Source of the DNA: Actinomycetota bacterium
GTDB taxonomy: Bacteria > Actinomycetota > Aquicultoria > UBA3085 > Oleimmundimicrobiaceae
Assembly: GCA_011046085.1 (NCBI GenBank)
Contig: DSBK01000103.1
Span: forward strand, 6,084 to 70,083
Length of the DNA: 64,000 bases
Direction of reading: 5' to 3'
Shown here: positions 1-64,000 of the stretch, piece after piece
How positions within the stretch are numbered: position 1 is the stretch's first letter
How the letters are laid out: each line of letters starts with the position of its first letter
The notes under the pieces: model-generated
What the model was told of the DNA's origin: nothing
Database searches by the model: none
What the model saw: the letters and a program-made list of their open reading frames with translations, nothing else
Made by a program: the position numbers and the translations under genes

Positions 1-293
1 AGGTTGGTATGAACCACAACCCCGGTCGCATTTATAACCCTTTTTAAACTCGGAGACATAATCTCTTTTACTAACTCGCGCACAAGGGGAACTAGATCAT
101 CTGGCTCAAGCGATATATTCCGCAATTCATCCTCTTTTTTTGTAGCCAAAATCGTCTCTCTTAGCTTGTTGATGACGGAACGAACCGCGCTTACCACCAC
201 CGCTCGAGGATATCTTGGAGTTAAATCTTTTATGGCGGGAAGTTCCATAACCTCATCAACAGGGGAAAGCTGCCTTAAATATTTCTCTTTCAT
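1..293 (-). CDS. selA: L-seryl-tRNA(Sec) selenium transferase SelA, N-terminal fragment (gene continues beyond window start)
   Basis: Translating the reverse complement from the ATG at 293 gives MKEKYLRQLSPVDEVMELPAIKD...KRVINATGVVVHTNL, which matches the SelA N-terminus (E. coli ...LYSQLPAIDRLL... and ...RPVINLTGTVLHTNLGRA). It is missing from the ORF track because it is truncated at the window edge; the +strand ORF 166-402 is its antisense. Confidence 0.7.
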   Translation of the reverse strand, partial: MKEKYLRQLSPVDEVMELPAIKDLTPRYPRAVVVSAVRSVINKLRETILATKKEDELRNISLEPDDLVPLVRELVKEIMSPSLKRVINATGVVVHTN

Positions 294-446
294 CGTTGCC
301 TTGCGCCTCCTGTTTCTCTTCCAAAAGGATGATCAACTTTTTGGGCAACCTTTTCTGTCAATTACCCAAAGAAATGATAAAATTGAATATATCATAAGTT
401 AGCGCTTATTGCATGAACACTCATCTGAAACCAATGATCTGAGATA

Positions 447-1655
447 ATGGGTAAAAGATTAGATAATTTGAAACTAAACCAAAAAAAACGAAAAAAAACA
501 AAACTGATTGTATTCTCAGTTATTTTGTTTTTTCTTTGTGTTCTCTTTATCTTCTATCAAAATAATCTTAAAAATTCAATTTCAAAACAGACGACCGCAA
601 AAACAAATGAAGCAATCATCAAAAAAGAGGAAAACCCCCCACCTAAAAACCATTCCGATGAAACTTCAAAACCGGATGCGGCCATCTCCGTCCCAAAGGA
701 ACTTACAGTAATTGCCGTTGGTGATGTGCTTTTGGATAGACAAGTCGGGGAGATGATTAAAAAATACGGCATCGATGAGCCCTTTTCCGATGTGACCAAG
801 ATATTAACAAGCGCCGATGTCACGATTGCAAATCTCGAATGCGCCCTTTCAACAAGGGGCACGAAAGCCGATAAAGAGTACACCTTCAGAGGGCACCCCT
901 CATGGGCAATAGGTATAAAAAATGCGGGCATCGATGCCGTATCGTTGGCAAACAACCATTCCCTCGATTTTGGGACAGAAGCCTTGAGGGACACTATAAA
1001 TATTCTCGATGAATACGGAATTTATCATGCAGGAGCCGGAATGAACTCATCGAAAGCTCTCTTGCCCGCAATGATGGAGATAAATGAAAAAAAGGCATCC
1101 TTCCTTGCTTTTTCATACATAATCCCCAATGGATTTCTACCCTCTTCAACCAGAGCGGGGATTGCTCACGCGCGATCGCCTTACGCTCTTGTTACCAACG
1201 GGATAAAAGACGCAAAAGAAAATTCAGACTTCGTTATAGTTTCCTTTCACTGGGGAGTTGAATACGAAGACTATCCGATAAAATCCCAAATAGAACTGGC
1301 GCACTTAGCCATAGATGCCGGCGCCGACCTCGTGGTCGCGCACCATCCACACGTGATTCAGGGAATAGAGATTTACAAGGATAAACTCATCGCCTACAGC
1401 TTAGGGGATTTCGTCTTTGACCATTACAGCCGCAAAACGGGGGAGGCATTCATCTTAAAGTGCAAAATTAGCCAGGAAAAAACCCTTGAGGCAAGGGCAA
1501 TTCCCGTATATTTAACCCCAGATGGAAAACCTCAGATGGTCAAGGGCGATGAGGCCGACATCATTCTCGGCAGACTCAAAAAAATTTCCGAAAAACTCGG
1601 AACAAGTATAGAGATCGAAAATAACGAGGCAATCATAGAAACCCAAAATATCTGA
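447..1655 (+). CDS. CapA/PgsA-family metallophosphatase (poly-gamma-glutamate synthesis-like), N-terminal basic stretch plus TM anchor
   Basis: VIAVGDVLLDR, ANLECALS, ANNHSLDFG and HWGVEYEDYP motifs are typical of the CapA/YwtB family; the N-terminus has KKRKKTK followed by a hydrophobic helix. Confidence 0.8.
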   Translation: MGKRLDNLKLNQKKRKKTKLIVFSVILFFLCVLFIFYQNNLKNSISKQTTAKTNEAIIKKEENPPPKNHSDETSKPDAAISVPKELTVIAVGDVLLDRQVGEMIKKYGIDEPFSDVTKILTSADVTIANLECALSTRGTKADKEYTFRGHPSWAIGIKNAGIDAVSLANNHSLDFGTEALRDTINILDEYGIYHAGAGMNSSKALLPAMMEINEKKASFLAFSYIIPNGFLPSSTRAGIAHARSPYALVTNGIKDAKENSDFVIVSFHWGVEYEDYPIKSQIELAHLAIDAGADLVVAHHPHVIQGIEIYKDKLIAYSLGDFVFDHYSRKTGEAFILKCKISQEKTLEARAIPVYLTPDGKPQMVKGDEADIILGRLKKISEKLGTSIEIENNEAIIETQNI

Positions 1656-1702
1656 GCATATCAAAGAATGTAATGGTAAAATTCAATTAGGAGGTGGGAT
1701 TA

Positions 1703-1936
1703 ATGGTTAGCGCATACATTTTAATCACAGCCGAAGCGGGAGAGGCGGGTGAAATCGTAAAAAGAGCAACTGATATTGAGGGAGTAAAGTCCGTAAATGC
1801 CGTTACCGGGCCATATGACGCAATTGCTTTTGTAGAGGCCCCCGATTTCAACGCACTGGGGAATCTGGTGGTCGCAAAAATCCAAAGGATTAAGGGAGTA
1901 ATCCGCACCCTTACCTGCATACAAGTCGAGTTGTAA
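1703..1936 (+). CDS. Stand-alone Lrp/AsnC ligand-binding (RAM) domain protein
   Basis: About 78 aa: YILITAEAGEAGEIVKRATDIEGVKSVNAVTGPYDAIAFVEAPDFNALGNLVV...I..I.GVIRTLT fits the AsnC-type C-terminal domain. A GGAGGTG RBS lies 9 nt upstream of the ATG at 1703; the track start at 1694 is a GTG. Confidence 0.6.
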   Translation: MVSAYILITAEAGEAGEIVKRATDIEGVKSVNAVTGPYDAIAFVEAPDFNALGNLVVAKIQRIKGVIRTLTCIQVEL

Positions 1937-1972
1937 TTACATATTACTCAATTAATACCTTAAAAACACGGG

Positions 1973-3025
1973 CTATAAATCACGAACATCCAAGTAAACT
2001 TTGGTTATTTTGTTTGGAACACTTTTTGTGTATGGTTTCATAATAATTTCACCCTGCAATTTAACAAGGGCTCGCTTGGACAAAATCTTGTGGGCTGGAT
2101 TTCCCGTGTCAATGGCGCAAACCAAGCAATCGATGCCTTTATCTACCGCCAAGTTGTTTACATAATCTAAAAGCTCCTGAAATAAAAATTCACCCTCTTT
2201 TTCGGAGAAACCCACATCGAAGAGATACCATTGCTTTATGGTGCCACCCTTTTTGGGAACGTTCGGAAATGATAAGAAGGGTCTAATTATATAAGAAAGA
2301 AATCCCATAAGTTTAAGGGTTATGGGCAAATCAAGAACACAGATGTTAAATATCTTTGAGTAATCCAAAATTGAAACGGTGGCAAATCCACCGTCTCCTT
2401 CTGCGTAAAAAACCCCTTCTGAATTCATCTTTGAAACCCTGTCAAAATATTTATCTTCGCTTTCCGAGATAAAGAAGGAGTAATTCCTATAATATTCGCT
2501 TAGTACTTCGGACACCCTGGCGATATTTTCTCTACTTTGAGCAAGTTTAACCTCGACTTTTTGAACTTTTCTCTTTCTAGAAATTTGGATAGTGGGTAAT
2601 TCAAACCTTCGCTTAACGGAAAACCCCTTTTTAACCAAGAGTTTTCGAGGTGCCGTGTTATCATCCACGATGAACCCGTAGCCAAAATCCACTGAATTTT
2701 CTCTTGCCAGGATTTCAACGGCATCCACCAGTTTAGTGGCAATGCCCCTTCTTCTGAAATCGGGGTGAACCCTAAGGTCATAGATGTAGTTCGCTTTAAG
2801 GGTCGCCCCATTTAAATTGACGTCTTTAAAAGCACATGAGATAACGCCGACAACCTTGCCCTCTTCTTCCGCAACAAATGTGTGGGCGCGCTCATACATC
2901 TTGGAGCGCGCGAAGAAATCTTCCCGTTCCAAAAGGAGCTTTACATCTTTTCCTTGAGGACAAGCCATCTCTAAATCTGATAATGCTTGATTGTCAGCAC
3001 AACCAGCTTCTCGAAGATTTATCAC
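1973..3025 (-). CDS. GNAT-family N-acetyltransferase with a C-terminal domain of unknown function
   Basis: The acetyl-CoA binding motif RVHPDFRRRGIATKLV lies in the N-terminal half; about 180 aa of the C-terminus are unassigned. Confidence 0.65.
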   Translation of the reverse strand: MINLREAGCADNQALSDLEMACPQGKDVKLLLEREDFFARSKMYERAHTFVAEEEGKVVGVISCAFKDVNLNGATLKANYIYDLRVHPDFRRRGIATKLVDAVEILARENSVDFGYGFIVDDNTAPRKLLVKKGFSVKRRFELPTIQISRKRKVQKVEVKLAQSRENIARVSEVLSEYYRNYSFFISESEDKYFDRVSKMNSEGVFYAEGDGGFATVSILDYSKIFNICVLDLPITLKLMGFLSYIIRPFLSFPNVPKKGGTIKQWYLFDVGFSEKEGEFLFQELLDYVNNLAVDKGIDCLVCAIDTGNPAHKILSKRALVKLQGEIIMKPYTKSVPNKITKVYLDVRDL

Positions 3026-3438
3026 GAACTTTTCTCCCGATATTTGCTCGTTTTACCCCTTCGCCCCCGCTCGATCAAAAGAGCAACAAATATGATAAAC
3101 AAAATAGCCACAACATCGACCGCAAAGTCTTTCAAGCTGCAATCGCGAGTGGGAACGAAAAATTGATGCAACTCGTCTAAAGCAGCGTAAACAATACATA
3201 AGCTCGCAGTTAGAAACGGGGCCCTTTTTGAGGTTTCTTTTTGTTTTTCGAACGCCCTTAGAAACAAGATGCCAAGGATGGTGTATTCAAAGAAATGGAA
3301 AACGTAATCGGGCAAGAAGGATGGAACACCCGAAGCGGGCAATGAAGAAAAGAAGTATATAGCCACCATCCATAAAAGGGGAGGAGCCCAAATCAACAAA
3401 GATTGAATTCTTGTTTGATGAGGGGGACCACTAACCAA
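3022..3438 (-). CDS. VanZ-like membrane protein
   Basis: Four hydrophobic helices; LDELHQFFVPTRDCSLKDFAVD is the VanZ signature region. Confidence 0.6.
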   Translation of the reverse strand: MVSGPPHQTRIQSLLIWAPPLLWMVAIYFFSSLPASGVPSFLPDYVFHFFEYTILGILFLRAFEKQKETSKRAPFLTASLCIVYAALDELHQFFVPTRDCSLKDFAVDVVAILFIIFVALLIERGRRGKTSKYREKSS

Positions 3439-5041
3439 GACTTCCCCTCATTTTGCCCAGTTTTAAAACCCACTCGTTCACAAGATTGAACTCCAAACCT
3501 TCGTCGCTTACAATTGGCTCACCTTCAACCCCAATAACCTGTTTAAGCATTGGTTTCATGGTTTCCAAAATCGTGTCATAGAATTTATCTTGTTTTGTCT
3601 TTTCATACCATTTTATGCCCAGATATTTTTCTATGAGTCTAAGATCATCCTCCACAAGCGAGATAACTTGAGGCGGCAAAAACTCCGCGGCATTGGCAAG
3701 ATGAACGAACCTACAGGCAAATGCGAGGCTGCTCTTAAGACCAACATAACACTCAAGAAACTGATTTAAAATCTTCTTTCCATAACGCTTTTCAACCTCA
3801 TTTAATCCCCTGCCAACTCCGATAATTTCGGGGGGAAGTCCGATACTATACAGGGCCGCTGTGTAAGATATCGCTCTGGGCAATTCACCACCACCCTTCT
3901 TGTATGACTTTCTTACCTCATCCGCAAGAGTTTTGTCTGTTAAAAGATCGGCCAGCTCAAGGGGATGCGGGAAATCTCTAGCGTAACCAACATCGCTTTT
4001 TCTCGCCAACCGGTCCCTCTGCCCTGGTATCAAATCAGATATTCTACAAACAACATCGCTTACATCATAAAAGCAGGTTAAGTAATGCTTTACAAAGATG
4101 CCAATTATATTTATCAAAGTTGAGCGGAAATCATCATCAAAATCCAAGGGGCGTGAGGAGGGGAGCCTCTCTTTAAGGATTTCTGCCAATTTTCTCGTTT
4201 TATCGTAGCCGTGGTCGTATCTCATGGCAGACTGAATGGTTAGTGTGCGAACTCCACGATAGTCCTCCATGACATTATCTATGTTTTCCAAAGTAAAATA
4301 ACCTCTAAACGGAAGCGTTCCACCTCCTAAAATAGGAGCCATCTCAACCCCAAGCTCTTTTTGCAAGCGATAACCATCCGCAATCGCGATTTTATTTGAG
4401 AGAGCGGCGGCCACCATCCCGTAGGTAAGAGCAAGATCGGAAAGACCCAGCATGAAGCGTAACCTCTCGGTTTTTAACCCTTTCTCTCTGCAACCGTTCA
4501 AATAATCCTTAAAAATGGTGTAAACATCCAATATTTGAGGTATGGTTTCTATGAGCGGAATCACCTTTATAAGGTTGCGATCCTTACTCAGCCCGAATTC
4601 TTTATGGGCAAGCTCGATAACGTCGATGACTCTCTCTCGCACAGCAAGAATCTCCTCAGACCCCCTGCACATCGGCAAGATAATCTCTTTAATCGCATAG
4701 ATATTAGACTGCTTCCAGGCATGATAATTTGATTCGACGACGGACATTAAAGCCATTAATTGTCGAAAAACTCCCTCTTCCACGCCACTTGGAATCCGCG
4801 GAGTTACAAAGACTTCTTTCCCGGGCAAAATCCCCTTTCCGATCAGCCCTAAAACAATCTGAGATGTCTGTTGGTAAGGAGTCAGTTTCCCTTCAAAATC
4901 GACCATCGCCTCTTCAAGCCCCAGACCATCCGGTGCCGGAGTGAGAGAAAAGATGGCTTCCTTTGGTTCTTCTTGAATGGATATATAGGTTGAAGCATCG
5001 GGATGTTGGGTCATCATAGATGTTGGCGTTTTATCCTTCAT
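3431..5041 (-). CDS. ppcA: Archaeal-type phosphoenolpyruvate carboxylase (PepcA)
   Basis: The N-terminal MMTQHPD motif is the hallmark (IPRxMSTQHPDN) of archaeal-type PEPC; the roughly 535 aa size fits. Confidence 0.85.
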   Translation of the reverse strand: MKDKTPTSMMTQHPDASTYISIQEEPKEAIFSLTPAPDGLGLEEAMVDFEGKLTPYQQTSQIVLGLIGKGILPGKEVFVTPRIPSGVEEGVFRQLMALMSVVESNYHAWKQSNIYAIKEIILPMCRGSEEILAVRERVIDVIELAHKEFGLSKDRNLIKVIPLIETIPQILDVYTIFKDYLNGCREKGLKTERLRFMLGLSDLALTYGMVAAALSNKIAIADGYRLQKELGVEMAPILGGGTLPFRGYFTLENIDNVMEDYRGVRTLTIQSAMRYDHGYDKTRKLAEILKERLPSSRPLDFDDDFRSTLINIIGIFVKHYLTCFYDVSDVVCRISDLIPGQRDRLARKSDVGYARDFPHPLELADLLTDKTLADEVRKSYKKGGGELPRAISYTAALYSIGLPPEIIGVGRGLNEVEKRYGKKILNQFLECYVGLKSSLAFACRFVHLANAAEFLPPQVISLVEDDLRLIEKYLGIKWYEKTKQDKFYDTILETMKPMLKQVIGVEGEPIVSDEGLEFNLVNEWVLKLGKMRGSLG

Positions 5042-5230
5042 TGCTCTTCCTTTCTTAATCGCCTGTTGGATAAATATATTTCAATTCTTGGCATTTTAAT
5101 CAAATTAATTTGGCGCCATTATCACGTTATTTAATAAAATTATATCCTTTATCTAGATATATTGTAATATTCACCCCAGTCATGAACACAATTTTCTGAG
5201 AAAATTAAAATTTAATCTCCTCCTTTAACT

Positions 5231-5259
5231 TTGACTATTCTCAAATAAAGTATTATATT
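5231..5259 (+). promoter_or_regulatory. Sigma-70-like promoter for the Zn-ribbon-Hfq gene
   Basis: TTGACT (5231-5236), a 17 nt spacer, then TATATT (5254-5259); an AAAAGGTGG RBS precedes the ATG at 5290. Confidence 0.4.
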
Positions 5260-5289
5260 AAAAAATAATCAATTAAAAGGTGGCGCGCA

Positions 5290-5889
5290 ATGAAGGAAGG
5301 CAAATGCAGTATTTGTAACAAAAAGACAGAAAAGCTCTGGGTTTTAAATACAGCCATCTATGATGACCTGGATCTATCTGAACAAGGCGTGCGAGCAGAT
5401 ATCTGCGAACGATGCGCTACGGATGTGAGTGAAGTGGTCAATTACTTGAAAAAAACAAGCAAAATGCCCGCCCCGACTCAAACTAAAAGACCTGTAGAAA
5501 TCAAAAGCCAGTATAAATCGGCAGAACCTACAAAACAGGAAAATAAAGAACCTGTGGTAAAAAAAGAGAAGGAAAAACCTGAAAGTGAGTTTAAGAAATA
5601 TGATCCCAGACCCCAGTTAAGTAGAGGATTTGCCCAAAATGCCTTCCTTAAGGAACTTCATCACAACAAAGAGAAGATCGAGATACTAGGAATGGACAAT
5701 GAGGTTTGGAAAGGAAAAATTGAAGCTTACGATGAATTTTCTTTGGTTATTAGGACAAAATATGGTAAAGAGCTGGTTTTTAAACATGCGATAAAATCCA
5801 TCAAGCCCGCCTGCGAAGAGAAGGAAGTAGAAGTTTTTAAAAAGCTGGATGATTCCGTCCGCTCAGTTCCACCCGTGTTGCCTCACTAA
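5290..5889 (+). CDS. Zinc-ribbon / Lys-Glu-rich linker / Hfq (Sm-fold) domain fusion protein
   Basis: The N-terminus has CSICNKK...CERC (a C4 zinc ribbon). The C-terminus, NAFLKELHHNKEKIEILGMDNEVWKGKIEAYDEFSLVIRTKYGKELVFKHAIKSIKP, aligns with the E. coli Hfq core [56 protein letters not shown], covering Sm1, Sm2 and the YKHAI motif. Confidence 0.7.
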   Translation: MKEGKCSICNKKTEKLWVLNTAIYDDLDLSEQGVRADICERCATDVSEVVNYLKKTSKMPAPTQTKRPVEIKSQYKSAEPTKQENKEPVVKKEKEKPESEFKKYDPRPQLSRGFAQNAFLKELHHNKEKIEILGMDNEVWKGKIEAYDEFSLVIRTKYGKELVFKHAIKSIKPACEEKEVEVFKKLDDSVRSVPPVLPH

Positions 5890-6392
5890 ATCTTAACTAT
5901 CTTTCCAGATATCGAACCACAATTTTTATCTGTCGACTCGTCAATGTCAAGAAACCCAAGTGAGTTTTGGCCGGTAAATGCCCTATCCATAGCACTACCG
6001 GGATTAAACAATAAAACATTGTCAATTACCTGATTGTAAAATGAGTGGCTATGACCAAAAACTATGCAATCAACGTCGCTAAACTCTCTCCTTACCCTTT
6101 GCGGAAGATCAACAGGGGAACCCCAACCGTGCATCATGCCAATTTTACATCCACCGACTTCAACAACGATTTTTTCCGGTAAAACCTTCTTGGTATCGGG
6201 AAAATCCATATTTCCTCTTACGGCAACCGTTTTGGCCACATCTTTTAAGACCTCGAGGACACGCAAATCCACCATATCGCCAGAATGAAGGATAATATTT
6301 ATCTCTTTGAAGTGGCAATGGACAATTTCTGTTAAGCGATCGAGGTCTTCTTCCGTTTTAACGTGAGTATCCGAAATTACACCTATTCTCAA
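5886..6392 (-). CDS. YfcE/MJ0936-family metallophosphoesterase
   Basis: [16 protein letters not shown] and GHSHSF motifs; overlaps lon by 4 nt, so likely co-transcribed. Confidence 0.75.
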   Translation of the reverse strand: MRIGVISDTHVKTEEDLDRLTEIVHCHFKEINIILHSGDMVDLRVLEVLKDVAKTVAVRGNMDFPDTKKVLPEKIVVEVGGCKIGMMHGWGSPVDLPQRVRREFSDVDCIVFGHSHSFYNQVIDNVLLFNPGSAMDRAFTGQNSLGFLDIDESTDKNCGSISGKIVKI

Positions 6393-8767
6393 CTTTTGCC
6401 CTTTTTATTGGATTTAAGCTTTGGTCGTTCCTTTAGCGCGACCTTGAGAACATCGACCACATTTTTGACAAATATAAATGCTAACTCCTTGCGCACTTGC
6501 TCCGGCACTATATCCAAATCCTTCTCATTTTCTTTGGGAACGATTATCTTTTTCAAACCAGCCCTATGAGCGGCGAGAACTTTCTCTTTTATGCCCCCGA
6601 CCGGTAGAATATGCCCTCGAAGAGTAATTTCGCCAGTCATGCCGACATCTTTTTTGACGGGAGCCTTGGTTAGCGCCGATATCAGAGAAACTGCCATGGT
6701 AATCCCCGCAGACGGACCATCTTTTGGTATCGCTCCAGCGGGAACATGGATATGAATATCGTATTTATCATAAAAATTTTCAGGCGCTCCGAACTCTTTC
6801 GCTTTGGAGCGCGCATAACTCAGCGCCGCCTGTGCGGACTCCTGCATGACCTCACCCAGGTGACCCGTGAGGGTAAGTTTTCCGTTTCCCTTCATAAGCG
6901 TAGACTCAACAGATATGATATCCCCGCCGGCCTCCGTCCAAGCCAGCCCGGTGGCCACCCCAATCTCATCTCTTTCTTCAGCCAAACCATAATGAAATTG
7001 TGAGGGGCCAAGGAAATCGGTTAAATTATCCGGTATTATTTTAAAAAGTTTCTTTTCTCCCTCAACAATTTTCCTTGCAATTTGACGACAAACGGCGGCT
7101 ATTTTTCTCTCTAGATTTCTTACGCCGGCCTCCCTTGTGTGCTCCCTTATTATTTCTACCACTGCTTCCTCGGTAATTTCTAGGTCCTTTTCTTTAAGAC
7201 CATGGGCTTCAAGTTGTTTTGGTATCAAAAACTGTTGGGCGATTTTTAATTTCTCCTCTTCCGTATACCCCGGAAAGTGAATAACCTCCATCCTGTCTTT
7301 AAGGGCCGGTGGTATAGTGTCTAATATATTCGCGGTAGTTATGAACATGACATCGGAAAGATCAAAGGGGACCTCAAGGTAGTGATCGCTAAAAGCGCCA
7401 TTTTGTTCGGGATCAAGCACCTCAAGAAGGGCGGCCGTTGGATCCCCCCTAAAATCGGCTCCGACTTTGTCTATTTCGTCCATCATAAAAACGGGATTGC
7501 TGGTACCAATCTGCTTTATACTCTGAATTATCCTGCCCGGCAAAGCGCCAACATACGTCCGTCTGTGTCCCCTGATTTCAGCTTCATCTCGAACACCGCC
7601 GAGAGACACTCTGATAAACCTTCGCCCAAGCGCCCTTGCAATCGATTTGCCAATGGAAGTTTTGCCGGTTCCAGGCGGCCCAACAAAACAAAGTATGGCT
7701 TCCCTCATTTTTTCTTTTGCCAACTTTCGAACCGCCAAGTGTTCCAACACACGTTCTTTTACTTTTTCGAGGCCATAGTGATCTTCATCAAGAATCTCAC
7801 TTGCTTTTTCAATATTTAATTTCTCTCTCGATTTTTTGGCCCAAGGCAAGTCAATTAACCAATCGAGATAGGTTCTCACAACAGAGGCCTCGGCCGCAGC
7901 AAGCGGCATCTTTTCAAGCCGACCGATTTCCTTAAGGGCTTTCTCTTCCACTTCTTTTGGTATTTTCGTTTTAGCAATCTTGTCTCTTAATTCTTGAGTT
8001 TCCGCAACCCGCTCATCCTCTATCCCCAACTCCTCTTGGATCGCCCTCAACTGTTCTTTTAGGAAATATTCTCTTTGGGATTTTGTCATCTGCTCCTTTA
8101 CCCTGTTTTGAATTTTGCTACCCAGCTCTAAAATTTCGAGCTCTTTGGATAAAAAGGAGGAGACTTTCTGTAATCTTTCTTTTGGGCCTATGGCCTCCAA
8201 TATCTCTTGTTTGCCATCGGTCTTCAAATTTAAATGAAAGGCCACAAAGTCAGCCAACCTACCCGGTTCGTCGATGTTTAAAGATGCTACCAAAACTTCA
8301 GGGGGGATCGGCCTACCCAACCTAGCGCATTTTTCAAATTGAGAGATAAGGTTCCTCATTAAAGCTTCCGTCTCTAAGTCTTTTTTAGCTTCTTGCTCAA
8401 CAACCTCAATCTCCACCTTAAAATAGGGGTCAACCTGAATAAATTTTTTAATCTTTATACGAGACATCCCCTCTACCAGAGCCTTAGCAGTACCATCGGG
8501 AAGTTTCAATTCCTGCATTACCAAAGCAACCGAACCTACTTCATAAAGATCCTCCGGAAGCGGGTCCTGAACCTCAACATCTTTTTGAACGGCCAAAGCC
8601 ACCATATGGTCTTCGTGCATCGCCGCTTCCAAGGCGTTTATGGATCTTTCCCGTCCCACAAAAAGAGGTACCACAAGATTGGGAAAGATTATTAAATCTC
8701 TCAAAGGAATCAGCGGCAGCTCGTTTGGGATTTTCAAATCAGCTTCGTTATGATTTTTTGCTGTCAT
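6389..8767 (-). CDS. lon: ATP-dependent Lon protease
   Basis: Lon N-terminal domain, Walker [10 protein letters not shown], and the proteolytic Ser motif [20 protein letters not shown]. Confidence 0.95.
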
Positions 8768-8894
8768 TAAAGTCGTCCTTCCTATTTAATTATTTTATTT
8801 AATATGTAAACATATTCTTTAGATTCAATCATAATCCTTCCACAAATTAAGTAAGGTGATTACATAAAAAAGAAGGAACTAAAAAGGAAGCGCA

Positions 8895-10895
8895 ATGAAA
8901 AGATACACCTTTTTTTTAATGATGACAACCTCTCTCTTTTTCACATTTGCATGCATTTCTTGGGCCGCAAATGAAGCTCAGCTGGGACTCGTCTTCGATA
9001 AACCATTTTATGAACCCAACCAGAGCTTTTCCTTATCGGTTACAATTAAAAACCTTTCAAAAAATAAACTCAGTAACACCAAGGCAATTTTAACAATTGA
9101 GAATCCCGAAAACGGAGAGAAAATTTACGAACGAAAATTTTATCCCGGTAGCATTTTCTCTGAAAAGACCAAGAAATTTAGCCTAAAAAAGGATGTCTCC
9201 AATTTAAACTTATCAGAAGGAGTTTATCCCGTTCAGTTAAGATTTATAAAAGAAAACGAAGTCCTTGTGGAAAAACAAACATTCCTCACCATTTTAGATG
9301 AAGTAAAAATGCCATTGGCCGTGGCGCTCATCTGGAACCTCCATGAAACCGCACACTTTAATCCGCAGGGCATATTCCTGGATAACGAGCTCCAGGTCGC
9401 CTGCGACAAGAAAGGTGTGTGTCAGAAACATTTGGAAGCATTAAACGCACACCCAGCGGTAAATGTTTCGATGAACATAACCCCGCTCTTTGTGGAACAG
9501 CTTCGAGATATAAGTGACGGTTACAAAATTCTTGCCAAAGGAAAAATTAAGAACATAGGGGAGAACTCAAAAGAGGCCCAACGCGCAACCAAAATCCTGG
9601 AAGGATTTGAGAGGGCGATTAAAAATAAGCAGTTGGAACTCATGCCCGCTCCCTATTCCTACCCTCTCTTAAACGAGCTTACAAACGAAGAGTGGGGAGC
9701 AGACGATGCCGACCTTCAGGTGGCTTTAGGCAAGGAAGTAATCATGAAAACATTCCACTTATCTGAAGAACCAAAAGGAATGTTCAGCCCAAATCTAACA
9801 TCAAATTTGAACTCATTGTCGTGTTTAAGAAGCGAAGATATTGAATATACCGTATTAAATAGCAATCTTTTCGGTCCCACCGTAGGTAAATCCGAGGGAT
9901 TAGAAACAAAAGATATCTTCAAGCCATATAGGGTTCAAAACATAAAGGGAGATAGGGTATCCGTTTTATTCGCGGACGAAGAAATCTCAAACTCATTCGT
10001 AAAAAAGGAAGACCCTCACGAAGCGGTACAGCTTTTGGCCGGACAGCTCGCCCAAATTTACTTAAAAGAGCCCTACAAGCAAAAAATCGTGGTGATAGTC
10101 CCCGACAGCCCGGGTTGGCAACCGTCAACGGAACTCCTCGAAAACATCTATCTCTTCCTCGAGGGACCCTGGTTAAACCCAGTAACATTGGATATCGCAT
10201 TTGAGCTGGGTCAAACTCCCAGTCAGCCAATCGAGCTTCTCGAACCAAGAAGAGAAAAGAGCTACCTTCAAGTAAAATACGACGAAAACATAGGGCTTGC
10301 CCACACCGAATTGTCCAATTTCGGGAAAGTGGTTGAAGACGACAATCCCCTATTGAATAAATTGCACAAACAAATTCTCATAGCCGAAGCAAATGATTGG
10401 AGACTATCTGAAAACCCCGTGGTTGCAAACCGAGGTTTGGCTTTTTTAACAAACGTAATTGAAACCATAGACTCCGAACTGGATAAAGTATTCATCGAGC
10501 CCAAGGCGAGATTAAAAAACAATGAGGCACAAATCATCGTGCGCAACCGCTCTGATTATGACTTTAATGTATTTGTAAATCTAAATTCCGGGACAGGAAA
10601 AAGGGTAATTTTAAAGCCAGAGAAAAACCTAGTTAATCTCCCGCTTGATAATCAAAAAAGCTATGCCTATCGGCAGGCAGGCGGACAAAAAATTAAAGTT
10701 TTTATCAATAATGGCGATAAAAATATAAAAGAGGCAAGTGTAACGCTTTTTGGGGAGCAATCTTCCAAGAAAACTTGGTATGTGGCCTTAATTGGAAGCT
10801 TTGCTCTAATAATCCTTACAAGCGCAGCCATAATCTGGTTTTTCAATAGAAGAAAGGTGAAAAATCATGAGAGAACTGCTCGGAAGCGCCCTTAA
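8895..10895 (+). CDS. Exported protein with signal peptide and C-terminal TM anchor; function unknown (possible Ig-like N-terminal domain plus carbohydrate-active-like core)
   Basis: N-terminal signal peptide (MKRYTFFLMMTTSLFFTFACISWAA) and a C-terminal hydrophobic helix followed by RRKVKNHERTARKRP; the central ALIWNLHETAHFNP resembles the N-terminal motif of GH57/polysaccharide-deacetylase-like folds, but this is weak. Confidence 0.45.
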   Translation: MKRYTFFLMMTTSLFFTFACISWAANEAQLGLVFDKPFYEPNQSFSLSVTIKNLSKNKLSNTKAILTIENPENGEKIYERKFYPGSIFSEKTKKFSLKKDVSNLNLSEGVYPVQLRFIKENEVLVEKQTFLTILDEVKMPLAVALIWNLHETAHFNPQGIFLDNELQVACDKKGVCQKHLEALNAHPAVNVSMNITPLFVEQLRDISDGYKILAKGKIKNIGENSKEAQRATKILEGFERAIKNKQLELMPAPYSYPLLNELTNEEWGADDADLQVALGKEVIMKTFHLSEEPKGMFSPNLTSNLNSLSCLRSEDIEYTVLNSNLFGPTVGKSEGLETKDIFKPYRVQNIKGDRVSVLFADEEISNSFVKKEDPHEAVQLLAGQLAQIYLKEPYKQKIVVIVPDSPGWQPSTELLENIYLFLEGPWLNPVTLDIAFELGQTPSQPIELLEPRREKSYLQVKYDENIGLAHTELSNFGKVVEDDNPLLNKLHKQILIAEANDWRLSENPVVANRGLAFLTNVIETIDSELDKVFIEPKARLKNNEAQIIVRNRSDYDFNVFVNLNSGTGKRVILKPEKNLVNLPLDNQKSYAYRQAGGQKIKVFINNGDKNIKEASVTLFGEQSSKKTWYVALIGSFALIILTSAAIIWFFNRRKVKNHERTARKRP

Positions 10896-11232
10896 AATAA
10901 TTCTAATCGTCGTGATCGCATTCGTCATCATGAATGACGTCGGCATAGTCATAACAAGCTACTGGCATAGCTCAAGAACAGCAGCTGATATCGCGAATGC
11001 GGCGGCGATCAACTACAAGCTAACCGGCTCAGCTGAACAAGCTCAAGCGACAGCCAAAGACTGGGCCGATCAAAAGGGGGTTGAGATAACCGATTTAAAA
11101 GTAGAAGAAGGCACTTTGACAGCATCTATTAAAATACCGTCAAAAAGAACTTACATAATTCGCCACATTAAATTCCTGGAAAATATTCTCCCCACAAAAA
11201 AAACCGTAAGCATCGATATCCCAACCTCATAA
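10867..11232 (+). CDS. Small membrane-anchored hypothetical protein
   Basis: One N-terminal TM helix; overlaps the upstream gene by 29 nt; no recognisable domain. Confidence 0.4.
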   Translation: MRELLGSALKIILIVVIAFVIMNDVGIVITSYWHSSRTAADIANAAAINYKLTGSAEQAQATAKDWADQKGVEITDLKVEEGTLTASIKIPSKRTYIIRHIKFLENILPTKKTVSIDIPTS

Positions 11233-11325
11233 AAATTTCAAATTTAAAAAAGGAGTTTTTCTTCCTTTCTGCAAATAATAAATGTAAGTACACAATTAGA
11301 TATAAGGTTACGCGGAGGGGCGCCA

Positions 11326-12540
11326 ATGAAAGACTTAAACAAAAATTTAAATCCATCTGACCATTTTATTATTTCTTTTGAAAATGAAGTTCTCACCAAA
11401 TGTATCGGCTGCGCCAAGTGCTTGAAAGAATGCGAGATTATCAAGTTCAGCAAATTCGCCAATGCCGATTTAAGGGAACTGCAAAAAAAGCGGCTCGATT
11501 TTCTAATAAGCGGGACTTTGTCGAACGATGTGTACGAGAGCGCTTATCTTTGCATGCATTGCCATTCGTGCGAAATTTCCTGCCCCGTTGACCTAAACAC
11601 ATCTGCCATAAATGAACTAATCAAAGCCAGGCTAAAGGAGCGCGGAAAAGCCGCTCCGTTTGCCTTAAAGCTTTCAGTTCCCACAGACAAGTTAAATGCC
11701 TTCGGAATTCTTTCAAAAGTAATGTTCAATAAGAATGAAATGATCTGGCTAAACGAAGTCCCCGACGTTGATGTGGCCGTTTTTTTGGGATGCCTCTACC
11801 CGATAGTTGCAGATAAGGTCCTGGCCTCTTTTGATATTTTAGATGAATTAGGGGTAAAATTTGCCGCCCTTTCCGGTGGCGCCAATTATTGCTGTGGAGC
11901 TCTCGACTCGATGTCCGGAAACGCAAAAGAGGCAAGAGAAAGAGCTATAAATCTCGCCATGGCCCTCGACAAGCTCTCGCCACGAGGGACCATCCTTTGG
12001 TGCTCCACATGTTATCAACGATTAACCGAAATCAGCAAAGAAGAAAATTTGCCTTTCAAATGTCAGCACATAATCCCGTTTCTAAGAGATAATTTGGAGA
12101 GAATCAACTTTAAAAAGACGATAGATAAGAAGATTACCATCCATGATCCATGTCATCTGGGCAGAGGAGCCGGCAAATACGATAGCATTCGCGAGCTGCT
12201 TGGAGCAATCCCAGGCGTTGAAATCGTTGAGATGAAACACACAAAAGAAAAGGCGCTTTGTTGCGGTGGAGCCGCTTTATTCTCTAAGCCACGCGTCGCA
12301 AAAAATATGACGAAACAACGAATGGTGGAGGCGCAAAACACCGGAGCCGACATTCTCGCAAGCATGTGCGCGGGGTGTCACATGGCCTTCTGCGAAACCG
12401 AAGATAAATATTCGTTTGAAGTCCAAAATGTAATCGGGGTTCTCGCTGAGGCAATGGGGATAGAGTATGAAGATAGACTGAAGAACCATTCGGGCATCTT
12501 AAAAAGAGCTATGGGGATGCTTAGAACCTTCTGCCGTTAG
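11326..12540 (+). CDS. HdrD/GlpC-like iron-sulfur oxidoreductase (2x[4Fe-4S] ferredoxin plus two CCG domains)
   Basis: CIGCAKCLKECEI and CMHCHSCEISCPV ferredoxin motifs, then two cysteine-rich CCG domains (GCLYP...CCG...; CHLGRG...CCGG). Confidence 0.75.
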   Translation: MKDLNKNLNPSDHFIISFENEVLTKCIGCAKCLKECEIIKFSKFANADLRELQKKRLDFLISGTLSNDVYESAYLCMHCHSCEISCPVDLNTSAINELIKARLKERGKAAPFALKLSVPTDKLNAFGILSKVMFNKNEMIWLNEVPDVDVAVFLGCLYPIVADKVLASFDILDELGVKFAALSGGANYCCGALDSMSGNAKEARERAINLAMALDKLSPRGTILWCSTCYQRLTEISKEENLPFKCQHIIPFLRDNLERINFKKTIDKKITIHDPCHLGRGAGKYDSIRELLGAIPGVEIVEMKHTKEKALCCGGAALFSKPRVAKNMTKQRMVEAQNTGADILASMCAGCHMAFCETEDKYSFEVQNVIGVLAEAMGIEYEDRLKNHSGILKRAMGMLRTFCR

Positions 12541-12552
12541 CTCGAGGAAAAC

Positions 12553-13065
12553 ATGAAAAAATTAGATGGATATGAAAGTTTCCCGGTTTGGATTGTTTTG
12601 CTTGCAAATTCCTTAATGATTTTGATATATGGTCTCGGATTCTACCTCCTATCCAAAATAAGCATCTGGATAGGCATCCTTTACCTGTTATATTGTCTCT
12701 GGGTTGAATTTATGATTTTAAAAAGAAGCTGTATAGATTGTTACTATTACGATAAACTTTGCGGACTCGGTAAGGGCAAGGTTGCCCTTCTTTTCTTTAA
12801 GAAAGGCGACCCCAAAAAATTTGCTGAAAAGGAGCTTGTCTGGTATACGCTTATTCCAGATTTCATGGTAAACATATTTCCAATTGCCGGCGGAATAATT
12901 ATTTTGGTAAAGGACTTTTCCTGGCCTCTTTTAGCGATCCTCGCAATTTTTATAATCATCTCCTTTGGCGGAACCGCAGTTATCAGAGGACAATTTGCCT
13001 GCAAATATTGCAAACAAAAGGAAGTCGGTTGCCCGGCTGCAGAAATGTTTGAAAAGAAAGAGTGA
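12553..13065 (+). CDS. Cys-rich integral membrane protein (4 TM), possible membrane partner of the HdrD-like protein
   Basis: Four hydrophobic helices; CIDCYYYDKLCG and CKYCKQKEVGCP motifs; 13 nt downstream of the HdrD-like gene. Confidence 0.45.
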   Translation: MKKLDGYESFPVWIVLLANSLMILIYGLGFYLLSKISIWIGILYLLYCLWVEFMILKRSCIDCYYYDKLCGLGKGKVALLFFKKGDPKKFAEKELVWYTLIPDFMVNIFPIAGGIIILVKDFSWPLLAILAIFIIISFGGTAVIRGQFACKYCKQKEVGCPAAEMFEKKE

Positions 13066-13403
13066 GAGAGAACATAATAAAAACGGATATAGGAGGAAAA
13101 GTGGAGGAAAAGAAAAAGATAACCGAGGAGCCGAAACTTGAGGATATCATCGCTGAGTTGAAAGTGATGGGGGCTCAATTGAAGGATGCGTTTAAGACAA
13201 CGGTTGAGAGCGAAAAAGCAAAAAAAATGAGAGCACAGGTTGCGGATGGCTTCGATAGCTTAACCGATGCCTTCGATAAGTTCATAAAAGATGCAAAGAG
13301 CGGCCAGCTTGAAAAGGACATAAAGAAAGGCCTCCGCGACAGCATAAAGGTCATAAACGAGAAGCTTAAACAATATTCTGAGGCAAGAAAGGAAGAAGAA
13401 TAA
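13062..13403 (+). CDS. Lys/Glu-rich predicted coiled-coil protein
   Basis: Low-complexity charged sequence; 4 nt overlap with the upstream gene. Confidence 0.35.
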   Translation: MRENIIKTDIGGKVEEKKKITEEPKLEDIIAELKVMGAQLKDAFKTTVESEKAKKMRAQVADGFDSLTDAFDKFIKDAKSGQLEKDIKKGLRDSIKVINEKLKQYSEARKEEE

Positions 13404-13500
13404 AAATTTTCTTTTGCAAGCTAAACGGCTAAAAATTTCACCTAACGGAACGAGAACAAAAGAAGTTTATGGAGCGTAGTGGAGAAAATATAGAAAAGTC

Positions 13501-13530
13501 AAGCGCAAAGTGGCTTGCGCACATTTTTTA
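13501..13530 (+). terminator. Rho-independent terminator after the HdrD-like operon
   Basis: GCGCAA-agtggc-TTGCGC hairpin followed by ACATTTTTT. Confidence 0.5.
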
Positions 13531-13649
13531 CCTTTCATTTTGCTTTCCCACGCAACTTTTATTGTTAATTGCTAAACAAATTTTTTCCGTTTTGGACGAA
13601 GGTCAAAGGAAGAATTAGGGGGTAAATACCCAAAGCTCAAAACACCTTA

Positions 13650-14873
13650 TTACTCGTTGCTAATAAAGATATCGACGTATTCTTTATATATGAAGGACTG
13701 GCCGTATTTTTTATCTTTATCTTTGGGCGATAGAATTTCCATTTTAATAAATCGGTCAATGACAGTTTGTGCTCCAGCACGCGTAAATCCTGTCCAAGTT
13801 TGAATAACATTATTATTTACAATTGGCTGGCTGTAAAGTTTCGGCAAAATAATGGCGGCGCTTTCTGAAGCACGTTTTCCTAGTTTTTGAATTTTTGTCA
13901 TATCTCTTTCTCGCAGTAATGTTATTTTATCTACAATATCAATAGCTTCATTGGAAATTTCAATCACGCCGTCAAGAAAAAAATCAATCCAATCAGACAC
14001 ATTTCCGTTGTGATATCCAAATAATTTTTCGTAATAGAGTTTTTGATATTTTTTAAAGAAAGACGATAAAAACAAGACGGGCCTTTCTAGGTAGCCTTCT
14101 TTCCAAAGATAAAAGGTGATTAACATTCTGCCAGTCCTACCATTACCGTCTAAGAACGGGTGGATTGTCTCGAATTGCGCATGGATTATTCCTGCCTTAA
14201 TTATGGTTGGTATAGTGTCATCAGTATGTATAAATTTTTCAAGATCGTTGAGCGCTCTTCGCATATCATCAACGGGCGGAGGTACAAAACTGGCGTTATC
14301 CGGACGAGTACCACCAATCCAATTTTGTGTTTTGCGAAATTGGCCTGGATCAGGAAAATGAGTAGAACGCGCTTTGTCCATAAGTTGTTCGTGTAATTCT
14401 CGTATAAATCGAAGTGCCATCGGAAAATTATCCGTTGTTACTCTTTTTATCCCGTAATTAAGCGCTTTGATGTAGCGCAATATATCGTTAACGTCTTCCG
14501 GTATGTTTGTTTTTATTTTTATTTCAGCTTCAATGGCATTAATCATTGTCGCCATTGTGCCCTCGATTTGGCTCGAAGAAGCAGCATCTTTTCTTAGATA
14601 CATTAAAAGAAAAAAATCGGCATCAGGCAGAAATTTTGTAATGCCATCAAGCTTGCCGAGTAATCGAGTTGCCTTGTCGTTATTCTTTAAAGTTTTTGGA
14701 TCAAAATCAAAACCTTTCTTCGGTGGAAAAGGATTTGGAATGAAGGCTTTAAATCCATCTTTTTGTTCAATGTTTGTGCCAATTTTAATATTTTTCATAG
14801 TTTGTTTACATCTTTTACATAATGTATACAAAGTATATCGGTTTGTATCTATTGTGTCAACGAATGTATGCAA
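13650..14873 (-). CDS. Fic-family protein (class II, auto-inhibited; AMPylase-type) with C-terminal wHTH-like domain
   Basis: Canonical Fic motif HPFLDGNGRTGR (in ...HPFLDGNGRTGRMLITFYL); N-terminal inhibitory motif SSQIEG (S-x-x-x-E-G); lies in a visibly AT-rich islet flanked by non-coding DNA. Confidence 0.9.
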   Translation of the reverse strand: MHTFVDTIDTNRYTLYTLCKRCKQTMKNIKIGTNIEQKDGFKAFIPNPFPPKKGFDFDPKTLKNNDKATRLLGKLDGITKFLPDADFFLLMYLRKDAASSSQIEGTMATMINAIEAEIKIKTNIPEDVNDILRYIKALNYGIKRVTTDNFPMALRFIRELHEQLMDKARSTHFPDPGQFRKTQNWIGGTRPDNASFVPPPVDDMRRALNDLEKFIHTDDTIPTIIKAGIIHAQFETIHPFLDGNGRTGRMLITFYLWKEGYLERPVLFLSSFFKKYQKLYYEKLFGYHNGNVSDWIDFFLDGVIEISNEAIDIVDKITLLRERDMTKIQKLGKRASESAAIILPKLYSQPIVNNNVIQTWTGFTRAGAQTVIDRFIKMEILSPKDKDKKYGQSFIYKEYVDIFISNE

Positions 14874-15295
14874 AGTTTACTTCGTTATTTTTTCACATTT
14901 ACGATATATACATCATATTTACCAAACATTTGTTCGATTATCAAGAGCTCTTACCAATCCTTATAAATTTTTCATAAATATGTTACCCTCCCCTATCCTC
15001 CAATCCTAATGTAACTCCCTTCAAAAAAATAGCTTTTAGACAATGACGAATAGCTATTTTTGCTATAAACACTCCTTAACTGAAAACGTTTTCAGTTTTA
15101 GACAAAATTATGGCATACTACCAGCCAAATATCACATTTTAACCAACGCAAAAGTTCCTTTAACCCAAAAAACTTCTTTTGGAAAAAACAAAAAAGTACA
15201 ATATATTGAGTCTGTTTATGCAAATATGCCCATATATTGTGGATAACGCTGTGGGAATGGGGAAAACTAAAGAAATTCGGGAATCTATTAGTCGA

Positions 15296-15400
15296 AAGTG
15301 GGGAGATTTTTAGTTCGTTATTCATTGTTCGTAGTTCATAGCTCATTGCTCTGTCATAAGCTTTAAGCTATCTGCTATCTGCTATCTGCCATCGGTTATT
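15296..15400. repeat. Intergenic repeat element, copy 1 (heptad CTATCTG-type direct repeats plus TAGTTCG core)
   Basis: ...tagttcgttattcattgttcgtagttcatagctc...gctatctgctatctgctatctgccatcggttatttgctg; related to the elements at 22600, 25375, 31555, 51620 and 56760. Confidence 0.6.
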
Positions 15401-15409
15401 TGCTGTAAA

Positions 15410-18097
15410 TTACGCTCTCTCAACTCGCACTGCGCACACTTTAAGCTCGGGTATCTTCGATACCGGGTCGAGCGCAGAGTTGGTAAGCATATTTACCGGA
15501 GCTTCTTTGAAATGGAAGGGCACAAACACGGTTCCTTTTGGAACACGCGGAGCAACACATGCTTTAATTTCAACTTTCCCTCGCCGTGAGATGAGTTCGA
15601 CCCAATCATCGTCTTTTATATTAAGCTTTTTAGCATCTTCGGGGTTTATCTCAACCCTGGCCTCCCTGCAGACCTCGTCGAGCCCCATTGAATGTCTGGT
15701 CATCGTGCCAGTGTGATAGTGATACAAGAGTCTTCCAGTAGTTAAAACGAATGGATACTCTTTGTCCGTTTCCTCCGCAGGCGGCTTGTATTCAACCGCG
15801 TGAAATTTGCCCAACCCTCTTGTAAATTTCTCGGCGTGAAGAATTGGCGTTCCTGGATGCGTTGCGTCTGGGCATGGCCATTGAACGCTTTCTTTGCTCA
15901 CCCTCTCAAATGTTATTCCTCCATATGTGGGAGTGATGCTCGCAATCTCATTGGTAATTTCACCGACCGTCTCGTAATTCATCTCATAACCCATGACCTT
16001 CGCCAAATCGGAGATTATTAACCAATCGGGCCTGGAATTGCCAACTGGCGCAATGGCTCTTCTTACTATCTGAACTCTTCTTTCAGTATTGGTAAATGTT
16101 CCGTCTTTTTCAGCAAAAGAGACACCGGGTAGAACAACATCGGCAAGCTCAGCGGTCTCGGTTAAAAATATATCCTGAACGACTAAGAAATCCAACTTTT
16201 CAAAGGCTTCTTTCACGTGATTTAAATCGGGATCTGAGAGCATGGGGTTTTCGCCCATAATATACATGGCTTTGACCTCGCCACGCAAAACGGCATCCGT
16301 CATCTCGGTAACACTTAAACCGCCTTTTTCTGGAAGTTTCGCTCCCCAAATATCTTTGCACTTCTCAATAATCCCCAAATCGCAGACATTTTGATAACCG
16401 CTTACGCAACCGGGAAGCGCGCCCATATCACAGGCACCCTGAACGTTGTTCTGTCCCCTCAGCGGATTAACGCCCGCTCCAGGCCTTCCGATGTTTCCGG
16501 TAAGCATTGCCAGATTAGCAATGGAGAGAACGTTGTTCGTGCCCGTGGTGTGCTGGGTTATTCCCATACAGTAAAAGATTGCCCCGTTTTTAGCCGCAGC
16601 AAAGAGCCGCGCCGCCTTCCTTAAAGAATCGGCCGGTATGCCCGAAACATTCTCAACTTTCTCAGGCGTATATTTAATAACTGTTTTCTTTAATTCTTCA
16701 TAATCTTCCGTTCGTTTATTGATAAAGTCCTTATCTTCCAAGCCCTCCTCAATTATCACGTTCATGAGCCCGTTTAAAACAGCGACATCTGTTCCTGGTT
16801 TTTGAGAGAGCCACATATCGGTGTATTCTGTTAGCCGAATTTTTCGAGGATCAATTACAATTAATTTCGCTTTAAAATCATATACCGCTCTCTTCATCTC
16901 AAGAGCAACTATCGGATGATTTTCGGTGGTATTTGATCCGATAACGAGCATTACATCAGCTTTAACTATGTCATCAAGGGAGTTTGTCATCGCTCCGCTT
17001 CCAAACGCTTTGACCAGACCGGCCACAGTTGGAGCGTGTCACAAACGGGCACAATGGTCGATATTGTTTGTGCCAATCACCGCCCTCATAAATTTCTGCA
17101 TCAAATAATTTTCTTCATTGGTGCACTTTGCCGAGGAAAGACCCGCAATTGCATCTGAGCCATGTTTCTTTTTTATCTTTGAAAACTTGTCTGCAACGGT
17201 TTTAATTGCCTCATCCCACGAAGTCTCAACAAGCTCCCCGTTTTTTCGAACCAAGGGCGAGGTGAGTCTGTTGGGGTGATTTACGAAATCATAACCAAAC
17301 CTACCCTTTGCACAAGCATTTCCTTTATTGATACCACTCTCAACATCGGTTGAAACACGAACAATTTCGCCGTTTTTAATTTGGATTTCTAGCTCACAGC
17401 CACATCCGCAATAAGGACAGATGGTCTTCACTTTTTCTATTTCCCAGATTCTTCCCTTATATCTGCTCATCTTTTCAGTTAAAGCTCCTGTGGGGCAGGT
17501 GGATACACACTGCCCGCAAAGCTCGCACTTGGTTTCGATGAGCGACCTGTCATAAGGAGTTGTAACTATGGCATCGAAACCTCGGTTAGCAAAGGTATAG
17601 ATGCTGTTTTGCTGAACCTCCTCACAGATACGAACGCAACGGCCACAACTTATACATTTATTTAAGTCCCTTTCAATCAAAGGATTGTAATCTTCGATGG
17701 TATAGGTATGTTTTTCCCCTTCAAAACGGTTCTCTTCTATCCCCAGTTCATAAGCTAAATCTTGAAGTTGGCACTGCCCCGCGCTCTCACAGGTCACACA
17801 GCTTAACTCATGATCGGAAAGCAGTAATTCAACAATGGTTCTTCTGATTTCATAAAGCGGAACCGTATTGGTCTTTACAACCATGCCATCGATGACTTCG
17901 GTCGCACAGGCTGGCAGAAAAGTTCTTGCTCCTTCAACTTCAACGAGGCAAACTCGACAGGCTCCATACGGTTTAAGCCGCGGGTCATGGCAGAGCGTTG
18001 GAATTTTTATCCTATTTTCGCCGGCTACCTCAAGTATGGTTTTGCCGGGTTCGGTTTCAATTTTTCTATCATTTATGACCAAGTTAATCTTCGCCAT
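15410..18097 (-). CDS. fdhA: Selenocysteine-containing formate dehydrogenase catalytic subunit (FdhA; N-terminal 2Fe-2S/4Fe-4S domains plus Mo-bisPGD domain), one gene with an in-frame UGA at 17039-17041
   Basis: ORFs 17039-18097 and 15410-17026 are in the same frame. Reading through the TGA gives ...NNIDHCARL-U-HAPTVAGLVKAF..., the canonical Sec motif of FdhF/FdhA (E. coli ...RVUHGPSVAGL). The C-terminal part carries the molybdopterin dinucleotide-binding domain. Confidence 0.85.
16986..17038 (-). promoter_or_regulatory. SECIS-like hairpin immediately 3' of the fdhA UGA
   Basis: mRNA: UGA CACGCUCC AACUGUGGCC GGUCU GGUCAAAGCGUUUGGAAGCGGAGCG. The lower stem is CGCUCC/GGAGCG and the upper stem is GGCC/GGUC with a GGUCU apical loop, closely resembling the E. 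coli fdhF SECIS (UGCA-GGUCU-GCA) at the same distance from the UGA. Confidence 0.55.
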
Positions 18098-18108
18098 GCT
18101 TCCTCCGT

Positions 18109-18537
18109 TTACTTTTCTTTCTTCTTGGCGACCCTTGCTCCAAGCTCAATTAAGATACAGTCGATAAAATCCTTAACAAAGTTCGCTATGTCTGATATGG
18201 AAAGAATTCCCACAACTTTGCCATCGACGACAACCGGCAGATATCTTATCTCAAGTTCTTCCAATAATTTAGCCGCCTTTGCCGCTTCCATTTCGGGAGG
18301 AACAGAAACGACGCTCTCATGCATGATGCCGCCTACTTTTACCTCTCGAGCATTTAATCCAGAGGCAACAATCTCTGTGACTATCATTCTGTCAGTAACT
18401 ATTCCAAGAAGTTTTTTGTCAACGAGAACAAGAAGCGAACCGACCTTTTTTGTCCTCATAATTTTTGCCGCTTCTTCCGCCGTGGCATCAGGCGAAATTG
18501 AAACGGGATCCTCGGTCATTATGTCTTTAACGATCAT
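18109..18537 (-). CDS. CBS-domain pair protein
   Basis: Two CBS motifs (IMTEDPVSISPD...; HESVVSVPPEM...). Confidence 0.8.
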   Translation of the reverse strand: MIVKDIMTEDPVSISPDATAEEAAKIMRTKKVGSLLVLVDKKLLGIVTDRMIVTEIVASGLNAREVKVGGIMHESVVSVPPEMEAAKAAKLLEELEIRYLPVVVDGKVVGILSISDIANFVKDFIDCILIELGARVAKKKEK

Positions 18538-18558
18538 TGAAAGCTCCTTTCATAAAAC

Positions 18559-20376
18559 TTACTCGGCAACGTATATGGCATCAAACGGGCAGTGTTGCAT
18601 GCAGATACCACATTTTACACACTTTGCCACGTCTATTTCGTGTGGCTGTTTCTTTTCTCCACTTATTGCCCCAACCGGACAGTGTTTTTTGCAAACCCCG
18701 CATCCCTTGCAAATATTCTCTTTGATAATATAGGCAATGAGCTCCGAGCATACTCCCGCTCGACATCTTCCTTCTTTAACATGTTCTTCAAATTCCTTAC
18801 GGAAATATTTAAACATCGTGAGAACCGGATTCGGAGCTGTTTGTCCCAAACCACAGAGCGACGAAACCTTAATGTCCTGCGCCAAGTTTTCCAGGAGAAC
18901 CAGCTCTTCCTCATTGCTCTCTCCTTTTGTCATCCGTTGAAGCATCTCGAGCATCCGCTTGGTCCCGACCCGGCAGGGAACGCATTTTCCACACGACTCC
19001 TTCTGGGTAAAGGCCAAGAAATATCTTGCCAAATCGACCATACATGAGCTTTCATCCATAACAACCATCCCACCGGAGCCTACAATGGCGCCCGTTTGGG
19101 TTAGAGATTCGTAATCTATCGGCGTATCAAGAAACTCAGCTGGAAGGCATCCGCCGGATGGACCTCCAATTTGAACGGCTTTAAACTCCTCATCATCTTT
19201 TACCCCACCACATATATCGAATATTACTTCTCTCAGCGAGGTTCCCATGGGAACCTCGACCAATCCGCCGTTCTTAACCTTTCCCGTAACCGCAAAAATC
19301 TTGGTGCCTTTGCTTTTCTCCGTTCCTATGGCAGCAAACTTGTTGGCGCCGTTAATTATTATCCAGGCGATATTCGCAAGCGTCTCAACGTTGTTAATAT
19401 TGGTAGGTTTACCCCAAAGCCCGGATTGTGCCGGAAAAGGTGGACGAACCCTAGGCGTTCCCCTTCTGCCCTCAATCGACGCCATAAGCGCCGTTTCTTC
19501 CCCGCAAACGAAAGCGCCGGCGCCCTCTTTTATCTTAATCTCAAAATTAAAAGAGCTGCCAAGAATATTTTTACCCAAAAAACCTTTCTTCTTGACATGC
19601 TCAACCGCAATTTTTAATCGCTTAACGGCCAAGGGATATTCAGCTCTAACATATATATACCCCACAGACGCGCCAATGGCATAAGCGGCTATCATCATTC
19701 CTTCAAGAACGCTATGAGGATCACCTTCTAAAACACTCCTGTCCATAAACGCTCCAGGATCTCCCTCGTCCGCATTACAAATGAGATACTTTACATCACC
19801 GGAGGCCTTCCGAGCAAAATCCCACTTAATACCCGTGGGAAAACCAGCGCCACCGCGGCCCCTCAAACAGGAGGCCTTAACCTCCTCGACAACCTCTTCC
19901 GGAGTCATCTCGCTTAAAACTTTTTTAAGCGCCTCGTAACCGCCATGCTCTATATAATTGTCAATCTCTTCTGGGTCAATTTGCCCACAGTTTCTAAGAA
20001 CTATCCTCGTTTGTTTCTTATAAAAATTTATGTCCTTATAGAAAGGAACTTTCTCGCCCGTTGATGGGTCTTTGTAAAGTAAATCATCAATAATCTTGCC
20101 ACCCAACAGATGTTCTTCAACGATACGAGCTACATTCTCCGCTGAAACCATTGGATAAAAAATACCTTCAGGTTGAATGACAATAATTGGACCTTGCTGA
20201 CAAAAACCATGGCAACCAGTCTGAACAATATCTATTTCAGAAATCTTCCGCTTTTTAAACTCTTCTTTGAAAGCAGCATTTACTCTGTCTGCGCCGCTCA
20301 AAATACAGCCAGTTCCTGTACAGATAAAGACCCTATTTTGTTCTTCTTTGACATCTATTTTGCCCATAAATTTCAC
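18559..20376 (-). CDS. NuoF-like NAD(P)H-binding flavoprotein subunit (HydB/FdhB type; N-terminal thioredoxin-like 2Fe-2S, FMN/NADH site, C-terminal 2x[4Fe-4S])
   Basis: RGRGGAGFPTGIKW, GEETALM and ESCGKCVPCRVG (N3 cluster) motifs plus C-terminal CxxCxxCxxxCP x2. Confidence 0.85.
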   Translation of the reverse strand: MKFMGKIDVKEEQNRVFICTGTGCILSGADRVNAAFKEEFKKRKISEIDIVQTGCHGFCQQGPIIVIQPEGIFYPMVSAENVARIVEEHLLGGKIIDDLLYKDPSTGEKVPFYKDINFYKKQTRIVLRNCGQIDPEEIDNYIEHGGYEALKKVLSEMTPEEVVEEVKASCLRGRGGAGFPTGIKWDFARKASGDVKYLICNADEGDPGAFMDRSVLEGDPHSVLEGMMIAAYAIGASVGYIYVRAEYPLAVKRLKIAVEHVKKKGFLGKNILGSSFNFEIKIKEGAGAFVCGEETALMASIEGRRGTPRVRPPFPAQSGLWGKPTNINNVETLANIAWIIINGANKFAAIGTEKSKGTKIFAVTGKVKNGGLVEVPMGTSLREVIFDICGGVKDDEEFKAVQIGGPSGGCLPAEFLDTPIDYESLTQTGAIVGSGGMVVMDESSCMVDLARYFLAFTQKESCGKCVPCRVGTKRMLEMLQRMTKGESNEEELVLLENLAQDIKVSSLCGLGQTAPNPVLTMFKYFRKEFEEHVKEGRCRAGVCSELIAYIIKENICKGCGVCKKHCPVGAISGEKKQPHEIDVAKCVKCGICMQHCPFDAIYVAE

Positions 20377-21156
20377 CTAATCCAGATAAGAATGACAATA
20401 AAGAACCTCGTTCCTCAATATCCTAACCGTCTTTACTGTATCCATTAACTCTTTGTCAAAAGGATCGGCAATCGCGGCATCTAAGCCAACGGTTGCAAGC
20501 ATAGTAAGATATGTCCTATCCAAAAGAGGTTTAGTTTCAGCAAGAGCGCCATTTGATATATTGCTTAGACCCACAACCGTCTTAAGCGGAGGATCGTTTA
20601 GCTGCCTGAACATTTTTATTGCCTCGATACCCTCCAAAGCTTGCTCTTGTGAAACAGCTATGGGAAGAATCAATGGATCAAGGTAAAGATTTTCCAAAGG
20701 CACACCCTTCTCCGCCATTTTGGTCATAATATCAACGGCTATCGCCATCCTTCCGTTGGCATCGCGAGGAATACCCGTTGCAGGCATAGTCAAACCAATA
20801 AGTTTAGCATCGTATTTTGCGGCTAAGCTGGTCATCGTTTCGAGCCGAGTTGGCTCGCCCGAAGCAGAATTTATGATCGGTTGCTTCTTACAAACTTTTA
20901 GTCCCGCTTCCATAGCTTCCGCATTGGTGGTATCTAAACAAAGGGTTACATCAACCGCATCTTGCACGGTGTTTACAACCCACTCCATCATCTCCGGTCC
21001 ATCTTTTCGAGCCGGTCCAATGTTTATATCCAAAGCATTGGCACCGGCCTCAACCTGAGCTGCCGCCATATCTTGAATCGGCTTCGGATCCCGATTCTTC
21101 ATAGCAGGACCTATGGTCAGCGACATAACATTAACTTTTTCTCCAATTATTAACAT
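20377..21156 (-). CDS. acsE: Methyltetrahydrofolate:corrinoid/iron-sulfur protein methyltransferase (AcsE, pterin-binding domain)
   Basis: MLIIGEKVNVMS...ALDINIGPA; the roughly 259 aa pterin-binding TIM barrel is typical of AcsE. Confidence 0.75.
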   Translation of the reverse strand: MLIIGEKVNVMSLTIGPAMKNRDPKPIQDMAAAQVEAGANALDINIGPARKDGPEMMEWVVNTVQDAVDVTLCLDTTNAEAMEAGLKVCKKQPIINSASGEPTRLETMTSLAAKYDAKLIGLTMPATGIPRDANGRMAIAVDIMTKMAEKGVPLENLYLDPLILPIAVSQEQALEGIEAIKMFRQLNDPPLKTVVGLSNISNGALAETKPLLDRTYLTMLATVGLDAAIADPFDKELMDTVKTVRILRNEVLYCHSYLD

Positions 21157-21171
21157 TTAAACCTCCTGTTT

Positions 21172-21687
21172 TTAATTAATCGTTTTTTCTCTAGCCCTTA
21201 TGCTACGTATAATTTCTCTAGCTTCGTTGGGCGTCAGCCGCCCATAAGTTTCATTATTTATCCTCATAACCGGAGCAAGACTGCAAGCTCCTAAACACGC
21301 AACCGATCTCAAAGTGAACTGACGATCGTGGGTTGTGCCATTCTCTTCAATTCCAAGTTCGTTTGCCAACGCTTCCGTTACTTTCTTTGCGCCACTTACA
21401 TGACAAGCCGTTCCATGACATACAGATATCACGTTTTTACCGACCGGAATGAGCGAAAACTGCGAATAAAAGGTGGCGACGCCGTAAAGCTGACTCAACG
21501 GAATTCCCGTCGCCTCGGAGACATAATCCAAAACTTCCTCAGAGAGATAACCGAATCTCTCCTGTATCTCCTGGAGCAGAGGAATGGTCGCACCGTTATA
21601 ACTCTTGAATTTCTCAATGATGTCAGAAATTTCAGAGATACCAAATTTTTTATCTTTTCGCCCATCACACTTACATTGACACGCCAT
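21172..21687 (-). CDS. NuoE-like thioredoxin-fold [2Fe-2S] subunit
   Basis: CHGTACHVSG...CLGACSLAPVMRIN four-Cys pattern of NuoE/HydC. Confidence 0.85.
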   Translation of the reverse strand: MACQCKCDGRKDKKFGISEISDIIEKFKSYNGATIPLLQEIQERFGYLSEEVLDYVSEATGIPLSQLYGVATFYSQFSLIPVGKNVISVCHGTACHVSGAKKVTEALANELGIEENGTTHDRQFTLRSVACLGACSLAPVMRINNETYGRLTPNEAREIIRSIRAREKTIN

Positions 21688-21726
21688 CTAGCCCCTCCCT
21701 TCCTTGAAAATAATTTAATTTTTAAT

Positions 21727-22509
21727 CTACGACCTCTTTTCAAGCTCCTTTTTAAGAAGGCCAATCTCTTTCACAAATTCTTCATCGAGGTCATAGGGTG
21801 ATTCCCCTTCCATGTCGGCAAGATGAACATTTTGACTCTCGCTTATCCAGCCAATTATAGGCAAATTTGGAATTTCTTGCTCTATTTTTTTCTTTATATG
21901 ATCACTTTCTCCACCTTTAGCTTTATTTATTACCAAAAACATCTTTCCGATACCGATATCATAGGCAAGTTTTTTAATTGACTTTGCGGTCTCTATGCTT
22001 CTAAGACCGGGTTCGACCACAATAAGTAAGGTATCTACCGATTCGGCCGTCGCTCTGCCTAAATGCTCGATGCCCGCCTCCATATCCATGATGACCACTT
22101 CATTGCGTTCCACAAGTAGATTCCTTATCAAGCTCCGCAAAAGGGTGCTTTCGGGACAGATACAACCGCTTCCCCCTTTTTCTATACCGCCTAAAACCAA
22201 AAGCTTTATTCCCAAAAGTTCTATTCCCAGCCTTTCGGGAAGATCATCCACTTTGGGATTTATCTTGAAAAAACTTCCCACGGTACCTGATTTTGCACCC
22301 GTGCGCTCCTCGATCAGTTTCTTCATCTGTGAAATTGGCACAATCTCCCGCTGTACCTTAGAAACACCGGCAATGGCAGAACCGAGATTAGCATCGGGAT
22401 CGGCATCAACCGCCAAAACCTTATAACCATCATCGTTATATAACCTGGCAAGCGCCCCAGCGATGGTCGTCTTCCCAACACCGCCCTTGCCCGTAATTGC
22501 TATTTTCAT
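21727..22509 (-). CDS. cooC: CooC-type Ni-insertion ATPase (MinD/ParA fold) for CODH
   Basis: MKIAITGKGGVGKTT deviant Walker A; about 260 aa. Confidence 0.8.
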   Translation of the reverse strand: MKIAITGKGGVGKTTIAGALARLYNDDGYKVLAVDADPDANLGSAIAGVSKVQREIVPISQMKKLIEERTGAKSGTVGSFFKINPKVDDLPERLGIELLGIKLLVLGGIEKGGSGCICPESTLLRSLIRNLLVERNEVVIMDMEAGIEHLGRATAESVDTLLIVVEPGLRSIETAKSIKKLAYDIGIGKMFLVINKAKGGESDHIKKKIEQEIPNLPIIGWISESQNVHLADMEGESPYDLDEEFVKEIGLLKKELEKRS

Positions 22510-22599
22510 TTAAACGCTCACCTTCGTCGATGTACAACCCGGCTTACCTGATATCTGATACAGGACATTATTTGGTTGGCTGACCCGTACCGGGCAACT

Positions 22600-22885
22600 T
22601 TAATAATAGTCGATGGCCCAAAACTCTCTGCTCCATTAGTCGATAGTCTCTTAGTGGGGAGTCGGCAGTAAGTTCAATTGAGAATTAAAAACGAAAAAAT
22701 TTAAAATCTTTAAAGACATTCTTAATTTTTAATTACCGCCCGCACTGGGGTGGGTCGTTTTTATTTTTTTCGTAAGACCAGCATCTGGCATTCTCCATTC
22801 TCCATTTGTCTTCTAACTTTCCCCTTTCCCCTTCACCCTCTACCCTTATTTTGCCTTCTGCCATCTGCCATCAGCTATATGCAAT
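22600..22885. repeat. Intergenic repeat element, copy 2 (full length, about 250 bp)
   Basis: ...attagtcgatagtctcttagtggggagtcggcag...AT-rich linker...cccctttccccttcaccctctacccttattttgccttctgccatctgccatcagctatatgcaattag; near-collinear with copy 4 (31555-31790). Confidence 0.7.
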
Positions 22886-23943
22886 TAGCCAAAATATTTG
22901 TCTCTCAAAACGGAGGAAAGCTCAGCCGTTAATTTTATGCTTTTTTCCGCCAAATCCACCGCCATTGAACCCGTGCCACAATTTGGCGTGATTAAGCTCG
23001 CCTCAAGGAGTTTCATCTTATCAGCACCCTTGTCGACCAATAATTGAACTTTTTCTTCAAACCTTTTAAGTAAATCTTCCAGGGTCTCACCCGATATCGC
23101 ATCTGGACTCGGATAGGTGGATGGGACTATCCCCCAGGCGAGCACCCCTCCTCTATCCAAAAAATTATTGAGTTCTTTTGGATATAAGGCCATGCTTTCA
23201 GTGTGGTCATACGCATCGAAGCTTATGATGTCAACGGCAGTTTCCATTAAGATGCTCCAGTCAGTGCGACCACAGCAATGAACCCCGCAAAGGCTGTCCA
23301 CCGCATAAAAACACTCATTTAAATAGGATATAACCTCGTCTTTATTGAGTTTTATGTAAGCCGAGCCGTAAGACTGAAGATAGGGCTCGTCAAAGAAAAC
23401 AACCGTTTTTACATCGGGAGATAATTTCTTAAATTGTCTTAATTGCCACTTAGCCTTCATGATAAGCGTCTTTATGATGGCATCTCTTAAAAGATCATTG
23501 TAAAGAACCGCTTGTTTGTTTTGATCGGTTACGGTCAAACCAAAGCTAATTGGCCCTATCATCTGGCCTTTTAACATAACCAAATCAGCCGGCATGCTCT
23601 TTTCCAAGATGCTCATCATAGCATGGAACCCACGCGCGTAATCTTCGGATATCTTGAAATAATCTAAATCTTCGGCCAAAAATCTATCATAAAACCTCTC
23701 AAGCTCCCATGCCAAATTTCCCCGGGCCTCGAGATGAATCCTTTTCTTTTCCTCATCTATCCTTATCGCCGGCATGCCCTCTGAAATTTGAATGAACATG
23801 CTCTCTTTGAAAGAAACGTTAGGAAGTTGGGGCCATATCGGTATCTGGGGAGTATGCTTCAAAACCACCTCACACGCTTTATCTGCGTCTATGTGCGGCA
23901 TACTTCCAATGGTTGTCGGAAGACAGCATGGCTTAAATTCCAT
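22885..23943 (-). CDS. Short MetE-like (cobalamin-independent methionine synthase C-terminal fold) methyltransferase
   Basis: CCLPTTIGSMPH matches the MetE C-domain motif LPTTTIGSFPQ; the roughly 350 aa UroD/MetE-fold size is typical of methylcorrinoid-dependent methyltransferases. Confidence 0.65.
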   Translation of the reverse strand: MEFKPCCLPTTIGSMPHIDADKACEVVLKHTPQIPIWPQLPNVSFKESMFIQISEGMPAIRIDEEKKRIHLEARGNLAWELERFYDRFLAEDLDYFKISEDYARGFHAMMSILEKSMPADLVMLKGQMIGPISFGLTVTDQNKQAVLYNDLLRDAIIKTLIMKAKWQLRQFKKLSPDVKTVVFFDEPYLQSYGSAYIKLNKDEVISYLNECFYAVDSLCGVHCCGRTDWSILMETAVDIISFDAYDHTESMALYPKELNNFLDRGGVLAWGIVPSTYPSPDAISGETLEDLLKRFEEKVQLLVDKGADKMKLLEASLITPNCGTGSMAVDLAEKSIKLTAELSSVLRDKYFG

Positions 23944-24816
23944 CTACAAAATTCCCTTCTTTTTTAAGATTGGAGAGGGATCAACAATAAGACGTCTTAA
24001 ACCGATATCTTCGGAACCCGCCCCTAAAGCTAGACCCATGAGTTGCGTAAAGTACACTATCGGTATACCGTATTTGGTATTATATTTCTTCTCAATCTCT
24101 TTTTGTCTCATATCAAGATTGGTCTGACAGAGGGAACAAGCTACAACAATCATATCCACGCCGAGCTTCTTTATCTCTTCCAGCAAGTCGTGGCAGAGCT
24201 TGATGACGACATCCGTTCTGCTTAGCGCGAAACTTACTCCGCAACATTCGGTTTTATAAGGCCAATCCAAACTCTCGGCTCCCAGAACTCTCATTATATT
24301 GTCCACACTCTGGGGGTCCTCAGGCACATCAAAATCGGCAACCTTCGGGGGTCTCGTTAACATACAACCGTAGTAGCAAACAACCTTTAGCCCTTTAAGC
24401 GGCTTCTTTACCGCTTTCTCTATCTTCTTCAAGCCAACTTCCTCGGTAAAGAACTCCACTATATTGAAGACCTCTGTGCCGCCTTCAAATTTTCTTCCAA
24501 CAACCCCTTCGGCCTTCAATCTAAGTTTTTCGTCCTCTTTTATCTCCTTGATGGCCGTCTTTAATCTCCAGGCACAAGCAATACACGGAGCCAGCAACTT
24601 CTTGAAACCAGCCTTACGAGCCGACACCAGCGTATATAAAGGTAGAGCCGTCGCAAGAAGATGTGATGTGTTATGAGCCGACGAGGCGCCACAACAAATC
24701 CAATCCTTGAGTTCTTCTACATCAAGATCAAGAATATTACAAACCGCATCAACAGATTCTCCAAATTCCCTAGCCGTTCCCTCGTATGAACAACCAGGAT
24801 ATAAACCATACTTCAT
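23944..24816 (-). CDS. hdrB: Heterodisulfide reductase subunit B-like (two CCG domains)
   Basis: MKYGLYPGCSYEG...CCGASSAHNTSH and a second C-rich CCG repeat. Confidence 0.8.
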   Translation of the reverse strand: MKYGLYPGCSYEGTAREFGESVDAVCNILDLDVEELKDWICCGASSAHNTSHLLATALPLYTLVSARKAGFKKLLAPCIACAWRLKTAIKEIKEDEKLRLKAEGVVGRKFEGGTEVFNIVEFFTEEVGLKKIEKAVKKPLKGLKVVCYYGCMLTRPPKVADFDVPEDPQSVDNIMRVLGAESLDWPYKTECCGVSFALSRTDVVIKLCHDLLEEIKKLGVDMIVVACSLCQTNLDMRQKEIEKKYNTKYGIPIVYFTQLMGLALGAGSEDIGLRRLIVDPSPILKKKGIL

Positions 24817-25367
24817 TTCGACTCCAGCTCTTTAACTTTGGCAAAAATTCTTCTAACCACATGTACATTTTCAACCTTGTGAGGCAACAGACTAAACTTG
24901 CCCTTTAAAAACAGGGGTAATCCGGATGCCACATCCTTTAGGAATTGCTTCGTCTTTAACTTAATGAGCATCACAAGACCAATTTCATAGGTGCGTCCAA
25001 ACCTCTCTAGAAGAGAGAGAAAGGAGTTATTGAAAGCATCGATTTCTAACACCGGATTCCTATGTCCTTCATGCTGCGCTATTATTTTTGCGGCATCGGC
25101 CACCATAACAAAATCGAGATTTTGAGGACATCTTGTCATACATGTTTGGCAAGAAAGACAAAGCCAAACCGATTGATCTTTGAGCACCAAATCTTTTTGC
25201 CCTAATTGTATCGCTCTAATCAATTGATGCGGCTTGTATTTCATCGCGTACGCCAAAGGACATCCAAGCGTACACTTCTTGCACTGGTAACACAAGTTAA
25301 CATCCTCGCCGCATTCTTTCTCTATTTGTTTAGCAAATGTTGTATCAATTTTAAGTATTTCTCTCAT
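24813..25367 (-). CDS. hdrC: Heterodisulfide reductase subunit C-like (2x[4Fe-4S])
   Basis: CYQCKKCTLGCP and CLSCQTCMTRCP. Confidence 0.8.
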   Translation of the reverse strand: MREILKIDTTFAKQIEKECGEDVNLCYQCKKCTLGCPLAYAMKYKPHQLIRAIQLGQKDLVLKDQSVWLCLSCQTCMTRCPQNLDFVMVADAAKIIAQHEGHRNPVLEIDAFNNSFLSLLERFGRTYEIGLVMLIKLKTKQFLKDVASGLPLFLKGKFSLLPHKVENVHVVRRIFAKVKELESK

Positions 25368-25374
25368 CGAGAAA

Positions 25375-25469
25375 CTCCTTTGGTTGAGAGTCTGTTAGTC
25401 GGTAGTGAGGAGTTACTAGTTGTTAAACCTTCGTTTCATCACCCTCAACTACCCACTCCCCACTAATAA
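25375..25469. repeat. Intergenic repeat element, copy 3 (core module)
   Basis: gagtctgttagtcggtagtgaggagttactagttgttaaac...ctacccactccccactaataactacccact. Confidence 0.55.
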
Positions 25470-26399
25470 CTACCCACTGGCCTTTGGCCTGGGCAAAAAC
25501 CCCGCTTTCTCAACTATGCCCGACACAACTTCCTCCCACTCAACCGCCATTATGTGTACACCGGCTATGCCTTTTATCTTCTTAACTTGCTCAATAATAT
25601 CGACACAGATGTTTTTGCCTTCCTCTTTGGCTCCCTCTTTTCCAACGGCAACCATCCGCTCAATGACTTCGTTTGGAACATCCATGCCGGGAACACAGCT
25701 TTTCATATACTTTGCCATCCCCACAGATTTTAAAGGAGCAACACCCGCAAGTATGTAAACCTTCTTATGTAAACCAAGTTCTCTAACCATCTCCATCCAT
25801 TTGGCAAACTTTTCAACATTATAAACAATTTGTGTCTGAACAAAGTCGATCCCGGCTTCAACCTTTTTTGCGAGACGCAGCGCCCTGTATTCAAAGGGGT
25901 CAGAGAAGGGATTTTCGGCCGCTCCAACGAAGAAGCGCGGTTCCACCTCTATCTCCTCGCCGCATTGGAACTTCTTCTCGTCGCGCATATCTTTAATCAT
26001 CTTAATGAGCTGTATGGAGTCTAGATCAAAAACATTTTTCGATTGAGGGTGATTGCCAAATTTTTGATGATCACCGGTTAGACAAAGAAGATTTTTTATC
26101 CCCAAAGCGGAAGCCCCCAATAAATCGCTTTGTATCGCTATGCGGTTCCTGTCGCGACAGGTCATTTGGATTATCGGCTCTAGACCTTTCGAAACCAATA
26201 TCGCCGCCGCCGCAATTGAGGACATCCTAACCACCGCCGTCTGACAATCGGTAATATTTACCGCGTCAACACAGTCCTTTAAGATGTCCGTTTTTTTGGA
26301 AATAACTTCGGCATCGGCGCCTTTTGGGGGACCAAGCTCGGCCGTTACCGCAAAATGTCCTGCTTCCAAAACCTTCTCAAGATTGCTTCCCGATTTCAC
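25470..26399 (-). CDS. metF: Methylenetetrahydrofolate reductase (MetF)
   Basis: MTHFR TIM-barrel: VNITD, LCLTGD, LGASALGIKN motifs; 309 aa. Confidence 0.9.
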   Translation of the reverse strand: MKSGSNLEKVLEAGHFAVTAELGPPKGADAEVISKKTDILKDCVDAVNITDCQTAVVRMSSIAAAAILVSKGLEPIIQMTCRDRNRIAIQSDLLGASALGIKNLLCLTGDHQKFGNHPQSKNVFDLDSIQLIKMIKDMRDEKKFQCGEEIEVEPRFFVGAAENPFSDPFEYRALRLAKKVEAGIDFVQTQIVYNVEKFAKWMEMVRELGLHKKVYILAGVAPLKSVGMAKYMKSCVPGMDVPNEVIERMVAVGKEGAKEEGKNICVDIIEQVKKIKGIAGVHIMAVEWEEVVSGIVEKAGFLPRPKASG

Positions 26400-27064
26400 A
26401 GCTTCATATCCTCCCTCACCATCTTTCTTGGCCCACCATCCCGACTCGTTGACCAGTCTTTTGCTGGTAAAATATCGGTCAAATTATCGAGCTTGCCAAG
26501 CGTTTTTAACCTATCGTAAATGAGCTGCCAGCCACAATCCACTTCCGAGTCAATTTCGCACTTTCCGTCCTGAGAACCACCGCAGGGACCGTTCAAAAGA
26601 CTCTTTGAGCACCTAACGATGGGGCAAATTCCACCGGTCTTGTCGAGCACACAGTTTCCACAAGCCCCGCACCTCTCCGACCAAACCCCTTGTTCTTCAG
26701 GCAACCCCAAAAAAGTGGTATTGACGGCCGGGTAAACAACGGCCTTCGGGAACCGCTCCACAAGCGTTTGAACACCAATTCCGCAAGCCATCGAAAGAAC
26801 AGCATCACAAGTTTCAATTTTATCCTTCAATTCATCTACAAACTCCCATTCACATTGACGAAGCGGGGTTTGCTCCAATATTTGAATCGATTTTTCCTCT
26901 TTATTTCGCGCCAACTTAATCGCGGACGCAAGAATACTCACTTCTTTGTCCCCGCCCGCCATACAGATGGCAACACAGGTGCCACATCCAGCTATGAGAA
27001 TCTTGTCATGCTCAGCAATCATACCCAAAACCTCTTGTATTGGTTTCCTTTCTCCAATAATCAT
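26396..27064 (-). CDS. metV: MetV (MTHFR C-terminal-like zinc/Fe-S small subunit)
   Basis: Cys-rich 222 aa protein immediately upstream of metF with 4 nt overlap, as in the acetogen metVF pair. Confidence 0.75.
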   Translation of the reverse strand: MIIGERKPIQEVLGMIAEHDKILIAGCGTCVAICMAGGDKEVSILASAIKLARNKEEKSIQILEQTPLRQCEWEFVDELKDKIETCDAVLSMACGIGVQTLVERFPKAVVYPAVNTTFLGLPEEQGVWSERCGACGNCVLDKTGGICPIVRCSKSLLNGPCGGSQDGKCEIDSEVDCGWQLIYDRLKTLGKLDNLTDILPAKDWSTSRDGGPRKMVREDMKL

Positions 27065-27480
27065 CCGACTTTCCTCCCCACATTGGGTCCTAACTTTTTT
27101 AAGTTTTCATAAAAAACGCGGAGCAACTGTGCAAATTTAATCCCGTTGGAGGGAGCCAAATAATACATCTGCACCCTCTCCTCTTCGACACCAATCTCCT
27201 TTAAAATTTCCTTAATGCTAGACACCCTCGCCTCAGCCCTTAAGTTCCCTCTCAAAAACTGGCAAGCTTCCTTATGGCAAGCAAAAACAGCAACACCATC
27301 ACCTTCTTCTAGCGCCTTCATGATGTGAATGGCCTCGATCTTTCCTGAACACGGCACCCTTATCATTTGTACGTCGTTCGAGAAAACAAACCGGGACTCG
27401 ACCGCCATGTTGGCAGAGAGTAAACCGGAGTGCTCACAACAGAAAGCGGTTATTTTTGGCTCAAAATCTCCCTTCATCAA
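27061..27480 (-). CDS. mvhD: MvhD/FlpD-like [2Fe-2S] protein
   Basis: FCCEHSG...RVPCSGKI...VFACHKEAC. Confidence 0.8.
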   Translation of the reverse strand: MMKGDFEPKITAFCCEHSGLLSANMAVESRFVFSNDVQMIRVPCSGKIEAIHIMKALEEGDGVAVFACHKEACQFLRGNLRAEARVSSIKEILKEIGVEEERVQMYYLAPSNGIKFAQLLRVFYENLKKLGPNVGRKVG

Positions 27481-29105
27481 CCCACTTCACCTGCCATACT
27501 ATTAACCAACTGCCCCATGACCTTCGCGTTAGTATAAAGCGGAAGCTCTATCGCCATAACAGGACACTCGCTTGCACATATCCCACACGATTGACAGGAT
27601 ATTGGTATCACTTTTGCCGTCTCTTCTTTTTGATCAACAACTATCGCCCCATGAGGACATGTTCTAACACATGTAAGACACAGAACGCATCTGTCCGAAT
27701 TTATCTTTGCAGACGTTAAATCCAGCTCAATTTCTCCCTTTGAAAGAAATGAGAGAATCTCTTGTGCCGTGGCCCTCGCCTCGGTAAGTGTCTCGTTTAT
27801 ATTCTGTGGCAACCGGCATCCGCCAACAAAAAAAACCCCTCGTTTAGATGATTTGGTCGGCAAAATCTTGACGTTGTCCTCTTGGAAAAACCCGTTTGAA
27901 TCGAGGTTTACCGAGAGTAACTTGGCCAGCTCTTCAAAGCCTTTGCGGGGTGCCGCTTTCTCGCCCACAACTAATAAATCGGCCTCGAAAACCATTTCTT
28001 CGTGGGGATAATCTTCGTTTATCAGAGAAACTTCAACAACGTTATTTAAAACCTTGATTCCCGGTTTTTCGACGTATTTAAAGAACAACACACCGGCTTC
28101 ACGAGCTCTCTTATATAATTCTTCACCACCATCGAACGAAACCTTCAAATCCTTACACAAACAAATCACATCGGAGTCAAATTCTTTCTTTACAGCCAAC
28201 GCCTGTCTCAAAAGCGCTTGTGTCTGCACTTTTAAATCCTCATCGACCAAATCAGTTAAGAAACATATCCGCCCGGGTACATCGTTTGAAGATAACCTCT
28301 TCTCAAAATCTCTTTGTCCAATAACTCTTGAATTGAAATTTTCGCCGAGCTCCTCAATGGGCACTATGGACTCATAACCCACCGCAACAACAATTGCGCC
28401 GACTTCAAGAACCGACTCATCTTTCCCCTCAATTTTTACGATAAATCCTCCAGCATGACCCCCCGTGTTGGCCAAACGTGAAGAGCTAATGATCTTTATT
28501 TTTTCTTCTTTTTTGAGCGCTCTAATCTTATCGCCCAAAAAATCTTGCAAGCCCTCAATCGCAGCAATTTCTCCACCGAGATCCTGACCCCCTTCTACCA
28601 AAACCACATCTAAACCGCCTCCGGCCAGAGTAAGCGCTGTCTCAATTCCAGCAATTCCACCCCCCAAAACAAGAACTTTTCGATTTAACAAAATTTTCTG
28701 AGTCTCGATTGGTCCCTGATTTTCAATCCATCTCGCGGCACGAACTATAAGTTGAACAGCCCTATCAAGAATTTTTACCTTCTTGCCACATATAACAATA
28801 GCTTCACCAAGATTTATAAAAGCCAGCGCGTAAGGATTTAGGCCAGCCTTCTTGAAAGAATTCTTAAAAATTTTCTCATTTGATCTCGACGAATAACCGG
28901 CAATAACAGCGGCAGATAATTTGTTTTTTTTCACAAACTCTTCAAAATCATCTCTGAGCCCTTCATCGCGCACAGAGGAGCTTACAGTGGACGCGAAATG
29001 AAGTCCGCTCAACTTTGAACATATAGCTTCAACGCTCAAAAACTTCCCCAGGTTACCCTCAGGATCATATATAAATATTCCTATTTTGGAAATTTTATCT
29101 TTCAT
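27477..29105 (-). CDS. HdrA-like FAD-dependent oxidoreductase with C-terminal 2x[4Fe-4S] ferredoxin domain
   Basis: VLVLGGGIAGIETAL Rossmann motif; C-terminal CVLCLTCVRTCPHGAI and CQSCGICASECP. Confidence 0.75.
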   Translation of the reverse strand: MKDKISKIGIFIYDPEGNLGKFLSVEAICSKLSGLHFASTVSSSVRDEGLRDDFEEFVKKNKLSAAVIAGYSSRSNEKIFKNSFKKAGLNPYALAFINLGEAIVICGKKVKILDRAVQLIVRAARWIENQGPIETQKILLNRKVLVLGGGIAGIETALTLAGGGLDVVLVEGGQDLGGEIAAIEGLQDFLGDKIRALKKEEKIKIISSSRLANTGGHAGGFIVKIEGKDESVLEVGAIVVAVGYESIVPIEELGENFNSRVIGQRDFEKRLSSNDVPGRICFLTDLVDEDLKVQTQALLRQALAVKKEFDSDVICLCKDLKVSFDGGEELYKRAREAGVLFFKYVEKPGIKVLNNVVEVSLINEDYPHEEMVFEADLLVVGEKAAPRKGFEELAKLLSVNLDSNGFFQEDNVKILPTKSSKRGVFFVGGCRLPQNINETLTEARATAQEILSFLSKGEIELDLTSAKINSDRCVLCLTCVRTCPHGAIVVDQKEETAKVIPISCQSCGICASECPVMAIELPLYTNAKVMGQLVNSMAGEVG

Positions 29106-30163
29106 TACTTCCTCAACATCTTTCCGACTTCCGCCGCCGCCGCTTTACCGTGAGCCATAGATTCTTCGATACTTTTCGGCCCTTGACACGCCCCAGCAAG
29201 AAAGATGCCAGGGTTGCTTGAACAATTTAAAAGTTCTCCTTTGGCCCTATAAAAACCGTGCCCATCTTGGTCAATCCCTAAAGTATCAGCCAAAAATTTT
29301 GCGTCGTTTTGAGGTGACAACCCAACGGATAAAACGATGAGATCGAACTCATCTAAAATAACCTCTCCCGTATCGGCATTTATACTCTTAACTTGCAAAA
29401 AATCGGAATTAACATAACCATAAACTTTCGACGGCAAATTCCTCACAAAACGTATCCCAAGCCCCTCACAACTCTTGCGAAGTTCATAAAAACCCTTGCC
29501 AGCGGGCTGAACATCCATGTAAAAAATAGTAATATCCGATTCGGGGGTCTCCGACTTAATAAGTTTTGAAAGCCGCAACGCGTACGGGCAACACACTTTT
29601 GAACAATAACCCTTGCCTATGCTCTCGTCTCTGCTTCCAACACACTGAAAGAAAGCAATTTTCTTTGGCGTTGAGCCATCCGTGGGTTTTGCAATTTTTC
29701 CAGTTAGACGCAGGGACCGTTCAAGGTCCAATGCCGTGATGACATTTTTGTACTTTTTGTATCCGTACTCTTTTTTTGCCTCCGCATCGAAAGGCATGAA
29801 GCCCGTTGCAACCACCATGGCTCCAACTTTCAACTCCACTTCTTCAAAGAGAGATTCCTCTTTTGCCGCTCGAGAAATTTGCAGCCTAAAATTATCGGGC
29901 TTGCCTGAAAAAGACATCACCTCAGAACCGGTTAAAATTCTTATCTCCGGATACTGAAAAACTTTTAAGATAAGTTCATCGGCAACGCATGCCGAGCACT
30001 TGTTGCACTTCTCCGTGGCCTTGCAAGCAAACCCAGCCGCATGCCCCCCGGTTTGAGTATCTCTTTCAATAATGTAAACCAGAGAACCCATATCAGCCAG
30101 GGCTATGGCCGCGCTTATGCCGGCTATACCGCCACCGATAACGGCAACGTTTCGTGAGCTCAT
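29105..30163 (-). CDS. HdrA core (thioredoxin-reductase-like FAD domain) paralog
   Basis: VAVIGGGIAGISAA, FQCVGSRD and CSKVCC are HdrA signature motifs. It is a separate gene, not a Sec split: the TAATG stop/start overlap with the downstream ORF was verified. Confidence 0.7.
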   Translation of the reverse strand: MSSRNVAVIGGGIAGISAAIALADMGSLVYIIERDTQTGGHAAGFACKATEKCNKCSACVADELILKVFQYPEIRILTGSEVMSFSGKPDNFRLQISRAAKEESLFEEVELKVGAMVVATGFMPFDAEAKKEYGYKKYKNVITALDLERSLRLTGKIAKPTDGSTPKKIAFFQCVGSRDESIGKGYCSKVCCPYALRLSKLIKSETPESDITIFYMDVQPAGKGFYELRKSCEGLGIRFVRNLPSKVYGYVNSDFLQVKSINADTGEVILDEFDLIVLSVGLSPQNDAKFLADTLGIDQDGHGFYRAKGELLNCSSNPGIFLAGACQGPKSIEESMAHGKAAAAEVGKMLRK

Positions 30164-30190
30164 ATCGCTCAGTCCTTTTAATTTATAGGA

Positions 30191-31534
30191 TTAATTGCTC
30201 CAATTTTTAAGATAGGATGGGATATCCCCAGCTTCTCTGGGTCCAACTTCAACTACCCAATCTGGAAGTTCATCTTCCAGCTCTCCACTGATTTGAGCCA
30301 CATATCCCGGTATAGATACCTTCCTATGGCTGACCTTGTCGGTAATTCCACAGCGCTTCATGAACGGCCCGATGTTTTCGGGAATAAACTTACCGGCAGC
30401 CCAAGCAGTTAAAACCGATAGCCCTTCCACATCCATTATGCAAATCCAGCAAGGAACTTTGCTCGCCTCCACCTCTCCAGAGACCGTAAAGTAAGTTAGA
30501 GAGAAGTTAGTTGTAAGCAATACCGGCGAGTTTTCATCCGGCTCACCAATGGGATAAATACCCTCGTCAATTTGCATGGGCTTCTGCGGATCGGTGTAGA
30601 TGTTTTGTCGCAAAACATAGAGTGGAAGCGCTCTCCAAGGTTCAAGATCTTTAACCACAATTACTCCCGCGTATTTCATTATGCTAACAGCAGCAGCAAC
30701 GGCTTCCATGTACGGATCATCATACGCTTCGCACGGAAAAGCAATGATGGGATAGCCAAGGGGCTTAAATTTTTTCTTCAAAGCCGCGCGTCTTATAAAG
30801 GTGGCGTCTTTCAAACTATCTTTTATACTTCTTGAGCCGGAATCTAAAACTAAATCCTTAACTCCTTGAGCGGTTATCTTTTCAACCAACTCTGAAAGAG
30901 CGTTTAAATCTTTGGCGGCAACTACCAGCGGGCAATTATTTTCTTTGGCAAGATTTGCCATCTGCTCAAAATTGTTCTCATTTGCCGCACACAAAAGCGG
31001 CTTGCTTTGAGCGCAAACCAAAAGGGCGGCCTTCATCACCTCAGAATTGTCTGTGATAAGCACCAGAGGAAATTCCGTTCCCATCGCTTTTTTAACTAAC
31101 TCGGTAAACCTGCCCGCATCGTTAGAAGATGATTTAACGGCCACCAAATCGGCCCGAAGCAGCTGACCCACTCTCTCAAATTGGGAATTTTTTATTTGGG
31201 CAAGTTTTCCGTCGATTTCTGCATCGCTCATCCCATCATCCACAAGAACGGCGAGACCAGGTTGATTATAAAAGGTCTTTTCGTGACGGAAAAGAACGGC
31301 CTCCTCCCCAATTTTTATAGCTTTGTCACCCGTTCCAATCGTTACAAGACGAATAGGAGGAGCTGAAGCTTCGGATAATTCAGTTTTAGTTTCTTCTGAA
31401 ACGTAAGGACACGCCTCCAGTTGCGCCTGCCCCGCGGCAAGTTTCATTGCAAAGGCAAGACAAGTAGGGATACCACATTCACCGCAATTCTTTTGAGGTA
31501 ATTTTTTGTAAATATCAAGTCCAGTTAACGCCAT
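30191..31534 (-). CDS. acsC: Corrinoid iron-sulfur protein large subunit (AcsC/CdhE)
   Basis: N-terminus MALTGLDIYKKLPQKNCGECGIPTCLAFAMKLAAGQAQLEACPY matches the Moorella AcsC [4Fe-4S] N-terminal domain; about 447 aa. Confidence 0.85.
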   Translation of the reverse strand: MALTGLDIYKKLPQKNCGECGIPTCLAFAMKLAAGQAQLEACPYVSEETKTELSEASAPPIRLVTIGTGDKAIKIGEEAVLFRHEKTFYNQPGLAVLVDDGMSDAEIDGKLAQIKNSQFERVGQLLRADLVAVKSSSNDAGRFTELVKKAMGTEFPLVLITDNSEVMKAALLVCAQSKPLLCAANENNFEQMANLAKENNCPLVVAAKDLNALSELVEKITAQGVKDLVLDSGSRSIKDSLKDATFIRRAALKKKFKPLGYPIIAFPCEAYDDPYMEAVAAAVSIMKYAGVIVVKDLEPWRALPLYVLRQNIYTDPQKPMQIDEGIYPIGEPDENSPVLLTTNFSLTYFTVSGEVEASKVPCWICIMDVEGLSVLTAWAAGKFIPENIGPFMKRCGITDKVSHRKVSIPGYVAQISGELEDELPDWVVEVGPREAGDIPSYLKNWSN

Positions 31535-31554
31535 ATATAAATCTCCTTTCAGTC

Positions 31555-31790
31555 GATTTTAGCTATCAGCCATTTGCTACCTGCTATCTACCATCAGCCA
31601 TTTAGTCGGTAGTCTCTTAGTCGGGAGTCGGGAGTTAACAATTATTAGTTTCTTAATTCTTTAATTCCTGTTACCCGTTCCCTATTACCCTTTGCTATTG
31701 TTGTTTTGCAGCCTACGGACTCTCTACCCTTTCCCCTTATTTTGCTATCAGCTATCTGCCATCTGCTATTTGCTATTTGCCAATTAGAAC
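31555..31790. repeat. Intergenic repeat element, copy 4 (full length)
   Basis: agctatcagccatttgctacctgctatctaccatcagccatttagtcggtagtctcttagtcgggagtcgggagttaac...ccctttccccttattttgctatcagctatctgccatctgctatttgctatttgccaattag. Confidence 0.7.
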
Positions 31791-33985
31791 ATCGGTGGCA
31801 TCTCTAAAGCAGGATGACCCACCTTCTGCATATGAGTCATAACCTCTTCTTCGGTGGTTGCCACCGTTTCATCGGCTATTTTATCAACAAAATCGGCGAT
31901 TCCTTCCTCTTCTCCACGCTTTTGTAGTTCCGTTCTAAGAGCATCCTTTAACTCCTTTGGCATCCAAACAAGTCTCTTTAAGCCACCATCAGCAGATATA
32001 AACTTTTTGCTGGTTATGTATTGGCGGCCAATCCCGATAAATCCTGGGAGCTGGACACCTCCTCCGACCGTGCCAGCCAGAGTAGAAAACTTCATTCCAC
32101 AGGGAGTCATACCGGGAAATTCTCTGTTAACTATCATTACACCATTTGCCATCGGAAGAACCGCGACCACACACTCAAAACAACCACATGAAGTCATCGG
32201 ATCTTCCATCATAGAATAGGCGTTAAACCGCTCGAGAGATTGATTTGATTTTACAAAAACAAACTCGTTGACGTTTTTCCACTGACCTTTAATCGCATTT
32301 ATCGTATCGCCCTTCTTAACGGGTTGGTTGGGACCAGTTGGATTAATTTCATAAGCCGCTTTGCCATCAAGCCAATTATAAGCGCCGCAAAGCCCCAACC
32401 TTTCAGGTGTAATCATACAGACATGGTTCGGAGCAAAGCTCTGGCACAAGGTGCAGGAGTAGAAGGTGTCCACATTCTCGTCGGTCATACCGCGAACCCT
32501 TTCATCCCTGTGATGATATGCCCTCCTGGCTTCCTCCAACATCTGGTCAACCTTTTCAAGATCGGTATAGACAGTAACCTGAACTTTATCTACTATCGCC
32601 GGATAATCCGCAGCAAGTTTCGCAATGAGTATCTTTCCAAAATGATGGAAATTGAAACCTGCGTTCTTTGCCTTCTTGCTAACTCTTACCCATATGATGT
32701 CGCGCTGGCCCATATGAAAAATGCCTTCGGCGCCGTTTATCATGTGGTGGACCTGTCTTTCCAAAACCGATTCGAAATCATCCTGCATCTTTCTGCCTGC
32801 AACATCTATAACCATAGCGAGAGGAAGTCGTTCGCCCTCTTTGATCTCACCTATATCTTTTCCAATGACTTCAACCTTACCGTTTTCTACCTCTTCCATT
32901 TCTTTCGTTCTTAAAAATTCAAAAGCGTGTGTCTTTTGCCCGCCAAATTCAACGTACGTATCTTCCCCTCTAATCCTTTCTCCTTCAAAGGCGGGGCCAA
33001 AAGCAACGGGGATATCAATCTTGGTAACCTGAATTTTAAGTCCTCTTACCTCAATCGCCTTTTCCACCATTGCGTCCGGGGAAATATTTGAAACCACGTG
33101 CTCATACGTACAAACTCCGGTTGGAAGAATTTGGGGTATATCTGTATCGGCAATGGTCGGAAAACCAAAATTTATGGCGCCTGCCGCCTGAGCGTATTTC
33201 TCATCATCGACCTCGCCCAGAGCCAAAACAAACGCAAAGATTCTGTTTTTGTTATAAAGCAGTATTCTTCTAAAATCGCCGGGCTTAACCCCGCCGAAGG
33301 AAAGCGCCGCACGGGTCGCAAAACCCAGAGGGAAAACCGTAGCTGTTATATCTTTTCCAAAAGGAACGAGTCTCGTCTCCCAACCCATCTGGACACCTTC
33401 CTCTTCAAGTTGCTCGGTCATACTCTTCCCATCGGTTGAAGCCGACATGAAGACGTAGATATTTTTTTCCTGAAGTTCCCGAGCTATCTTTACCGCCATT
33501 TCATTGGTGGGAGCCGCTCCCACGCATGCGGCAAATCCCGGAGCCGAGCCATCGACAAATTCGACGCCTCTTTCCCTCATTATGACGTCATCGGCTGCAC
33601 CCAACCAAAGGTTGTTATCCGCCGGCTCCAACGACATTGTGTAAGGAGGAGATCCCACATATTTAATTGCCTCAATGATTTCATCTGCAAAAAGCGTTGC
33701 CATTCCGGCATCCAAGGCGGGGCCCAGATACGGCAACCAAACCTTCTCCGATGGCACAGGAGGGAGTATGCTTTTGGTGTATGCCAGAACTTTCTCCATA
33801 TCCCCAAGCGTGGAAACAGCCATCCCCGTAATTCCGTAAATTACGGGCAGATAATAACCTGTGTTTGGAAATTCCACCTTTTTGTCTGGCCCATATTTTC
33901 CCAAGGCTTCTTTGAGATCTTCTTCCGCTCTCTTAGTTATCTTATGGGCGCCCCTTATGGCAGCCGAAGCGATGATCTTAGACAA
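31784..33985 (-). CDS. acsB: Acetyl-CoA synthase (CODH/ACS beta subunit, A-cluster)
   Basis: Long collinear identity blocks with Moorella AcsB, for example TDE.VDTFYSC.LCQSFAPNHVC..TPER.GLCGA, PMTSCGCFE and FSTLAG..GGG.Q.PGF.GIGR.YI.SKKFI.ADGG; 733 aa. Confidence 0.95.
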   Translation of the reverse strand: MSKIIASAAIRGAHKITKRAEEDLKEALGKYGPDKKVEFPNTGYYLPVIYGITGMAVSTLGDMEKVLAYTKSILPPVPSEKVWLPYLGPALDAGMATLFADEIIEAIKYVGSPPYTMSLEPADNNLWLGAADDVIMRERGVEFVDGSAPGFAACVGAAPTNEMAVKIARELQEKNIYVFMSASTDGKSMTEQLEEEGVQMGWETRLVPFGKDITATVFPLGFATRAALSFGGVKPGDFRRILLYNKNRIFAFVLALGEVDDEKYAQAAGAINFGFPTIADTDIPQILPTGVCTYEHVVSNISPDAMVEKAIEVRGLKIQVTKIDIPVAFGPAFEGERIRGEDTYVEFGGQKTHAFEFLRTKEMEEVENGKVEVIGKDIGEIKEGERLPLAMVIDVAGRKMQDDFESVLERQVHHMINGAEGIFHMGQRDIIWVRVSKKAKNAGFNFHHFGKILIAKLAADYPAIVDKVQVTVYTDLEKVDQMLEEARRAYHHRDERVRGMTDENVDTFYSCTLCQSFAPNHVCMITPERLGLCGAYNWLDGKAAYEINPTGPNQPVKKGDTINAIKGQWKNVNEFVFVKSNQSLERFNAYSMMEDPMTSCGCFECVVAVLPMANGVMIVNREFPGMTPCGMKFSTLAGTVGGGVQLPGFIGIGRQYITSKKFISADGGLKRLVWMPKELKDALRTELQKRGEEEGIADFVDKIADETVATTEEEVMTHMQKVGHPALEMPPMF

Positions 33986-35939
33986 TTTCCAGCTCCCTCC
34001 TCATTTCCATATCGTAAAGCACTCTCTCTTTTTCGCGGTCTATTCCCAGGGCCTTTCTTCTCTTATCTATATTCTCAATCAGAATCTTAGCCATCTTAAC
34101 AGGATCGGGCTCGTAAAACCACTTTCCGCCCGTCGTCTCCTCAATTTCTTTAAAGAGATAATCGGATATTATCTCGCTGTTAGCTGTCGGGAAGGAGACA
34201 CCGAAACCAACCACGGCTCCGCTTGAGACAAAGTACTGACCTATGGCTACAGCTTTTTCGCTCATCCATTCCGGAGCGCAGCCAGCAGCCGGTATCTCGC
34301 TTATATCTTCACCGAGACCGCCTTCTTTAACTATCTCCGAGACAGCGACGAGAATTCGGCTGTTATCAACACACGAGCCGCAATGAAGCACGGGGGGGAT
34401 ACCCACCGCCTCGCAAACCTCGCGCAAACCAGCGCCCGCCAACTCGGCGGCTTCGGGGATAAGCAACCCTTCCTTTGCGCAACTTATCGCTGCGCAACCC
34501 GTAACCAAAACAAGTATGTTGTTTGCGATAAGCTCCTTAACCAATGTGGTGTGGACATAATCGTGTTTTACGCGCGGGTTGTTGCACCCCACAACGCCCA
34601 CAACGCCCTTTATCCTGCCATTGATTATGTTGTCGTTTAATGGTCTGTAAGAAGCGCGGAACCTTCCGCCTAGCATGTAGTTTATGGTTTCGTGAGAAAA
34701 GCCCGCCACAAGTTCAATTTCTTCTTTGGGAATATCGACCTTTCTCCTTTTGGGATAATTTTTAATGGCCCTTTTGACGATATTTTTTGCCGTTTCAATG
34801 GCATTATGATGATCGAATTCCATATGCGTGGCGCCCAAAATTTTACCCTTAGAAGAGGTAGTGATTATCTCTGTATGATAGCATTGAGCTACCGTCGGCA
34901 AAGACTGCATGATACATTGCACATCCACCACCATTGCATCGACAGCGCCCGTACAGATGGCCAACTCCTGCTGTAAGAAGTTGCCAGCCACGGGAATACC
35001 TTTGCGCATCAAAATTTCATTTGCCGTGCAACATATGCCAGCGAGGTTTATGCCTTTAGCGCCCGCCTCCTTGGCCTGTTCAACTAACTCAGGATCCCTT
35101 GTCGCGGCAACTATCATCTCGGAAAGCAAGGGCTCGTGACCGTGAACGATTATGTTAACTTCATCTTCTTTAAGGACACCTAAATTCACCTTTGCCCTGA
35201 TTGGAATGGGGGTCCCAAACATTATGTCTTGAAGCTCAGTGGCAAGCATCGAACCACCCCAGCCATCAGCTAAAGATGCCCTGCAACCATGAAGCAGGAT
35301 ATTTTTATAATCCTGATCGACGCCCATGTGGGTCCTGTGCATGGTTTCAACTATCTCGCGGTCAACCCCGCGAGGCGATATTCCTTCTTCTCTCCAGCGT
35401 TCTTGTCTCTTTTTCGGAGCTTGTTTTACAAGAGTTATTTCACCTTGCTGTTTGCTCATCTCAGCGAGAGCTCTCTCGCCCAACTCCAAAGCTATCTGGT
35501 TTTTGTCTTTGCCTTCTACATTGATATCAAAAGTTTTGGCCAAGGCATGCAATTTCGTGTCATCTTTTATCTCATAGCCGGGCACTTCGCCTTTTGCTGC
35601 AGCAATAAAGGTAAATATAACTTCCCTTGCGTGATCCGAGTGCGCGGCCGCCCCAGCAGCAATCATTCGAACAAAGTTTCTAGCCGCAACCGTGGAAGTG
35701 GTAGCGCCACAAACCCCGGTTCTTGTCTCGGTTACCCTGCAAGGACCCATTGAACATATTCTGCAACACGTTCCGCCCGAACCAAACGAACATGACTTAA
35801 GGGAAGCGACCCTATCAAAAGCGGTCTCTGCCCCGTCTTTTTTAGCCTTATTTATCATTTTTGCGCTTGCGGTGCAGCTGGTCTGCTCGCTAGCAGCAGG
35901 GTAAAATTTGTTTTCTCCGTTTTCGTTTTGTTTTTTCAT
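33978..35939 (-). CDS. acsA: Anaerobic Ni-Fe-S carbon monoxide dehydrogenase catalytic subunit (CooS/AcsA)
   Basis: N-terminal CCRICSMGPCR and downstream Cys/His C-cluster motifs; about 650 aa; immediately upstream of acsB with 8 nt overlap. Confidence 0.9.
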   Translation of the reverse strand: MKKQNENGENKFYPAASEQTSCTASAKMINKAKKDGAETAFDRVASLKSCSFGSGGTCCRICSMGPCRVTETRTGVCGATTSTVAARNFVRMIAAGAAAHSDHAREVIFTFIAAAKGEVPGYEIKDDTKLHALAKTFDINVEGKDKNQIALELGERALAEMSKQQGEITLVKQAPKKRQERWREEGISPRGVDREIVETMHRTHMGVDQDYKNILLHGCRASLADGWGGSMLATELQDIMFGTPIPIRAKVNLGVLKEDEVNIIVHGHEPLLSEMIVAATRDPELVEQAKEAGAKGINLAGICCTANEILMRKGIPVAGNFLQQELAICTGAVDAMVVDVQCIMQSLPTVAQCYHTEIITTSSKGKILGATHMEFDHHNAIETAKNIVKRAIKNYPKRRKVDIPKEEIELVAGFSHETINYMLGGRFRASYRPLNDNIINGRIKGVVGVVGCNNPRVKHDYVHTTLVKELIANNILVLVTGCAAISCAKEGLLIPEAAELAGAGLREVCEAVGIPPVLHCGSCVDNSRILVAVSEIVKEGGLGEDISEIPAAGCAPEWMSEKAVAIGQYFVSSGAVVGFGVSFPTANSEIISDYLFKEIEETTGGKWFYEPDPVKMAKILIENIDKRRKALGIDREKERVLYDMEMRRELEIV

Positions 35940-38485
35940 TTACTGGCTCCTCCTTTTGAAACACTTACAGCAATGAGCCGATGCTGTGGACTCTTTAACT
36001 TTGAATCCACGTTATCGCTTGCCAAAACGCCTCTTTCTTCATGACAACTTGGCATAAACAGCAACCCTTTGGGCAAAGAGCCGAGCATCTTCACCGATGT
36101 TGTTATCTTGCCTCGCCTAGAGGAAATTAAAACCGCGTCTCCTTCTTTTAAACTCAAAGACTCAGCATCCTCGGGGTTAAAGCCAGCGTAATTTCCCTTG
36201 TTTAATTCAAGAATAGACAGTTTCGAATTTCTTGTTCTTTGCCCATCGTAAAATCCAAATGATGTCTCGCCAACAATAAGCGCGTAAGGATACTTGCCAT
36301 CGGGTTCTTCACCAGACTTTTTTGGTTTTACAACGATAAAATCGTATGTATTCTTTTCGATCTTCTTGGGAATGGGAACCAGGGACTTTATCTCCTTGGC
36401 AATCTCTTTCTCAGAAGAGTATTCCATAGTATAGTCCATTCTTTCAGACAAATCAGCTATTGTCTCCCAGTCGGGTTTAGCCAAGGGTTCGAGAGCCGCC
36501 TTCACCTCTTTTGTCTGATACTCCAAGTTAACAACGGTGCCATTACTCTCGGCTAAAGTCGCGCCGGGCAACACAACATCTGCCATTTTCGCGGTTTCCG
36601 TCAAAAACACATCTTGAACCACCAAAAAATCTAAAGATGAAAACGCCTTCGCCACCTTTGATGAATTAGGAAACTGCGCAACCGGGTCCGCGCCGACAAT
36701 ATACATTCCTAAAACGGACGAGCCCATGTTTTCAACCATTTCCATGGCCGACAATCCCATTTCGTCGGGAAGATCGCGTTCCCATATTTTCTTGAAATCG
36801 TTCCCGATTTCATTCGCTCTCCTTGCGCCCGGATAAAACCCAGCCAAAGCCCCCATGTAGATCGTACCTCGCAAGTTGGAAGACAAAAGACATGGTAGCA
36901 CGCTTGCTTTGGTTCTTCCGGTTAGAAGCGCGATATCGGCAATTAATCCCATGCTTTGAGAGCTCACGGTTTCCGCTCCAAAGAGAATGATTGTCTTTTT
37001 GCCTTCTCCGTAAAGCTTTGCGGCTTCCTTTAAAAAGTCCTTGGATGTTTTTGTTTCCTTTTCTATGGTTTCTACTTTTAATCCGTCGAGAGACTTCTTA
37101 AATTCATCAAAATTCTTACACTTTTTAGTAAATTTTTCGTCATGCAGGTTTTCTTCCAGCAATTCCTTTAAAATCCCGCTTAAGACAAACTCTTCGGAGT
37201 CAACCTGTGGTTCTATATGAAGATCAGCAAGTTCAGAAATCTCCGTCTTTTTAGAATCAATGACAACGACTTTTGCTCCATTTAAAATTGCTTTTTTGAC
37301 ACTGGCGCCAACGCGAGGGTAAGACGCCGTAAGATCCGCGTTCACGAGCAAGAGAACGTCTGCCTCCTCAACATCCTTCATTGAAACAACAGCCCCATCC
37401 CTAAGCGCTTCATACAAATCAATTAAAGCGGGGAAACCTAAGAACCTGGCGGAACTATCGATATTGTTCGTCCCAATGCCAGCCCGCAAAAACTTCTGGA
37501 ATAAGTAAGCAACCTCATTTGTGTTTCCCGCTCCCATGAAACCACCGATGCTGTTTGCTCCATGTTTTTTCTTTATATCAATAAGACGCTCCGCCACAAC
37601 CTTAATAGCCTCTTCATAAGTACTCTCGGTTAAAACTCCATCCTTTTTAATTAAGGGCTTCGTAATTCGCTCAGAGCTTTCCACAAAATCCCATCCAAAC
37701 CTACCCTTTGAGCAAATATAATCACACGAGACCTCCCCGGTTGCCCTCATAATCTGTCCGTCCACGGTGCTAAACACAAGCTCACAACCGCAGCCACAGT
37801 AAGAACAGACCGTTTTTGTTTCTTTCATCTCCCATTCTCGACCACAAAAACGTCTATCAACCTCAACCAAAGCGCCAACGGGACAAACCGCGAGACAACT
37901 TCCGCAGAAATCACAACCCGACTCCTGTAATGGCCTATCCATTGGCGTAGCCACCTTGGTAACCATGCCCCTTTTGACAAAGTCAATAATATCCGCCCCC
38001 TGTTGTTTGCAGATTCTCACACACCTTCCGCAAAGAATACAGAGATTGTAATTTCTCTCTATGAAGGGATTGCTTCTGTCAACATCGTAACCTGGATCTT
38101 TCATTGAGAAACTGGTTTTCTCGATGCCAAGCTCGTAAGCATACTTTTGGAGATCGCAAGCGCCATTTTTATCGCAACTCATACAATCTCCGGGATGATT
38201 TGAAAGTATCAACTCCAGAACAAAACGCCTGGCCTCTCGAACTTTCTCCGTGTCGGTATCAACTACCATCCCATTCTTAACTTTTTGGGCACACGAAGCC
38301 ACAAGCCCTTTGCCTCCCTCAACTTCAACCAAACAAACCCTACACGAACCCGTGCTGGGAAGACATTCGCAGTAACAAAGATGAGGGATATCAATCCCCG
38401 CCATCTTGGCCGCCTGAATGATGAGAGTCCCTTCGGGAACTTTTATTTCTTTTCCGTTTATCGTTACGGTGACTTGATCACTCAA
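35936..38485 (-). CDS. FdhA/NuoG-like large Fe-S subunit lacking the Sec/Cys Mo ligand (non-catalytic electron-transfer paralog)
   Basis: Same N-terminal 2Fe-2S plus 4Fe-4S architecture and NNID motif as fdhA, but ...NNIDSSARFLGFP... replaces ...NNIDHCARLUHAP...; the C-terminal molybdopterin-binding-like domain is retained. Confidence 0.75.
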   Translation of the reverse strand: MSDQVTVTINGKEIKVPEGTLIIQAAKMAGIDIPHLCYCECLPSTGSCRVCLVEVEGGKGLVASCAQKVKNGMVVDTDTEKVREARRFVLELILSNHPGDCMSCDKNGACDLQKYAYELGIEKTSFSMKDPGYDVDRSNPFIERNYNLCILCGRCVRICKQQGADIIDFVKRGMVTKVATPMDRPLQESGCDFCGSCLAVCPVGALVEVDRRFCGREWEMKETKTVCSYCGCGCELVFSTVDGQIMRATGEVSCDYICSKGRFGWDFVESSERITKPLIKKDGVLTESTYEEAIKVVAERLIDIKKKHGANSIGGFMGAGNTNEVAYLFQKFLRAGIGTNNIDSSARFLGFPALIDLYEALRDGAVVSMKDVEEADVLLLVNADLTASYPRVGASVKKAILNGAKVVVIDSKKTEISELADLHIEPQVDSEEFVLSGILKELLEENLHDEKFTKKCKNFDEFKKSLDGLKVETIEKETKTSKDFLKEAAKLYGEGKKTIILFGAETVSSQSMGLIADIALLTGRTKASVLPCLLSSNLRGTIYMGALAGFYPGARRANEIGNDFKKIWERDLPDEMGLSAMEMVENMGSSVLGMYIVGADPVAQFPNSSKVAKAFSSLDFLVVQDVFLTETAKMADVVLPGATLAESNGTVVNLEYQTKEVKAALEPLAKPDWETIADLSERMDYTMEYSSEKEIAKEIKSLVPIPKKIEKNTYDFIVVKPKKSGEEPDGKYPYALIVGETSFGFYDGQRTRNSKLSILELNKGNYAGFNPEDAESLSLKEGDAVLISSRRGKITTSVKMLGSLPKGLLFMPSCHEERGVLASDNVDSKLKSPQHRLIAVSVSKGGASK

Positions 38486-38502
38486 TTTCTTTCCTCCTTT
38501 AA

Positions 38503-39024
38503 TTAAACAATTTCTATGGCATCAACTTCACATACGGCCAGACATTTGCCGCAGTTAGTGCATTTTTTACTCTTAATATAATAGGGCTTATTATCCGAAA
38601 GATATGGAATCATTTTGTCTCCAACAATTGCATCCTCGGAACAAACCACTTTACAAGCTCCGCAAGACGTACATTTTTCTGGATTTATCCAATAATTTAA
38701 TATATCTTCACAGGACTTTTGGGCACAATGTTTCTCTTTTATATGTTCCTCATACTCGCCCTTATATGAGGACAAGGAGTCCTTTATAAAAACAGCGGCA
38801 TCTTTGCCCAACTTGCATCGGGCGGTGTCAATAATATGAGAAGATATCTCCTCGAGCAAAACCACGTCTTCCTCTTCTCCCTCTCCTTTTGTAATTCTTT
38901 CAAGAACATCGACCATTCGTTCCGTTCCAAGCATGCAGGGCAGACACTTACCGCACATCTTATCTTTAGTAAACCCCTTTAAGAATTCTAGCGTTATCAT
39001 AACGGAACAACCGTTGGCGCTCAC
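38503..39024 (-). CDS. Stand-alone NuoF C-terminal module homologue (N3-type cluster plus 2x[4Fe-4S])
   Basis: MCGKCLPCMLGTER... parallels ESCGKCPPCRIGTYE of the adjacent NuoF-like gene, followed by CTSCGACKVVC and CTNCGKCLAVC ferredoxin motifs. Confidence 0.6.
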   Translation of the reverse strand: MSANGCSVMITLEFLKGFTKDKMCGKCLPCMLGTERMVDVLERITKGEGEEEDVVLLEEISSHIIDTARCKLGKDAAVFIKDSLSSYKGEYEEHIKEKHCAQKSCEDILNYWINPEKCTSCGACKVVCSEDAIVGDKMIPYLSDNKPYYIKSKKCTNCGKCLAVCEVDAIEIV

Positions 39025-40958
39025 TTGACCACCTCCTGCCTGCCTGTCTGTCGGCAGACACGGCCGGCAGGCACAGCCTGCTTACCAGAAGATACAGTCT
39101 TTTCCTCAAACTCCCTCACAACACAACCTGTCGGGCAAACTCCTATACAAGCTCCGCACTTTTCACAATATGACTGGTCGATGTAGAACCTGTCCCGCTC
39201 TTCCACGATCGCGTCATAAACACATACTTCCTTACAAAGACCGCAAAGAAGACATTCCTCCTCATGTATTCTGTATCTACCAAGCGCCGTGCATGCGCCG
39301 GCTGGACAATATCTATTTCTTATATGAGCTTCATACTCATCCCTGAAATATTTGATGGTTGAAAGCACGGGATTGGGCGCGCTTTTCCCCAATCCGCAAA
39401 GAGCTGTCTCTTGAATATGCTTACCTATAATTTCAAGGCGCTCAATATCTCCCTCTTCACCTTTACCTTCAACAATTCTAGTCAAAATATTAAACATCTC
39501 ATACGTTCCAATCCTGCAAGGAGGACATTTCCCACAGGATTCCACCTGAGTAAAAGAGAGGAAGTATCTGGCAATTTCCACCATGCAATTGGACTCATCC
39601 ATAACAACAAGCCCGCCGGAGCCCATCATTGCCCCAACCTCATCCAATGAATCGAAGTCTACCGGCAAATCGAGATATTCTTTGGGGATACATCCGCCGC
39701 TGGGTCCACCCGTCTGAACGGCTTTAAACTCTTTGTCACCCAAAATGCCGCCACCTATATCGTAAACAATCTCTCGAATGGTGACCCCCATTGGAACCTC
39801 GATTAGGCCCGTGTTTTTAACTTTTCCAGTTAACGCAAATATTTTTGTTCCCGGTGAACCCTTTGTCCCAATGGAAGTGTACCAATCCGCTCCCTTGATT
39901 ATTATCGGAGCAATATTAGCCAAGGTCTCAACGTTATTCAATACGGTGGGTTTGCCCCACAAACCCTTCTCTACAGAACGAGGAGGCGTTGTTCGAGGCA
40001 TTCCTCTTTTGCCCTCAATGGAGAACATAAGCGCTGTCGACTCTCCACATATGAAGGCCCCCGCTCCCCGTTTTATTTCCAAATCGAAGTTAAAACAGCT
40101 CCCAAGTATATTATTACCCAACAAACCAAGCTCCCTCGCCTGATTAATGGCTATAGTTAAATTCTCAACAGCAAGAGGATACTCTTGTCTCACATATATG
40201 AACCCCTTTTCGCAGTTACCCAGAGCATAAGCGCCAATTGCCATGCCCTCGATGACTGAATGGGGATCTCCCTCAAGAACGCTTCTGTCCATAAAAGCAC
40301 CCGGGTCCCCTTCGTCGCCGTTACAAACAATGTACTTTATATTTCCCTTTGTTCTTCGGCCTCCTTCCCACTTTCTCCCCACAGGGAAGCCAGCGCCACC
40401 CCGACCTCTCAGGTTGGACTTTTTAACCTCGTCGATAACTTCTTCCGGGGTCATATCGCTCAAAACTTTTGCCAGAGCCTCATAACCACCAACCGCTATG
40501 TAATCCTCTATGTTGGTCGGGTCAATTTGACCACAATTTCTTAAAACTATTCTATGTTGCTTGCCGTAGAAGGAAATCTCTTCCTCTTTGACAGCAAGAT
40601 CACCCGTAATCGGGTCAACCACTTGCAGACGGTCAATGACCTTGCCACGGTTTATTGTAAGATCAATTATCTTAGCCGCATCAAAAGGATCAACTTTTTG
40701 ATAAAAGACATCAAGGGGCTCTACAATTACAATGGGGCCCTTTTCACATAATCCCTGGCAACCGGTGGGCCTTATTTCAAAATCGACACCTTGTTTGGCC
40801 GCTTCTTTTTTGAAGGCCTCCACCACCTTTTGGGAGCCCGAAGCGCGACATCCCGTTCCACTGCAGACCCGAACTATCGTCTTTTTCTGCCTTGCTCTTT
40901 TGTTACAAATTTTTTCTCTTAAAGCACTTAATTCTTTAAAATTTTTGAGTTTACTCAT
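39021..40958 (-). CDS. NuoF-like NAD(P)H-binding flavoprotein subunit (second copy)
   Basis: RGRGGAGFPVGRKW, ESCGKCPPCRIG and C-terminal 2x[4Fe-4S]; paralogous to 18559-20376. Confidence 0.85.
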   Translation of the reverse strand: MSKLKNFKELSALREKICNKRARQKKTIVRVCSGTGCRASGSQKVVEAFKKEAAKQGVDFEIRPTGCQGLCEKGPIVIVEPLDVFYQKVDPFDAAKIIDLTINRGKVIDRLQVVDPITGDLAVKEEEISFYGKQHRIVLRNCGQIDPTNIEDYIAVGGYEALAKVLSDMTPEEVIDEVKKSNLRGRGGAGFPVGRKWEGGRRTKGNIKYIVCNGDEGDPGAFMDRSVLEGDPHSVIEGMAIGAYALGNCEKGFIYVRQEYPLAVENLTIAINQARELGLLGNNILGSCFNFDLEIKRGAGAFICGESTALMFSIEGKRGMPRTTPPRSVEKGLWGKPTVLNNVETLANIAPIIIKGADWYTSIGTKGSPGTKIFALTGKVKNTGLIEVPMGVTIREIVYDIGGGILGDKEFKAVQTGGPSGGCIPKEYLDLPVDFDSLDEVGAMMGSGGLVVMDESNCMVEIARYFLSFTQVESCGKCPPCRIGTYEMFNILTRIVEGKGEEGDIERLEIIGKHIQETALCGLGKSAPNPVLSTIKYFRDEYEAHIRNRYCPAGACTALGRYRIHEEECLLCGLCKEVCVYDAIVEERDRFYIDQSYCEKCGACIGVCPTGCVVREFEEKTVSSGKQAVPAGRVCRQTGRQEVVK

Positions 40959-41466
40959 CGTTCTCTTCCCCTTTATTTTTAAGGGCCGAGATTATCTTCT
41001 TTGGATTTCTCTCTTTAGAGACATTCTCGTTAACCACAACGACCGGGGCAAGCGCACAACATCCGACGCAACTCACCGTTTCCAGGGTAAATTCGAGGTC
41101 GTCTGTAGTTTCACCGGCTTTTATTCCGAGCTCTTCTTCCAACCCTTCGAGAATTAATTTCGAACCGCGAACATAACAAGCTGTGCCTGTGCAAACTTTA
41201 ATTATATTTTTTCCTCGAGGGGTAAAGTAAAAATGCGCATAAAACGAGGCAACCCCATACACGTGAGCCAGAGATAAATCAAATTCATCGGCGATAACTT
41301 CGAGTGATTCTTCAGGCAAAAAACCAAATTCTTCTTGAACATCCTGCAGAGCATGTACAAGTACTCCCGTCTTGCCTTCATACTTCTTTAGTAATTTATG
41401 GACATCATCTACATCTATCTGAATTTTTTTCTCTTCTTTTTTGGTACCACAAACGCAATTGGACAT
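40951..41466 (-). CDS. NuoE-like [2Fe-2S] subunit (second copy)
   Basis: CTGTACYVRG...CVGCCALAPVVVVN. Confidence 0.85.
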   Translation of the reverse strand: MSNCVCGTKKEEKKIQIDVDDVHKLLKKYEGKTGVLVHALQDVQEEFGFLPEESLEVIADEFDLSLAHVYGVASFYAHFYFTPRGKNIIKVCTGTACYVRGSKLILEGLEEELGIKAGETTDDLEFTLETVSCVGCCALAPVVVVNENVSKERNPKKIISALKNKGEENDE

Positions 41467-41481
41467 TACGCTTCCTCCGAA

Positions 41482-42420
41482 CTAACTCATCAGTTCTTCT
41501 ATGAATTTTTTTGTTAACTTAACCGCTTCGGGATGCCTCATAACCAAGACATCGCCACCGGCGATTAACATGCTAGCAGCCGTCATAAATTCCCAGAGAA
41601 TCCCCCTCTTTTCAGGATCACCCCAGCTCGGCTCGTCTTCCGTCTTTGCTTCTTTGGCTTTCCAGACCTCTCTTCCAAAGTCACACAATATCGGCATCTG
41701 AGTCATTTCATCATTTTGCTGGAGAGCCGCAAGTCGTAACCTCTCCATAATCGAATACACATACTCTAAACCATATCCTAAAGCTGCCCCGCTTGGGTCC
41801 ATCACCAGTCTATCGGCCTCCAAACCCAATTGGGTCATCAATATATTTAGTTGTTTAGCCATGTTCACATCTATTGGAGAGAGCCCCGAAACATTGTGCT
41901 TATAGCCAATCGCCGCAGCCGTTATGGGTTTATAGTTATCTTCTTGAGAGGGACCCAATATAACTCTTTGCCCCTCGGTAACTTCGGCAACCTTTTTTAA
42001 AACCTCCCCATCTTTTTCGATATTGCCGCTTCCATAAACGCATAAAGGCACGGAGATTGCCTCTAGAACGGCTTTAACGGTCTCAGCTGCTTCAGCAGGA
42101 TCGCGATTCTCGCCGTTTGGATCGGTACTCACAAGCCGTAAACAAATCATGTCCGCTCCGAACTCATCCTGGCACTTCTTTGCCCATACAACCGGATCAC
42201 TCAGAACATCTCTAAACGGCTTTGCTACAGCGCTGGACCAATTATCCGGAGCTACATCATAAACCTCCATAGCTATAACCGGTTTTCTGGACATCTCACC
42301 TTCAAAGAAGTGAAACGGCATCGCAATTTCCCCGCCGACCGTAATTTGATTGCTCTCACCACCCATAATAACCTCGCGGATTTTCCCTTGATATGTATCT
42401 ATCGGTGCTTGAAATGCCAT
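41482..42420 (-). CDS. acsD: Corrinoid iron-sulfur protein small subunit (AcsD/CdhD)
   Basis: 312 aa TIM-barrel-like protein adjacent to acs genes with the expected size. Confidence 0.7.
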   Translation of the reverse strand: MAFQAPIDTYQGKIREVIMGGESNQITVGGEIAMPFHFFEGEMSRKPVIAMEVYDVAPDNWSSAVAKPFRDVLSDPVVWAKKCQDEFGADMICLRLVSTDPNGENRDPAEAAETVKAVLEAISVPLCVYGSGNIEKDGEVLKKVAEVTEGQRVILGPSQEDNYKPITAAAIGYKHNVSGLSPIDVNMAKQLNILMTQLGLEADRLVMDPSGAALGYGLEYVYSIMERLRLAALQQNDEMTQMPILCDFGREVWKAKEAKTEDEPSWGDPEKRGILWEFMTAASMLIAGGDVLVMRHPEAVKLTKKFIEELMS

Positions 42421-42466
42421 TCTATATCTCCTTTCAAAAACTAAATTTATTTTTCACCCCAAAGAG

Positions 42467-43324
42467 CTACTTTGTTAAGGATTGTTTCTTGGCCGCCTTA
42501 ATGGTGTTCTTTAAAAGCATGGTTATGGTCATCGGGCCAACGCCTCCAGGAACGGGGGTGATGGCCGAAGCTTTTTTGCTCACGCTTTCAAATTCTACAT
42601 CGCCAACAAGCTTTCCACTCTCTAAACGATTTACGCCAACATCTATAACTACAACACCGTCTTTTACCATATCACCTTTTATCATCTCGGGTATTCCCAC
42701 CGCCGCAATGAGAACATCTGCCCTTGCGGTATGAAAATTTAAATCAACGGTCTTTGAGTGACAAATGGTAACTGTGGCACTCTTTGATAACAACATAAGC
42801 AAAATCGGCTTACCAACAATATTGCTCCTGCCAACGACCACCGCTTCTTTTCCCTTTAAATCTATTCCCGAATGTTCGAGCAAAACCATTATTCCATGAG
42901 GGGTACAGGGAAGAAATGTATCTTCTCCTATAACCATCTTCCCAATATTTTCGGGATGAAAACCATCTACGTCTTTAGCCGAGTCTATGGCATAAAGAAC
43001 CCTTTTTTCATCTATTTGTTTTGGCAATGGAAGCTGAACTAATATTCCGTTTATCTTGTCATCCTTATTTAGCTTATCAATTAAATCCAGTAATTCTTCT
43101 TCAGAAGTATCTCCAGGTAAATCGTGTTTTTCCGAGTAGATACCAATCTGGGCGCAACCCTTTTCTTTTTGACCAACATAAACCTTTGAAGCTGGATCAT
43201 CCCCAATAATTACAACGGCCAAGCCGGGCACAATACCATTTTCTTTAAGTTGCGCAACCTCGCTCGTCATCTCTTGTCGTATTGAAGCAGCGATAGCTTT
43301 ACCATCGATAATTCTTGCCGACAT
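42467..43324 (-). CDS. folD: Bifunctional methylene-THF dehydrogenase/methenyl-THF cyclohydrolase
   Basis: MSARIIDGKAIAASIRQEM..., YVGQKEK and GILVQLPLP motifs. Confidence 0.9.
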   Translation of the reverse strand: MSARIIDGKAIAASIRQEMTSEVAQLKENGIVPGLAVVIIGDDPASKVYVGQKEKGCAQIGIYSEKHDLPGDTSEEELLDLIDKLNKDDKINGILVQLPLPKQIDEKRVLYAIDSAKDVDGFHPENIGKMVIGEDTFLPCTPHGIMVLLEHSGIDLKGKEAVVVGRSNIVGKPILLMLLSKSATVTICHSKTVDLNFHTARADVLIAAVGIPEMIKGDMVKDGVVVIDVGVNRLESGKLVGDVEFESVSKKASAITPVPGGVGPMTITMLLKNTIKAAKKQSLTK

Positions 43325-43344
43325 TTAATTGCTCCTTTCAAGTC

Positions 43345-44103
43345 TTATAAATTCAGCTTATTAATAAGTTCCGAAACCGTCTTAAAAGCGATGGACTCAT
43401 CAAATAACTCAAAAATCGGTCCTCTTCTTAAATCTATCTCTAAAATCTGCTCATCCAAAGGCACTACTCCCAGAAGTTTGAGGTCTAACTTTTCTATCTC
43501 GTCCCTTAAAATAGGGTTTAGCTCGCCGTCGGGAACACGATTTACTATTAAATATGTCTCCTTCACCTTTAACTCAAGATCCTTAGCTAAATCTCTAATT
43601 CTCGCAGCAGCCCAAATGCCTCGAGGGCTCGTATCCGAAACCAACAAAAGCTGGTCAACCTCATAGGTCGTCCGTCTACTCAAATGCTCCATACCGGCTT
43701 CGTTGTCCATAATCACATAACGATAATTTTTCGCCAGTATGTCCATATACCTTCTCAAAATGTTGTTCACATAACAATAACAACCGGGGCCTTCGGGCCG
43801 GCCCATAACCAATAAATCAAACCCCGCCGCTTCAATTAAAACCTCTTGAATTTTAAGCTCCAAATAAGCATCCTTGGACATCCCGGGTGGAATTGAGCCC
43901 ACATTTTTGGTTATCTCTTCCCTTAAACTGCCGATGGAGTCCTTAACTCTCACACCAAGAACTTCGTTTAAATTTGAATTGGCATCAGCATCCACCGCCA
44001 ATACCGGTGTGAGTTTCCTGCCCAGCAAATATTTAATTATCAATCCACTCATGGTGGTTTTTCCTGTGCCGCCTTTGCCCGCAACGGCTATCGTAAAAGC
44101 CAT
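43345..44103 (-). CDS. CooC/AcsF-type Ni-insertion ATPase (second copy)
   Basis: MAFTIAVAGKGGTGKTT. Confidence 0.8.
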   Translation of the reverse strand: MAFTIAVAGKGGTGKTTMSGLIIKYLLGRKLTPVLAVDADANSNLNEVLGVRVKDSIGSLREEITKNVGSIPPGMSKDAYLELKIQEVLIEAAGFDLLVMGRPEGPGCYCYVNNILRRYMDILAKNYRYVIMDNEAGMEHLSRRTTYEVDQLLLVSDTSPRGIWAAARIRDLAKDLELKVKETYLIVNRVPDGELNPILRDEIEKLDLKLLGVVPLDEQILEIDLRRGPIFELFDESIAFKTVSELINKLNL

Positions 44104-44117
44104 AAATTCACCATCAA

Positions 44118-46037
44118 TTATCTATTTTTTAACTCTTTCATCACCATAGGAAACAACTCAACGTTTGTATGCGGCAAAAACAGCGCCGAAATATATTTAT
44201 CCATGAATTTGTTATCGGCGCTCAGCTCCAGATAAGCCATCTTGCTGGCCACTTCTTTCGCTTCAAGCAGCATCTCTTTGGATAAAGATCCCAAGCTGGC
44301 TCCGATAAGAGATCCATTGCCCACGAACTTTACCTTCTCAAACGGATATTCCGGTAACAACCCTATGGTTTGAACCCGCTCAATTTCAAGATAGTTGCCA
44401 AAAGCGCCGGCGATAAGAATCTCTTCCACATCCGAGATATCTACGCTCGTACTTTCAAGCAGAATGCTTATTCCGGCAAAAATAGCCGCCTTTGCTCTTA
44501 TTAAATTGTCAATATCCACTTCGGTTACGACTATATCTTCGCCGTTGGCGGTTTCATCGGCCCATGCTAAAACATACTCTGGGCCATGTTTGCCCTCCCT
44601 TACCCGCGGACTGTTGAGTTCCACATTTATCTTACCTCTTTGGTCCACTATCCTGCTTAAAAACATTTCAGCCAAGGCATCAATAAGGCCGGAGCCACAA
44701 ATGCCAGCTGGCTTTGTTTGGCCGATTGTTAAAATCATCGGTTCACATGTACCACAATCTATGCGAACCTGCTCGATAGCCCCTTTAGCCGCTCTCATGC
44801 CATGTTTAACCCCGCCACCTTCAAAAGCGGGACCAGCCGAACAAGAACAGGCAACCATCCAATCGGTGTTGCCGAGAACAATCTCTCCATTGGTCCCAAT
44901 ATCTATATATAACGTCAGCTTCTTGGAACGGGACACCCCAGACGCTAAAACACCCGCAACTATATCTCCGCCCACATAGCTGGCCACACATGGAAAACAA
45001 CAAGCATAGGTTTCTCCGAAAACATCCAAACCGCAATCTTTCGCTTTAATCCAGGGAAAATCACTAGCCGTGGGGATATAAGGCGCTTCCCTAATATATT
45101 TCGGACTCAACCCCAAAAACAGATGGGTCATGATCGTGTTTCCGGCCAAAACCAAACAAGAAGTGTCTGAAAATTTAATCCCCGCTTTGTCTGCCAGCTT
45201 CATCAAAAGCTCGCTTATGGTGCTTGCAACCAACGACTGCAACTTAATAAGCCCGTCTCTCTTGGTGGAAAAAATCATCCTAGAGATTACATCTTCCCCA
45301 CAGCTTGCTTGGGCATTGTAATTGGAGGCCTGGGCCACAGCCGTTCGTTCTTTCAAATCTATCAAACGAGCCCCGATTGTAGTTGTTCCAATATCTATTG
45401 CCGCCGCATAATTTTCCTTCGCGGTATCCCCGGACTCAACTTTTATAATCTTTACGCTTGAATTATTCTCAAGCAAAGTTACCGTAACCCGCCAATCTGC
45501 TTCACGAATAACTCTGGCCATGTACTTTAAAACCGACAGGTCGACATCAACTTCTGCCTCCAAGCCGTGTTCCTTGCCAAGCTCCCGCTTTATTCTCTTC
45601 AAATCGTCCACGTTGTCGCTCAAGTTGGGCGCGGGCATCTCAATATAATACTTTTGAATCGGCGGACGCCTTTGCCAGCTCGAAAGATGCTCTTCCCAGC
45701 CCTTTGCGGACAATATATGTGAAGCTGGAGCTTTTTCCCTCTCAATGAATTTGCCCAAGCGCGACTCGGGAGGAACCCTTACCTCCAAATCGCTCTTAAT
45801 TGTTGAGAGACAGGCCAGGACATAGCCTTGCTCGATTTCTTCAGTTGTCAATTTGCTGGTCGGCCTCTGCTCAACGACACCTTTTTCTACAATTACTCGA
45901 CATTTGCCACACGTGCCGTCTCCGCCGCAGGAAGCGCTTATGTGAACCTCCGCCGCCATAGCGGCACGTAAGAGATTCTCTCCTTCCTCCACTTCAACTT
46001 GCTTGTCGTCTGGGCAGAAGGTTACTTTATGCTTCAT
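44118..46037 (-). CDS. RACo-like reductive activator of corrinoid proteins (N-terminal [2Fe-2S] ferredoxin plus ASKHA ATPase)
   Basis: N-terminal plant-type ferredoxin CGGDGTCGKCRV...C; the roughly 640 aa size and context beside CFeSP genes fit. Confidence 0.7.
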   Translation of the reverse strand: MKHKVTFCPDDKQVEVEEGENLLRAAMAAEVHISASCGGDGTCGKCRVIVEKGVVEQRPTSKLTTEEIEQGYVLACLSTIKSDLEVRVPPESRLGKFIEREKAPASHILSAKGWEEHLSSWQRRPPIQKYYIEMPAPNLSDNVDDLKRIKRELGKEHGLEAEVDVDLSVLKYMARVIREADWRVTVTLLENNSSVKIIKVESGDTAKENYAAAIDIGTTTIGARLIDLKERTAVAQASNYNAQASCGEDVISRMIFSTKRDGLIKLQSLVASTISELLMKLADKAGIKFSDTSCLVLAGNTIMTHLFLGLSPKYIREAPYIPTASDFPWIKAKDCGLDVFGETYACCFPCVASYVGGDIVAGVLASGVSRSKKLTLYIDIGTNGEIVLGNTDWMVACSCSAGPAFEGGGVKHGMRAAKGAIEQVRIDCGTCEPMILTIGQTKPAGICGSGLIDALAEMFLSRIVDQRGKINVELNSPRVREGKHGPEYVLAWADETANGEDIVVTEVDIDNLIRAKAAIFAGISILLESTSVDISDVEEILIAGAFGNYLEIERVQTIGLLPEYPFEKVKFVGNGSLIGASLGSLSKEMLLEAKEVASKMAYLELSADNKFMDKYISALFLPHTNVELFPMVMKELKNR

Positions 46038-46053
46038 TTAATGCTCTTTTCCC

Positions 46054-47748
46054 TTAAAACAAGCCAACTATTTTGCCGTTCTCATCTATATCAATCTTCG
46101 TCCCCGCGGGTACAGAGGGGAGTCCAGGCATCGTCCTCATATCGCCACACAGCGGGTACAAGAAACCGGCGCCAATCGATGGACGAATATCTCGCACGGG
46201 CAACCTAAAATTGCGTGGTCTCCCCTTCAATGCGGGATCATGCGAAATTGAAAGATGTGTTTTAGCCATACAAATCGGAAGATTGCCCCATCCATACTTG
46301 GTGTATAGCTCTATTTTCTTCTCGGCCGTGGGAGAAAAATCGACACCGTCCGCGCCGTATATCTTGGTTGCAATGGCCTCAATCTTTTCTTTGATTGGAG
46401 CATCATCGGGATAGAGGAATTTAAAGTTAGACGGCTTATCGCATGCTTTGACAACCGCTTCTGCAAGCTCTTTGCCGCCCTCTCCCCCTTTAGCCCAAAC
46501 GTCGCTCTTAACGGCATCTTCCGCTCCTGCGGCAAGCGCGCGCTCACGTATTAAATCTACCTCTTTGTCAGTATCAGTAGTGAACTTATTGACCGCCACA
46601 ACAACGGGCACGCCAAAGAGTTTCATATTCTCGATGTGTTTCTCTAAATTCTCGATACCCATGGAGAGAGAATCTAAATCTTCTTGGATAAGCGCGGGGT
46701 CTAATGATCTTCCAGCAACCACCGTAAACCTCCCACTGTGCATCTTAAGAGCACGAACGGTTGCGACAATCACGACACAGTCAGGTTTCAAACCGCTTAT
46801 GCGACATTTAATATTCATAAATTTCTCAGCGCCACAATCCGCGCCAAAACCACTCTCTGTAACCACATAATCAGCAAGTTTTAAAGCGATTTCATCCTCA
46901 ATTATCGAATTGTTGCCATGTGCAATGTTTGCAAAAGGACCAGCATGCACTAGGCAAGGCGAGTTTTCTGTCGTTTGAATGAGGGTTGGTTTAATCGCAT
47001 CCTTCATAAGAACGGTCATCGCCCCGGCGCACTCCAGATCCTCGGCCGTTACGGGTTTTCCATCATGGGTGAAGGCAACAACTATCCTGCCAAGACGCTC
47101 CCGTAAATCCTTCAAGTCGCTCGCAAGAGCCAAAATCGCCATCACTTCAGAAGCAACGGAAATATCAAAACCAGTTTCCCGAGGAATGCCGTTTAGCTTT
47201 CCGCCCAATCCAACAACTATGTTGCGAAGAGCCCTATCGCTCACATCAACAACCCTATTCCAGCTGATGGTGTTGGGATCGATGTTTAATTTGTTTCCTT
47301 TCAAGAGATGATTATCGATGAAAGCGGCGAGCAAATTATTGGCAAGACTTACGGCGTGAACATCGCCCGTGAAATGCAAATTAAAATCTTCCATGGGTAA
47401 TACCTGAGAATAGCCGCCGCCGGCCGCGCCGCCTTTAATACCAAAGACGGGACCCAGAGAAGGTTGCCTTATGCAAGTCATCACCTTCTTATCAATCGCA
47501 TTTAATCCAAGTGAAAGCCCTATTGTTGTTACGGTTTTACCTTCTCCCAACGGGGTCGGCGTAATGGCCGTAACATCGATATATTTACCATTGGGTTTAT
47601 CTTTTAACCTCTTTAACACGCCAAGATCTACTTTTGCCTTGTACTTTCCGTAAAGCTCAATTTCATCATCGGTCAAGCCGAGCCCATCAGCAATTTTTGT
47701 AATTGGCTCAAGTTTTGCTTCCTGTGCAATTTCTAAATCAGTTTTCAC
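46054..47748 (-). CDS. fhs: Formate-tetrahydrofolate ligase
   Basis: [16 protein letters not shown]..., [15 protein letters not shown]; 564 aa. Confidence 0.95.
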
Positions 47749-47897
47749 GAAACAATCCCCCTCGGTTAGTTAAAAAGTGAGCATAGATGAAATTATTCTA
47801 GGTTGAGCAACTAAAAATAACAACAAATTTACCTTCAACGATAAAAATTTAAAGGTAAGTGGCGAAAATAGTCGGTTAACTGGCAAAAATTCGTGGG

Positions 47898-48638
47898 TTA
47901 CATGCCTAAAAGAGATTTCAGATCGGCAGCTTTTCTTCGACTAACCGGAACTTCAATCCCGCCGGAAAGACGTAGAATAAAACTTCCGTGAAACATCGGC
48001 ACAATCTCTTTCGCCTTATGGACATTGACGAGGTAACTACGGTGAGTCCTAAAAAATCCCTTTTTTAAAAGACGTTTCTCCAGCTCCTTTAAGTTAAAGG
48101 AGCTGGAGTAGACTCCGCCGGTCGCATGAACAAAAACTCTCTCATTTTGTGAGTGGATATAAGCTACATCTTCTATGGGTATTAATATTGTTTTTCCTTT
48201 GTCTTGCACCGGCAAAAGGTCTATCTGGGCCTCTTTTTTTTCAACCTTCTCCTGCTCAACCTCACTTACACCCCTTTTAATTCTAAAAATCTTATTTACG
48301 GTTTTAGCAAGACGTTCTTCTTCAAATGGCTTAACGAGATAATCCACGGCATCAAGCTCAAAAGCCTTTACAGCATGCTCTCCGTATGCGGTAACGAAAA
48401 CAACCATGGGCGATAACGGGAATTCGCCGATGATTTCAGCAATTTGAAGACCAGTCAGCCCCTGCATTTGTATATCCATGAAGACTACATCATATTTCAA
48501 GGCTTTTATGAGCTCGATAGCTTCATTCGTGTTTGTTGCTTCTCCAACAACCTCAACATCTCCAACCTCTTGCAACATATACCTAAGTTCTGAGCGAGCA
48601 GGAGCTTCATCGTCAACTATCAGCGCTTTTAGCTTCAT
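47898..48638 (-). CDS. LytTR-family response regulator
   Basis: REC domain (LIVDDE...D) plus C-terminal LytTR DNA-binding domain. Confidence 0.85.
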   Translation of the reverse strand: MKLKALIVDDEAPARSELRYMLQEVGDVEVVGEATNTNEAIELIKALKYDVVFMDIQMQGLTGLQIAEIIGEFPLSPMVVFVTAYGEHAVKAFELDAVDYLVKPFEEERLAKTVNKIFRIKRGVSEVEQEKVEKKEAQIDLLPVQDKGKTILIPIEDVAYIHSQNERVFVHATGGVYSSSFNLKELEKRLLKKGFFRTHRSYLVNVHKAKEIVPMFHGSFILRLSGGIEVPVSRRKAADLKSLLGM

Positions 48639-50004
48639 GGCTTCCTCCTAAAATCGGAATACGTACCGTAACTCTTGTCCCCTTATCTTTTATGCTCTGT
48701 ATATCCAAAGAAAATTCTTCGCCATAGAGACTTTTTAACCTTTCATTTACATTGCTCAAACCTATCCCCATCCCTTTGCCAAGCCCCGAGAACAAAATTT
48801 CACCCTTCTCATCCTTCTTCATTCCTTTTCCATTATTCCAAACCTGAATGGTAACTTCGGAGTCATGTGTTTGCGCTGATATCTTCACCTTAATGTGTCC
48901 ACCGAGCGTCCCACCATATTTGACTGCATTTTCAACCAAAGGTTGAATAATTAGGGCTGGCATTTTTACTCCCAGAGCTTTCTTGTCGATCTCTTCAATA
49001 ATGTTAAGACTCTGCCCAAACCTGGCTTTCTCAAACAAAAGATATGAATTTACGTAATCTATCTCTTCCTCCAAAGTTACAAAATCGGACTCTCGTTCAA
49101 GTGATCTTCTAAAAAAATCGGCAAATTGGATTATAAGCATTCGCGCCTTCTTTGAGTCGGTTCTACACAAACTTGCAATCGTGTTTAAGGTATTGAAAAG
49201 AAAGTGTGGGTTTATCTGCGCTTGTAACGCTTTAAGTTCAGCTTTATATGTGAGCTCCTCCTGTTTGTCAATCTCTGAAAGTTCCAGTTGGATGCTGAGC
49301 AATTTGGCCAATCCTTCGGCGAGCGTAATTCTGCTTTCGGTCAATTCCTTCTTATCCGGGTAGTAAAACTTTAAGGTGCCCGCGACTACGCCCCTGGTCT
49401 CTAAGGGAACCACTATGGCCGCGCTCAAAGGACAATCGGAGACAGGGCAACCTATCTCATCTTTGCTCTCTAGAATCCTCAATTCATCGTGTTTTAAAGC
49501 TTCTTTGGTGGCCTCGGTCAAGATTGGCGCACCCGCTTTGTGATGATCCTCTCCCACGCCTGAAAAAGCCAATACGGTCACTAAATTTGTAAGAGCAATG
49601 GCCATCGCGTCGGTATTTTTTATCAATATTCTTGCAACTTCCCCCGCGGATTTTTCATTGAGCCCCGTCCGGAGATGAGGTAAGGTGGCATTTGCCATCT
49701 CGAAAATTTGATGTGAGTATAGGGCTTTGACGTGTTCTGGTTCGCTCTTTTCAATAAAAATCCTTAAAACTGAGAATATAGCGAGCGCAACGAGCAACCC
49801 CAGAAAAATTAAGCCCCATCCTTCGAAGGCAACGCCCAAGAAGAGCAAAATCCACCCTAATAATATGGTGGCAAAACCCGCAAAAACACCAACCGCTATC
49901 ATTTGGCGTTTAAATTTATCCGTTTCGAAATGTTCTCTATGCTTAACTACCATATTCTTTCCTCGAATAATAAGTAACGTTATTATACAATATTTGATAT
50001 CCAT
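48613..50004 (-). CDS. Sensor histidine kinase, LytS/YehU-like (2 TM, GAF-like, His_kinase, HATPase_c)
   Basis: INPHFLFNTLN H-box and C-terminal HATPase N/G boxes; overlaps the response regulator gene. Confidence 0.8.
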   Translation of the reverse strand: MDIKYCIITLLIIRGKNMVVKHREHFETDKFKRQMIAVGVFAGFATILLGWILLFLGVAFEGWGLIFLGLLVALAIFSVLRIFIEKSEPEHVKALYSHQIFEMANATLPHLRTGLNEKSAGEVARILIKNTDAMAIALTNLVTVLAFSGVGEDHHKAGAPILTEATKEALKHDELRILESKDEIGCPVSDCPLSAAIVVPLETRGVVAGTLKFYYPDKKELTESRITLAEGLAKLLSIQLELSEIDKQEELTYKAELKALQAQINPHFLFNTLNTIASLCRTDSKKARMLIIQFADFFRRSLERESDFVTLEEEIDYVNSYLLFEKARFGQSLNIIEEIDKKALGVKMPALIIQPLVENAVKYGGTLGGHIKVKISAQTHDSEVTIQVWNNGKGMKKDEKGEILFSGLGKGMGIGLSNVNERLKSLYGEEFSLDIQSIKDKGTRVTVRIPILGGSHEAKSADS

Positions 50005-50025
50005 CTGCTTGGAGGTATCTTAAAC

Positions 50026-50559
50026 ATCAAGTTAAAAGAAATTTTCAAACATTTCTTTAAAATTGGTCTCGGTGCGTTTGGCGGAATAGTGGCCATTGCC
50101 CACATCGAAGAGGAATTGGTCGGAAAAAAAGGCGTTGTGCCGAAAAGCGAGTTCAAAGAAGGACTCGCCCTGGCTCAGATTATGCCCGGTTCAACAAGCA
50201 CATCTCTTGTGGCATATCTCGGATATCATTTAGGAGGGTTGGCGGGGGCAGTCGTGGCAATATCCGCATTCATGTTGCCCGCTTTCATCATCATGATACT
50301 TCTTGCTTTGGGATATCTTCACTTTCAAAATGTTTCCTTCGTAAGCTCAATTTTAAAGGGTTTAAACGCAGTGGTGGTAGCTTTGATTATTGATGCCTTG
50401 GCAAGCCTAGCCAAATCCACGATTAAAAAGAAACGGGAGGGCGTCATCGCTTTGCTTGCTTTTATAGCTCTCTATTTTTTAAAGGCTGATCTATTTTTGC
50501 TTATTTTTTTGTCAGGTTTGCTCGGCTTAGTGTTTTACGTATTGGAGGAAAGAGGTTGA
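50026..50559 (+). CDS. Chromate transporter family protein (short-chain CHR, N-terminal half); start codon uncertain
   Basis: The CHR family signature F(F/L)KIGLGAFGG is encoded in-frame upstream of the track's GTG start (50089), and a GGAGGT RBS sits at 50011-50016. Confidence 0.65.
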   Translation: MKLKEIFKHFFKIGLGAFGGIVAIAHIEEELVGKKGVVPKSEFKEGLALAQIMPGSTSTSLVAYLGYHLGGLAGAVVAISAFMLPAFIIMILLALGYLHFQNVSFVSSILKGLNAVVVALIIDALASLAKSTIKKKREGVIALLAFIALYFLKADLFLLIFLSGLLGLVFYVLEERG

Positions 50560-51140
50560 AAAAACGGCTTAAATTCTTAATTTACATATTTATCGCGGCC
50601 GTGATTGCCTTGGGAATATCTACGCCACTTCTTGCCAAATTAAATTTCGCGTTTCTTAAAATTGGAGCCATAGTTTTCGGAAACGGTTACACCGTCATAC
50701 CCTTCATACAAAAAGAAATTGTTGAAAGCTACAAATGGTTAACCCCCGAACAATTCGCGGTAGCCATTGCCCTTTGCCAAGTAACACCGGGACCGGTGAT
50801 AATTTTGGCTACCCTCGTGGGTTTTATAGCCGCGGGGGTCCTTGGCGCTTTGTTTGCAACCATCTCAATACTTTTACCATCCGCCATCTTAATAATTATA
50901 CTTGCCAAACAACACAAACGGGTCAAAAATTTGAAATCGTTGCAAGCCTTCTTTGGAGGAGTAGTTGCGTCTGTAATAGGAATGCTCGCAGCAATCGCAT
51001 TGAGTTTTGGTAAGGCAAATCTAGTCGATTTCAAAACGGGCGCACTTTTTGCAGGTGCGCTTGTTGGTCTGGTCTATCTTGATATTGAGCCCATCTATAT
51101 TGTTCTCGCAAGTTGCATAGTATCATTATTTATCTTCTAA
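50556..51140 (+). CDS. Chromate transporter family protein (short-chain CHR, C-terminal half)
   Basis: LKIGAIVFGNGYTVIP motif; 4 nt overlap with the partner gene. Confidence 0.7.
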   Translation: MKKRLKFLIYIFIAAVIALGISTPLLAKLNFAFLKIGAIVFGNGYTVIPFIQKEIVESYKWLTPEQFAVAIALCQVTPGPVIILATLVGFIAAGVLGALFATISILLPSAILIIILAKQHKRVKNLKSLQAFFGGVVASVIGMLAAIALSFGKANLVDFKTGALFAGALVGLVYLDIEPIYIVLASCIVSLFIF

Positions 51141-51166
51141 TGCACCTAAAGAGCTTTTTCACTAAT

Positions 51167-51556
51167 TTATTTGGATTGGTGATTTTTAACTTTTCCCTCG
51201 GTTAAAATCTTTTCAGCCTTTTTAATCATCTCAATCTCACCCTTGTAAGAGAGTATTTTGGAAGCATTCTCAACTGACACCCACCTGACTTCCCTTACTT
51301 TAAAATCGTGATCACCTATATCGCCTTCAACATATTTCATCAAATAAAAATGAACAAACTTATGATATCTTATCCTGTGGAGGTTCCAATAAAACCAGTA
51401 GTCAATCTGGCCAATCTTATCGACAATTTCGCCAATTAAACCAGTTTCTTCTTTAACCTCACGCAACGCAGTTTCTTCAGGTGTTTCATCCCTCTCAACC
51501 AAACCCTTAGGCAAGCACCAAACATTCTTCTTATCGTTTCGAGCGGTAATTGCCAC
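51167..51556 (-). CDS. NUDIX hydrolase
   Basis: Nudix box G-x5-E-x7-REVKEETGL. Confidence 0.8.
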   Translation of the reverse strand: MAITARNDKKNVWCLPKGLVERDETPEETALREVKEETGLIGEIVDKIGQIDYWFYWNLHRIRYHKFVHFYLMKYVEGDIGDHDFKVREVRWVSVENASKILSYKGEIEMIKKAEKILTEGKVKNHQSK

Positions 51557-51619
51557 TTCTGTACGATTGTCGATAGTACGATTGTCGATAGCTTTAAAAC
51601 TACACCACCCGAGGACACA

Positions 51620-51790
51620 ACGGTCTCGGTCTTCAAAAAAATCCGCCTTTCCAGTTTAATAGTCAGGAGTCTGTTGGTCGGGGTGGAGGGCAAGCTCGAA
51701 TTAAAAAATAAAATATAAAAATGAAAACTAACAGCTCTTAGCCTCCAGCCCTCAGCTGCCAAACGCCCCGCCAGCAGCGGGCAAGCGCCA
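51620..51790. repeat. Intergenic repeat element, copy 5 (diverged)
   Basis: agtcaggagtctgttggtcggggtggagggcaagctcg...AT-rich...ctcttagcctccagccctcagctgcc. Confidence 0.45.
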
Positions 51791-53569
51791 TTAAATGTCT
51801 TTAGCAATACAGGTTTTATTGCGACCGCTTTTTTTGGCCCGATACATAGCTTGGTCTGCCTTATCGAATAAGAGCGGCGCTTCTTTTATTCCTCCAGCAA
51901 GAGAAGCTACCCCTATGCTTAACGTTATCGGAATACGTTTTCCTTCAAAAATGAAATCAAACTCCTCGACCCTGTAACGCAATTTCTCCGCAACCGCGAA
52001 TGTTTCCGTTTTTGAAATTTGCGGTAAAATTATGGCAAATTCATCTCCGCCCTGGCGGGCCGCAATATCCGCTTCACGCAAGTTTTTACGCAATATCTGC
52101 GCAACCGCTTTCAGCACCTCATCTCCTCTCAGGTGCCCATATGTATCATTAATTAGCTTAAATCGGTCTATGTCGAACACTATGATAGACAACTGGGATT
52201 CGTAGCGCTGAGCTCTACGAACTTCTCTCTCTAGAGTGCGGTTAAACCCATAGTGGTTGAGCAGCCCCGTAACTGCGTCAATCATGGACATCTTCTTCGC
52301 GTCTTCTTTTATTCGATTCATGAGCTTCTTTTGGTAGGGAAAACATGTGTCCCAATTTGTTATCCCTCTGTATACCGCGAGCGCATTTTCGCTGCATGTT
52401 CGGTAACCGCAAGCGCCACAATTCAGTTCATCTTGAGGAGAAAAAATTTCTGCCTCCGCCATCAATTTTTCTATCTCTTCTTTGGATGGGAACGATAAAT
52501 CTATTGCCTTGCTGGTAAATGTTCGCCTCAAACTAACTTTCGGCAAACCGGGGATTATCTCGGAGGGGCTGGGCCACCCAATTTTCCTATGCTCTTTCCT
52601 GTAGTTTTTCTGAATCTGATCCTTTAGAGTATATAAACTTCGCCCTTTAGCTAAACCGTTTCTCATCGCGGGACCATTAATACAACCATTGCAACTTAAA
52701 ACATCAATAAACCGAGCTTGAACCTCATTTAAACTTAATGCTCGTGCCAAAGATTGCACACCATCAACGCCCCTTGTTGCTTTAAAGTTCCGATTAATTG
52801 CACTCGTTTCCATCATAAATTTCCGGGGCAAGCCACCCGGTAAAGAATCAAATCGCGAAACTTTTTCAACCGACTTTAATTTCGCTTCCGATAGAGATTT
52901 TAAATCAACCTCTATATCATCAAGCATCTCCTTTAACTCAGAGAACGTTATGACCGCATCGATCGCATCCATAACGGATTCATCGGCCACCTCGGCTTTT
53001 TGAGCAACACAAGATGTTACGTAGACGGTGTAAACATCGCCATATAACATTTTACAAAGACGGCCTTGAGCAATCATCGGGGAAACAATTGGGGCGAGAT
53101 AAGGGATTAAATCAGGAAAATATTTCTCTATTAAATTTACAACGACAGGGCAAGTAGAACGTATTATTGGAAAATCATCGTCCTGGCTCAAAATATTCAT
53201 ATATTCATTGGCCACAAGCTCTTCGCCTAAAATGGCGCCCTCGACAGCATCGAATCCGAGCTTTATGAGACCGGCGGCAATTTCAGTTGAACCAAAAGGA
53301 TAAAAAGCCGCCAGATGCTCGGGAGCCAAGATTGCAATGGCATTCTTTTTTTTGTTGGCCAAACGCTGTACTCTTTTTTTACTATTTTTAAGTGTTAGGG
53401 CGCCCTGCGAACAAGCTATTACACATTCACCGCAAAATATGCACAGTTCATGCAGAACTTCAACGCCACCGTCAGCCACCTTTATACATTTAACGGGGCA
53501 CGAACGGATACATCTATAACATTCTTTACATTTTTCGGGGCTGCATTCGATTATGTTTAAGGTTTCCAT
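51791..53569 (-). CDS. Sensory [FeFe]-hydrogenase-like protein (2x[4Fe-4S] plus H-cluster domain plus extra 4-Cys cluster) fused to a C-terminal GGDEF diguanylate cyclase
   Basis: N-terminal CxxCxxCxxxCP x2. The H-domain carries L1 RSTCPVV (TSCCP with the proton-relay Cys replaced by Thr), L2 VTSCVAQKAE (MPCxxKxxE) and L3 DVLSCNGCINGP (ExMACxGGCxxG). A CGACGYRTC...C cluster follows, and the C-terminal GGDEF domain has an intact RQGGDEF motif. Confidence 0.7.
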   Translation of the reverse strand: METLNIIECSPEKCKECYRCIRSCPVKCIKVADGGVEVLHELCIFCGECVIACSQGALTLKNSKKRVQRLANKKKNAIAILAPEHLAAFYPFGSTEIAAGLIKLGFDAVEGAILGEELVANEYMNILSQDDDFPIIRSTCPVVVNLIEKYFPDLIPYLAPIVSPMIAQGRLCKMLYGDVYTVYVTSCVAQKAEVADESVMDAIDAVITFSELKEMLDDIEVDLKSLSEAKLKSVEKVSRFDSLPGGLPRKFMMETSAINRNFKATRGVDGVQSLARALSLNEVQARFIDVLSCNGCINGPAMRNGLAKGRSLYTLKDQIQKNYRKEHRKIGWPSPSEIIPGLPKVSLRRTFTSKAIDLSFPSKEEIEKLMAEAEIFSPQDELNCGACGYRTCSENALAVYRGITNWDTCFPYQKKLMNRIKEDAKKMSMIDAVTGLLNHYGFNRTLEREVRRAQRYESQLSIIVFDIDRFKLINDTYGHLRGDEVLKAVAQILRKNLREADIAARQGGDEFAIILPQISKTETFAVAEKLRYRVEEFDFIFEGKRIPITLSIGVASLAGGIKEAPLLFDKADQAMYRAKKSGRNKTCIAKDI

Positions 53570-53665
53570 ACTGCTTCACTTAACAAATATTATTTTTTTA
53601 ACGAAACTAAGCACCAAAATATAACGCCTTGCTTAAAAAAATCAAATGCCCCTCTATTTTAAACT

Positions 53666-54133
53666 TTAATCATCGGTCAAATCATAAACTTGCGCACCTG
53701 TCACGTTTTCCAGATCCGAAGACCTCATTTTGAGGATGACGCTGGGCTCGCCCGCACTGGTGTAAATGACATCCCGTGCTTTTAAGTTTAAGTCCATAAC
53801 TGTGCGAAGCACAATCTTGTGAGCGATAGGTGGGGTTGCCCCCAACATATAACCGGTAAAATCCACGACTTCCTGACCAGTTGCAATTCTCACATTTGAC
53901 GCCTCAACGGCTCTTTTTAATTTTTTATAGCTAACCCTTTTGTCTCCTGATAAAAGGGTTAGCACCGGCTCCTTGTCAGCTATAAAAAGAACCGATTTAA
54001 CAATCTCTGTGGGAGGAATATTTAAGATTGCCGCCATTTTCTGGGTAGATGTTATAGGATAAGAAAGAGGAATGACTTCGTGAGGAATATTTTTCTCGCT
54101 AAGGACATTGTGAATATCCACACTTGCCTTCAT
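53666..54133 (-). CDS. YbaK/ProX-family aminoacyl-tRNA deacylase
   Basis: 155 aa YbaK fold signature. Confidence 0.75.
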   Translation of the reverse strand: MKASVDIHNVLSEKNIPHEVIPLSYPITSTQKMAAILNIPPTEIVKSVLFIADKEPVLTLLSGDKRVSYKKLKRAVEASNVRIATGQEVVDFTGYMLGATPPIAHKIVLRTVMDLNLKARDVIYTSAGEPSVILKMRSSDLENVTGAQVYDLTDD

Positions 54134-54222
54134 TTGTTTCCTCCTCGCTTAAAAAAACACCCTTAGTATACCACTTTGGAAGAAAAATTAAAAAACATGC
54201 AGAACAAAATGTACAACTATAT

Positions 54223-54687
54223 TTATCGAATAAGCTGTAAAGCTTTACTAACTGCTTCAGAAGGTCCACTGGCAGAGATGATTGCCTCTATGGGTTCCCC
54301 TTCTTTATTCAACTCCCAGGTTTCTATCCCCACCACAAACCTACCCATCTTCAAGGCAAGGCCTATCTCCGAAAGTGTCCCAAACTCTCCTCCGATCGCT
54401 ATCACCACATCGGAAGCCCCAACCACTAGGGCATTCCGCGCTTCAGCCATTCCCGTAGGAATTGCCACATCGACAAAGGAATTTGCATATTTCCTTGTCT
54501 TTGAAGGCAAAATACCGACCGTTAACCCTCCCGCACCTTTAGCGCCCCTACAGGCAGCTTCCATGACGCCTCCCAACCCGCCGCAAACAAGAATGGCCCC
54601 ATTCTGTGCTATTTCTTTTCCAACTTTACAAGCAACTTCAGCTAGTTTGTTGTCACACTGTCCTGCGCCTATTACCCCAACATACAT
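54223..54687 (-). CDS. TIGR00725/LOG-family Rossmann-fold protein
   Basis: GAGQCD...VCGGLGGVMEAACRGAKGAGG...GGEFGTLSEI. Confidence 0.75.
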   Translation of the reverse strand: MYVGVIGAGQCDNKLAEVACKVGKEIAQNGAILVCGGLGGVMEAACRGAKGAGGLTVGILPSKTRKYANSFVDVAIPTGMAEARNALVVGASDVVIAIGGEFGTLSEIGLALKMGRFVVGIETWELNKEGEPIEAIISASGPSEAVSKALQLIR

Positions 54688-54699
54688 ATCAAAACCCCC

Positions 54700-55608
54700 T
54701 TAATCCGTAGTTCCTGAATGATTGTTTGAAAGATGATCTTTATGCGGATTAACGTGGACCATCACGTCAATAACATTGCCCATCTCATTTATTATCGATC
54801 GCTTTACATCAACAGCTATCTCATGTCCTTCTGCAACAGTAATCGTTGGGTCAGTCTCAATCTTCACATCTACAAGCAAAAACTGGCCGGCAAAACGCGC
54901 TCTAATTTCACGCGCATGCTCAACACCTCTTACTCCCTCTGCTATTAAAGTAATTTTTCTTAAGATGGCTTCGTCGGGCAAAGTGTCTATAAGCTGGTAA
55001 AACGCATAGAGAGACGTGGTATAACCAATCCTGGTTATAAAAAGAGAAACAATTGCTGCGGCAACAGCGTCAAAAATAGGATACCCCAACCTTGCGACGG
55101 ATACACCAATTACAACCGAAAATGAAGCCAAAACATCAGAGCGATGATCCCGTGCCTTCGCAAGAACAGCAGGGCTATTTAACTTCTTCCCCGCCTTGTA
55201 GGTATATCGAAACATCCCCTCTTTTGCCAGAAGAGTCAAAAGAGCGGCCAGTAACGCAATCGGCTCGGGCTTTGTGTATAACCGATTAACAACCGAGTAA
55301 ATTGCAGAATAAGCAATAAAAATACCCGTGCCGATGACAAACAGCCCCACAAGAAAAGCAGAGATTGCTTCCACTTTACCGTGGCTATAGGGGTGATTGA
55401 CATCGACCGGCTTTTTGGCAATCTTCAATCCAAGAATCGTTACGATATCAGTAATAATATCGGCGAGCGAGTTAACAGCATCCGCAATAACGGCCTGGCT
55501 CCCGCCCACAATTCCAGCGAACAATTTTACGAAAACCAGCCCCACATTGCCCCAAATGCCTAAACGAGCAGCTTGTTCAGCTATAAGAAATCTTTCTTCG
55601 CGTTGCAC
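54700..55608 (-). CDS. Cation diffusion facilitator (CDF) family metal efflux transporter
   Basis: Six TM helices plus C-terminal cytoplasmic domain; HRSDVLASFSV motif. Confidence 0.85.
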   Translation of the reverse strand: MQREERFLIAEQAARLGIWGNVGLVFVKLFAGIVGGSQAVIADAVNSLADIITDIVTILGLKIAKKPVDVNHPYSHGKVEAISAFLVGLFVIGTGIFIAYSAIYSVVNRLYTKPEPIALLAALLTLLAKEGMFRYTYKAGKKLNSPAVLAKARDHRSDVLASFSVVIGVSVARLGYPIFDAVAAAIVSLFITRIGYTTSLYAFYQLIDTLPDEAILRKITLIAEGVRGVEHAREIRARFAGQFLLVDVKIETDPTITVAEGHEIAVDVKRSIINEMGNVIDVMVHVNPHKDHLSNNHSGTTD

Positions 55609-55631
55609 ATAAACCAGACCTTAAAGAAAAG

Positions 55632-56648
55632 TTAAAGCAGATTGCGTTCCAACAAAACTTCCGCTATTTGGGTAGCGTTTAGAGCGGCGCCCTTTCGTAA
55701 ATTATCCGCTACAATCCAGAGATTAAGTCCGTTTTTAATAGATTCATCTTCGCGAATCCGCCCAATATAACAAGCATCTTTATTCGCCGCAAAAATAGGG
55801 AGAGGATAAACCAGATTTTCGGGGTCGTCAATTACTTCGACACCCGGCGCATTCTTTAAAATTTCGCGTGCTTTATCGGCAGTTATTTTCTTTTCAGTTT
55901 CAATGTTAACCGACTCTGAATGAGAGATTAAAACGGGGACCCTGACACACGTTGCGGTTATTCCCATTTCATCGTCTCCCATAATCTTCCGAGTTTCGTT
56001 CACCATCTTCATCTCTTCTTTGGTATAACCATTTTCTAAAAAACCATCGATATGGGGAAGTAAGTTAAAGGCTATCTGGTGGGGATATACATTTAACTCA
56101 ACCTTCTTCTCGCCCAAGACTACGCTTTTAGACTGATTTAAAAGTTCTTCAATAGCTTCTTTGCCGGTGCCTGAAACTGCCTGATAGGTTGAGACAACCA
56201 CTCTTTTAATCCTGGACCTATTATAAAGCGGTTTGAGGGCAACCACCATCTGAATGGTTGAACAATTCGGATTGGCAATAATTCCCTTGTGCCAGCTCAC
56301 ATCATCAGGATTAACTTCCGGAACAACCAGGGGAACGTCGGGTTTCATTCGAAAAGCGCTGCTGTTATCGATAACTACTGCCCCTGCACGAACAGCATGT
56401 GGAGCATATTCTTTGCTTATTTGAGCGCCAGCCGAAAAAAGGGCAACATTAATGTCTTTGAAAGAACTCTTGGTTAACTCTTCAACCGTTACACCGGTCC
56501 TTTTAAATGTTAATCGACGACCTGCGGATTTAGCGGAAGCAAGCAATTTGAGTTTTTTAACAGGAAACTTTCTTTGCTCTAGCACCTTGCGCATTTCTTC
56601 GCCTACAGCACCCGTAGCTCCCACTATCGCCACATTATATTCTTTCAC
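55632..56648 (-). CDS. asd: Aspartate-semialdehyde dehydrogenase
   Basis: VAIVGATGAVG NAD-binding motif; active-site Cys region; 338 aa. Confidence 0.9.
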   Translation of the reverse strand: MKEYNVAIVGATGAVGEEMRKVLEQRKFPVKKLKLLASAKSAGRRLTFKRTGVTVEELTKSSFKDINVALFSAGAQISKEYAPHAVRAGAVVIDNSSAFRMKPDVPLVVPEVNPDDVSWHKGIIANPNCSTIQMVVALKPLYNRSRIKRVVVSTYQAVSGTGKEAIEELLNQSKSVVLGEKKVELNVYPHQIAFNLLPHIDGFLENGYTKEEMKMVNETRKIMGDDEMGITATCVRVPVLISHSESVNIETEKKITADKAREILKNAPGVEVIDDPENLVYPLPIFAANKDACYIGRIREDESIKNGLNLWIVADNLRKGAALNATQIAEVLLERNLL

Positions 56649-56759
56649 TCTTTCTTACCTCCAAAAATCAGTTATTTGTTAGTGGTTGATTGTTAATAGC
56701 AAACAAAAATCAAAATTTTTCAATTGCCGTTTTTATCTTTTACTTTTCATTTTTAATTA

Positions 56760-56818
56760 ACTTTTAACTCTACCCTTTGCCCATTACCCTTATTTTGCTA
56801 TCTACCATACGCCATTAG
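56760..56818. repeat. Intergenic repeat element, copy 6 (3' module only)
   Basis: ctctaccctttgcccattacccttattttgctatctaccatacgccattagctatttcc. Confidence 0.55.
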
Positions 56819-58033
56819 CTATTTCCCAAGACCAAACTTTTCATGCAAAGCCCTTACGGCTAAATTCACATCTTTCTCATCAATAACACATGAAATTTTT
56901 ATCGAAGATGTGCTTATCATCCCAATATTTATGTTATTTTCAGCCAGAGCTGAAAACATATCTGCCGCCACCCCTGAGTGTGTTCTCATTCCTGCCCCGA
57001 CTAAGGAAATTTTAGCAATTCTTTCATCGCGCACGGAACCCCTTGCCCCAAGCTCGCTAACCATTTTGTCAACTACGCTTTTCGCTTTCGTTAAATCATC
57101 CTTCTCCACGGTAAAAGATATGTCAGTATAGTCCTTCTCGCTGACATTTTGAATAATCAAATCAACATTTACATTTGCATCAGCTAGATTCCTGAAAACT
57201 TTTGCAGCAATCCCTGGCCTATCAGGTACGCCTAAAATTGTAATTTTGGCCTCGTTAATATCATGAGTAACTCCACTTATTATGGCCTTTTCCATTATTG
57301 CATCTGCCTCCTTAATCAACGTTCCAGGCTTCTCCGAAAAGCTCGACCGAACATGAATACAAACACCATAATTCCGACCAAATTCCACGGATCTTGCCTG
57401 CAAAACTTTGGCGCCGGTCGCCGCCATCTCCAACATCTCATCGTAAGATATCTCATCAATTTTACGGGAGTTCTCAACTATGCGCGGGTCAGCCGTAAAA
57501 ACACCCTCTACATCTGTATATATTTCACAAATATCGGCTTTAAGTTTGGCTGCCAGAGCCACCGCAGTGGTATCGGAACCGCCTCTTCCCAGAGTAGTGA
57601 TGTCAGAGTCAACCGTCACCCCTTGAAAACCAGCCACAATGACAATTTTTCCTTTCTTAAGCTCACTTAAAATTCGGTCCGATTTTATATCTATTATCTT
57701 CGCTTTTGTATGAGCGGCATCCGTTAAAATTCCCACTTGCAAACCAGTAAAAGAAATTGCATCGTAACCTAAAGCTTCAATTGCCATAGCTAAAAGCGCC
57801 ACCGACATCTGTTCGCCGGTAGCTAAAAGCATGTCAAGCTCTCTTTTGGGAGGTGAAGAGGTTATCTCGTAAGCCATTTTCAAAAGATTGTCGGTACTAT
57901 CCCCAACAGCGGATACGACAACGACCACGGAGTTTCCTTCGCTTTTAGCTTTAACCACGCGTTTTGCTACAACTTTTATCCGCTCTGCATTTACAACCGA
58001 GCTCCCACCGTATTTTTGAACAACTATTCCCAA
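56819..58033 (-). CDS. lysC: Aspartate kinase (with C-terminal ACT domains)
   Basis: [13 protein letters not shown]...; 404 aa. Confidence 0.9.
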
Positions 58034-58098
58034 ACGACATCCCTCATTTAAAGATTTACCCTATTTTAGCAACCTACCATTTAAGGAGCAAGACAACT

Positions 58099-60378
58099 TT
58101 AATCAAGCGGTCGATTAAATAAATGGTGATTAGCGACAATTTTGAGTCTTTCGCTCAAATCACCCAGACTCACTGAGAGTAAATTATTTAAGAGGTGCAC
58201 ACCGGACGAGCGTTTAATAAGAATGGCCAGATTCGAAAGAAACCGTTTATACATATCTATCTCTTCTCCTAAAGAGATATGATCCATCTCAACAATTTCA
58301 ATTTTTCCATTGTTAATGCCCAAATTAAGATCATCGTTTAAAATATATTTCTTGACTTCGACTTCAATATTTTGCACCAGTTTACTTCCGCCTATTTTGG
58401 CATATTGCTTCAATAAAGAATTGGTTATGTTAACAAACGTCTCCCTTATCGCCCTTCTCTCTTCTTCTTTGTTCTTCAACAACTTCCAATAGAAATCTTC
58501 CTCGGAAAAAATTTTGATTTTTCCCCTCTCGAATGCCAAGAGGAACGCTTCGACCACATCGGGATCAAATTGGGTGCCGGAATTTTTTTTAACCTCTTCA
58601 ATAGCCTCGGTGGCCATCTTCGCCCTATGATATGGCCTGTTGGAAGTCATCGCTTCAAAACAATCGGCAACTGTAATGATCCTGGCTCCCAAAGGTATCT
58701 CTTCACCCGATAATCCTCCGGGGTAACCTAGGCCATCATAGCGCTCGTGGTGATGGCGAACAAGCGATATGATATCCCAAGGAAATTCAATCGGCACCAA
58801 TATGTTTGCTCCTATTAAGGGATGGGTTTGTATTATTAGCATCTCATCGAAGGTGAACTTGCCTGGTTTAAGAAGTATCTGCTCGCCTATGCCAATCTTC
58901 CCTATGTCATGCAATATTGCAGCTACTTTAATCTGTTCTCTTTCGGACTCGCTTAACCCCATTTCTTCCGCTATGGCAACCGCATACTCCGTAACTCTAT
59001 CGGCATGGCCCCTTGTGTAGGTGTCTTTCGCATCCACCGCTTCGGCCAAAGCTCTTATAACGCCAAAGAAATTATTCCTTATTTCCTGATAAAGTTTAGT
59101 ATTTTCAAGAGCTACCGCCGCCTCGTTGGCCATCGCGGTGAGAAGCTCGAGGTCATCATCATCAAACGTCTTGTCGCCAATCTTGTTGGTTATGTTTAAC
59201 ACACCGATTATTTTACTTCGCACCTTCAAAGGAACAACAATTGCATCTTTTGTGCCCTCTTTTGCTTGAATTGGTTGAAAACGAGGGTCATTTATCCCGT
59301 TGATAAGCAGAAGCGGCTCGCCCTTCTTGGCTACCCAACCAGAAATTCCGTCGCCGAGCTTCAATTTCGTGCTTTTTACAACTTCATCACTTAAGCCGTG
59401 AGCCGCCTTGATGGTCAACTCATCTTTTTTCTCATTTAGCATCATCAAAGAAGCTTTTTCTGCCCCTATGATTCCGGTGGCCGCATCCAGTATCGTTTCC
59501 AAAAGCTCTTTCTCGTTGAGAGAAGAGCCCAACGCTCTCCCCACGCTGGCTACGCAAGATTTTGCTTGGGACTGGGAGGTGCCAAGCTCGTTTATCAGCG
59601 ATGAAAATTTTCTGGTCATCTTATTGCAAGCTTCAAATAGCTCGCCGAACTCATCTTTGGATAAAATTTTTGCTCGTTTCTTAAAATCGCCCTTTTCTAC
59701 CTGCTGAGCGGTACACTTCAAAATCTCAATCGGGCGATACACAAATTTTGATAATACCACCCACTGCAGAAACAAACTAACCAAAATGACAACAAGCGCT
59801 AGCAAAAAACTTCTTAAGTAAATTGTGTCCACAACCTCAGCAAATTCGACAAGGTTGACATATATGTGAATTGCTCCCGACAACTCCCCCTCAACAAAAA
59901 ATGGCATCACAATCTCTTGAGCTCTTGTTCTTCTATCAAAAAACCCAAAACTTTCTACAACCTCGCCTTTTTCCGATTCCTCCCCGATGAAAACCCAAAT
60001 TTGTTCAATGATTTCCCTTTTTTCAATGGCGCTACGCAAGCATTCATCCTCATCTTTCTCTCCTTTCTCCTCGGCATCCAATGAAAAGAGTATGTTGGCC
60101 CCTTTATCAACCACATGAAAGCAAACAAAATCTTGATTTAAGGAATGCGCATAGGAAAATAGGTATTTTTCTTCAGGTAGAGATATGACCTCATCTTCTA
60201 AAAAATTCTCAACATGGTATTTAAGAGAATTTGCGATAATAAAATTTTTCTCTTTTGCCCACTCCAAACAACGGTTTTTTTGCCATTGGACTGAAAAATA
60301 AGTCATAGCTCCAACAAGCACAAAAATCAATAGTCCGCCGGCTACCCCAAGCTTCCAGCGCAACCTCATTTTAACCAT
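58099..60378 (-). CDS. HD-GYP c-di-GMP phosphodiesterase with N-terminal TM/periplasmic region, HAMP and GAF domains
   Basis: HD...HDIGKIGI...HHERYDGLGYP (HD-GYP); HAMP linker after TM2; GAF domain in the middle. Confidence 0.85.
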   Translation of the reverse strand: MVKMRLRWKLGVAGGLLIFVLVGAMTYFSVQWQKNRCLEWAKEKNFIIANSLKYHVENFLEDEVISLPEEKYLFSYAHSLNQDFVCFHVVDKGANILFSLDAEEKGEKDEDECLRSAIEKREIIEQIWVFIGEESEKGEVVESFGFFDRRTRAQEIVMPFFVEGELSGAIHIYVNLVEFAEVVDTIYLRSFLLALVVILVSLFLQWVVLSKFVYRPIEILKCTAQQVEKGDFKKRAKILSKDEFGELFEACNKMTRKFSSLINELGTSQSQAKSCVASVGRALGSSLNEKELLETILDAATGIIGAEKASLMMLNEKKDELTIKAAHGLSDEVVKSTKLKLGDGISGWVAKKGEPLLLINGINDPRFQPIQAKEGTKDAIVVPLKVRSKIIGVLNITNKIGDKTFDDDDLELLTAMANEAAVALENTKLYQEIRNNFFGVIRALAEAVDAKDTYTRGHADRVTEYAVAIAEEMGLSESEREQIKVAAILHDIGKIGIGEQILLKPGKFTFDEMLIIQTHPLIGANILVPIEFPWDIISLVRHHHERYDGLGYPGGLSGEEIPLGARIITVADCFEAMTSNRPYHRAKMATEAIEEVKKNSGTQFDPDVVEAFLLAFERGKIKIFSEEDFYWKLLKNKEEERRAIRETFVNITNSLLKQYAKIGGSKLVQNIEVEVKKYILNDDLNLGINNGKIEIVEMDHISLGEEIDMYKRFLSNLAILIKRSSGVHLLNNLLSVSLGDLSERLKIVANHHLFNRPLD

Positions 60379-60429
60379 GCTTACCCCTTGTTATTTTATG
60401 TTTCAGTTAATTTATCGGCACTTTCTCAA

Positions 60430-60466
60430 AAAAAATAACCCCCGACCATCTAGGCCGGGGGTCTTA
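60430..60466 (-). terminator. Rho-independent terminator hairpin (copy A), 50 nt upstream of the HD-GYP start
   Basis: Minus strand: ACCCCCGGCC-uagaug-GUCGGGGGU followed by UAUUUUUUUU; a 30 nt identical copy occurs at 60806-60842. Confidence 0.6.
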
Positions 60467-60805
60467 ACTTCCGTAACGCAGCACCCTTCTTCATAAAATC
60501 AGCTACAGTTGCCTTTAGTTATAGAGATTAATATCATCCACAAAATGGGGTTTTTTCTTTACTTTGCTTGTTTTAAAAATGCCATATCATTTTTAGGTTT
60601 AAAATAGGTTTACGAGGATTAGCGCCGAAGCTGTTTGAGCCCCGATTTGTCGGGACGAGTTCTGCAGGCGCCCGAGTAAACCGTACATTTTAAGCCGTTA
60701 AGAAAATGATCAGGCTACTTTTCTTTTGGTTACTTTTCTTAGGTGAGTAAGAAAAGTAACAATTAAAATTAGTTTTAATTATTACAAAAAATTTTTTGGG
60801 CAAAA

Positions 60806-60842
60806 TAATAACCCCCGACCATCTAGGCCGGGGGTTATACAA
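60806..60842 (-). terminator. Rho-independent terminator of the por operon (copy B of the same hairpin)
   Basis: Same hairpin followed by UAUUAUUUU, immediately 3' of the porB stop. Confidence 0.65.
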
Positions 60843-60867
60843 TCCAAACAACAAAACAGAGGGAGAT

Positions 60868-61788
60868 TTAACCCTCTCCGCAGAGTTTAAGAAGTTTTCC
60901 CCAGTCTCTATCGACCTTCTCTTGCAGCTCCTTGACGATATGTTCGTTCTCGGGCTTGAAGAGATGCTTAAATCTTCCTTGAAGTTTGAGCCATTCAGCC
61001 AAGGGTTTCTTTTCCCTCGGCTTATAAGTCAACTTCCACTCACCATCTTCAACCTCGTATAATGGCCAGAAGCAGGTTTCAACCGCAAGCCGTGCCATCT
61101 CAAGAGTTGCGTCGGAAGCGTGACGCCATCCGCGGGGACAAGGCGCAATCACATTTAAAAACGCCGCTCCCTTAAGATCGAATGCTTTCTTCGATTTTTT
61201 GAGCAAGTCTTTCCAAGAGGAAGGAGACGCTTGGGCTACATAAGGAATATCGTGTGCGGCGATGCAGGCGGTTAAATTCTTACGGTTTTGCTTCTTACCC
61301 GGCTCCGCCTTGCCCACTGCGGAAGTGGTAGTCCACGCGCCTCTCGGGGTAGAGCTTGAGCGCTGAATGCCAGTATTCATATAAGCCTCGTTGTCATAGC
61401 AAACATAAACCATATCATGGCCACGCTCCATCGCTCCCGAAAGAGACTGAAAGCCGATATCGTAGGTTCCTCCGTCGCCACCAAAAGCCACAAATTTAAT
61501 CTCCTTATCCAGTTTCCCTTGACGTTTCAAGGATTGGTAGGCAGCCTCCACTCCACTAATTGTCGCGGCGACATTTTCAAAAGCCGTGTGGATGTAAGGC
61601 GTATTCCAAGCGGTGGAGGGATATATCGTGGTCGATACCTCAAGACATCCGGTAGAGCAACCAACGACCACGGGTTTATCGGTCCCCATAAGAATCTGCC
61701 TTACCACAGTTCCCGCTCCACAACCAGCGCAGAGCCGATGGCCAGAGGTGAGTCTTTCTTTTCTCGTCGTCAACTCCTTTAATTTCAT
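60868..61788 (-). CDS. porB: 2-oxoacid (pyruvate):ferredoxin oxidoreductase beta subunit (TPP-binding)
   Basis: GDGGTYDIG TPP motif; 306 aa. Confidence 0.85.
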   Translation of the reverse strand: MKLKELTTRKERLTSGHRLCAGCGAGTVVRQILMGTDKPVVVGCSTGCLEVSTTIYPSTAWNTPYIHTAFENVAATISGVEAAYQSLKRQGKLDKEIKFVAFGGDGGTYDIGFQSLSGAMERGHDMVYVCYDNEAYMNTGIQRSSSTPRGAWTTTSAVGKAEPGKKQNRKNLTACIAAHDIPYVAQASPSSWKDLLKKSKKAFDLKGAAFLNVIAPCPRGWRHASDATLEMARLAVETCFWPLYEVEDGEWKLTYKPREKKPLAEWLKLQGRFKHLFKPENEHIVKELQEKVDRDWGKLLKLCGEG

Positions 61789-62996
61789 GCCAACACCTCC
61801 ACTTCTTTTAACCCAAGATAATCCATGGTCTTCTTGGCCTTACCAGTCTTTGCAACATCCATCAACGTCTCAAACGCCTTACTTGCCTCATGTAAAGTGT
61901 AATCTCTGCCACCTAAACCATAGATAAAGTTGATCAACCGCGGCCTCTTCTCCAAATCAAATAAAGCGGATTTAATCTCCCCAAACAGAGGACCGGTAAA
62001 TCCAGGTGAAATTGCCCTGTCAAGAACAGCTACCGCTTTCAAATGCTTCAAGGCCTCAGCAAGCTCTTTGGCGGGGAAGGGTCTGAATGCCCTGAGTTTA
62101 AGCAATCCCACAGGAAGCCCTTTAGCTCGAAGCTCGTCTACCACATACTTTGTAGTTCCCGCAGAAGAGTTTAAAGTAACAATGGCCACCTCTGCATCAT
62201 CAAGCATATACTCTTCGAAGAAACCGTATTTTCTTCCGGAAATCTTGGCAAACTCATCGGCTACCTCTAAAATGACCTCCCGGGACCTTTCCATCGCATC
62301 TGCTTGATTCTTTTTATGCTCCATAAAAAAACCGCCGAGACCGTCAAACGGCCCGTAAGTTACGGGGTTATTGACATCTAAGAGCGGCAGAAGAGGTTCA
62401 CGCTCACCCACAAAATTCTTAACCTTCTCATCCTCAAGAAATTCTACTTTCTCGATCCCGTGGCTGATGATAAACCCGTCCAAATTCACCATTACCGGAA
62501 GCATAACTCTCTTATCTTCGGCGATGCGAATTGCTTGAAGGGTATTATCGTATGCTTCTTGAGCGTTTTCAGAGTAAATCTGTATCCAGCCTGCATCTCT
62601 TGCTCCCATGCTGTCGCTATGATCACAGTGAATGTTAATGGGAGCGCTTAAAGCTCTATTAACGTTGGGCATAACAATTGGAAGACGCATACCAGAGGCA
62701 ATGTAAAGCATTTCATGCATCAAGGCGAGGCCTTGTGAAGATGTTGCCGTCATAACACGAGCCCCCGCGGCAGAAGATCCGATGCAAGCGCTCATCGAGG
62801 AATGCTCGCTCTCCACCGTAACATACTCGGCATTAACTATGCCGTTGGCAACAAACTGAGAAAAGTTTTCCATAATCGCCGTTTGAGGGGTTATGGGATA
62901 AGCGACCACGACATCGGGATTTATTTGTCTCATCGCTTCCGCCACAGTGCTGGCGCCTGTTGTAGCCACAATCCTTTTTTTGCTCATATCTTTCAC
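61785..62996 (-). CDS. porA: 2-oxoacid:ferredoxin oxidoreductase alpha subunit
   Basis: 403 aa with typical PorA N-terminus; overlaps porB by 4 nt. Confidence 0.85.
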   Translation of the reverse strand: MKDMSKKRIVATTGASTVAEAMRQINPDVVVAYPITPQTAIMENFSQFVANGIVNAEYVTVESEHSSMSACIGSSAAGARVMTATSSQGLALMHEMLYIASGMRLPIVMPNVNRALSAPINIHCDHSDSMGARDAGWIQIYSENAQEAYDNTLQAIRIAEDKRVMLPVMVNLDGFIISHGIEKVEFLEDEKVKNFVGEREPLLPLLDVNNPVTYGPFDGLGGFFMEHKKNQADAMERSREVILEVADEFAKISGRKYGFFEEYMLDDAEVAIVTLNSSAGTTKYVVDELRAKGLPVGLLKLRAFRPFPAKELAEALKHLKAVAVLDRAISPGFTGPLFGEIKSALFDLEKRPRLINFIYGLGGRDYTLHEASKAFETLMDVAKTGKAKKTMDYLGLKEVEVLA

Positions 62997-63272
62997 CTAC
63001 CCTTCCGCCATCTCAATTACATTAAAGGGACACTCTTTGGCACAGATGCCGCAGCCTTTGCAATAATCCATATCTATGCCCCTAACCTTACCGTCTTTAA
63101 CCAAAACAGCGCCCTCGGGACACGATATCCAGCAAATCAAACACTGCTTGCACTTTTCTTCGTCCCACTTTGGAGTGCTTGAACGCCATCCACCAGTCTT
63201 GTATTCTCTCGCCGTACCGCCTTTGGGAATGATCCCCCCCGGCAAAAGCTTATCTGCTCTCCAATCTTTCAT
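62997..63272 (-). CDS. porD: 2-oxoacid:ferredoxin oxidoreductase delta subunit (2x[4Fe-4S] ferredoxin)
   Basis: CKQCLICWISCP and CKGCGICAKECP. Confidence 0.85.
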   Translation of the reverse strand: MKDWRADKLLPGGIIPKGGTAREYKTGGWRSSTPKWDEEKCKQCLICWISCPEGAVLVKDGKVRGIDMDYCKGCGICAKECPFNVIEMAEG

Positions 63273-63840
63273 TCACCGTCACCTCTTCATAAGCGCGCTC
63301 AATCGCTTTCAAATTTCCTTCTAATACCTGCGGGCTAAATTTTTTGCTAAAGGATGCCGCGAAATGATCAATCACATCATCTAGCGCAATCAGCCCTGTG
63401 GCCTTGACAAGAGCTCCTATCATGGGAGTATTTGGAATCGGCTTACCCAATGTATCCATAGCTATTGAGGTTGCATTTACAGTATAAACCTTTCCGTTTT
63501 TTACACCCAACCTTTTCTTCACATCACTTGGATCGTCTGCGGTATTTACCAAAATAATACCGTCTTTTGCTAAACCTTTGGCAACGTCGACAACGTCCAG
63601 CAAGGTCTCATCCAAAACTACTACTATGTTTGGGTTTTCTACAGGACAATAAATACTAATCGGGGTGGATGCTATTCTTGTAAAGGCTTGAATGGGAGCT
63701 CCCATTCTTTCGGGGCCATACTCTGGAAAGGCCTGAATATCTTTCCCGCTGGCCAGCGCGGTCTCCGCCAAAAACTTAGCGGCCGTAACCGCTCCTTGGC
63801 CGCCACGTGCATGCCAGCGAATTTCAGTGCATTCCTCCAT
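63250..63840 (-). CDS. porG: 2-oxoacid:ferredoxin oxidoreductase gamma subunit (start re-assigned to the internal ATG)
   Basis: The MEECTEIRWHARGGQGAVTAAKF N-terminus is typical of the gamma subunit; a GAGGTG RBS lies 6 nt upstream of the ATG at 63840; the track's longer start at 63921 adds 27 atypical residues. Confidence 0.75.
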   Translation of the reverse strand: MEECTEIRWHARGGQGAVTAAKFLAETALASGKDIQAFPEYGPERMGAPIQAFTRIASTPISIYCPVENPNIVVVLDETLLDVVDVAKGLAKDGIILVNTADDPSDVKKRLGVKNGKVYTVNATSIAMDTLGKPIPNTPMIGALVKATGLIALDDVIDHFAASFSKKFSPQVLEGNLKAIERAYEEVTVNERLESR

Positions 63841-63890
63841 CTCTTCACCTCTTTCCTTTTTTTTAAAGACAGCAATGAAATATACCTCAA

Positions 63891-63927
63891 ATAAAATAGA
63901 AAAACCGCTAATTTTCGACAAGCGGTT
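63891..63927 (-). terminator. Rho-independent terminator of an upstream minus-strand gene lying beyond the window end
   Basis: Minus strand: AACCGCU-uugucgaaaauu-AGCGGUU followed by UUUCUAUUUUAUUU. Confidence 0.5.
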
Positions 63928-64000
63928 GATTTACAATGGTTAACGGTCAATTTCTAGCCCGTTCGGTTCTCACATTTCCCTTCTCCCCTCCAGCGCTTTC

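Follow-up and report, generated by a model that had tools for sequence, protein, structure and literature searches.

Cyanobacteria and a small number of other bacteria have long been known to carry repeats built from heptanucleotide units. The family described here, which was found in the window (the whole analyzed stretch of 64,000 nucleotides), is a further member of this kind. The cyanobacterial STRR heptanucleotide tandem repeats were reportedly described by Mazel and colleagues in 1990. Like the repeats of the window, these STRR and the prokaryotic long simple-sequence repeats (LSSR) consist of head-to-tail 7-nt units, are mostly intergenic, including spacers inside operons, occur at many loci and with several unit sequences per genome, and show a sporadic phylogenetic distribution; slippage has been proposed for them. 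However, the units of STRR1-3 (CCCCAGT, TTGGTCA, CAACAGT) have no tandem copies in the window, and the present host is an anaerobic actinobacterium and not a cyanobacterium. Furthermore, the arrays described here are, unlike STRR/LSSR, short and degenerate (two to five good units), recur in a common module order and end in a 35-nt core. As the STRR units are absent and the host belongs to the Actinomycetota, the family is a member of the general heptamer class, but not of the STRR families proper.

REP and BOX elements act through palindromic hairpins, and MIRUs, which are intercistronic, orientation-specific and actinobacterial, are units of 46-101 bp with small ORFs overlapping the flanking stop and start codons. 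With E. coli BIME/REP, pneumococcal BOX and mycobacterial MIRU the present elements share a modular build, a variable number of sub-units and a location in transcribed operon spacers, but their units are only 7 nt long, non-palindromic and non-coding. The omega repressor of plasmid pSM19035 binds arrays of 7-bp heptads cooperatively, with their copy number being of importance, and these heptads are a single conserved sequence located at promoters. Contiguous 7-bp heptads are also found here, but nothing connects them with promoters or with a ribbon-helix-helix protein.

Heptamers are, according to Mrazek et al. (2007) as quoted by MacGregor (2015; PMC4679880), the commonest class of long simple-sequence repeats in prokaryotes. 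Direct repeats of TAACTGA, known from marine Beggiatoaceae as well as from Cyanobacteria and Bacteroidetes, are located just upstream of start codons (MacGregor, 2015). As in the window, these are heptamer direct repeats with a strong preference for sense orientation immediately before the starts of unrelated, partly essential genes, and an RNA-level translational role has been proposed for them, too (PMC4679880). They do, however, use a single unit sequence which overlaps or replaces the SD, whereas here a normal SD follows the core; TAACTGA tandems are absent, and the arrays also occur on the stop-codon side. The resemblance is one of layout only, i.e., sense orientation upstream of diverse genes. 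Heptamers near start codons, with effects in reporter assays, are also known from Nostoc (bioRxiv 10.1101/2022.06.06.494920). Geobacter metallireducens carries multicopy elements with four GGACCGG units (49 copies) or five MTYCTGA units (16 copies) (Aklujkar et al., 2009; PMC2700814). Like the core described below, these comprise four to five tandem heptamers which are conserved as a unit at tens of loci and predicted to be regulatory, but they have other sequences, belong to another phylum, are in the case of the GGACCGG family also found within genes, and have not been described with flanking arrays of other heptamers. This link to heptanucleotide tandem repeats (STRR, TAACTGA, Geobacter elements) was missed by the original prediction, which had been made from the sequence of the window.

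Elements in six intergenic regions

The source of the window is an uncultured acetogenic actinobacterium that is related to Candidatus Oleimmundimicrobium (Actinomycetota). Six intergenic gaps, all of them between minus-strand ORFs (14874-15409, 22510-22884, 25368-25469, 31535-31783, 51557-51790 and 56649-56818), contain repeat elements, which confirms the gaps between same-strand genes that had been named initially; the sequence strings quoted for them are present as well. Most of the proposed gene names are backed by Pfam/NCBIfam (acsB/acsC, metF/hdrC-like, fdhA/fic and lysC/asd), whereas the 352-aa protein which had been called "metE-like" has no match in Pfam, NCBIfam or PDB. The elements contain the following features:

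15275-15409, minus strand: element 3′ of the fdhA stop codon, heptamer arrays and truncated core-like stretch
15366-15404, minus strand: (GATAGCA/GATGGCA) array (TRF period 7 at 15367-15404)
about 15313-15345, minus strand: (ACGAACW/ATGAAYW) array (TRF period 14 at 15313-15339)
15275-15312, minus strand: truncated core-like stretch (core HMM E=0.45)
22510-22884, minus strand: full composite between the gene of the 352-aa protein and cooC
22848-22884, minus strand: (GATGGCA) array
22815-22848, minus strand: G-rich (GGGTAGA/GGGGAAA) array with the sole canonical G4 motif (22821-22845)
22789-22806, minus strand: (GAATGGA)x2.6
22736-22755: hairpin, T-run on plus strand
22676-22735, minus strand: AT-rich stretch
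22630-22675, minus strand: core (core HMM E=2.4e-13)
after the core down to 22510, minus strand: unique sequence and SD
25368-25469, minus strand: compact element, metF/hdrC-like gap
25374-25419, minus strand: core directly adjoining the SD (core HMM E=9.6e-8)
25441-25469, minus strand: G-rich heptamers (GGGGAGT/GGGTAGT), reverse complement of core-type units
25445-25480: inverted partial core copy (core HMM)
31535-31783, minus strand: full composite, acsB/acsC gap (no stable fold, z=+0.43)
31743-31783, minus strand: (GATAGCA/GATGGCA)x5 array, onset 6 nt past the stop codon
31723-31737 and 31670-31691, minus strand: G-rich arrays
31642-31669, minus strand: AT-rich stretch
31597-31641, minus strand: core (core HMM E=5.9e-14)
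31555-31600, minus strand: second (GATGGCW) array
31539-31570, minus strand: conserved SD-proximal AAAATCGACTGAAAGGAG
51557-51790, minus strand: degenerate element between the gene of a GGDEF/Fe-hydrogenase-like sensor and a Nudix gene (lag-7 self-identity 0.40)
about 51728-51756, minus strand: (GCTGAGG/GCTGGAG/GCTAAGA) heptamers
51699-51727, minus strand: T-rich heptamers
51653-51691, minus strand: weak core-like stretch (core HMM E=0.41; sub-motif with 1 mismatch)
51561-51591: separate tandem duplication of 15 nt
56649-56818, minus strand: core-less element, lysC/asd gap (lag-7 self-identity 0.52)
56796-56823, minus strand: (GATAGCA-type) array overlapping the lysC stop codon
56773-56795, minus strand: G-rich heptamers (GGGTAAT/GGGCAAA/GGGTAGA)
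56666-56772, minus strand: A-rich heptamers

The remainder of the first gap (14874-15274) exhibits no heptamer signal. Read on the coding strand from 5′ to 3′, a recurring order of modules becomes apparent, namely (GATRGCA)n, followed by G-rich (GGGTAAA-like)n, then AT-rich sequence and finally the C-rich core ACTNCCGACTCCCNACTAAGAGACTNCCGACTAA, with the first array setting in at the upstream stop codon or no more than a few tens of nucleotides away from it. One gap may hold several heptamer sequence types. The proposal that each element consists of core, linker, CCCTTTCCCC and arrays holds for the gaps 22510-22884 and 31535-31783, but not for the other four. Likewise, the copies at 22600 and 31555, which had been called collinear over about 230 bp, do share their module order, but only short blocks can be aligned: BLAST yields one of 30 nt with 93% and one of 50 nt with 84% identity, and the repeat-finder family spans 65 nt with 60-66%. 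Modules of the core-less gap 56649-56818 match the repeat-finder families D2 (77%) and D3 (72%), while the gap 22510-22884 is represented in D2, D3 and D7.

Heptamer periodicity

The lag-7 self-identity of the six gaps is 0.35-0.52 compared to about 0.25 in the 14 other gaps. A sliding self-identity scan yielded eight segments for lag 7, all of them within the six gaps, and at most one segment for any of the remaining lags between 2 and 12. TRF called period 7 in every gap of the six except 56649-56818, and six of seven exact two-unit heptamer tandems are located in non-coding DNA, which makes up 4.8 kb of the window. Of the initially suggested 7-8 nt units, 7 nt is the actual repeat unit, while 8-nt units form a minor class only.

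That the similarity among the gaps merely reflects chance low complexity or a metagenome assembly artefact might be suspected, as the units are short and some contigs end within arrays (start of L002, end of L040). Such contig ends are, however, expected of dispersed repeats. The probability of this explanation is practically negligible, and it is refuted by the statistics against shuffled sequences and against other repeat periods, by the recovery of identical sequence from independent assemblies (ENA ERZ27245514, Logan SRR7787775, JGI 3300022547) and by conservation in two other species. The similarity exceeds chance, with the lag-7 signal being exclusive to the six gaps and the core sub-motif ACTAASAGACTNNNRAC occurring four times in the window instead of the expected 0.04 times, in all four cases on the minus strand and within gaps. 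The predicted family of related, strand-oriented intergenic elements, which occupy the stretch from one gene's stop codon to the RBS of the following gene, proved to be a true family. That it is a real dispersed repeat family based on heptamers is, taken by itself, nearly certain.

The conserved core

The core ACTNCCGACTCCCNACTAAGAGACTNCCGACTAA comprises 35 nt, is C-rich and contains four to five GACT-heptads with a middle spacing of 8 nt instead of 7 nt. Its HMM found strong copies in three gaps of the window (those at 22630, 25374 and 31597), marginal copies in two further gaps (E about 0.4) and no match in the gap 56649-56818; across the window, L003, L040 and L057-L067 it reached E-values of 1e-6 to 1e-13. 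Altogether 19 distinct copies were obtained, with a strongly conserved consensus (at least 90% across dispersed copies). The core is often located 10-35 nt ahead of the next start codon, and many copies are 3-35 nt away from it, with a normal SD following the core. Between species, core and SD region are 90-97% identical, while the flanking genes there are only 77-80% identical. Although 18 of the 19 cores are in sense orientation, this bias is, as most genes lie on one strand, inseparable from a replication-strand bias (p=0.20 when tested against a gene-strand bias of 85%).

Four to five conserved direct heptads in many unlinked intergenic regions could also constitute operator arrays at the DNA level, in which the GACT heptads, and perhaps others, are bound cooperatively by a global regulator or nucleoid protein. 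The predicted "global regulator sites" of Geobacter (PMC2700814) are a precedent for this, and heptad operators of SARP and ToxR-type regulators are found in the literature. Nevertheless, many cores are situated 3-35 nt from a start codon within co-directional gene strings, no promoter-like sites were found above chance, the middle spacing departs from 7 nt, and no candidate regulator gene is linked. As the elements moreover consist mostly of other, variable heptamers which no single protein could read, this explanation is quite improbable. The iterated transcription-factor array suggested by the original prediction is likewise disfavored by the diversity of the heptamer types inside a single gap.

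RNA structure and mobility

Neither the search of the whole window against Rfam 15 nor the search for tRNA and tmRNA genes yielded a match. The counts of sigma-70 promoter boxes and intrinsic terminators in the gaps equal the expectation from shuffled sequences, and the elements comprise just one terminator-like site (22736-22755), which is in antisense orientation. In the RNAs of the gaps, the degree of structure does not exceed that expected from their composition and is, in four of six cases as well as in the mean of all six, lower than in coding RNA. Sequestration of the SD was not apparent, with a pairing probability of 0.45-0.74 in core-bearing leaders and a mean of 0.59 in control genes. 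Pairing between core and upstream arrays was not above that of shuffled controls (mean z -0.64). In the compact element the G-rich heptamers at 25441-25469 are able to pair with the core in a hairpin of -36.8 kcal/mol (z=-2.55).

The dispersal of the copies over many gaps, their mosaic make-up and their presence or absence at orthologous sites could be expected of a MITE-like non-autonomous transposable element or a REP/BIME-like palindromic unit mobilized in trans, and the original prediction had considered a REP-like or miniature mobile element. However, the core is non-palindromic and unstructured on its own (-1.1 to -2.2 kcal/mol, z about 0), by which a REP/BIME-type unit is rejected, and the strongly biased orientation contrasts with that of REP pairs. 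A MITE is rejected as no terminal inverted repeats or fixed element ends were found; the alignable blocks span just 30-65 nt with variable flanks, and the gap 31535-31783 contains no inverted pairs. Viral contigs gave no match to the element either. An origin of this kind is hence highly improbable.

Distribution and turnover

A metagenome scan revealed 12 loci on at least nine contigs, with all 15 cores being intergenic and 14 of them co-oriented with the flanking genes. The sister genome, Ca. O. americanum, carries the family at 12 loci beyond those of the window, and its cores precede mfd, a phosphoribosyltransferase gene, gatA, gatB, recR, a class-III aminotransferase gene, acpS, hom and a surface protein gene. 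The original prediction that the elements mark the Wood-Ljungdahl supercluster does not hold, as already two of the six gaps in the window adjoin unrelated genes (lysC/asd and the GGDEF sensor/Nudix pair): the family is genome-wide and found beside unrelated housekeeping genes. The copies that were sought elsewhere and in relatives are indeed present: within the Ca. Oleimmundimicrobium group, three or more species carry the family, while in a more distant relative (L053, AcsC identity 72%) the gaps are plain (128 nt and about 8 nt).

The (GATRGCW)n module forms 12 arrays in the 216 kb scanned, all of them in gaps and 11 in sense orientation; eight of them start -5 to +37 nt relative to the stop codon. 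Of the 27 G-rich arrays located in gaps, 24 are in sense orientation. An antisense orientation to both neighbors was seen for at least five arrays or composites (L061, L057 10822, L059 9759, L060 10303 and L062 1589), so that the sense direction is preferred but not required.

Copy number and content of the arrays change fast between species. Orthologous gaps in three species measure 249/494/106, 102/250/150 and 375/265/at least 115 nt, i.e., their length varies 2- to 5-fold, with synteny and module types being kept. Some orthologous gaps contain the core and others do not, which means that an individual copy is dispensable. In a strain that is 99.95% identical over 17 kb, two of the gaps showed no indel; slippage was thus not observed as an ongoing process, in a comparison of low power (only nine SNPs altogether). 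Period-7 arrays in the same gene neighborhood occur also in unrelated phyla (Desulfobacterales, Omnitrophota and ANME-1), which suggests a general mutational propensity, as proposed by Mrazek et al. (2007) in the account of MacGregor (PMC4679880).

These arrays in other phyla, the fast turnover, the variable presence of cores, the several heptamer types inside one gap, the tolerated antisense copies and the lack of structural, promoter, terminator and SD-masking signals in the tests would all fit a neutral or selfish by-product, i.e., slippage-prone junk in harmless spacers whose modules are shared via gene conversion and have no function in cis. Drift alone should, however, erase conservation, order and strandedness unless homogenization is very fast, but conservation of the 35-nt core amounts to at least 90% among 19 copies and also between species with coding DNA of 77-80% identity, the module order is fixed and anchored on stop codon and SD, and the strand preference is strong. 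A neutral by-product is therefore not very likely, albeit a serious alternative.

Possible role at the RNA level

We favor, with moderate confidence for identity, origin and function taken together, the reading that these interspersed mosaic repeats, which consist almost wholly of degenerate tandem heptanucleotides, form a genome-wide family that is specific to this lineage and would act at the RNA level. The arrays probably arise and alter when 7-nt units are duplicated in tandem in a slippage-type process, and whole modules may be passed from one gap to another through recombination or gene conversion and not by transposition. As the elements persist in untranslated spacers, they are presumably harmless or useful there, and might be tolerated or used as untranslated spacer and leader modules of the mRNA in co-directional gene strings; an intercistronic regulatory element, as initially suggested among other options, is possible. 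In the mRNA the elements would be largely unstructured, purine-rich after the stop codon and C-rich and G-poor before the SD, which makes the RNA level the likeliest place of any activity. There, the modules could offer a single-stranded landing site to a protein or RNase, which would tune the processing, decay or translation of the downstream cistron. Taken alone, such an RNA-level function can only be proposed tentatively, its probability being somewhat below even.

It is conceivable, though unlikely, that the elements constitute a genome-wide post-transcriptional "punctuation", in which a dedicated ssRNA-binding protein or RNase reads the GACU-heptad core before the SD and possibly also recognizes the purine heptads that follow the stop codon. 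Such a reader would cut, stabilize or translationally uncouple the cistrons of long operons, for example of the Wood-Ljungdahl cluster. If true, this would provide the first mechanistic handle on the action of heptamer arrays in bacteria generally.

Heptamer repeats between minus-strand genes

The ORF map of the window places nearly all genes from 13.6 kb onward on the minus strand, and the six regions named in the original prediction are gaps between such genes. Flanking genes were identified with Pfam and NCBIfam.

Gaps with heptamer repeats (flanking genes as upstream, downstream on the minus strand)
14874-15409, minus: FdhA, Fic
22510-22884, minus: unassignable 352-aa protein, CooC
25368-25469, minus: MetF, HdrC-like ferredoxin
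31535-31783, minus: AcsB, AcsC
51557-51790, minus: GGDEF/Fe-hydrogenase-like sensor, Nudix protein
56649-56818, minus: LysC, Asd

The flanks acsB/acsC, metF/hdrC-like, fdhA/fic and lysC/asd were thus assigned as initially proposed. The label "metE-like" for the 352-aa gene (22885-23943, minus) had to be dropped, as its product has no match in Pfam (E ≤ 1), NCBIfam or the PDB sequences. This gene lies between an HdrB-like gene and cooC and has the same length in both close relatives described below.

All six gaps share a 7-nt period: their lag-7 self-identity is 0.35-0.52, compared to ~0.25 in the 14 other gaps (all at least 40 nt long). A sliding scan (42-nt windows, self-match of at least 60%) yielded eight lag-7 segments, every one inside the six gaps, against at most one segment for any other lag between 2 and 12. 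Six of the window's seven exact two-unit heptamer tandems fall within its 4.8 kb of non-coding DNA, and Tandem Repeats Finder reported period 7 for each of the six gaps except 56649-56818.

With the minus-strand sequence set out in rows of seven, each gap resolves into a series of short arrays of differing heptamers, whose order recurs. The first module, (GATRGCA)n, begins at or just past the upstream stop codon and is followed by G-rich heptamers (GGGTAGA, GGGGAAA, GGGTAAT), optionally by GAATGGA, ACGAACW or GCTGAGG, and then by an AT-rich stretch. The last module, ahead of the next Shine-Dalgarno (SD) sequence, is a C-rich block of GACT-heptads, which had been singled out before as the core. 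Its sub-motif ACTAASAGACTNNNRAC occurs four times in the window (0.04 expected), each time in a gap and on the minus strand. The core consensus, derived from 19 distinct copies, is ACTNCCGACTCCCNACTAAGAGACTNCCGACTAA, and subsets of loci share longer units upstream of it. An HMM trained on the 19 copies found three strong and two marginal matches in the window, in addition to an inverted partial copy, and no match in gap 56649-56818.

Core HMM matches in the window
31597-31641: strong match
22630-22675: strong match
25374-25419: strong match
51653-51691: marginal match
15275-15312: marginal match
25445-25480: inverted partial copy

The original prediction thus described a real repeat family, with details that were somewhat overstated. 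Each gap was thought to be built from core and arrays; the period is indeed present in all six, but the full module set occurs only in 22510-22884 and 31535-31783. These two gaps, said to be collinear over about 230 bp, share the order of modules, but can be aligned only over 30 nt (93%) plus 50 nt at 84% identity by BLAST, or over 65 nt at 60-66% as a repeat-finder family.

Distribution in the lineage

The host belongs to the Actinomycetota (Ca. Aquicultoria; Ca. Oleimmundimicrobiaceae). An 85-kb ENA contig and a Logan contig, the latter beginning within the repeat, encode an identical AcsC. The closest genomes, with 86% AcsC identity each, are Candidatus Oleimmundimicrobium americanum UBA3085 and an 'Actinomycetes bacterium' MAG; the next relative is an Actinomycetota MAG (AcsC identity 72%, GC 55%). 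Gene order is fully syntenic with both close relatives, and the lengths of orthologous gaps differ widely.

Lengths of orthologous gaps (window / two close relatives)
acsB, acsC: 249 / 494 / 106 nt
metF, hdrC-like: 102 / 250 / 150 nt
352-aa gene, cooC: 375 / 265 / at least 115 nt

Absence from relatives had been suggested as a check. The orthologous gaps of the close relatives contain the same module types, with (GATGGCW)n again directly past the stop codon, while the presence of the core varies among species at one and the same gap. The relative with 72% AcsC identity has plain gaps of 128 nt and ~8 nt that exhibit no period-7 signal.

A metagenome scan with the core pattern yielded 12 loci on at least nine contigs from two JGI metagenomes. 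As two of them match the UBA3085 contig or one another exactly, these loci represent the UBA3085 genome. All 15 cores in the scan are intergenic and 14 lie on the strand of the flanking genes. They precede mfd, a phosphoribosyltransferase gene, gatA, gatB, a surface protein gene, recR, a class-III aminotransferase gene, acpS and hom. This diversity indicates a genome-wide family, so that the proposed role as a mark of Wood-Ljungdahl operon joints does not hold. Given this lack of specificity for the cluster, the finding leaves the view of Wood-Ljungdahl gene regulation as it was. In 216 kb of the lineage, all 12 (GATRGCW)n arrays lie in gaps, 11 of them in sense orientation, and eight have their start -5 to +37 nt from a stop codon. 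Of 27 G-rich arrays in gaps, 24 are sense.

On the practical side, the repeats break metagenome assemblies and create spurious ORFs. Contigs of independent assemblies end inside heptamer or core elements (start of the fetched locus L002; end of L040, 18695-18809), which means that the repeats fragment short-read assemblies of this lineage, and simple ORF calling yielded spurious ORFs across the arrays. The repeats vary enough between species to be used as markers. The longest perfect array met consists of ~11 copies of GCTCTCT (AGAGAGC on the complementary strand) and occupies 12384-12472 of the Ca. O. americanum locus L064, in a divergent gap between a semialdehyde dehydrogenase family gene (asd/argC-type) and a Y-family DNA polymerase gene. 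Another locus, L065 (176-221), has four exact copies of CAGCCTC within the coding part of a cofactor-independent phosphoglycerate mutase gene (...QPPASSLQPP...), which shows that genes occasionally tolerate heptamer expansion.

Conservation, mutability and orientation

Between species with 77-80% identity in coding DNA, the region of core and SD is 90-97% identical, and this excess points to either selection or rapid homogenisation. A purely neutral origin of the repeats, the main rival explanation, is regarded as less likely than an RNA-level role. In a search for strain-level 7-nt indels, protein clusters were singletons except for one LysC variant. The contig of this strain is 99.95% identical to the window over 17 kb, with nine SNPs that are all coding, and shows no indels in the two gaps covered, so at this scale the arrays show no hypermutability.

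Cores are in sense orientation in 18 of 19 cases (p = 8e-5 against an expectation of 0.5, but p = 0.20 against 0.85, as most genes share a strand), and with most genes on one strand this bias is inseparable from replication-strand bias. GC3 skew did not separate transcription from replication orientation either, too few opposite-strand genes lying beside elements. At least five arrays or composites run opposite to the genes on either side; among them is an entire composite, inverted, in the Ca. O. americanum locus L061. That the repeats form an operator array acting at the DNA level appears improbable.

Candidate functions

No Rfam family at the gathering threshold and no tRNA or tmRNA (ARAGORN) was found. 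Promoter-like and terminator-like sites, scanned in both halves of the region, occur at shuffle expectation, and within the elements there is a single terminator-like hairpin, whose T-run is antisense. Sense RNA of whole gaps folds no better than composition predicts (z -2.5 to +1.0), and its stability is below that of coding RNA in four of six gaps and in the six-gap average. A notable hairpin is confined to 25368-25469, where the G-rich heptamers read as core-type units on the opposite strand. As the core alone is unstructured, the suggested REP-like nature is not tenable. The other suggestion, a miniature mobile element, fails as well, since neither terminal inverted repeats nor fixed ends were found and a scan of viral contigs gave no core matches. 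Interpretations as a MITE, REP, terminator, promoter or artefact are rejected.

Several roles of the core at the RNA level were also discarded. SD pairing in leaders with a core is no different from that in control genes, a long-range helix with the upstream purine arrays is not favoured (mean z -0.64, one of 18 below -2), and GACT as an extended ribosome-binding motif was found ahead of only a few start codons. With one canonical motif in the window (22821-22845), G-quadruplex formation is no general property.

Relation to known heptamer repeats

The elements constitute a lineage-specific, dispersed and strand-biased family of mosaic intergenic repeats, composed of degenerate tandem heptamers and a conserved GACT-heptad core. 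They belong to a known yet unexplained class, the heptanucleotide tandem repeats, which include the cyanobacterial STRR. Such repeats have been on record for decades in cyanobacteria, giant sulfur bacteria, Bacteroidetes and Geobacter, with no accepted function or origin, and with the present case their range includes an uncultured, low-GC, acetogenic lineage of Actinomycetota. According to Mrazek 2007, as summarised in PMC4679880, heptamers are the commonest class of long simple-sequence repeats, for which polymerase slippage was proposed. Beggiatoaceae, cyanobacteria and Bacteroidetes have TAACTGA repeats immediately ahead of start codons (PMC4679880), heptamer repeats of Nostoc lie near start codons and have reporter effects (bioRxiv 10.1101/2022.06.06.494920), and multicopy elements of Geobacter metallireducens consist of four or five tandem heptamers (PMC2700814). 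Unlike in these families, whose unit sequences are absent from the window, the host phylum, the ordered layout from stop codon to SD and the conserved 35-nt core are particular here. Literature searches by genus and class name (the latter without full texts) returned no published description of heptamer repeats in the Oleimmundimicrobium lineage.

Lag-7 arrays were present in 14 of the 54 loci fetched in the scan of AcsC relatives. Period-7 arrays also adjoin acsC in unrelated taxa (Desulfobacterales MAGs, an Omnitrophota MAG and ANME-1), which argues for a general preference for 7 nt.

Period-7 arrays adjoining acsC in unrelated taxa (fetched loci)
L048, 1201-1569: ~30 copies of CGTAACN/CGAAACN, the array end abutting the acsC SD
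L019, 9846-10000: period-7 array
L047, 20102-20709: period-7 array
L051, 5617-5704: period-7 array

The arrays may have arisen by slippage-type duplication of 7-nt units, and modules would have spread by recombination rather than transposition. Retained in the untranslated spacers of co-directional genes, the repeats would be single-stranded on the mRNA, where they may offer a platform for a protein or RNase in processing, decay or translation. The layout is unusually orderly, with arrays anchored to the stop codon and the conserved core to the SD, and thereby allows concrete predictions for end-mapping in metatranscriptomes.

Further features of the region

The gene of the formate dehydrogenase alpha subunit (15410-18097, minus) is split in two ORFs by an in-frame TGA at 17039-17041 (...DHCARL*HAPTVAGL...). 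Position and context are those of the FdhA selenocysteine, and most likely this is one selenoprotein gene, not two genes. The window also contains two paralogous modules (18559-20376 and 39021-40958, minus; 17039-18097 and 35936-38485), of which one pair is 70-73% identical at the nucleotide level in several 118-197 nt blocks; the second module is accompanied by an uninterrupted FdhA/NuoG-like gene (849 aa).

The best sigma-70-like match of the region (TTGACA-17-TATACT, 11/12; 14832-14860, minus) falls within the 5′ end of fic as annotated (TTG start at 14873). Judging from this arrangement, fic may start further downstream with its own promoter, separate from the fdh operon. The heptamer-free gap 60379-60867 (minus) contains two near-identical 34-nt GC-rich hairpin terminators, 373 nt apart.

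Hairpin terminators
60429-60462, minus: 11-13 bp stem, then T-run
60802-60835, minus: 11-13 bp stem, then T-run

A second dispersed repeat family is present in Ca. O. americanum (L058; L061, 1300-1420; L062; L064, 12270-12370). Its hairpin-type unit, CGTCATTGCGAGCG...(GC-rich stem-loop)...GTGGCAATCTCAG, is often interleaved with heptamer modules.

Follow-up and report, generated by a model that had tools for sequence, protein, structure and literature searches.

Two adjacent ORFs on the minus strand of the stretch analysed here (64 kb, hereafter the window) were confirmed as one formate dehydrogenase gene, fdhA, in which an in-frame TGA is predicted to be read as selenocysteine (Sec) with the help of a hairpin. 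The arrangement itself is well known; here, it occurs in an uncultivated actinobacterium, within a gene cluster for CO2 fixation. As to the lineage, the Lon protein is 100% identical to that of an NCBI “Actinomycetota bacterium” MAG. Taking all lines of evidence together, fdhA very probably encodes a Sec-containing FdhA with a functional SECIS element, acting in a Type 1 Fdh-Bfu complex of the Wood-Ljungdahl cluster. The features concerned are listed in Table 1.

Table 1. Positions of fdhA, its SECIS element and neighbouring genes in the window.
Feature	Position	Strand	Evidence or remark
selA, first 97 codons	3..293	(-)	TIGR00474, E 9e-17
fdhA, Sec formate dehydrogenase alpha subunit (predicted), 895 residues	15410..18097	(-)	ATG at 18097, stop 15412-15410
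SECIS region	16986..17044	(-)	Rfam SECIS_3 match and model R1 match
SECIS hairpin proper	17008..17028	(-)	fold, -6.5 kcal/mol
UGA codon 353, putatively read as Sec (Mo/W ligand position), followed by His354	17039..17041	(-)	frame and orthologues
CBS-pair protein, 142 aa, between nuoF-like gene and fdhA	18109..18537	(-)	two CBS domains, E 2e-29
NuoF-like flavoprotein, BfuB type, 605 aa	18559..20376	(-)	Pfam and structure matches
acsE, methyl-tetrahydrofolate:corrinoid/iron-sulfur protein methyltransferase	20377..21156	(-)	NF005719, 273 bits, cut-off 259
NuoE-like 2Fe-2S protein, BfuC type, 171 aa	21172..21687	(-)	PF01257 E 8e-52; NuoE NF005722, 156 bits, cut-off 141

Reading frame and product of fdhA

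Translation of 15410-18097 (-) places the ORFs 17039-18097 (-) and 15410-17026 (-) in one frame of 896 codons, with the TGA at codon 353 as the sole internal stop. That the second ORF starts at 17026 is due only to the ORF lister, which resumes at the first GTG after the TGA. Two separate genes were considered and rejected. The fdhA ATG is preceded by GGAGG, and the surroundings of TGA353 read IDHCARL*HAPTVAGLVKAFGSG, corresponding to the active-site motif HCARL-U-HAPTVAGL. A scan of the 64-kb window for ORFs split by one TGA returned fdhA as the only long pair resembling one gene; the three other pairs listed lie opposite real genes.

The product has a NuoG-like N-terminal part with 2Fe-2S and 4Fe-4S clusters, followed by molybdo/tungstopterin catalytic domains (Pfam: Fer2_4, NADH-G_4Fe-4S_3, Fer4, Molybdop_Fe4S4 at residues 221-274, Molybdopterin at 277-701, and Molydop_binding). 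With Sec written as Cys in the query, FdhA matched the NCBIfam model Fdh-alpha (TIGR01591) over profile positions 1-672 of 672 with 915.1 bits (cut-off 666.25). In an alignment of 16 homologues, U353, H354 and R547 fall in invariant columns, position 353 being Sec or Cys. A paralogue at 35939-38485 carries Leu/Gly at the Sec/His positions and is devoid of the active-site Arg. Among solved structures, the best matches were 9wxb_B (791 bits) and FdsA of Rhodobacter capsulatus (6tg9_A, 784 bits, full length). An earlier note on this DNA, made from the sequence alone, had proposed one frame interrupted only by TGA and carrying CARL-U-HAPTVAGL, and both the single TGA and the family membership bear this out.

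The SECIS hairpin and the Sec machinery

Bacterial SECIS elements are defined as hairpins within the ORF directly 3' of the UGA whose loop contains a conserved G some 20 nt further on (PMC4605307, PMC8659212), and their stems typically comprise 6-8 bp (PMC4605307). Numbering from the U of UGA (following PMC8659212), the hairpin UGGCC-GGUCU-GGUCA forms 16 nt past UGA353 and has a core of five pairs (U17-A31, G18-C30, G19-U29, C20-G28, C21-G27), closed by the apical loop G22-G23-U24-C25-U26 (17020-17016). Below the core, a G16/A32 mismatch is followed by the pairs U15-A33 and C14-G34; the stem thus consists of five contiguous pairs, one of them G-U, or of seven if the G/A mismatch is tolerated. 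Both elements of the general definition, a hairpin 3' of an in-frame UGA and G23/U24 in its loop, are found at the fdhA site. G23/U24 lie in the register of E. coli fdhF, the spacing which the earlier note had claimed for the GGUCU loop.

As in the window, the fdhF SECIS of E. coli forms its hairpin 11 nt after the UGA, and its apical loop holds G23/U24 equally far from it (E. coli numbering from PMC8659212), but it has a bulged U17, whereas U17 of the window is paired and the G/A mismatch lies one step lower. A BLASTN search against E. coli genomes gave no DNA-level similarity. In Moorella thermoacetica, the SECIS also lies directly after the UGA and has a loop of GGUCU type to which the winged-helix domains of SelB bind, but the stem in the window is shorter, with five contiguous pairs including one G-U; the Moorella hairpin was crystallised with SelB (PDB 1WSU/2UWM; PMC4605307).

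Considered on its own, the hairpin is weak. Its single-sequence folding energy is not unusual (z = -0.77, range -0.8 to 0), so the fold alone is not beyond chance and it is the comparative evidence which lifts it above chance. No SECIS match was obtained in the window with Rfam at gathering thresholds. In E-value mode on the local region, RF01989 (SECIS_3) aligned at all 59 positions with 45.8 bits (E 1.3e-9), below its gathering score of 63. A model (R1) built from 52 Sec-type orthologues, leaving out the window, scored 60.2 bits at the window site versus 66-76 bits at three held-out Sec-type sites, and the best Cys-type sites were level with the window (59.9 bits). Of the stable hairpin with a GGUC-type loop expected by the earlier note, the loop and the fold were recovered, the stem having five contiguous pairs and -6.5 kcal/mol.

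Orthologues were compared according to their codon at position 353. The search with the read-through protein gave only full-length Cys-type homologues, the closest at 71% identity, since database entries of Sec-type genes are split; these were recovered by a separate search with the N-terminal fragment of FdhA. The codon equivalent to 353 is TGA in 52 of 79 orthologous loci and Cys (TGY) in the remaining 27. The GGUCU loop is present in 49/51 Sec-type versus 8/23 Cys-type genes (Fisher p = 2.8e-8, from counts that are not phylogenetically independent). Further, a 6-bp helix directly after the TGA is paired to about 100% in Sec-type orthologues, where two of the pairs vary in a compensatory manner (GC/CG/UA/AU and CG/AU), whereas pairing in Cys-type genes is 60% and does not differ from shuffles. 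A covarying hairpin with a GGUCU loop is, therefore, typical of Sec-type but not of Cys-type genes. Its consensus among the collected orthologues is GUNGCC-GGUCU-GGCNAC, which we take to be the Moorella SECIS sequence as well.

Compared to these orthologues, the window hairpin is a weak variant. Contiguous stem pairs number 6-7 in 49/52 Sec-type orthologues, the 19:35 pair is formed in 52/52 of the others but is a G/A mismatch in the window, and the folding energy (Sec-type mean -11.6 kcal/mol) is weaker than in 51/52. The stem is shorter because the encoded peptide is GLVK instead of GLA(A/T). Relatives sharing the GLVK peptide mostly use Cys. The identical peptide is encoded by 26 metagenome sequences, two with TGA and 24 in Cys form; the exact hairpin core of the window occurs in both of these TGA forms versus 1/24 Cys forms (p = 0.0014 when the window is included as a third TGA form). 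In both TGA-bearing sequences the 20-mer of the core is unchanged while the flanks contain many synonymous changes. Retention of this exact, weak hairpin in two diverged TGA relatives argues that the hairpin of the window works.

The orthologue L111 (86.6% amino acid and 80.6% nucleotide identity to fdhA) likewise has a TGA at the equivalent of codon 353 as its sole internal stop and the same hairpin; the two sequences are 85% identical after the UGA versus 88% before it. Synonymous differences between both genes affect 2/17 codons around the SECIS versus 44% gene-wide, the conserved peptide accounting for part of the conservation at this site. The nearest relative (P0122/L086, 87% amino acid identity) was uninformative, as a TAA precedes the Sec site on its 1-kb low-coverage contig. 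Overall, covariation and constraint at synonymous sites show the hairpin structure to be under selection in UGA-bearing genes only.

The selA fragment at the start of the window, assigned by the earlier note to the first 293 nt of the minus strand, was verified. Two contigs (L001 and L002), which are 100% identical to positions 1-11655 and extend beyond the window start, encode a SelA of 470 aa, a SelB of 637 aa that contains the two winged-helix domains typical of SelB, and tRNA-SeC(tca); selA, selB and the tRNA-Sec gene are situated about 15 kb from fdhA. ARAGORN detected no tRNA-Sec within the window, the gene being located just outside its start. Of the genes which the earlier note had named for a search, selB and selC were thus found, but selD was not detected in the 64-kb window, 9.5 kb upstream or about 4 kb downstream; the refuting conditions named in that note were for the most part not borne out.

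Partner subunits and comparison with known enzymes

The genes fdhA and nuoE/nuoF-like lie at the end of a Wood-Ljungdahl cluster, which also encodes formyl-tetrahydrofolate synthetase, and the neighbourhood of NuoE/NuoF-like subunits given in the earlier note was found as described. The gene order NuoE-NuoF-FdhA is widespread. acsE sits between nuoE and nuoF in the window but outside this pair in relatives, and its product is not a dehydrogenase subunit. The CBS-pair gene keeps its position in three related loci (L083, L084 and L111) and is absent from more distant ones; its product is possibly a regulatory subunit. For a further neighbour, a protein of 352 aa, a PDB sequence search gave no match, and an AlphaFold model computed without alignment was unusable (pLDDT 34).

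Schut et al. (2022; PMC9304861) defined bifurcating enzymes of the Bfu family by an FMN-binding BfuB (51-kDa, SLBB, NuoF 4Fe-4S and ferredoxin-type 4Fe-4S domains), a BfuC with NuoE-type 2Fe-2S, and a BfuA whose ferredoxin domains are of both 2Fe-2S and 4Fe-4S type. This domain set is found in the window: the 605-aa protein contains PF01512, PF10531, PF10589 and two copies of PF00037, the 171-aa protein contains PF01257, and FdhA has Fer2_4 together with Fer4. The InterPro entries of the definition presumably correspond to these Pfam entries. Along its sequence, the NuoF-like protein has a 2Fe-2S domain at the N-terminus, then the FMN/NAD(P)H site, SLBB and NuoF 4Fe-4S, and finally two 4Fe-4S clusters at the C-terminus; non-bifurcating homologues lack the extra Fe-S clusters (Schut et al., PMC9304861).

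According to Losey et al. (2020; PMC7311640), B subunits that bifurcate can be recognised by A..M in the NADH site, a Phe near FMN, GGPSG in SLBB, and extra Fe-S domains. All of these are present in the NuoF-like protein, with the motifs GAFMD, GAGAFVCGEE and GGPSG (residues 404-408), and we infer that T. maritima positions 232/234/367 correspond to them. The same three motifs align in five solved B subunits of the Bfu family (7t2r, 7q4v, 8oh5, 9n5u, 9bov), the enzymes compared including the hydrogenases 7t2r and 7q4v, Stn (8oh5) and NfnABC (9n5u). Over its whole length, the protein matches 7t2r_B with 891 bits and other bifurcating B subunits with 735-824 bits, compared to 406 bits for the non-bifurcating FdsB (6tg9_B) over residues 26-529 only.

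The three-subunit plan, with a fused NuoG-like/pterin subunit A, a B subunit with FMN and extra clusters, and a NuoE-like C, is that of Type 1 Fdh-Bfu, a class predicted to bifurcate, as in Carboxydothermus hydrogenoformans (BfuB clade 49; PMC9304861). By match score, the nearest solved B subunit is one from clade 49 (7t2r_B, NiFe-Bfu of Acetomicrobium mobile). Differences to Type 1 Fdh-Bfu are the CBS-pair gene between B and A, acsE between C and B, and the host, an actinobacterial MAG instead of Firmicutes. The characterised bifurcating W/Se enzyme FdhF2-HylABC of Gottschalkia (Clostridium) acidurici, whose BfuBC core reduces NAD+ and ferredoxin (PMC9304861), is of Type 3 with a separate pterin subunit and a non-catalytic A, whereas the window encodes the fused Type 1. 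FdsGBA of R. capsulatus (PDB 6TG9/6TGA) provides the closest well-described structure of the A subunit and has NuoE/NuoF-like partners, but it carries Cys instead of Sec, lacks the extra clusters in B and is non-bifurcating (PMC9304861).

E. coli FdhH resembles FdhA in that Sec serves as metal ligand and His comes next. It differs by the missing NuoG-like N-terminal part, its match being confined to FdhA residues 221-893, and by its role in formate-hydrogen lyase. Moorella thermoacetica possesses a Sec-type FdhA as well, which feeds the methyl branch in this acetogen. The Moorella formate dehydrogenase is an NADP-dependent alpha2-beta2 enzyme whose partner subunits are unlike those of the window.

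Alternative readings, proposed mechanism and implications

The TGA could be a nonsense mutation, either in a recent pseudogene or in a gene of which only a 352-residue iron-sulfur fragment is made. The window hairpin is among the weakest of the Sec-type elements and scores about as high as the best sequences of Cys type, selD was not located in the window or about 14 kb of flanks, and the closest full-length homologues (71% identity) use Cys. However, the TGA coincides with the catalytic Sec/Cys codon, at which 52/79 orthologues have TGA, and all 542 downstream codons are open; a shortened product would break off inside the Molybdopterin domain. In addition, L111, diverged to 80.6% nucleotide identity, has retained both TGA and hairpin, its C-terminal part is intact and no less conserved, and intact selA, selB and selC are adjacent to the window, so that we regard a nonsense mutation as very improbable. 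A reassigned TGA (Trp or Gly) or an assembly error can hardly be believed: apart from the in-frame TGA itself nothing speaks for either, TGA terminates 13/54 other genes of the window with no further in-frame case, hence the genetic code is standard, and the identical TGA-ended N-terminal product is found on four contigs and recorded in the JGI, ENA and Logan collections.

A different question is whether the complex might be a plain soluble NAD(P)+-dependent formate dehydrogenase that functions without ferredoxin, as FdsGBA or the Moorella NADP enzyme do. The full-length match of FdhA to R. capsulatus FdsA (784 bits) fits this reading, and NuoE/NuoF-like partners also occur in enzymes of the FdsGBA/Moorella type (406 bits to 6tg9_B). 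On the other hand, the B subunit reaches 735-891 bits with bifurcating B subunits versus 406 with FdsB, and it contains the extra N-terminal 2Fe-2S and two C-terminal 4Fe-4S clusters along with GAFMD, GAGAFVCGEE and GGPSG. We consider the plain NAD(P)+ enzyme unlikely, yet the least improbable of these alternatives. Biochemical characterisation has not yet reached any Type 1 Fdh-Bfu (PMC9304861), and ferredoxin coupling is therefore deduced solely from the homology of the B subunit. Since the NuoF-like partner matches Bfu B subunits, a Type 1 Fdh-Bfu coupled to NAD(P) plus ferredoxin is the more likely assignment than a simply NAD(P)-linked complex. The soluble NAD(P)-linked Sec enzyme proposed in the earlier note is, thus, supported as to Sec, but the NAD(P) linkage is probably incomplete, as the marks of the B subunit imply ferredoxin for a second partner.

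For the Sec-containing, ferredoxin-coupled complex, we propose the following mechanism. The hairpin, starting 11-13 nt after UGA353, would offer the GGUCU loop to SelB with bound Sec-tRNA(Sec); Sec would be inserted at UGA353 and the ribosome would continue for 542 more codons. The product would be a Sec-containing molybdenum or tungsten formate dehydrogenase/CO2 reductase, forming subunit A of a three-subunit complex with the NuoF-like protein as B and the NuoE-like protein as C, both encoded upstream. Most likely, this complex couples CO2/formate to NAD(P)(H) and ferredoxin by flavin-based bifurcation or confurcation, and its formate would be supplied to the formyl-tetrahydrofolate synthetase of the same Wood-Ljungdahl cluster, the direction of catalysis being presumably CO2 reduction. 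More tentatively, and with rather less than even probability, this lineage may combine a minimal 5-bp SECIS, kept in three diverged GLVK genes, with a fused Type 1 bifurcating CO2 reductase and a lineage-specific CBS subunit, the latter possibly gating CO2 reduction by adenylate/energy status.

Gene callers split fdhA into a 352-aa “YjgC-like oxidoreductase” and a fragment of roughly 526 aa; consequently, reconstruction from the MAG would miss or mislabel the CO2-reducing step. Hundreds of similar fragments of about 352 residues exist in a public protein collection. The contrast between Sec-type and Cys-type genes provides a clean illustration of selection on RNA structure within a coding region. 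In the uncultivated actinobacterial lineage, the methyl branch would begin with a CO2 reductase that depends on selenium and is probably coupled to ferredoxin; this matters for the energetics ascribed to acetogenesis there and would imply a selenium requirement for cultivation.

One fdhA reading frame with an internal TGA

The two ORFs listed for fdhA lie in the same frame (ORF list), as the earlier note had read them, and the gap between them is an artefact of the ORF lister, which picks up again only at the following GTG. The joined frame runs for 896 codons; codon 353, a TGA, is its sole internal stop and is flanked as NNIDHCARL-*-HAPTVAGLVKAFGSG; GGAGG is found upstream of the ATG at 18097. 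A six-frame scan of the window for long open stretches bridged by one TGA listed four pairs, among which only the fdhA pair resembles a split gene. As 13 of 54 other genes terminate with TGA, the genetic code is standard. An assembly error was ruled out, because the identical TGA-ended N-terminal product occurs on four contigs (JGI, ENA and Logan collections).

Protein searches were run with Cys substituted for Sec. FdhA contains the Pfam domains Fer2_4, NADH-G_4Fe-4S_3, Fer4, Molybdop_Fe4S4, Molybdopterin and Molydop_binding, and reaches 915 bits for TIGR01591 (Fdh-alpha; cut-off 666). Its best well-described solved full-length relative is R. capsulatus FdsA (6tg9_A, 784 bits), whereas similarity to E. 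coli FdhH covers the C-terminal two thirds. Aligned with 15 homologues, FdhA shows invariant columns at the ligand position, His354 and Arg547. We gathered 80 orthologous genome loci; the aligned codon was readable in 79, being TGA in 52 (Sec-type) and TGT or TGC in 27 (Cys-type), in agreement with the previously proposed Sec motif CARL-U-HAPTVAGL.

Among relatives of the N-terminal half of FdhA, the closest (L086:26-994, 87% amino acid identity) terminates upstream of the Sec site, with TAA as codon 323; its contig is 1 kb long with 2.4x coverage, and the TAA points to a sequencing error or, alternatively, to a genuine pseudogene. The window's Lon protease is 100% identical to a protein of an NCBI 'Actinomycetota bacterium' MAG; the next-closest proteins also come from Actinomycetota MAGs, Candidatus Aquicultor among them. 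Metagenome studies have described deep-branching classes of Actinomycetota that possess the Wood-Ljungdahl pathway.

The SECIS hairpin and predicted Sec decoding

The hairpin family of the Sec-type fdhA genes is Rfam SECIS_3. Among Sec-type genes, 49 of 51 spell GGUCU in the Gly-Leu codons that lie 18 nt past the TGA, vs. 8 of 23 Cys-type genes (Fisher p = 2.8e-8). Six positions on each side of the loop are paired in essentially all Sec-type genes, with compensatory changes at two stem pairs (GC/CG/UA/AU and CG/AU), and this pairing was reached by 0 of 500 shuffles; Cys-type genes pair in only 60% of the same cells, no better than shuffles. On average, the apical hairpin has an energy of −11.6 kcal/mol in Sec-type genes and −3.8 kcal/mol in Cys-type genes. 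Three Cys-type loci (L052:3678-3736, L109 at 2398-2445, L024:7147-7205) have a near-complete SECIS-like hairpin (59-60 bits on the Sec-type model) and are probably recent Sec-to-Cys replacements. A Dehalococcoidia locus has a second site scoring 60 bits on the SECIS model (L054:13352-13410, minus strand), 6 kb from its Cys-type fdhA, which may mark a Sec-type paralogue.

In the window, SECIS_3 matches over all 59 positions (E = 1.3e-9); a Rfam search at default thresholds returned no match there, because the 45.8 bits lie below the gathering score of 63. The apical loop is G22-G23-U24-C25-U26, numbered from the U of UGA. E. coli fdhF has two essential loop bases and an 11-nt spacer before its stem-loop (PMC8659212); G23 and U24 take the places of these bases, and the spacer is the same, which bears out the GGUCU-loop hairpin at fdhF spacing proposed earlier. 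The stem consists of five contiguous pairs (one G-U), a G/A mismatch at a position paired in 52 of 52 other Sec-type genes, and two more pairs; at −6.5 kcal/mol it is weaker than 51 of these 52. A covariance model built from the 52 Sec-type sites, excluding the window, gave 66-76 bits for three held-out Sec-type relatives, 60.2 for the window and 59.9 for the best Cys-type sites, a result that by itself would leave room for doubt.

The stem is weak because the peptide reads GLVK, vs. GLA(A/T) in most Sec-type relatives, and we therefore searched metagenomes for DNA encoding exactly HCARL-[U/C]-HAPTVAGLVK. This yielded 26 sequences. In the 24 with Cys codons, the hairpin's synonymous sites vary freely; both TGA forms (L090 and L111) share the window's hairpin core GUGGCCGGUCUGGUCAAAGC exactly. 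The identical 18-mer occurs in only one Cys form, L109, so that the core is present in 3/3 TGA forms, including the window, vs. 1/24 Cys forms (p = 0.0014). L111 is a true orthologue (80.6% nucleotide and 86.6% amino acid identity) in the same NuoF-CBS-FdhA context, its sole internal stop being the TGA at codon 353. Conservation is similar on either side of the TGA (88% before, 85% after), and of the 17 codons surrounding the SECIS only 2 show synonymous differences, vs. 44% gene-wide (p = 0.005). A pseudogene truncated at the TGA is disfavoured, as stop and hairpin were retained through this divergence and the downstream half is intact and constrained. Taken together, the joint retention of TGA, short hairpin and constrained downstream half leads us to predict Sec decoding from sequence. 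The short-stem SECIS falls under the Rfam threshold, yet is kept in its small clade.

The SelA N-terminus proposed for the window start was confirmed: two metagenome contigs, 100% identical to window 1-11655, reach beyond it and carry the complete gene. They also carry selB and tRNA-SeC, two of the genes to be looked for; a search of the window, 9.5 kb upstream and approx. 4 kb downstream did not detect the third, selD.

Gene order of the Wood-Ljungdahl cluster

The Wood-Ljungdahl genes form one long minus-strand run between 47.7 and 15.4 kb.

Features of the window and of the sequence beyond its start
Feature	Position	Strand	Content
selA	beyond window start, two identical contigs		470 aa
selB	beyond window start, two identical contigs		637 aa, both SelB-specific winged-helix domains
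tRNA-SeC(tca)	beyond window start, two identical contigs
SelA start	3-293	-
Hfq-domain protein	5290-5889	+	199 aa
fdhA, ORF after TGA	15410-17026	-
SECIS_3 match	16986-17044	-
TGA codon 353	17041-17039	-
fdhA, ORF before TGA	17039-18097	-
CBS-pair gene	18109-18537	-	142 aa, between nuoF and fdhA
acsE	20377-21156	-	between nuoE-like and nuoF-like
352-aa ORF	22885-23943	-	between hdrB and cooC
HdrA-like flavoprotein	27477-30163	-	two ORFs, 352 + 542 aa
Second module	35939-41466	-	NuoE-like 171 aa, NuoF-like 645 aa, Fe-S 173 aa, FdhA-like 849 aa
Hydrogenase-like protein	51791-53569	-	592 aa
Cluster, 1st stretch		-	fhs, corrinoid activase RACo, cooC, folD, acsD
Cluster, 2nd stretch		-	second NuoE/NuoF/FdhA-like module
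Cluster, 3rd stretch		-	acsA, acsB, acsC
Cluster, 4th stretch		-	HdrA-like genes, mvhD, metV, metF, hdrC, hdrB
Cluster, 5th stretch		-	unknown 352-aa gene, cooC
Cluster, last stretch		-	nuoE-like, acsE, nuoF-like, CBS-pair gene, fdhA

The common order among orthologues is NuoE-NuoF-FdhA. Among the compared loci, only this genome places acsE between nuoE and nuoF; it lies outside that pair in L083, L084, L085 and L003. The CBS-pair gene keeps its position in L083, L084 and L111 (72% identity) and is missing from more distant orthologous loci, i.e., within the operon it is confined to the closest relatives; its product may be a nucleotide-sensing accessory subunit. Searches of Pfam, NCBIfam and PDB sequences returned nothing for the 352-aa ORF, and AlphaFold run on its sequence alone gave an unusable model (pLDDT 34); L084 and L003 encode homologues in the same Wood-Ljungdahl setting. 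The two HdrA-like ORFs are in different frames and overlap by one base; a single 1017-aa protein stands at the corresponding place in L085.

Elsewhere in the window, the 592-aa protein combines 4Fe-4S domains, a [FeFe]-hydrogenase large-subunit C-terminal domain and a GGDEF diguanylate cyclase domain, and looks like a hydrogenase-like sensor with c-di-GMP output. In the 199-aa protein, the Hfq domain is confined to residues 116-174 and is preceded by a long N-terminal extension.

The NuoF-like partner and electron coupling

The NuoF-like protein matches solved B subunits of the electron-bifurcating Bfu family over its full length with 735-891 bits (bifurcating hydrogenases 7t2r, 7q4v, 8a6t and 7p5h; Stn transhydrogenase 8oh5; NfnABC 9n5u), vs. 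406 bits for R. capsulatus FdsB, where the C-terminal part is not covered. It has an N-terminal 2Fe-2S domain, two C-terminal 4Fe-4S clusters and the motifs GAFMD, GAGAFVCGEE and GGPSG. Extra Fe-S domains and such motif marks separate bifurcating from non-bifurcating enzymes (Losey et al., PMC7311640); judged by these features, the protein does not appear to be of the simple NAD-dependent kind. Schut et al. (PMC9304861), who defined the Bfu family, describe a 'Type 1 Fdh-Bfu' with the pterin site on the A subunit (e.g., Carboxydothermus hydrogenoformans), uncharacterised, and sharing a BfuB clade with the Acetomicrobium mobile NiFe enzyme, which is the best structural match of the window's NuoF-like protein.

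The NuoF-like protein of the second module, directly upstream of acsA, also carries GGPSG. The FdhA-like protein there has 38% identity to the real FdhA and, since Leu and Gly replace Sec and His and the active-site Arg is lost, is predicted to be a non-catalytic BfuA-type scaffold; the module may form a Bfu complex linked to a transhydrogenase or to CODH.

The earlier note's finding of a Sec formate dehydrogenase is correct and needs one correction, the electron acceptor: the NuoE/NuoF-like partners and NAD(P) stand, and ferredoxin is a probable second electron partner. All components are of known kind (Sec-type FdhA, positionally orthologous SECIS, selAB-selC locus, Bfu-type partners), and the departures, namely the short-stem SECIS, the CBS-pair gene in the operon and the position of acsE, are small. 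The practical value lies in the mending of a split gene call. Given a Bfu-type B subunit and the Type 1 Fdh-Bfu precedent, we infer that the three subunits would form a soluble Sec-dependent CO2 reductase/formate dehydrogenase that couples to NAD(P)(H) as well as ferredoxin and would pass its formate to Fhs.

What the first reader, a model, noticed from the sequence alone, without database searches (positions are those of the whole stretch)
35936..41466. NuoEFG-like module with a catalytically dead FdhA paralog and an extra NuoF-C module immediately upstream of CODH/ACS
Four co-directional genes encode NuoE-like and NuoF-like subunits, a stand-alone duplicate of the NuoF C-terminal N3 + 2x[4Fe-4S] module, and an 849 aa FdhA/NuoG-like protein. 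This large protein keeps all N-terminal Fe-S motifs and NNID, but the CARLU active site is replaced by SSARFL, so it has no Mo ligand. It abuts cooS/acsA with a 4 nt overlap. This looks like a dedicated NAD(P)H-linked (possibly flavin-based bifurcating) electron module wired to CODH rather than a formate dehydrogenase. A second true NuoEF-FdhA(Sec) set sits 15 kb downstream, pointing to duplication and neofunctionalisation.
Basis: partly seen in the sequence, partly recalled or inferred. Interest (0 to 1): 0.6.

Follow-up and report, generated by a model that had tools for sequence, protein, structure and literature searches.

The report
NADH-flavoprotein module fused into CODH/ACS operon
Four genes sitting directly in front of the CO dehydrogenase/acetyl-CoA synthase genes encode an NADH-binding iron-sulfur module built around a formate dehydrogenase relative that has lost its catalytic site. 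The same arrangement recurs in four bacterial phyla, so in these organisms the key carbon-fixing enzyme may draw on NADH as well as ferredoxin.

Summary
On the minus strand, 40951-35936 encodes NuoE-like (171 aa), NuoF/HydB-like (645 aa), a 173 aa copy of the HydB C-terminus ("X") and an 849 aa FdhA-type protein. The last gene overlaps acsA by ATGA.

The 849 aa protein keeps His97 and all 19 Fe-S cysteines. It has Leu/Gly/Leu where true FdhA has Sec(Cys)/His/Arg, and it has lost most pterin-binding motifs.

It is not a local accident. About 58 protein clusters form one clade (Actinomycetota, Chloroflexota, Bacillota, Bipolaricaulota-like) with the same losses. All 11 other loci I opened show the same gene order ending in acsA (then acsB wherever the contig continues). 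dN/dS is 0.05-0.14.

NuoF1 carries every cluster site that marks bifurcating HydABC/Bfu enzymes, and its best solved relatives are bifurcating B subunits.

Most likely this is a Bfu-type NAD(H)/ferredoxin module docked on CODH/ACS, with the dead FdhA acting as wire and scaffold. That coupling is inferred from synteny, not shown.

The paralogy with the downstream NuoE/NuoF/FdhA(Sec) genes is ancient (37-57% identity), not a recent duplication.

I found only COG-level or figure-legend mentions in the literature. I rate it a new variant of a known kind.

The parts
40951..41466 (-). NuoE/HydC/BfuC-like [2Fe-2S] subunit (171 aa)
   Evidence: Pfam 2Fe-2S_thioredx 3.7e-48; NCBIfam NuoE 147.5 bits against a cutoff of 141. 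Its 3' end overlaps the next gene by 8 nt.
39021..40958 (-). NuoF/HydB/BfuB-like NAD(H)/FMN subunit (645 aa). It has an N-terminal thioredoxin-like [2Fe-2S] domain, the N3-type [4Fe-4S], the His/Cys 'B2' site (EAHIRNRYCPAGAC) and a C-terminal 2x[4Fe-4S] domain.
   Evidence: Pfam. Best solved relatives are bifurcating B subunits: 7t2r_B 795 bits, 8a6t_B 788 bits, 7q4v_B 766 bits. The alignment shows the H-x5-C-x4-C site; that site is defined in PMC9304861.
38503..39024 (-). 'X173': a stand-alone paralog of the HydB/BfuB C-terminus. It has B1-like [4Fe-4S] ligands (C24, C27, C30, C70), B2-like ligands (C6, T67, H94, C100, C105) and two CxxCxxCxxxC motifs, but no FMN domain. An 8-residue insert specific to this family lies between the two ferredoxin motifs.
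   Evidence: Pfam NADH_4Fe-4S 3.1e-22. 40% identical to NuoF1 residues 453-608. Invariant ligands in 12 homologs. Alignment with X proteins from 9 other loci. An X-specific HMM beats a BfuB C-terminus HMM by at least 50 bits for 22 sequences, with a clean gap below them.
35936..38485 (-). 849 aa FdhA-derived, non-catalytic iron-sulfur subunit (BfuA/NuoG-like). It has a [2Fe-2S] site (C37, C48, C51, C65), a His-ligated [4Fe-4S] (H97, C101, C104, C110), two [4Fe-4S] sites (C149-159, C191-201) and the MopB [4Fe-4S] (C227, C230, C234, C258). Leu349, Gly350 and Leu533 stand where true FdhA has Sec/Cys, His and Arg.
   Evidence: AF2 model pLDDT 83.9; best fold matches are FdsA-type formate dehydrogenases (7vw6_A, TM 0.88). 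dN/dS 0.05-0.14 against the ortholog in L002.
33978..35939 (-). acsA, the Ni-CODH subunit of CODH/ACS (653 aa). Its start overlaps the stop of the 849 aa gene (ATGA).
   Evidence: Pfam Prismane 2.9e-178; NCBIfam CO_DH_cata 664 bits. Junction sequence.
31784..33985 (-). acsB, acetyl-CoA synthase subunit (733 aa). It overlaps acsA by 8 nt.
   Evidence: NCBIfam CODH_ACS_al_bet 1104 bits.
41482..42420 (-). acsD (small subunit of the corrinoid Fe-S protein), immediately upstream of the module. The module is therefore embedded inside the acs operon.
   Evidence: Pfam CdhD; NCBIfam 431 bits.
15410..18097 (-). True FdhA with selenocysteine (TGA at 17039-17041); used here as the comparison paralog.
   Evidence: Translation reads NNIDHCARL*HAPT and continues in frame for 543 codons. 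Pfam hits on both halves. 38% identical to the 849 aa protein.
18559..20376 (-). NuoF2 (605 aa), the HydB-type partner of the true FdhA.
   Evidence: Pfam. 57% identical to NuoF1.
21172..21687 (-). NuoE2 (171 aa), separated from NuoF2 by acsE (20377-21156).
   Evidence: Pfam 2Fe-2S_thioredx 8.3e-52. 37% identical to NuoE1.

Best explanation
The four genes encode a HydABC/Bfu-type flavin iron-sulfur module that belongs to the CODH/ACS enzyme of this organism.

Shown by the data:
- NuoE1 and NuoF1 form the NAD(H)/FMN core, with every cluster site that distinguishes bifurcating Bfu enzymes from plain NADH dehydrogenases.
- The 849 aa protein descends from FdhA. It keeps the five-cluster electron wire and the four-domain fold, but it has lost the Sec/Cys, His and Arg of the active site and most pterin-binding motifs. 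It cannot be a formate dehydrogenase, and it plays the BfuA/NuoG role of wire and scaffold.
- X173 adds three or four more clusters.
- The set is old, is under purifying selection, and always sits directly upstream of acsA.

Inferred:
- The module docks on the CODH subunit, so CO2/CO conversion at the C-cluster is connected to NAD(H) at the FMN and to ferredoxin at the C-terminal clusters of NuoF1.
- In the reductive direction, NADH plus reduced ferredoxin together would reduce CO2 to the carbonyl group. This is confurcation, and it would be pulled by immediate CO consumption in ACS.
- In the oxidative direction, CO from acetyl-CoA cleavage would reduce both NAD+ and ferredoxin.
- X173 most likely bridges the last cluster of the 849 aa protein to the CODH surface clusters.
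For: - Domain and ligand content.
- Loss of the catalytic triad, and of 71 of the 239 columns that are at least 95% conserved in 72 true FdhAs, while all 19 Fe-S Cys stay 96-100% conserved in 49 clade members.
- The dead set is one bipartition in an NJ tree, with branch length 0.35.
- Identical order NuoE-NuoF-X-deadFdhA-acsA in L002-L005 and L007-L013, followed by acsB wherever the contig continues. These include Chloroflexota, Bacillota (Ammonifex thiophilus, Desulfothermobacter acidiphilus) and a locus whose protein resembles a Bipolaricaulota sequence.
- ATGA overlap with acsA and no terminator at the junction.
- NuoF1's best solved relatives are all bifurcating B subunits.
- The B2-site His and Cys residues that PMC9304861 gives as the mark of bifurcating members are present.
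- dN/dS 0.05-0.14.
- Precedents for catalytically inactive FdhF-like domains serving as wire or scaffold in Bfu-type enzymes: StnC (PMC10482914). By sequence match, the NiFe-HydA subunit 7t2r_A may be another.
- A CooS-linked 'Codh-Bfu' has already been predicted (PMC9304861).
Against: - There is no biochemical, structural or expression evidence. The attachment to CODH rests on gene order alone.
- CO2/CO (about -520 mV; textbook value, from my own knowledge) is as low as ferredoxin. CO would therefore be an unusual 'third substrate' for a Bfu enzyme, whose known third substrates lie near -400 mV. Reduction of CO2 with NADH plus Fd would need very low steady-state CO.
- X173 has no characterised counterpart, so its position in the chain is a guess.
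- Absence of the pterin cofactor is inferred from sequence, not measured.
Confidence: 0.45

Rival explanations
1. The module is bifurcating, but CODH sits on the low-potential branch. X173 replaces free ferredoxin and carries the low-potential electrons from the NuoF1 C-terminal clusters straight into CODH. The mid-potential donor (formate through the true FdhA, or H2 through a hydrogenase) enters through the 849 aa scaffold.
For: X173 is a copy of exactly the part of BfuB that leads to ferredoxin, with the B1-B4 ligand sets. A true FdhA with its own NuoE and NuoF lies in the same cluster. This topology avoids the thermodynamic problem of CO as a mid-potential substrate.
Against: No catalytic partner for the 849 aa protein is encoded next to it in any of the loci examined. 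The gene that always follows it is acsA. The true FdhA has its own complete NuoE/NuoF pair.
Confidence: 0.15
2. It is a non-bifurcating NAD(H):CODH oxidoreductase. Electrons pass linearly between the FMN and CODH, as in NAD+-dependent FdsABG formate dehydrogenase or the soluble Hox hydrogenase, giving NAD+-reducing CO oxidation.
For: The fold and closest sequence relatives of the 849 aa protein are FdsA-type NAD-dependent formate dehydrogenases. CO oxidation with NAD+ is strongly exergonic and needs no coupling.
Against: According to PMC9304861, non-bifurcating relatives lack the B2-B5 sites. NuoF1 has all of them. Its best solved matches are bifurcating enzymes at 655-795 bits, while FdsB-type subunits score about 340-380 bits. 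A CODH that could only run oxidatively would be odd inside an acs operon used for CO2 fixation by autotrophs such as Ammonifex.
Confidence: 0.12
3. The module does not bind CODH at all. It is a separate NADH:ferredoxin-type redox enzyme, or a partner of the MetVF-Hdr methylene-THF reductase genes further down the cluster, and it is merely co-transcribed with the acs genes.
For: The whole cluster is one long Wood-Ljungdahl operon, so adjacency is partly expected. An enzyme with only NAD(H) and ferredoxin sites could still supply reduced ferredoxin.
Against: The position immediately 5' of acsA is invariant, while the rest of the cluster is shuffled between phyla: acsD precedes the module in Actinomycetota and Chloroflexota, cooC precedes it in Bacillota, and the MetVF/Hdr genes are placed differently. 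A Bfu core with only two substrates has no thermodynamic logic.
Confidence: 0.15
4. The 849 aa protein still binds a Mo/W-bis-pterin cofactor without a protein ligand (as arsenite oxidase does; from my own knowledge) and catalyses an unknown reaction.
For: The four-domain MopB fold is predicted with high confidence. The MopB [4Fe-4S] and some residues near the pterin site (D343, E646, G649) remain invariant.
Against: 71 of the 239 near-invariant FdhA columns are lost. These include MGxTQH, AMTN, NTxENHP, GQNNVQG and the RLLYHYH stretch of domain IV, together with a deletion of about 40 residues. The Molydop_binding score falls to 39.6 bits. Domain IV is the least conserved part (0.34 identity) and is missing altogether in the roughly 750 aa versions.
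Confidence: 0.05
5. It is a decaying pseudogene copy of fdhA.
For: Loss of all catalytic residues.
Against: The ORF is intact. dN/dS is 0.05-0.14. The Fe-S ligands are 96-100% conserved across four phyla, and synteny is conserved.
Confidence: 0.01

Closest known systems
BfuABC / HydABC family of electron-bifurcating enzymes (Schut et al. 2022, PMC9304861), including the structurally solved NiFe-HydABCSL of Acetomicrobium mobile (7t2r) and FeFe-HydABC (8a6t, 7q4v)
   Same: NuoE1 corresponds to BfuC and NuoF1 to BfuB, with FMN, B1, the B2 His/Cys site, B3/B4 and B5. The 849 aa protein corresponds to a BfuA with five clusters. NuoF1 scores 766-795 bits against the B subunits of these enzymes. The catalytic unit would be a separate subunit feeding BfuA, as in Type 3 members.
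   Different: The partner is the CODH of CODH/ACS, not a hydrogenase. BfuA is derived from a complete FdhA. There is an extra subunit (X173) that duplicates the C-terminus of BfuB. No activity has been measured.
Predicted 'Codh-Bfu' (PMC9304861; Acetohalobium arabaticum, Clostridium cellulovorans; 4 sequences)
   Same: The idea that a Ni-CODH is the third-substrate module of a Bfu core.
   Different: In Codh-Bfu, a monofunctional CODH with extra Fe-S subunits lies between bfuB and bfuA, BfuA lacks clusters A3 and A5 (Type 2), and the system is reported only in Firmicutes. Here the order is C-B-X-A-acsA-acsB, BfuA keeps all five clusters plus a dead MopB domain, the CODH is the ACS-associated one, and four phyla carry it.
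NAD+-dependent FdsABG-type formate dehydrogenases (Rhodobacter capsulatus 6tg9, Methylorubrum extorquens 7vw6) and Type 1 Fdh-Bfu
   Same: They share the same overall architecture of the large subunit. They are the closest sequence relatives (E about 1e-110) and the closest fold relatives (TM 0.87-0.88). They also have NuoE- and NuoF-like partners.
   Different: The Sec/Cys, His and Arg residues and the pterin motifs are absent. The protein scores below the NCBIfam cutoff for Fdh-alpha (452.8 against 666).
Catalytically inactive MopB or FdhF-like domains: NuoG/Nqo3 of complex I and StnC of the Sporomusa Stn transhydrogenase (8oh5; PMC10482914)
   Same: A formate-dehydrogenase-like domain retained without catalysis and used as an Fe-S wire or assembly scaffold next to a NuoEF-type flavoprotein (matches).
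   Different: The protein scores below the NuoG equivalog cutoff (384 against 470). No membrane-arm nuo genes and no GltD domain are present. It forms its own clade next to FdhA, and it is tied to acsA.
CooS-CooF-FNOR clusters, i.e. CODH with an FAD/NAD(P) oxidoreductase (recalled from the literature on Clostridium and Geobacter; named as a context class in PMC6344411)
   Same: A Ni-CODH genetically linked to a pyridine-nucleotide-dependent flavoprotein.
   Different: The flavoprotein family is unrelated, the CODH is monofunctional, and there is no NuoEFG-type module.

Membership tests
Bfu (HydABC-type) bifurcating family | BfuB with an FMN/NAD(H) domain and the N3-type [4Fe-4S] cluster (B1) | tested here: met
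   Complex1_51K 4.3e-44 and NADH_4Fe-4S 2.2e-32 in NuoF1.
Bfu (HydABC-type) bifurcating family | B2 site: a His and Cys residues flanking B1, absent from non-bifurcating homologs (PMC9304861) | tested here: met
   NuoF1 has DESNC...TALC...EAH-x5-C-x4-C, aligned with other BfuB C-termini. Definition. This is a motif-level test only.
Bfu (HydABC-type) bifurcating family | B3/B4, the C-terminal 2x[4Fe-4S] domain, and B5, the N-terminal [2Fe-2S] domain | tested here: met
   Fer4 families at residues 563-613 and 2Fe-2S_thioredx at residues 22-99.
Bfu (HydABC-type) bifurcating family | BfuC, a NuoE-like [2Fe-2S] subunit encoded alongside | tested here: met
   NuoE1, 163.5 bits, overlapping the NuoF1 gene.
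Bfu (HydABC-type) bifurcating family | BfuA, a NuoG-like multi-cluster subunit | tested here: met
   H97 and 19 Cys for five clusters, invariant in the clade.
Bfu (HydABC-type) bifurcating family | Tightly coupled reaction of NAD(H), ferredoxin and a third substrate | not testable with these tools
   Needs enzyme assays.
Mo/W-bisPGD formate dehydrogenase (FdhA/FdsA) | Sec or Cys ligand to Mo/W, followed by the catalytic His | tested here: not met
   Leu349 and Gly350. 0 of 49 clade members have Cys-His at these columns, against 72 of 72 true FdhAs.
Mo/W-bisPGD formate dehydrogenase (FdhA/FdsA) | Catalytic Arg in the (P)xRGQNNVQG motif | tested here: not met
   Leu533. The Arg is retained in 0% of the clade.
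Mo/W-bisPGD formate dehydrogenase (FdhA/FdsA) | Pterin (MGD) binding motifs and an intact domain IV | tested here: not met
   71 of 239 conserved columns are lost, and there is a deletion of about 40 aa. Molydop_binding scores 39.6 bits with partial coverage. Fdh-alpha scores 452.8 bits, below the cutoff of 666.
Mo/W-bisPGD formate dehydrogenase (FdhA/FdsA) | Four-domain MopB fold with a proximal [4Fe-4S] cluster | tested here: met
   AF2 model matched to 7vw6_A (TM 0.88) and 6tg9_A (TM 0.87). C227, C230, C234 and C258 are invariant.
Complex I subunit NuoG | Equivalog-level sequence match, and nuoA-N membrane-arm genes in the same locus | tested here: not met
   NuoG TIGR01973 scores 384 bits, below the cutoff of 470. 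None of the ORFs scanned from 13650 to 54133, including both flanks of the module, gave a membrane-arm nuo domain; the ORFs outside that range were not scanned.
Codh-Bfu as predicted in PMC9304861 | CODH genes lying between bfuB and bfuA, and a BfuA without clusters A3 and A5 | tested here: not met
   The order here is C-B-X-A-acsA, and BfuA has all five cluster sites.

The most novel reading that the evidence does not exclude
In these lineages CODH/ACS is itself a Bfu-type confurcating/bifurcating enzyme. The carbonyl branch of the Wood-Ljungdahl pathway would be driven by NADH plus reduced ferredoxin rather than by ferredoxin alone, or in reverse would yield NADH plus reduced ferredoxin from acetyl-CoA cleavage. 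This would work through a dedicated NuoE/NuoF/X/dead-FdhA arm bound to AcsA. It would change the ATP and ferredoxin bookkeeping of acetogenesis, autotrophy and syntrophic acetate oxidation in subsurface Actinomycetota, Chloroflexota, Bipolaricaulota and Ammonifex-type Bacillota.
Probability: 0.3. Interest if true: 0.85.

Novelty: new variant of a known kind. Interest (0 to 1): 0.62.

Why it matters
Which electron carrier feeds CODH/ACS sets the energy budget of the Wood-Ljungdahl pathway, and that pathway operates at the thermodynamic limit of life. All characterised bacterial CODH/ACS enzymes are treated as ferredoxin-dependent. A hard-wired NAD(H) input would lower the demand for low-potential ferredoxin in autotrophs. 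In acetate oxidisers it would give an extra pull on acetyl-CoA cleavage.

It would also explain why genes annotated as 'NADH dehydrogenase' or 'formate dehydrogenase' keep turning up inside acs operons of subsurface MAGs. There they are currently counted as formate dehydrogenase or complex I parts, and metabolic reconstructions that count this protein as an FdhA are probably wrong.

The hypothesis can be tested directly. Cultured thermophiles carry the same module: Ammonifex thiophilus and Desulfothermobacter acidiphilus, and a Thermodesulfitimonas sp. sequence also belongs to the clade.

Tried and rejected
- Shifted-alignment rescue of a Cys or Sec: rejected. Neither the Sec column nor the neighbouring conserved Cys column holds Cys in any of the 49 clade members.
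- Terminator or operon break between the 849 aa gene and acsA: none found. The genes overlap as ATGA, and terminator-like hits are at chance level.
- Recent local duplication of the FdhA set: rejected, because identities are 37-57% and the clade spans several phyla.
- Literature searches (8 searches, about a dozen papers opened) for an explicit description of the module. I found only a COG-level mention that NuoE/F/G-like proteins occur in the WLP context of Ni-CODH (PMC6344411), 'nuo' in a figure legend of Actinobacteria WLP clusters (PMC7325909), nuoEF near CODH/ACS in NPL-UPA2 (PMC6305446), and the different CooS-type Codh-Bfu prediction. Thermacetogenium phaeum has no such genes in its acs cluster. 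The most relevant paper for this lineage (Jiao et al. 2021, ISME J, PMC8443620) is not held, so I could not check it.
- The profile search with the X173 family against 1.84 billion representatives did not separate X from ordinary BfuB C-termini or fragments by score. A two-HMM comparison did. Family size is therefore only a rough lower bound.
- P0139, the top hit of that search, turned out to be a BfuB with a duplicated B1 domain, not an X fusion.
- A SECIS-like hairpin after the TGA of the true FdhA is no more stable than shuffled sequence (z -0.48). The Sec assignment rests on the alignment and the continuing reading frame.
- Rfam and tRNA scans of the window gave nothing.
- Only one genome-contig scan was available, and it returned just the two closest relatives. 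The wider distribution came from protein look-ups instead.


Full report
**What is in the window.** The region lies inside one long minus-strand Wood-Ljungdahl cluster. In the direction of transcription the genes are:
- fhs (46054-47748), acsV/RACo (44118-46037), cooC (43345-44103), folD (42467-43324), acsD (41482-42420)
- the four genes of the finding (41466-35936)
- acsA (33978-35939), acsB (31784-33985), acsC (30191-31534)
- two HdrA-like ORFs, metV, metF, hdrC, hdrB, an unassigned 352 aa ORF and a second cooC
- NuoE2 (21172-21687), acsE (20377-21156), NuoF2 (18559-20376), and a selenocysteine FdhA (15410-18097)

The closest genomes are Candidatus Oleimmundimicrobium (Actinomycetota, class Ca. 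Aquicultoria), whose ortholog of the 849 aa protein is 77-78% identical; one of them, L002, has the same gene order.

**Check of the observation.**
- NuoE1 is a full-length thioredoxin-like [2Fe-2S] protein.
- NuoF1 has an N-terminal [2Fe-2S] domain, the FMN/NADH domain, an SLBB domain, the N3-type [4Fe-4S] domain and a C-terminal 2x[4Fe-4S] domain.
- The 173 aa protein consists of an N3-type domain plus a 2x[4Fe-4S] domain. It is 40% identical to NuoF1 residues 453-608.
- The 849 aa protein has the complete architecture of an FdsA/FdhA-type large subunit.
- The active-site comparison is exact: NNIDHCARL-U-HAPT in the true FdhA against NNIDSSARF-L-GFPAL.
- The genes are tightly packed, with 8 nt, 4 nt and 4 nt overlaps and one 17 nt spacer. 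Each has a GGAGG-type ribosome-binding site. The last gene overlaps acsA as ATGA. Terminator-like hairpins are at chance frequency, and none sits at the junction.

**The large protein is a conserved, non-catalytic descendant of FdhA.** I aligned the 120 best database relatives with the two window proteins. They split into 72 sequences with Cys/Sec-His at the active site and 49 without.
- The 49 form a single bipartition on a long branch (0.35) in a neighbour-joining tree.
- All 19 cysteines of the five Fe-S sites are 96-100% conserved in the 49, and His97 of the His-ligated cluster is invariant in the 41-member alignment.
- Of the 239 columns that are at least 95% conserved in true FdhAs, 71 are lost in the 49. 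The losses include the Sec/Cys (Leu349 here), the catalytic His (Gly350), the catalytic Arg (Leu533), and the MGxTQH, AMTN, NTxENHP, GQNNVQG and RLLYHYH stretches. A segment of about 40 residues is deleted.
- Within the clade, the N-terminal Fe-S part is as conserved as in real FdhA (0.63 against 0.59 mean identity). The MopB part (0.45 against 0.65) and domain IV (0.34 against 0.59) are relaxed.
- The gene is nevertheless under clear purifying selection along its whole length. dN/dS against the L002 ortholog is 0.05, 0.09 and 0.14 for the three parts; dS is near saturation, so these ratios are approximate.
- An AlphaFold2 model (pLDDT 83.9) keeps the four-domain fold. Its best structural matches are NAD-dependent formate dehydrogenases (7vw6_A TM 0.88, 6tg9_A TM 0.87), followed by FdhH and mycobacterial NuoG.
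- The protein falls below the NCBIfam cutoffs for both Fdh-alpha and NuoG.

Lack of a protein ligand would not by itself exclude a pterin cofactor. The broad loss of binding motifs, and the complete absence of domain IV in the roughly 750 aa versions of the clade, make a cofactor unlikely.

**The module is a unit tied to acsA.** I opened the genomic context of eleven further clade members, choosing divergent ones. All show NuoE, NuoF, an X protein of 170-197 aa, the dead FdhA and then acsA, followed by acsB wherever the contig continues.
- The sources are Ca. Oleimmundimicrobium (L002), a Chloroflexota MAG (L003), Bacillota MAGs (L004), Ammonifex thiophilus (L007), Desulfothermobacter acidiphilus with a complete genome (L013), a contig whose protein resembles a Bipolaricaulota sequence (L008) and several metagenome contigs.
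- The surroundings differ between phyla. acsD precedes the module in Actinomycetota and Chloroflexota, and cooC precedes it in Bacillota. The fixed element is therefore the module plus acsA.
- A profile search found about 58 clusters of this clade at 90% identity. A Thermodesulfitimonas sequence is among them.

**The flavoprotein is of the bifurcating type.** Schut et al. (PMC9304861) define the Bfu family by a BfuBC core in which BfuB carries clusters B1-B5. They state that non-bifurcating relatives (complex I, FdsB, Hox) lack B2-B5.
- NuoF1 has the N-terminal [2Fe-2S] domain (B5), B1, the C-terminal pair (B3 and B4) and the B2 ligand pattern, including His-x5-Cys-x4-Cys.
- Its best solved relatives are the B subunits of bifurcating NiFe-HydABCSL (795 bits), FeFe-HydABC (788 and 766 bits), Nfn-Bfu and Stn. 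FdsB-type subunits score about 340-380 bits.
- NuoF2, the partner of the true FdhA, has the same build. The window therefore holds one ordinary Fdh-Bfu-like set and one set whose large subunit is catalytically empty.

**The extra 173 aa subunit.** X173 and its orthologs in nine other loci align over their whole length with the C-terminus of BfuB.
- They keep the four B1-like Cys, the B2-like Cys/Thr/His/Cys/Cys set and both ferredoxin motifs.
- They differ from BfuB by an ARCK-type motif in place of LCGLG, and by an eight-residue insert (consensus G-E/D-x3-PY-x2-DN-x-PY) between the ferredoxin motifs.
- An HMM of the X group beats an HMM of BfuB C-termini by 50-150 bits for 22 sequences, and every other sequence scores about equal or higher with the BfuB model. 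About 14 of these 22 are representatives at 50% identity in a library of 1.84 billion proteins, so the family is small.
- X has no FMN domain, so it can only be a three- or four-cluster wire.
- One database protein fuses an X-like module to a GltD-type NAD(P)H flavoprotein, which fits a wire role.

**How it most likely works.**

Shown: the cofactor-site inventory, the loss of catalysis in the large subunit, and the conservation and fixed position of the module.

Inferred: the module is a Type-3-like Bfu enzyme whose catalytic unit is the CODH of CODH/ACS. The dead FdhA would act as BfuA wire and docking scaffold, and X173 would extend the wire to the CODH surface clusters. Precedents exist for catalytically inactive FdhF-like domains as wire or scaffold. 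One is StnC of the Stn transhydrogenase (PMC10482914). NuoG of complex I is another, from established knowledge. The NiFe-HydA subunit, which matches residues 4-440 of the query, may be a third.

Thermodynamics: the potentials quoted in PMC9304861 are NADH about -280 mV, H2 -414 mV and Fd about -500 mV. From textbook values recalled by me, CO2/CO is about -520 mV, and the overall CO2 + methyl + CoA to acetyl-CoA step is far less negative. On these numbers, NADH plus reduced ferredoxin could drive CO2 reduction only if CO is kept very low by channelling into ACS. In the oxidative direction, reduction of both NAD+ and Fd by CO is downhill. This mismatch with the usual 'mid-potential third substrate' is the main weakness of the model. 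It motivates the rival in which X173 places CODH on the low-potential branch.

**Comparison with what is known, and novelty.** The parts are known kinds: the Bfu core, and a degenerate MopB scaffold. The idea of a CODH-linked Bfu has been proposed, but for a different architecture: CooS between bfuB and bfuA, a BfuA without clusters A3 and A5, Firmicutes only, and four sequences.

For the ACS-linked module with an FdhA-derived BfuA and the X subunit, I found only incidental mentions. These are COG1034/1894/1905 in the WLP context of Ni-CODH (PMC6344411), 'nuo' in a figure legend (PMC7325909), and nuoEF near CODH/ACS (PMC6305446). Databases name the large protein 'formate dehydrogenase alpha subunit' or 'molybdopterin-dependent oxidoreductase'. 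I could not read Jiao et al. 2021 on the actinobacterial WLP, so a prior description there cannot be excluded.

I classify the finding as a new variant of a known kind.

**Verdict.**
It is wrong in implying a recent in-genome duplication.
- The functional coupling to CODH is a well-motivated hypothesis, with about 0.45 confidence for the stated model. The rivals mostly differ in topology.
- Interest is moderate to high, because the hypothesis bears on the energetics of the Wood-Ljungdahl pathway and can be tested in cultured thermophiles.

Noticed in passing
window 31535-31783 (copies at 31558-31605 and 31740-31787): The 250 nt spacer between acsB and acsC is bounded by two copies of a 48 nt direct repeat (77% identical) rich in GCTATC/GCCATC-like units. 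There are further short repeats inside the spacer. No Rfam match and no inverted repeat.
   Followed up: partly
window 20377-21156: acsE (methyltransferase, Pterin_bind) is inserted between NuoE2 and NuoF2 of the true FdhA set, so that set is not contiguous.
   Followed up: no
window 27477-29105 and 29105-30163: The HdrA-like flavoprotein is split into two ORFs (352 and 542 aa) that overlap by 1 nt and lie in different frames. The Bacillota loci encode a single protein of about 1000 aa at the equivalent place. L002 also has two ORFs.
   Followed up: no
window 51791-53569: A 592 aa protein combines an [FeFe]-hydrogenase H-cluster domain (Fe_hyd_lg_C, 1.9e-42) and Fe-S motifs with a C-terminal GGDEF diguanylate cyclase domain (8.8e-46). 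It looks like a sensory hydrogenase wired to c-di-GMP signalling.
   Followed up: no
window 22885-23943: A 352 aa ORF between hdrB and the second cooC has no Pfam match at E <= 1e-5, although it sits inside the Wood-Ljungdahl cluster.
   Followed up: no
P0235 (database protein, 650 aa): A GltD-type NAD(P)H flavoprotein (Fer4_20 + Pyr_redox_2) is fused to an X173-like module. It scores 175 bits with the X HMM against 91 bits with the BfuB C-terminus HMM.
   Followed up: partly
L008 2924-5179, and the shorter clade members P0079, P0092, P0096 and P0293-P0295 (735-754 aa; Sec/Cys site checked only for the first three): Versions resembling a Bipolaricaulota sequence are about 100 residues shorter and lack the Molydop_binding domain IV altogether. 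L008 is still followed directly by a CODH gene.
   Followed up: partly
window 47898-50004: A LytTR response regulator and a GAF-containing histidine kinase lie immediately upstream of fhs, on the same strand as the Wood-Ljungdahl cluster. They are possible regulators of it.
   Followed up: no
window 16985-17044: The sequence after the in-frame TGA of the true FdhA can form a small hairpin, but it is no more stable than shuffled controls (z -0.48). No tRNA-Sec gene is in the window.
   Followed up: partly
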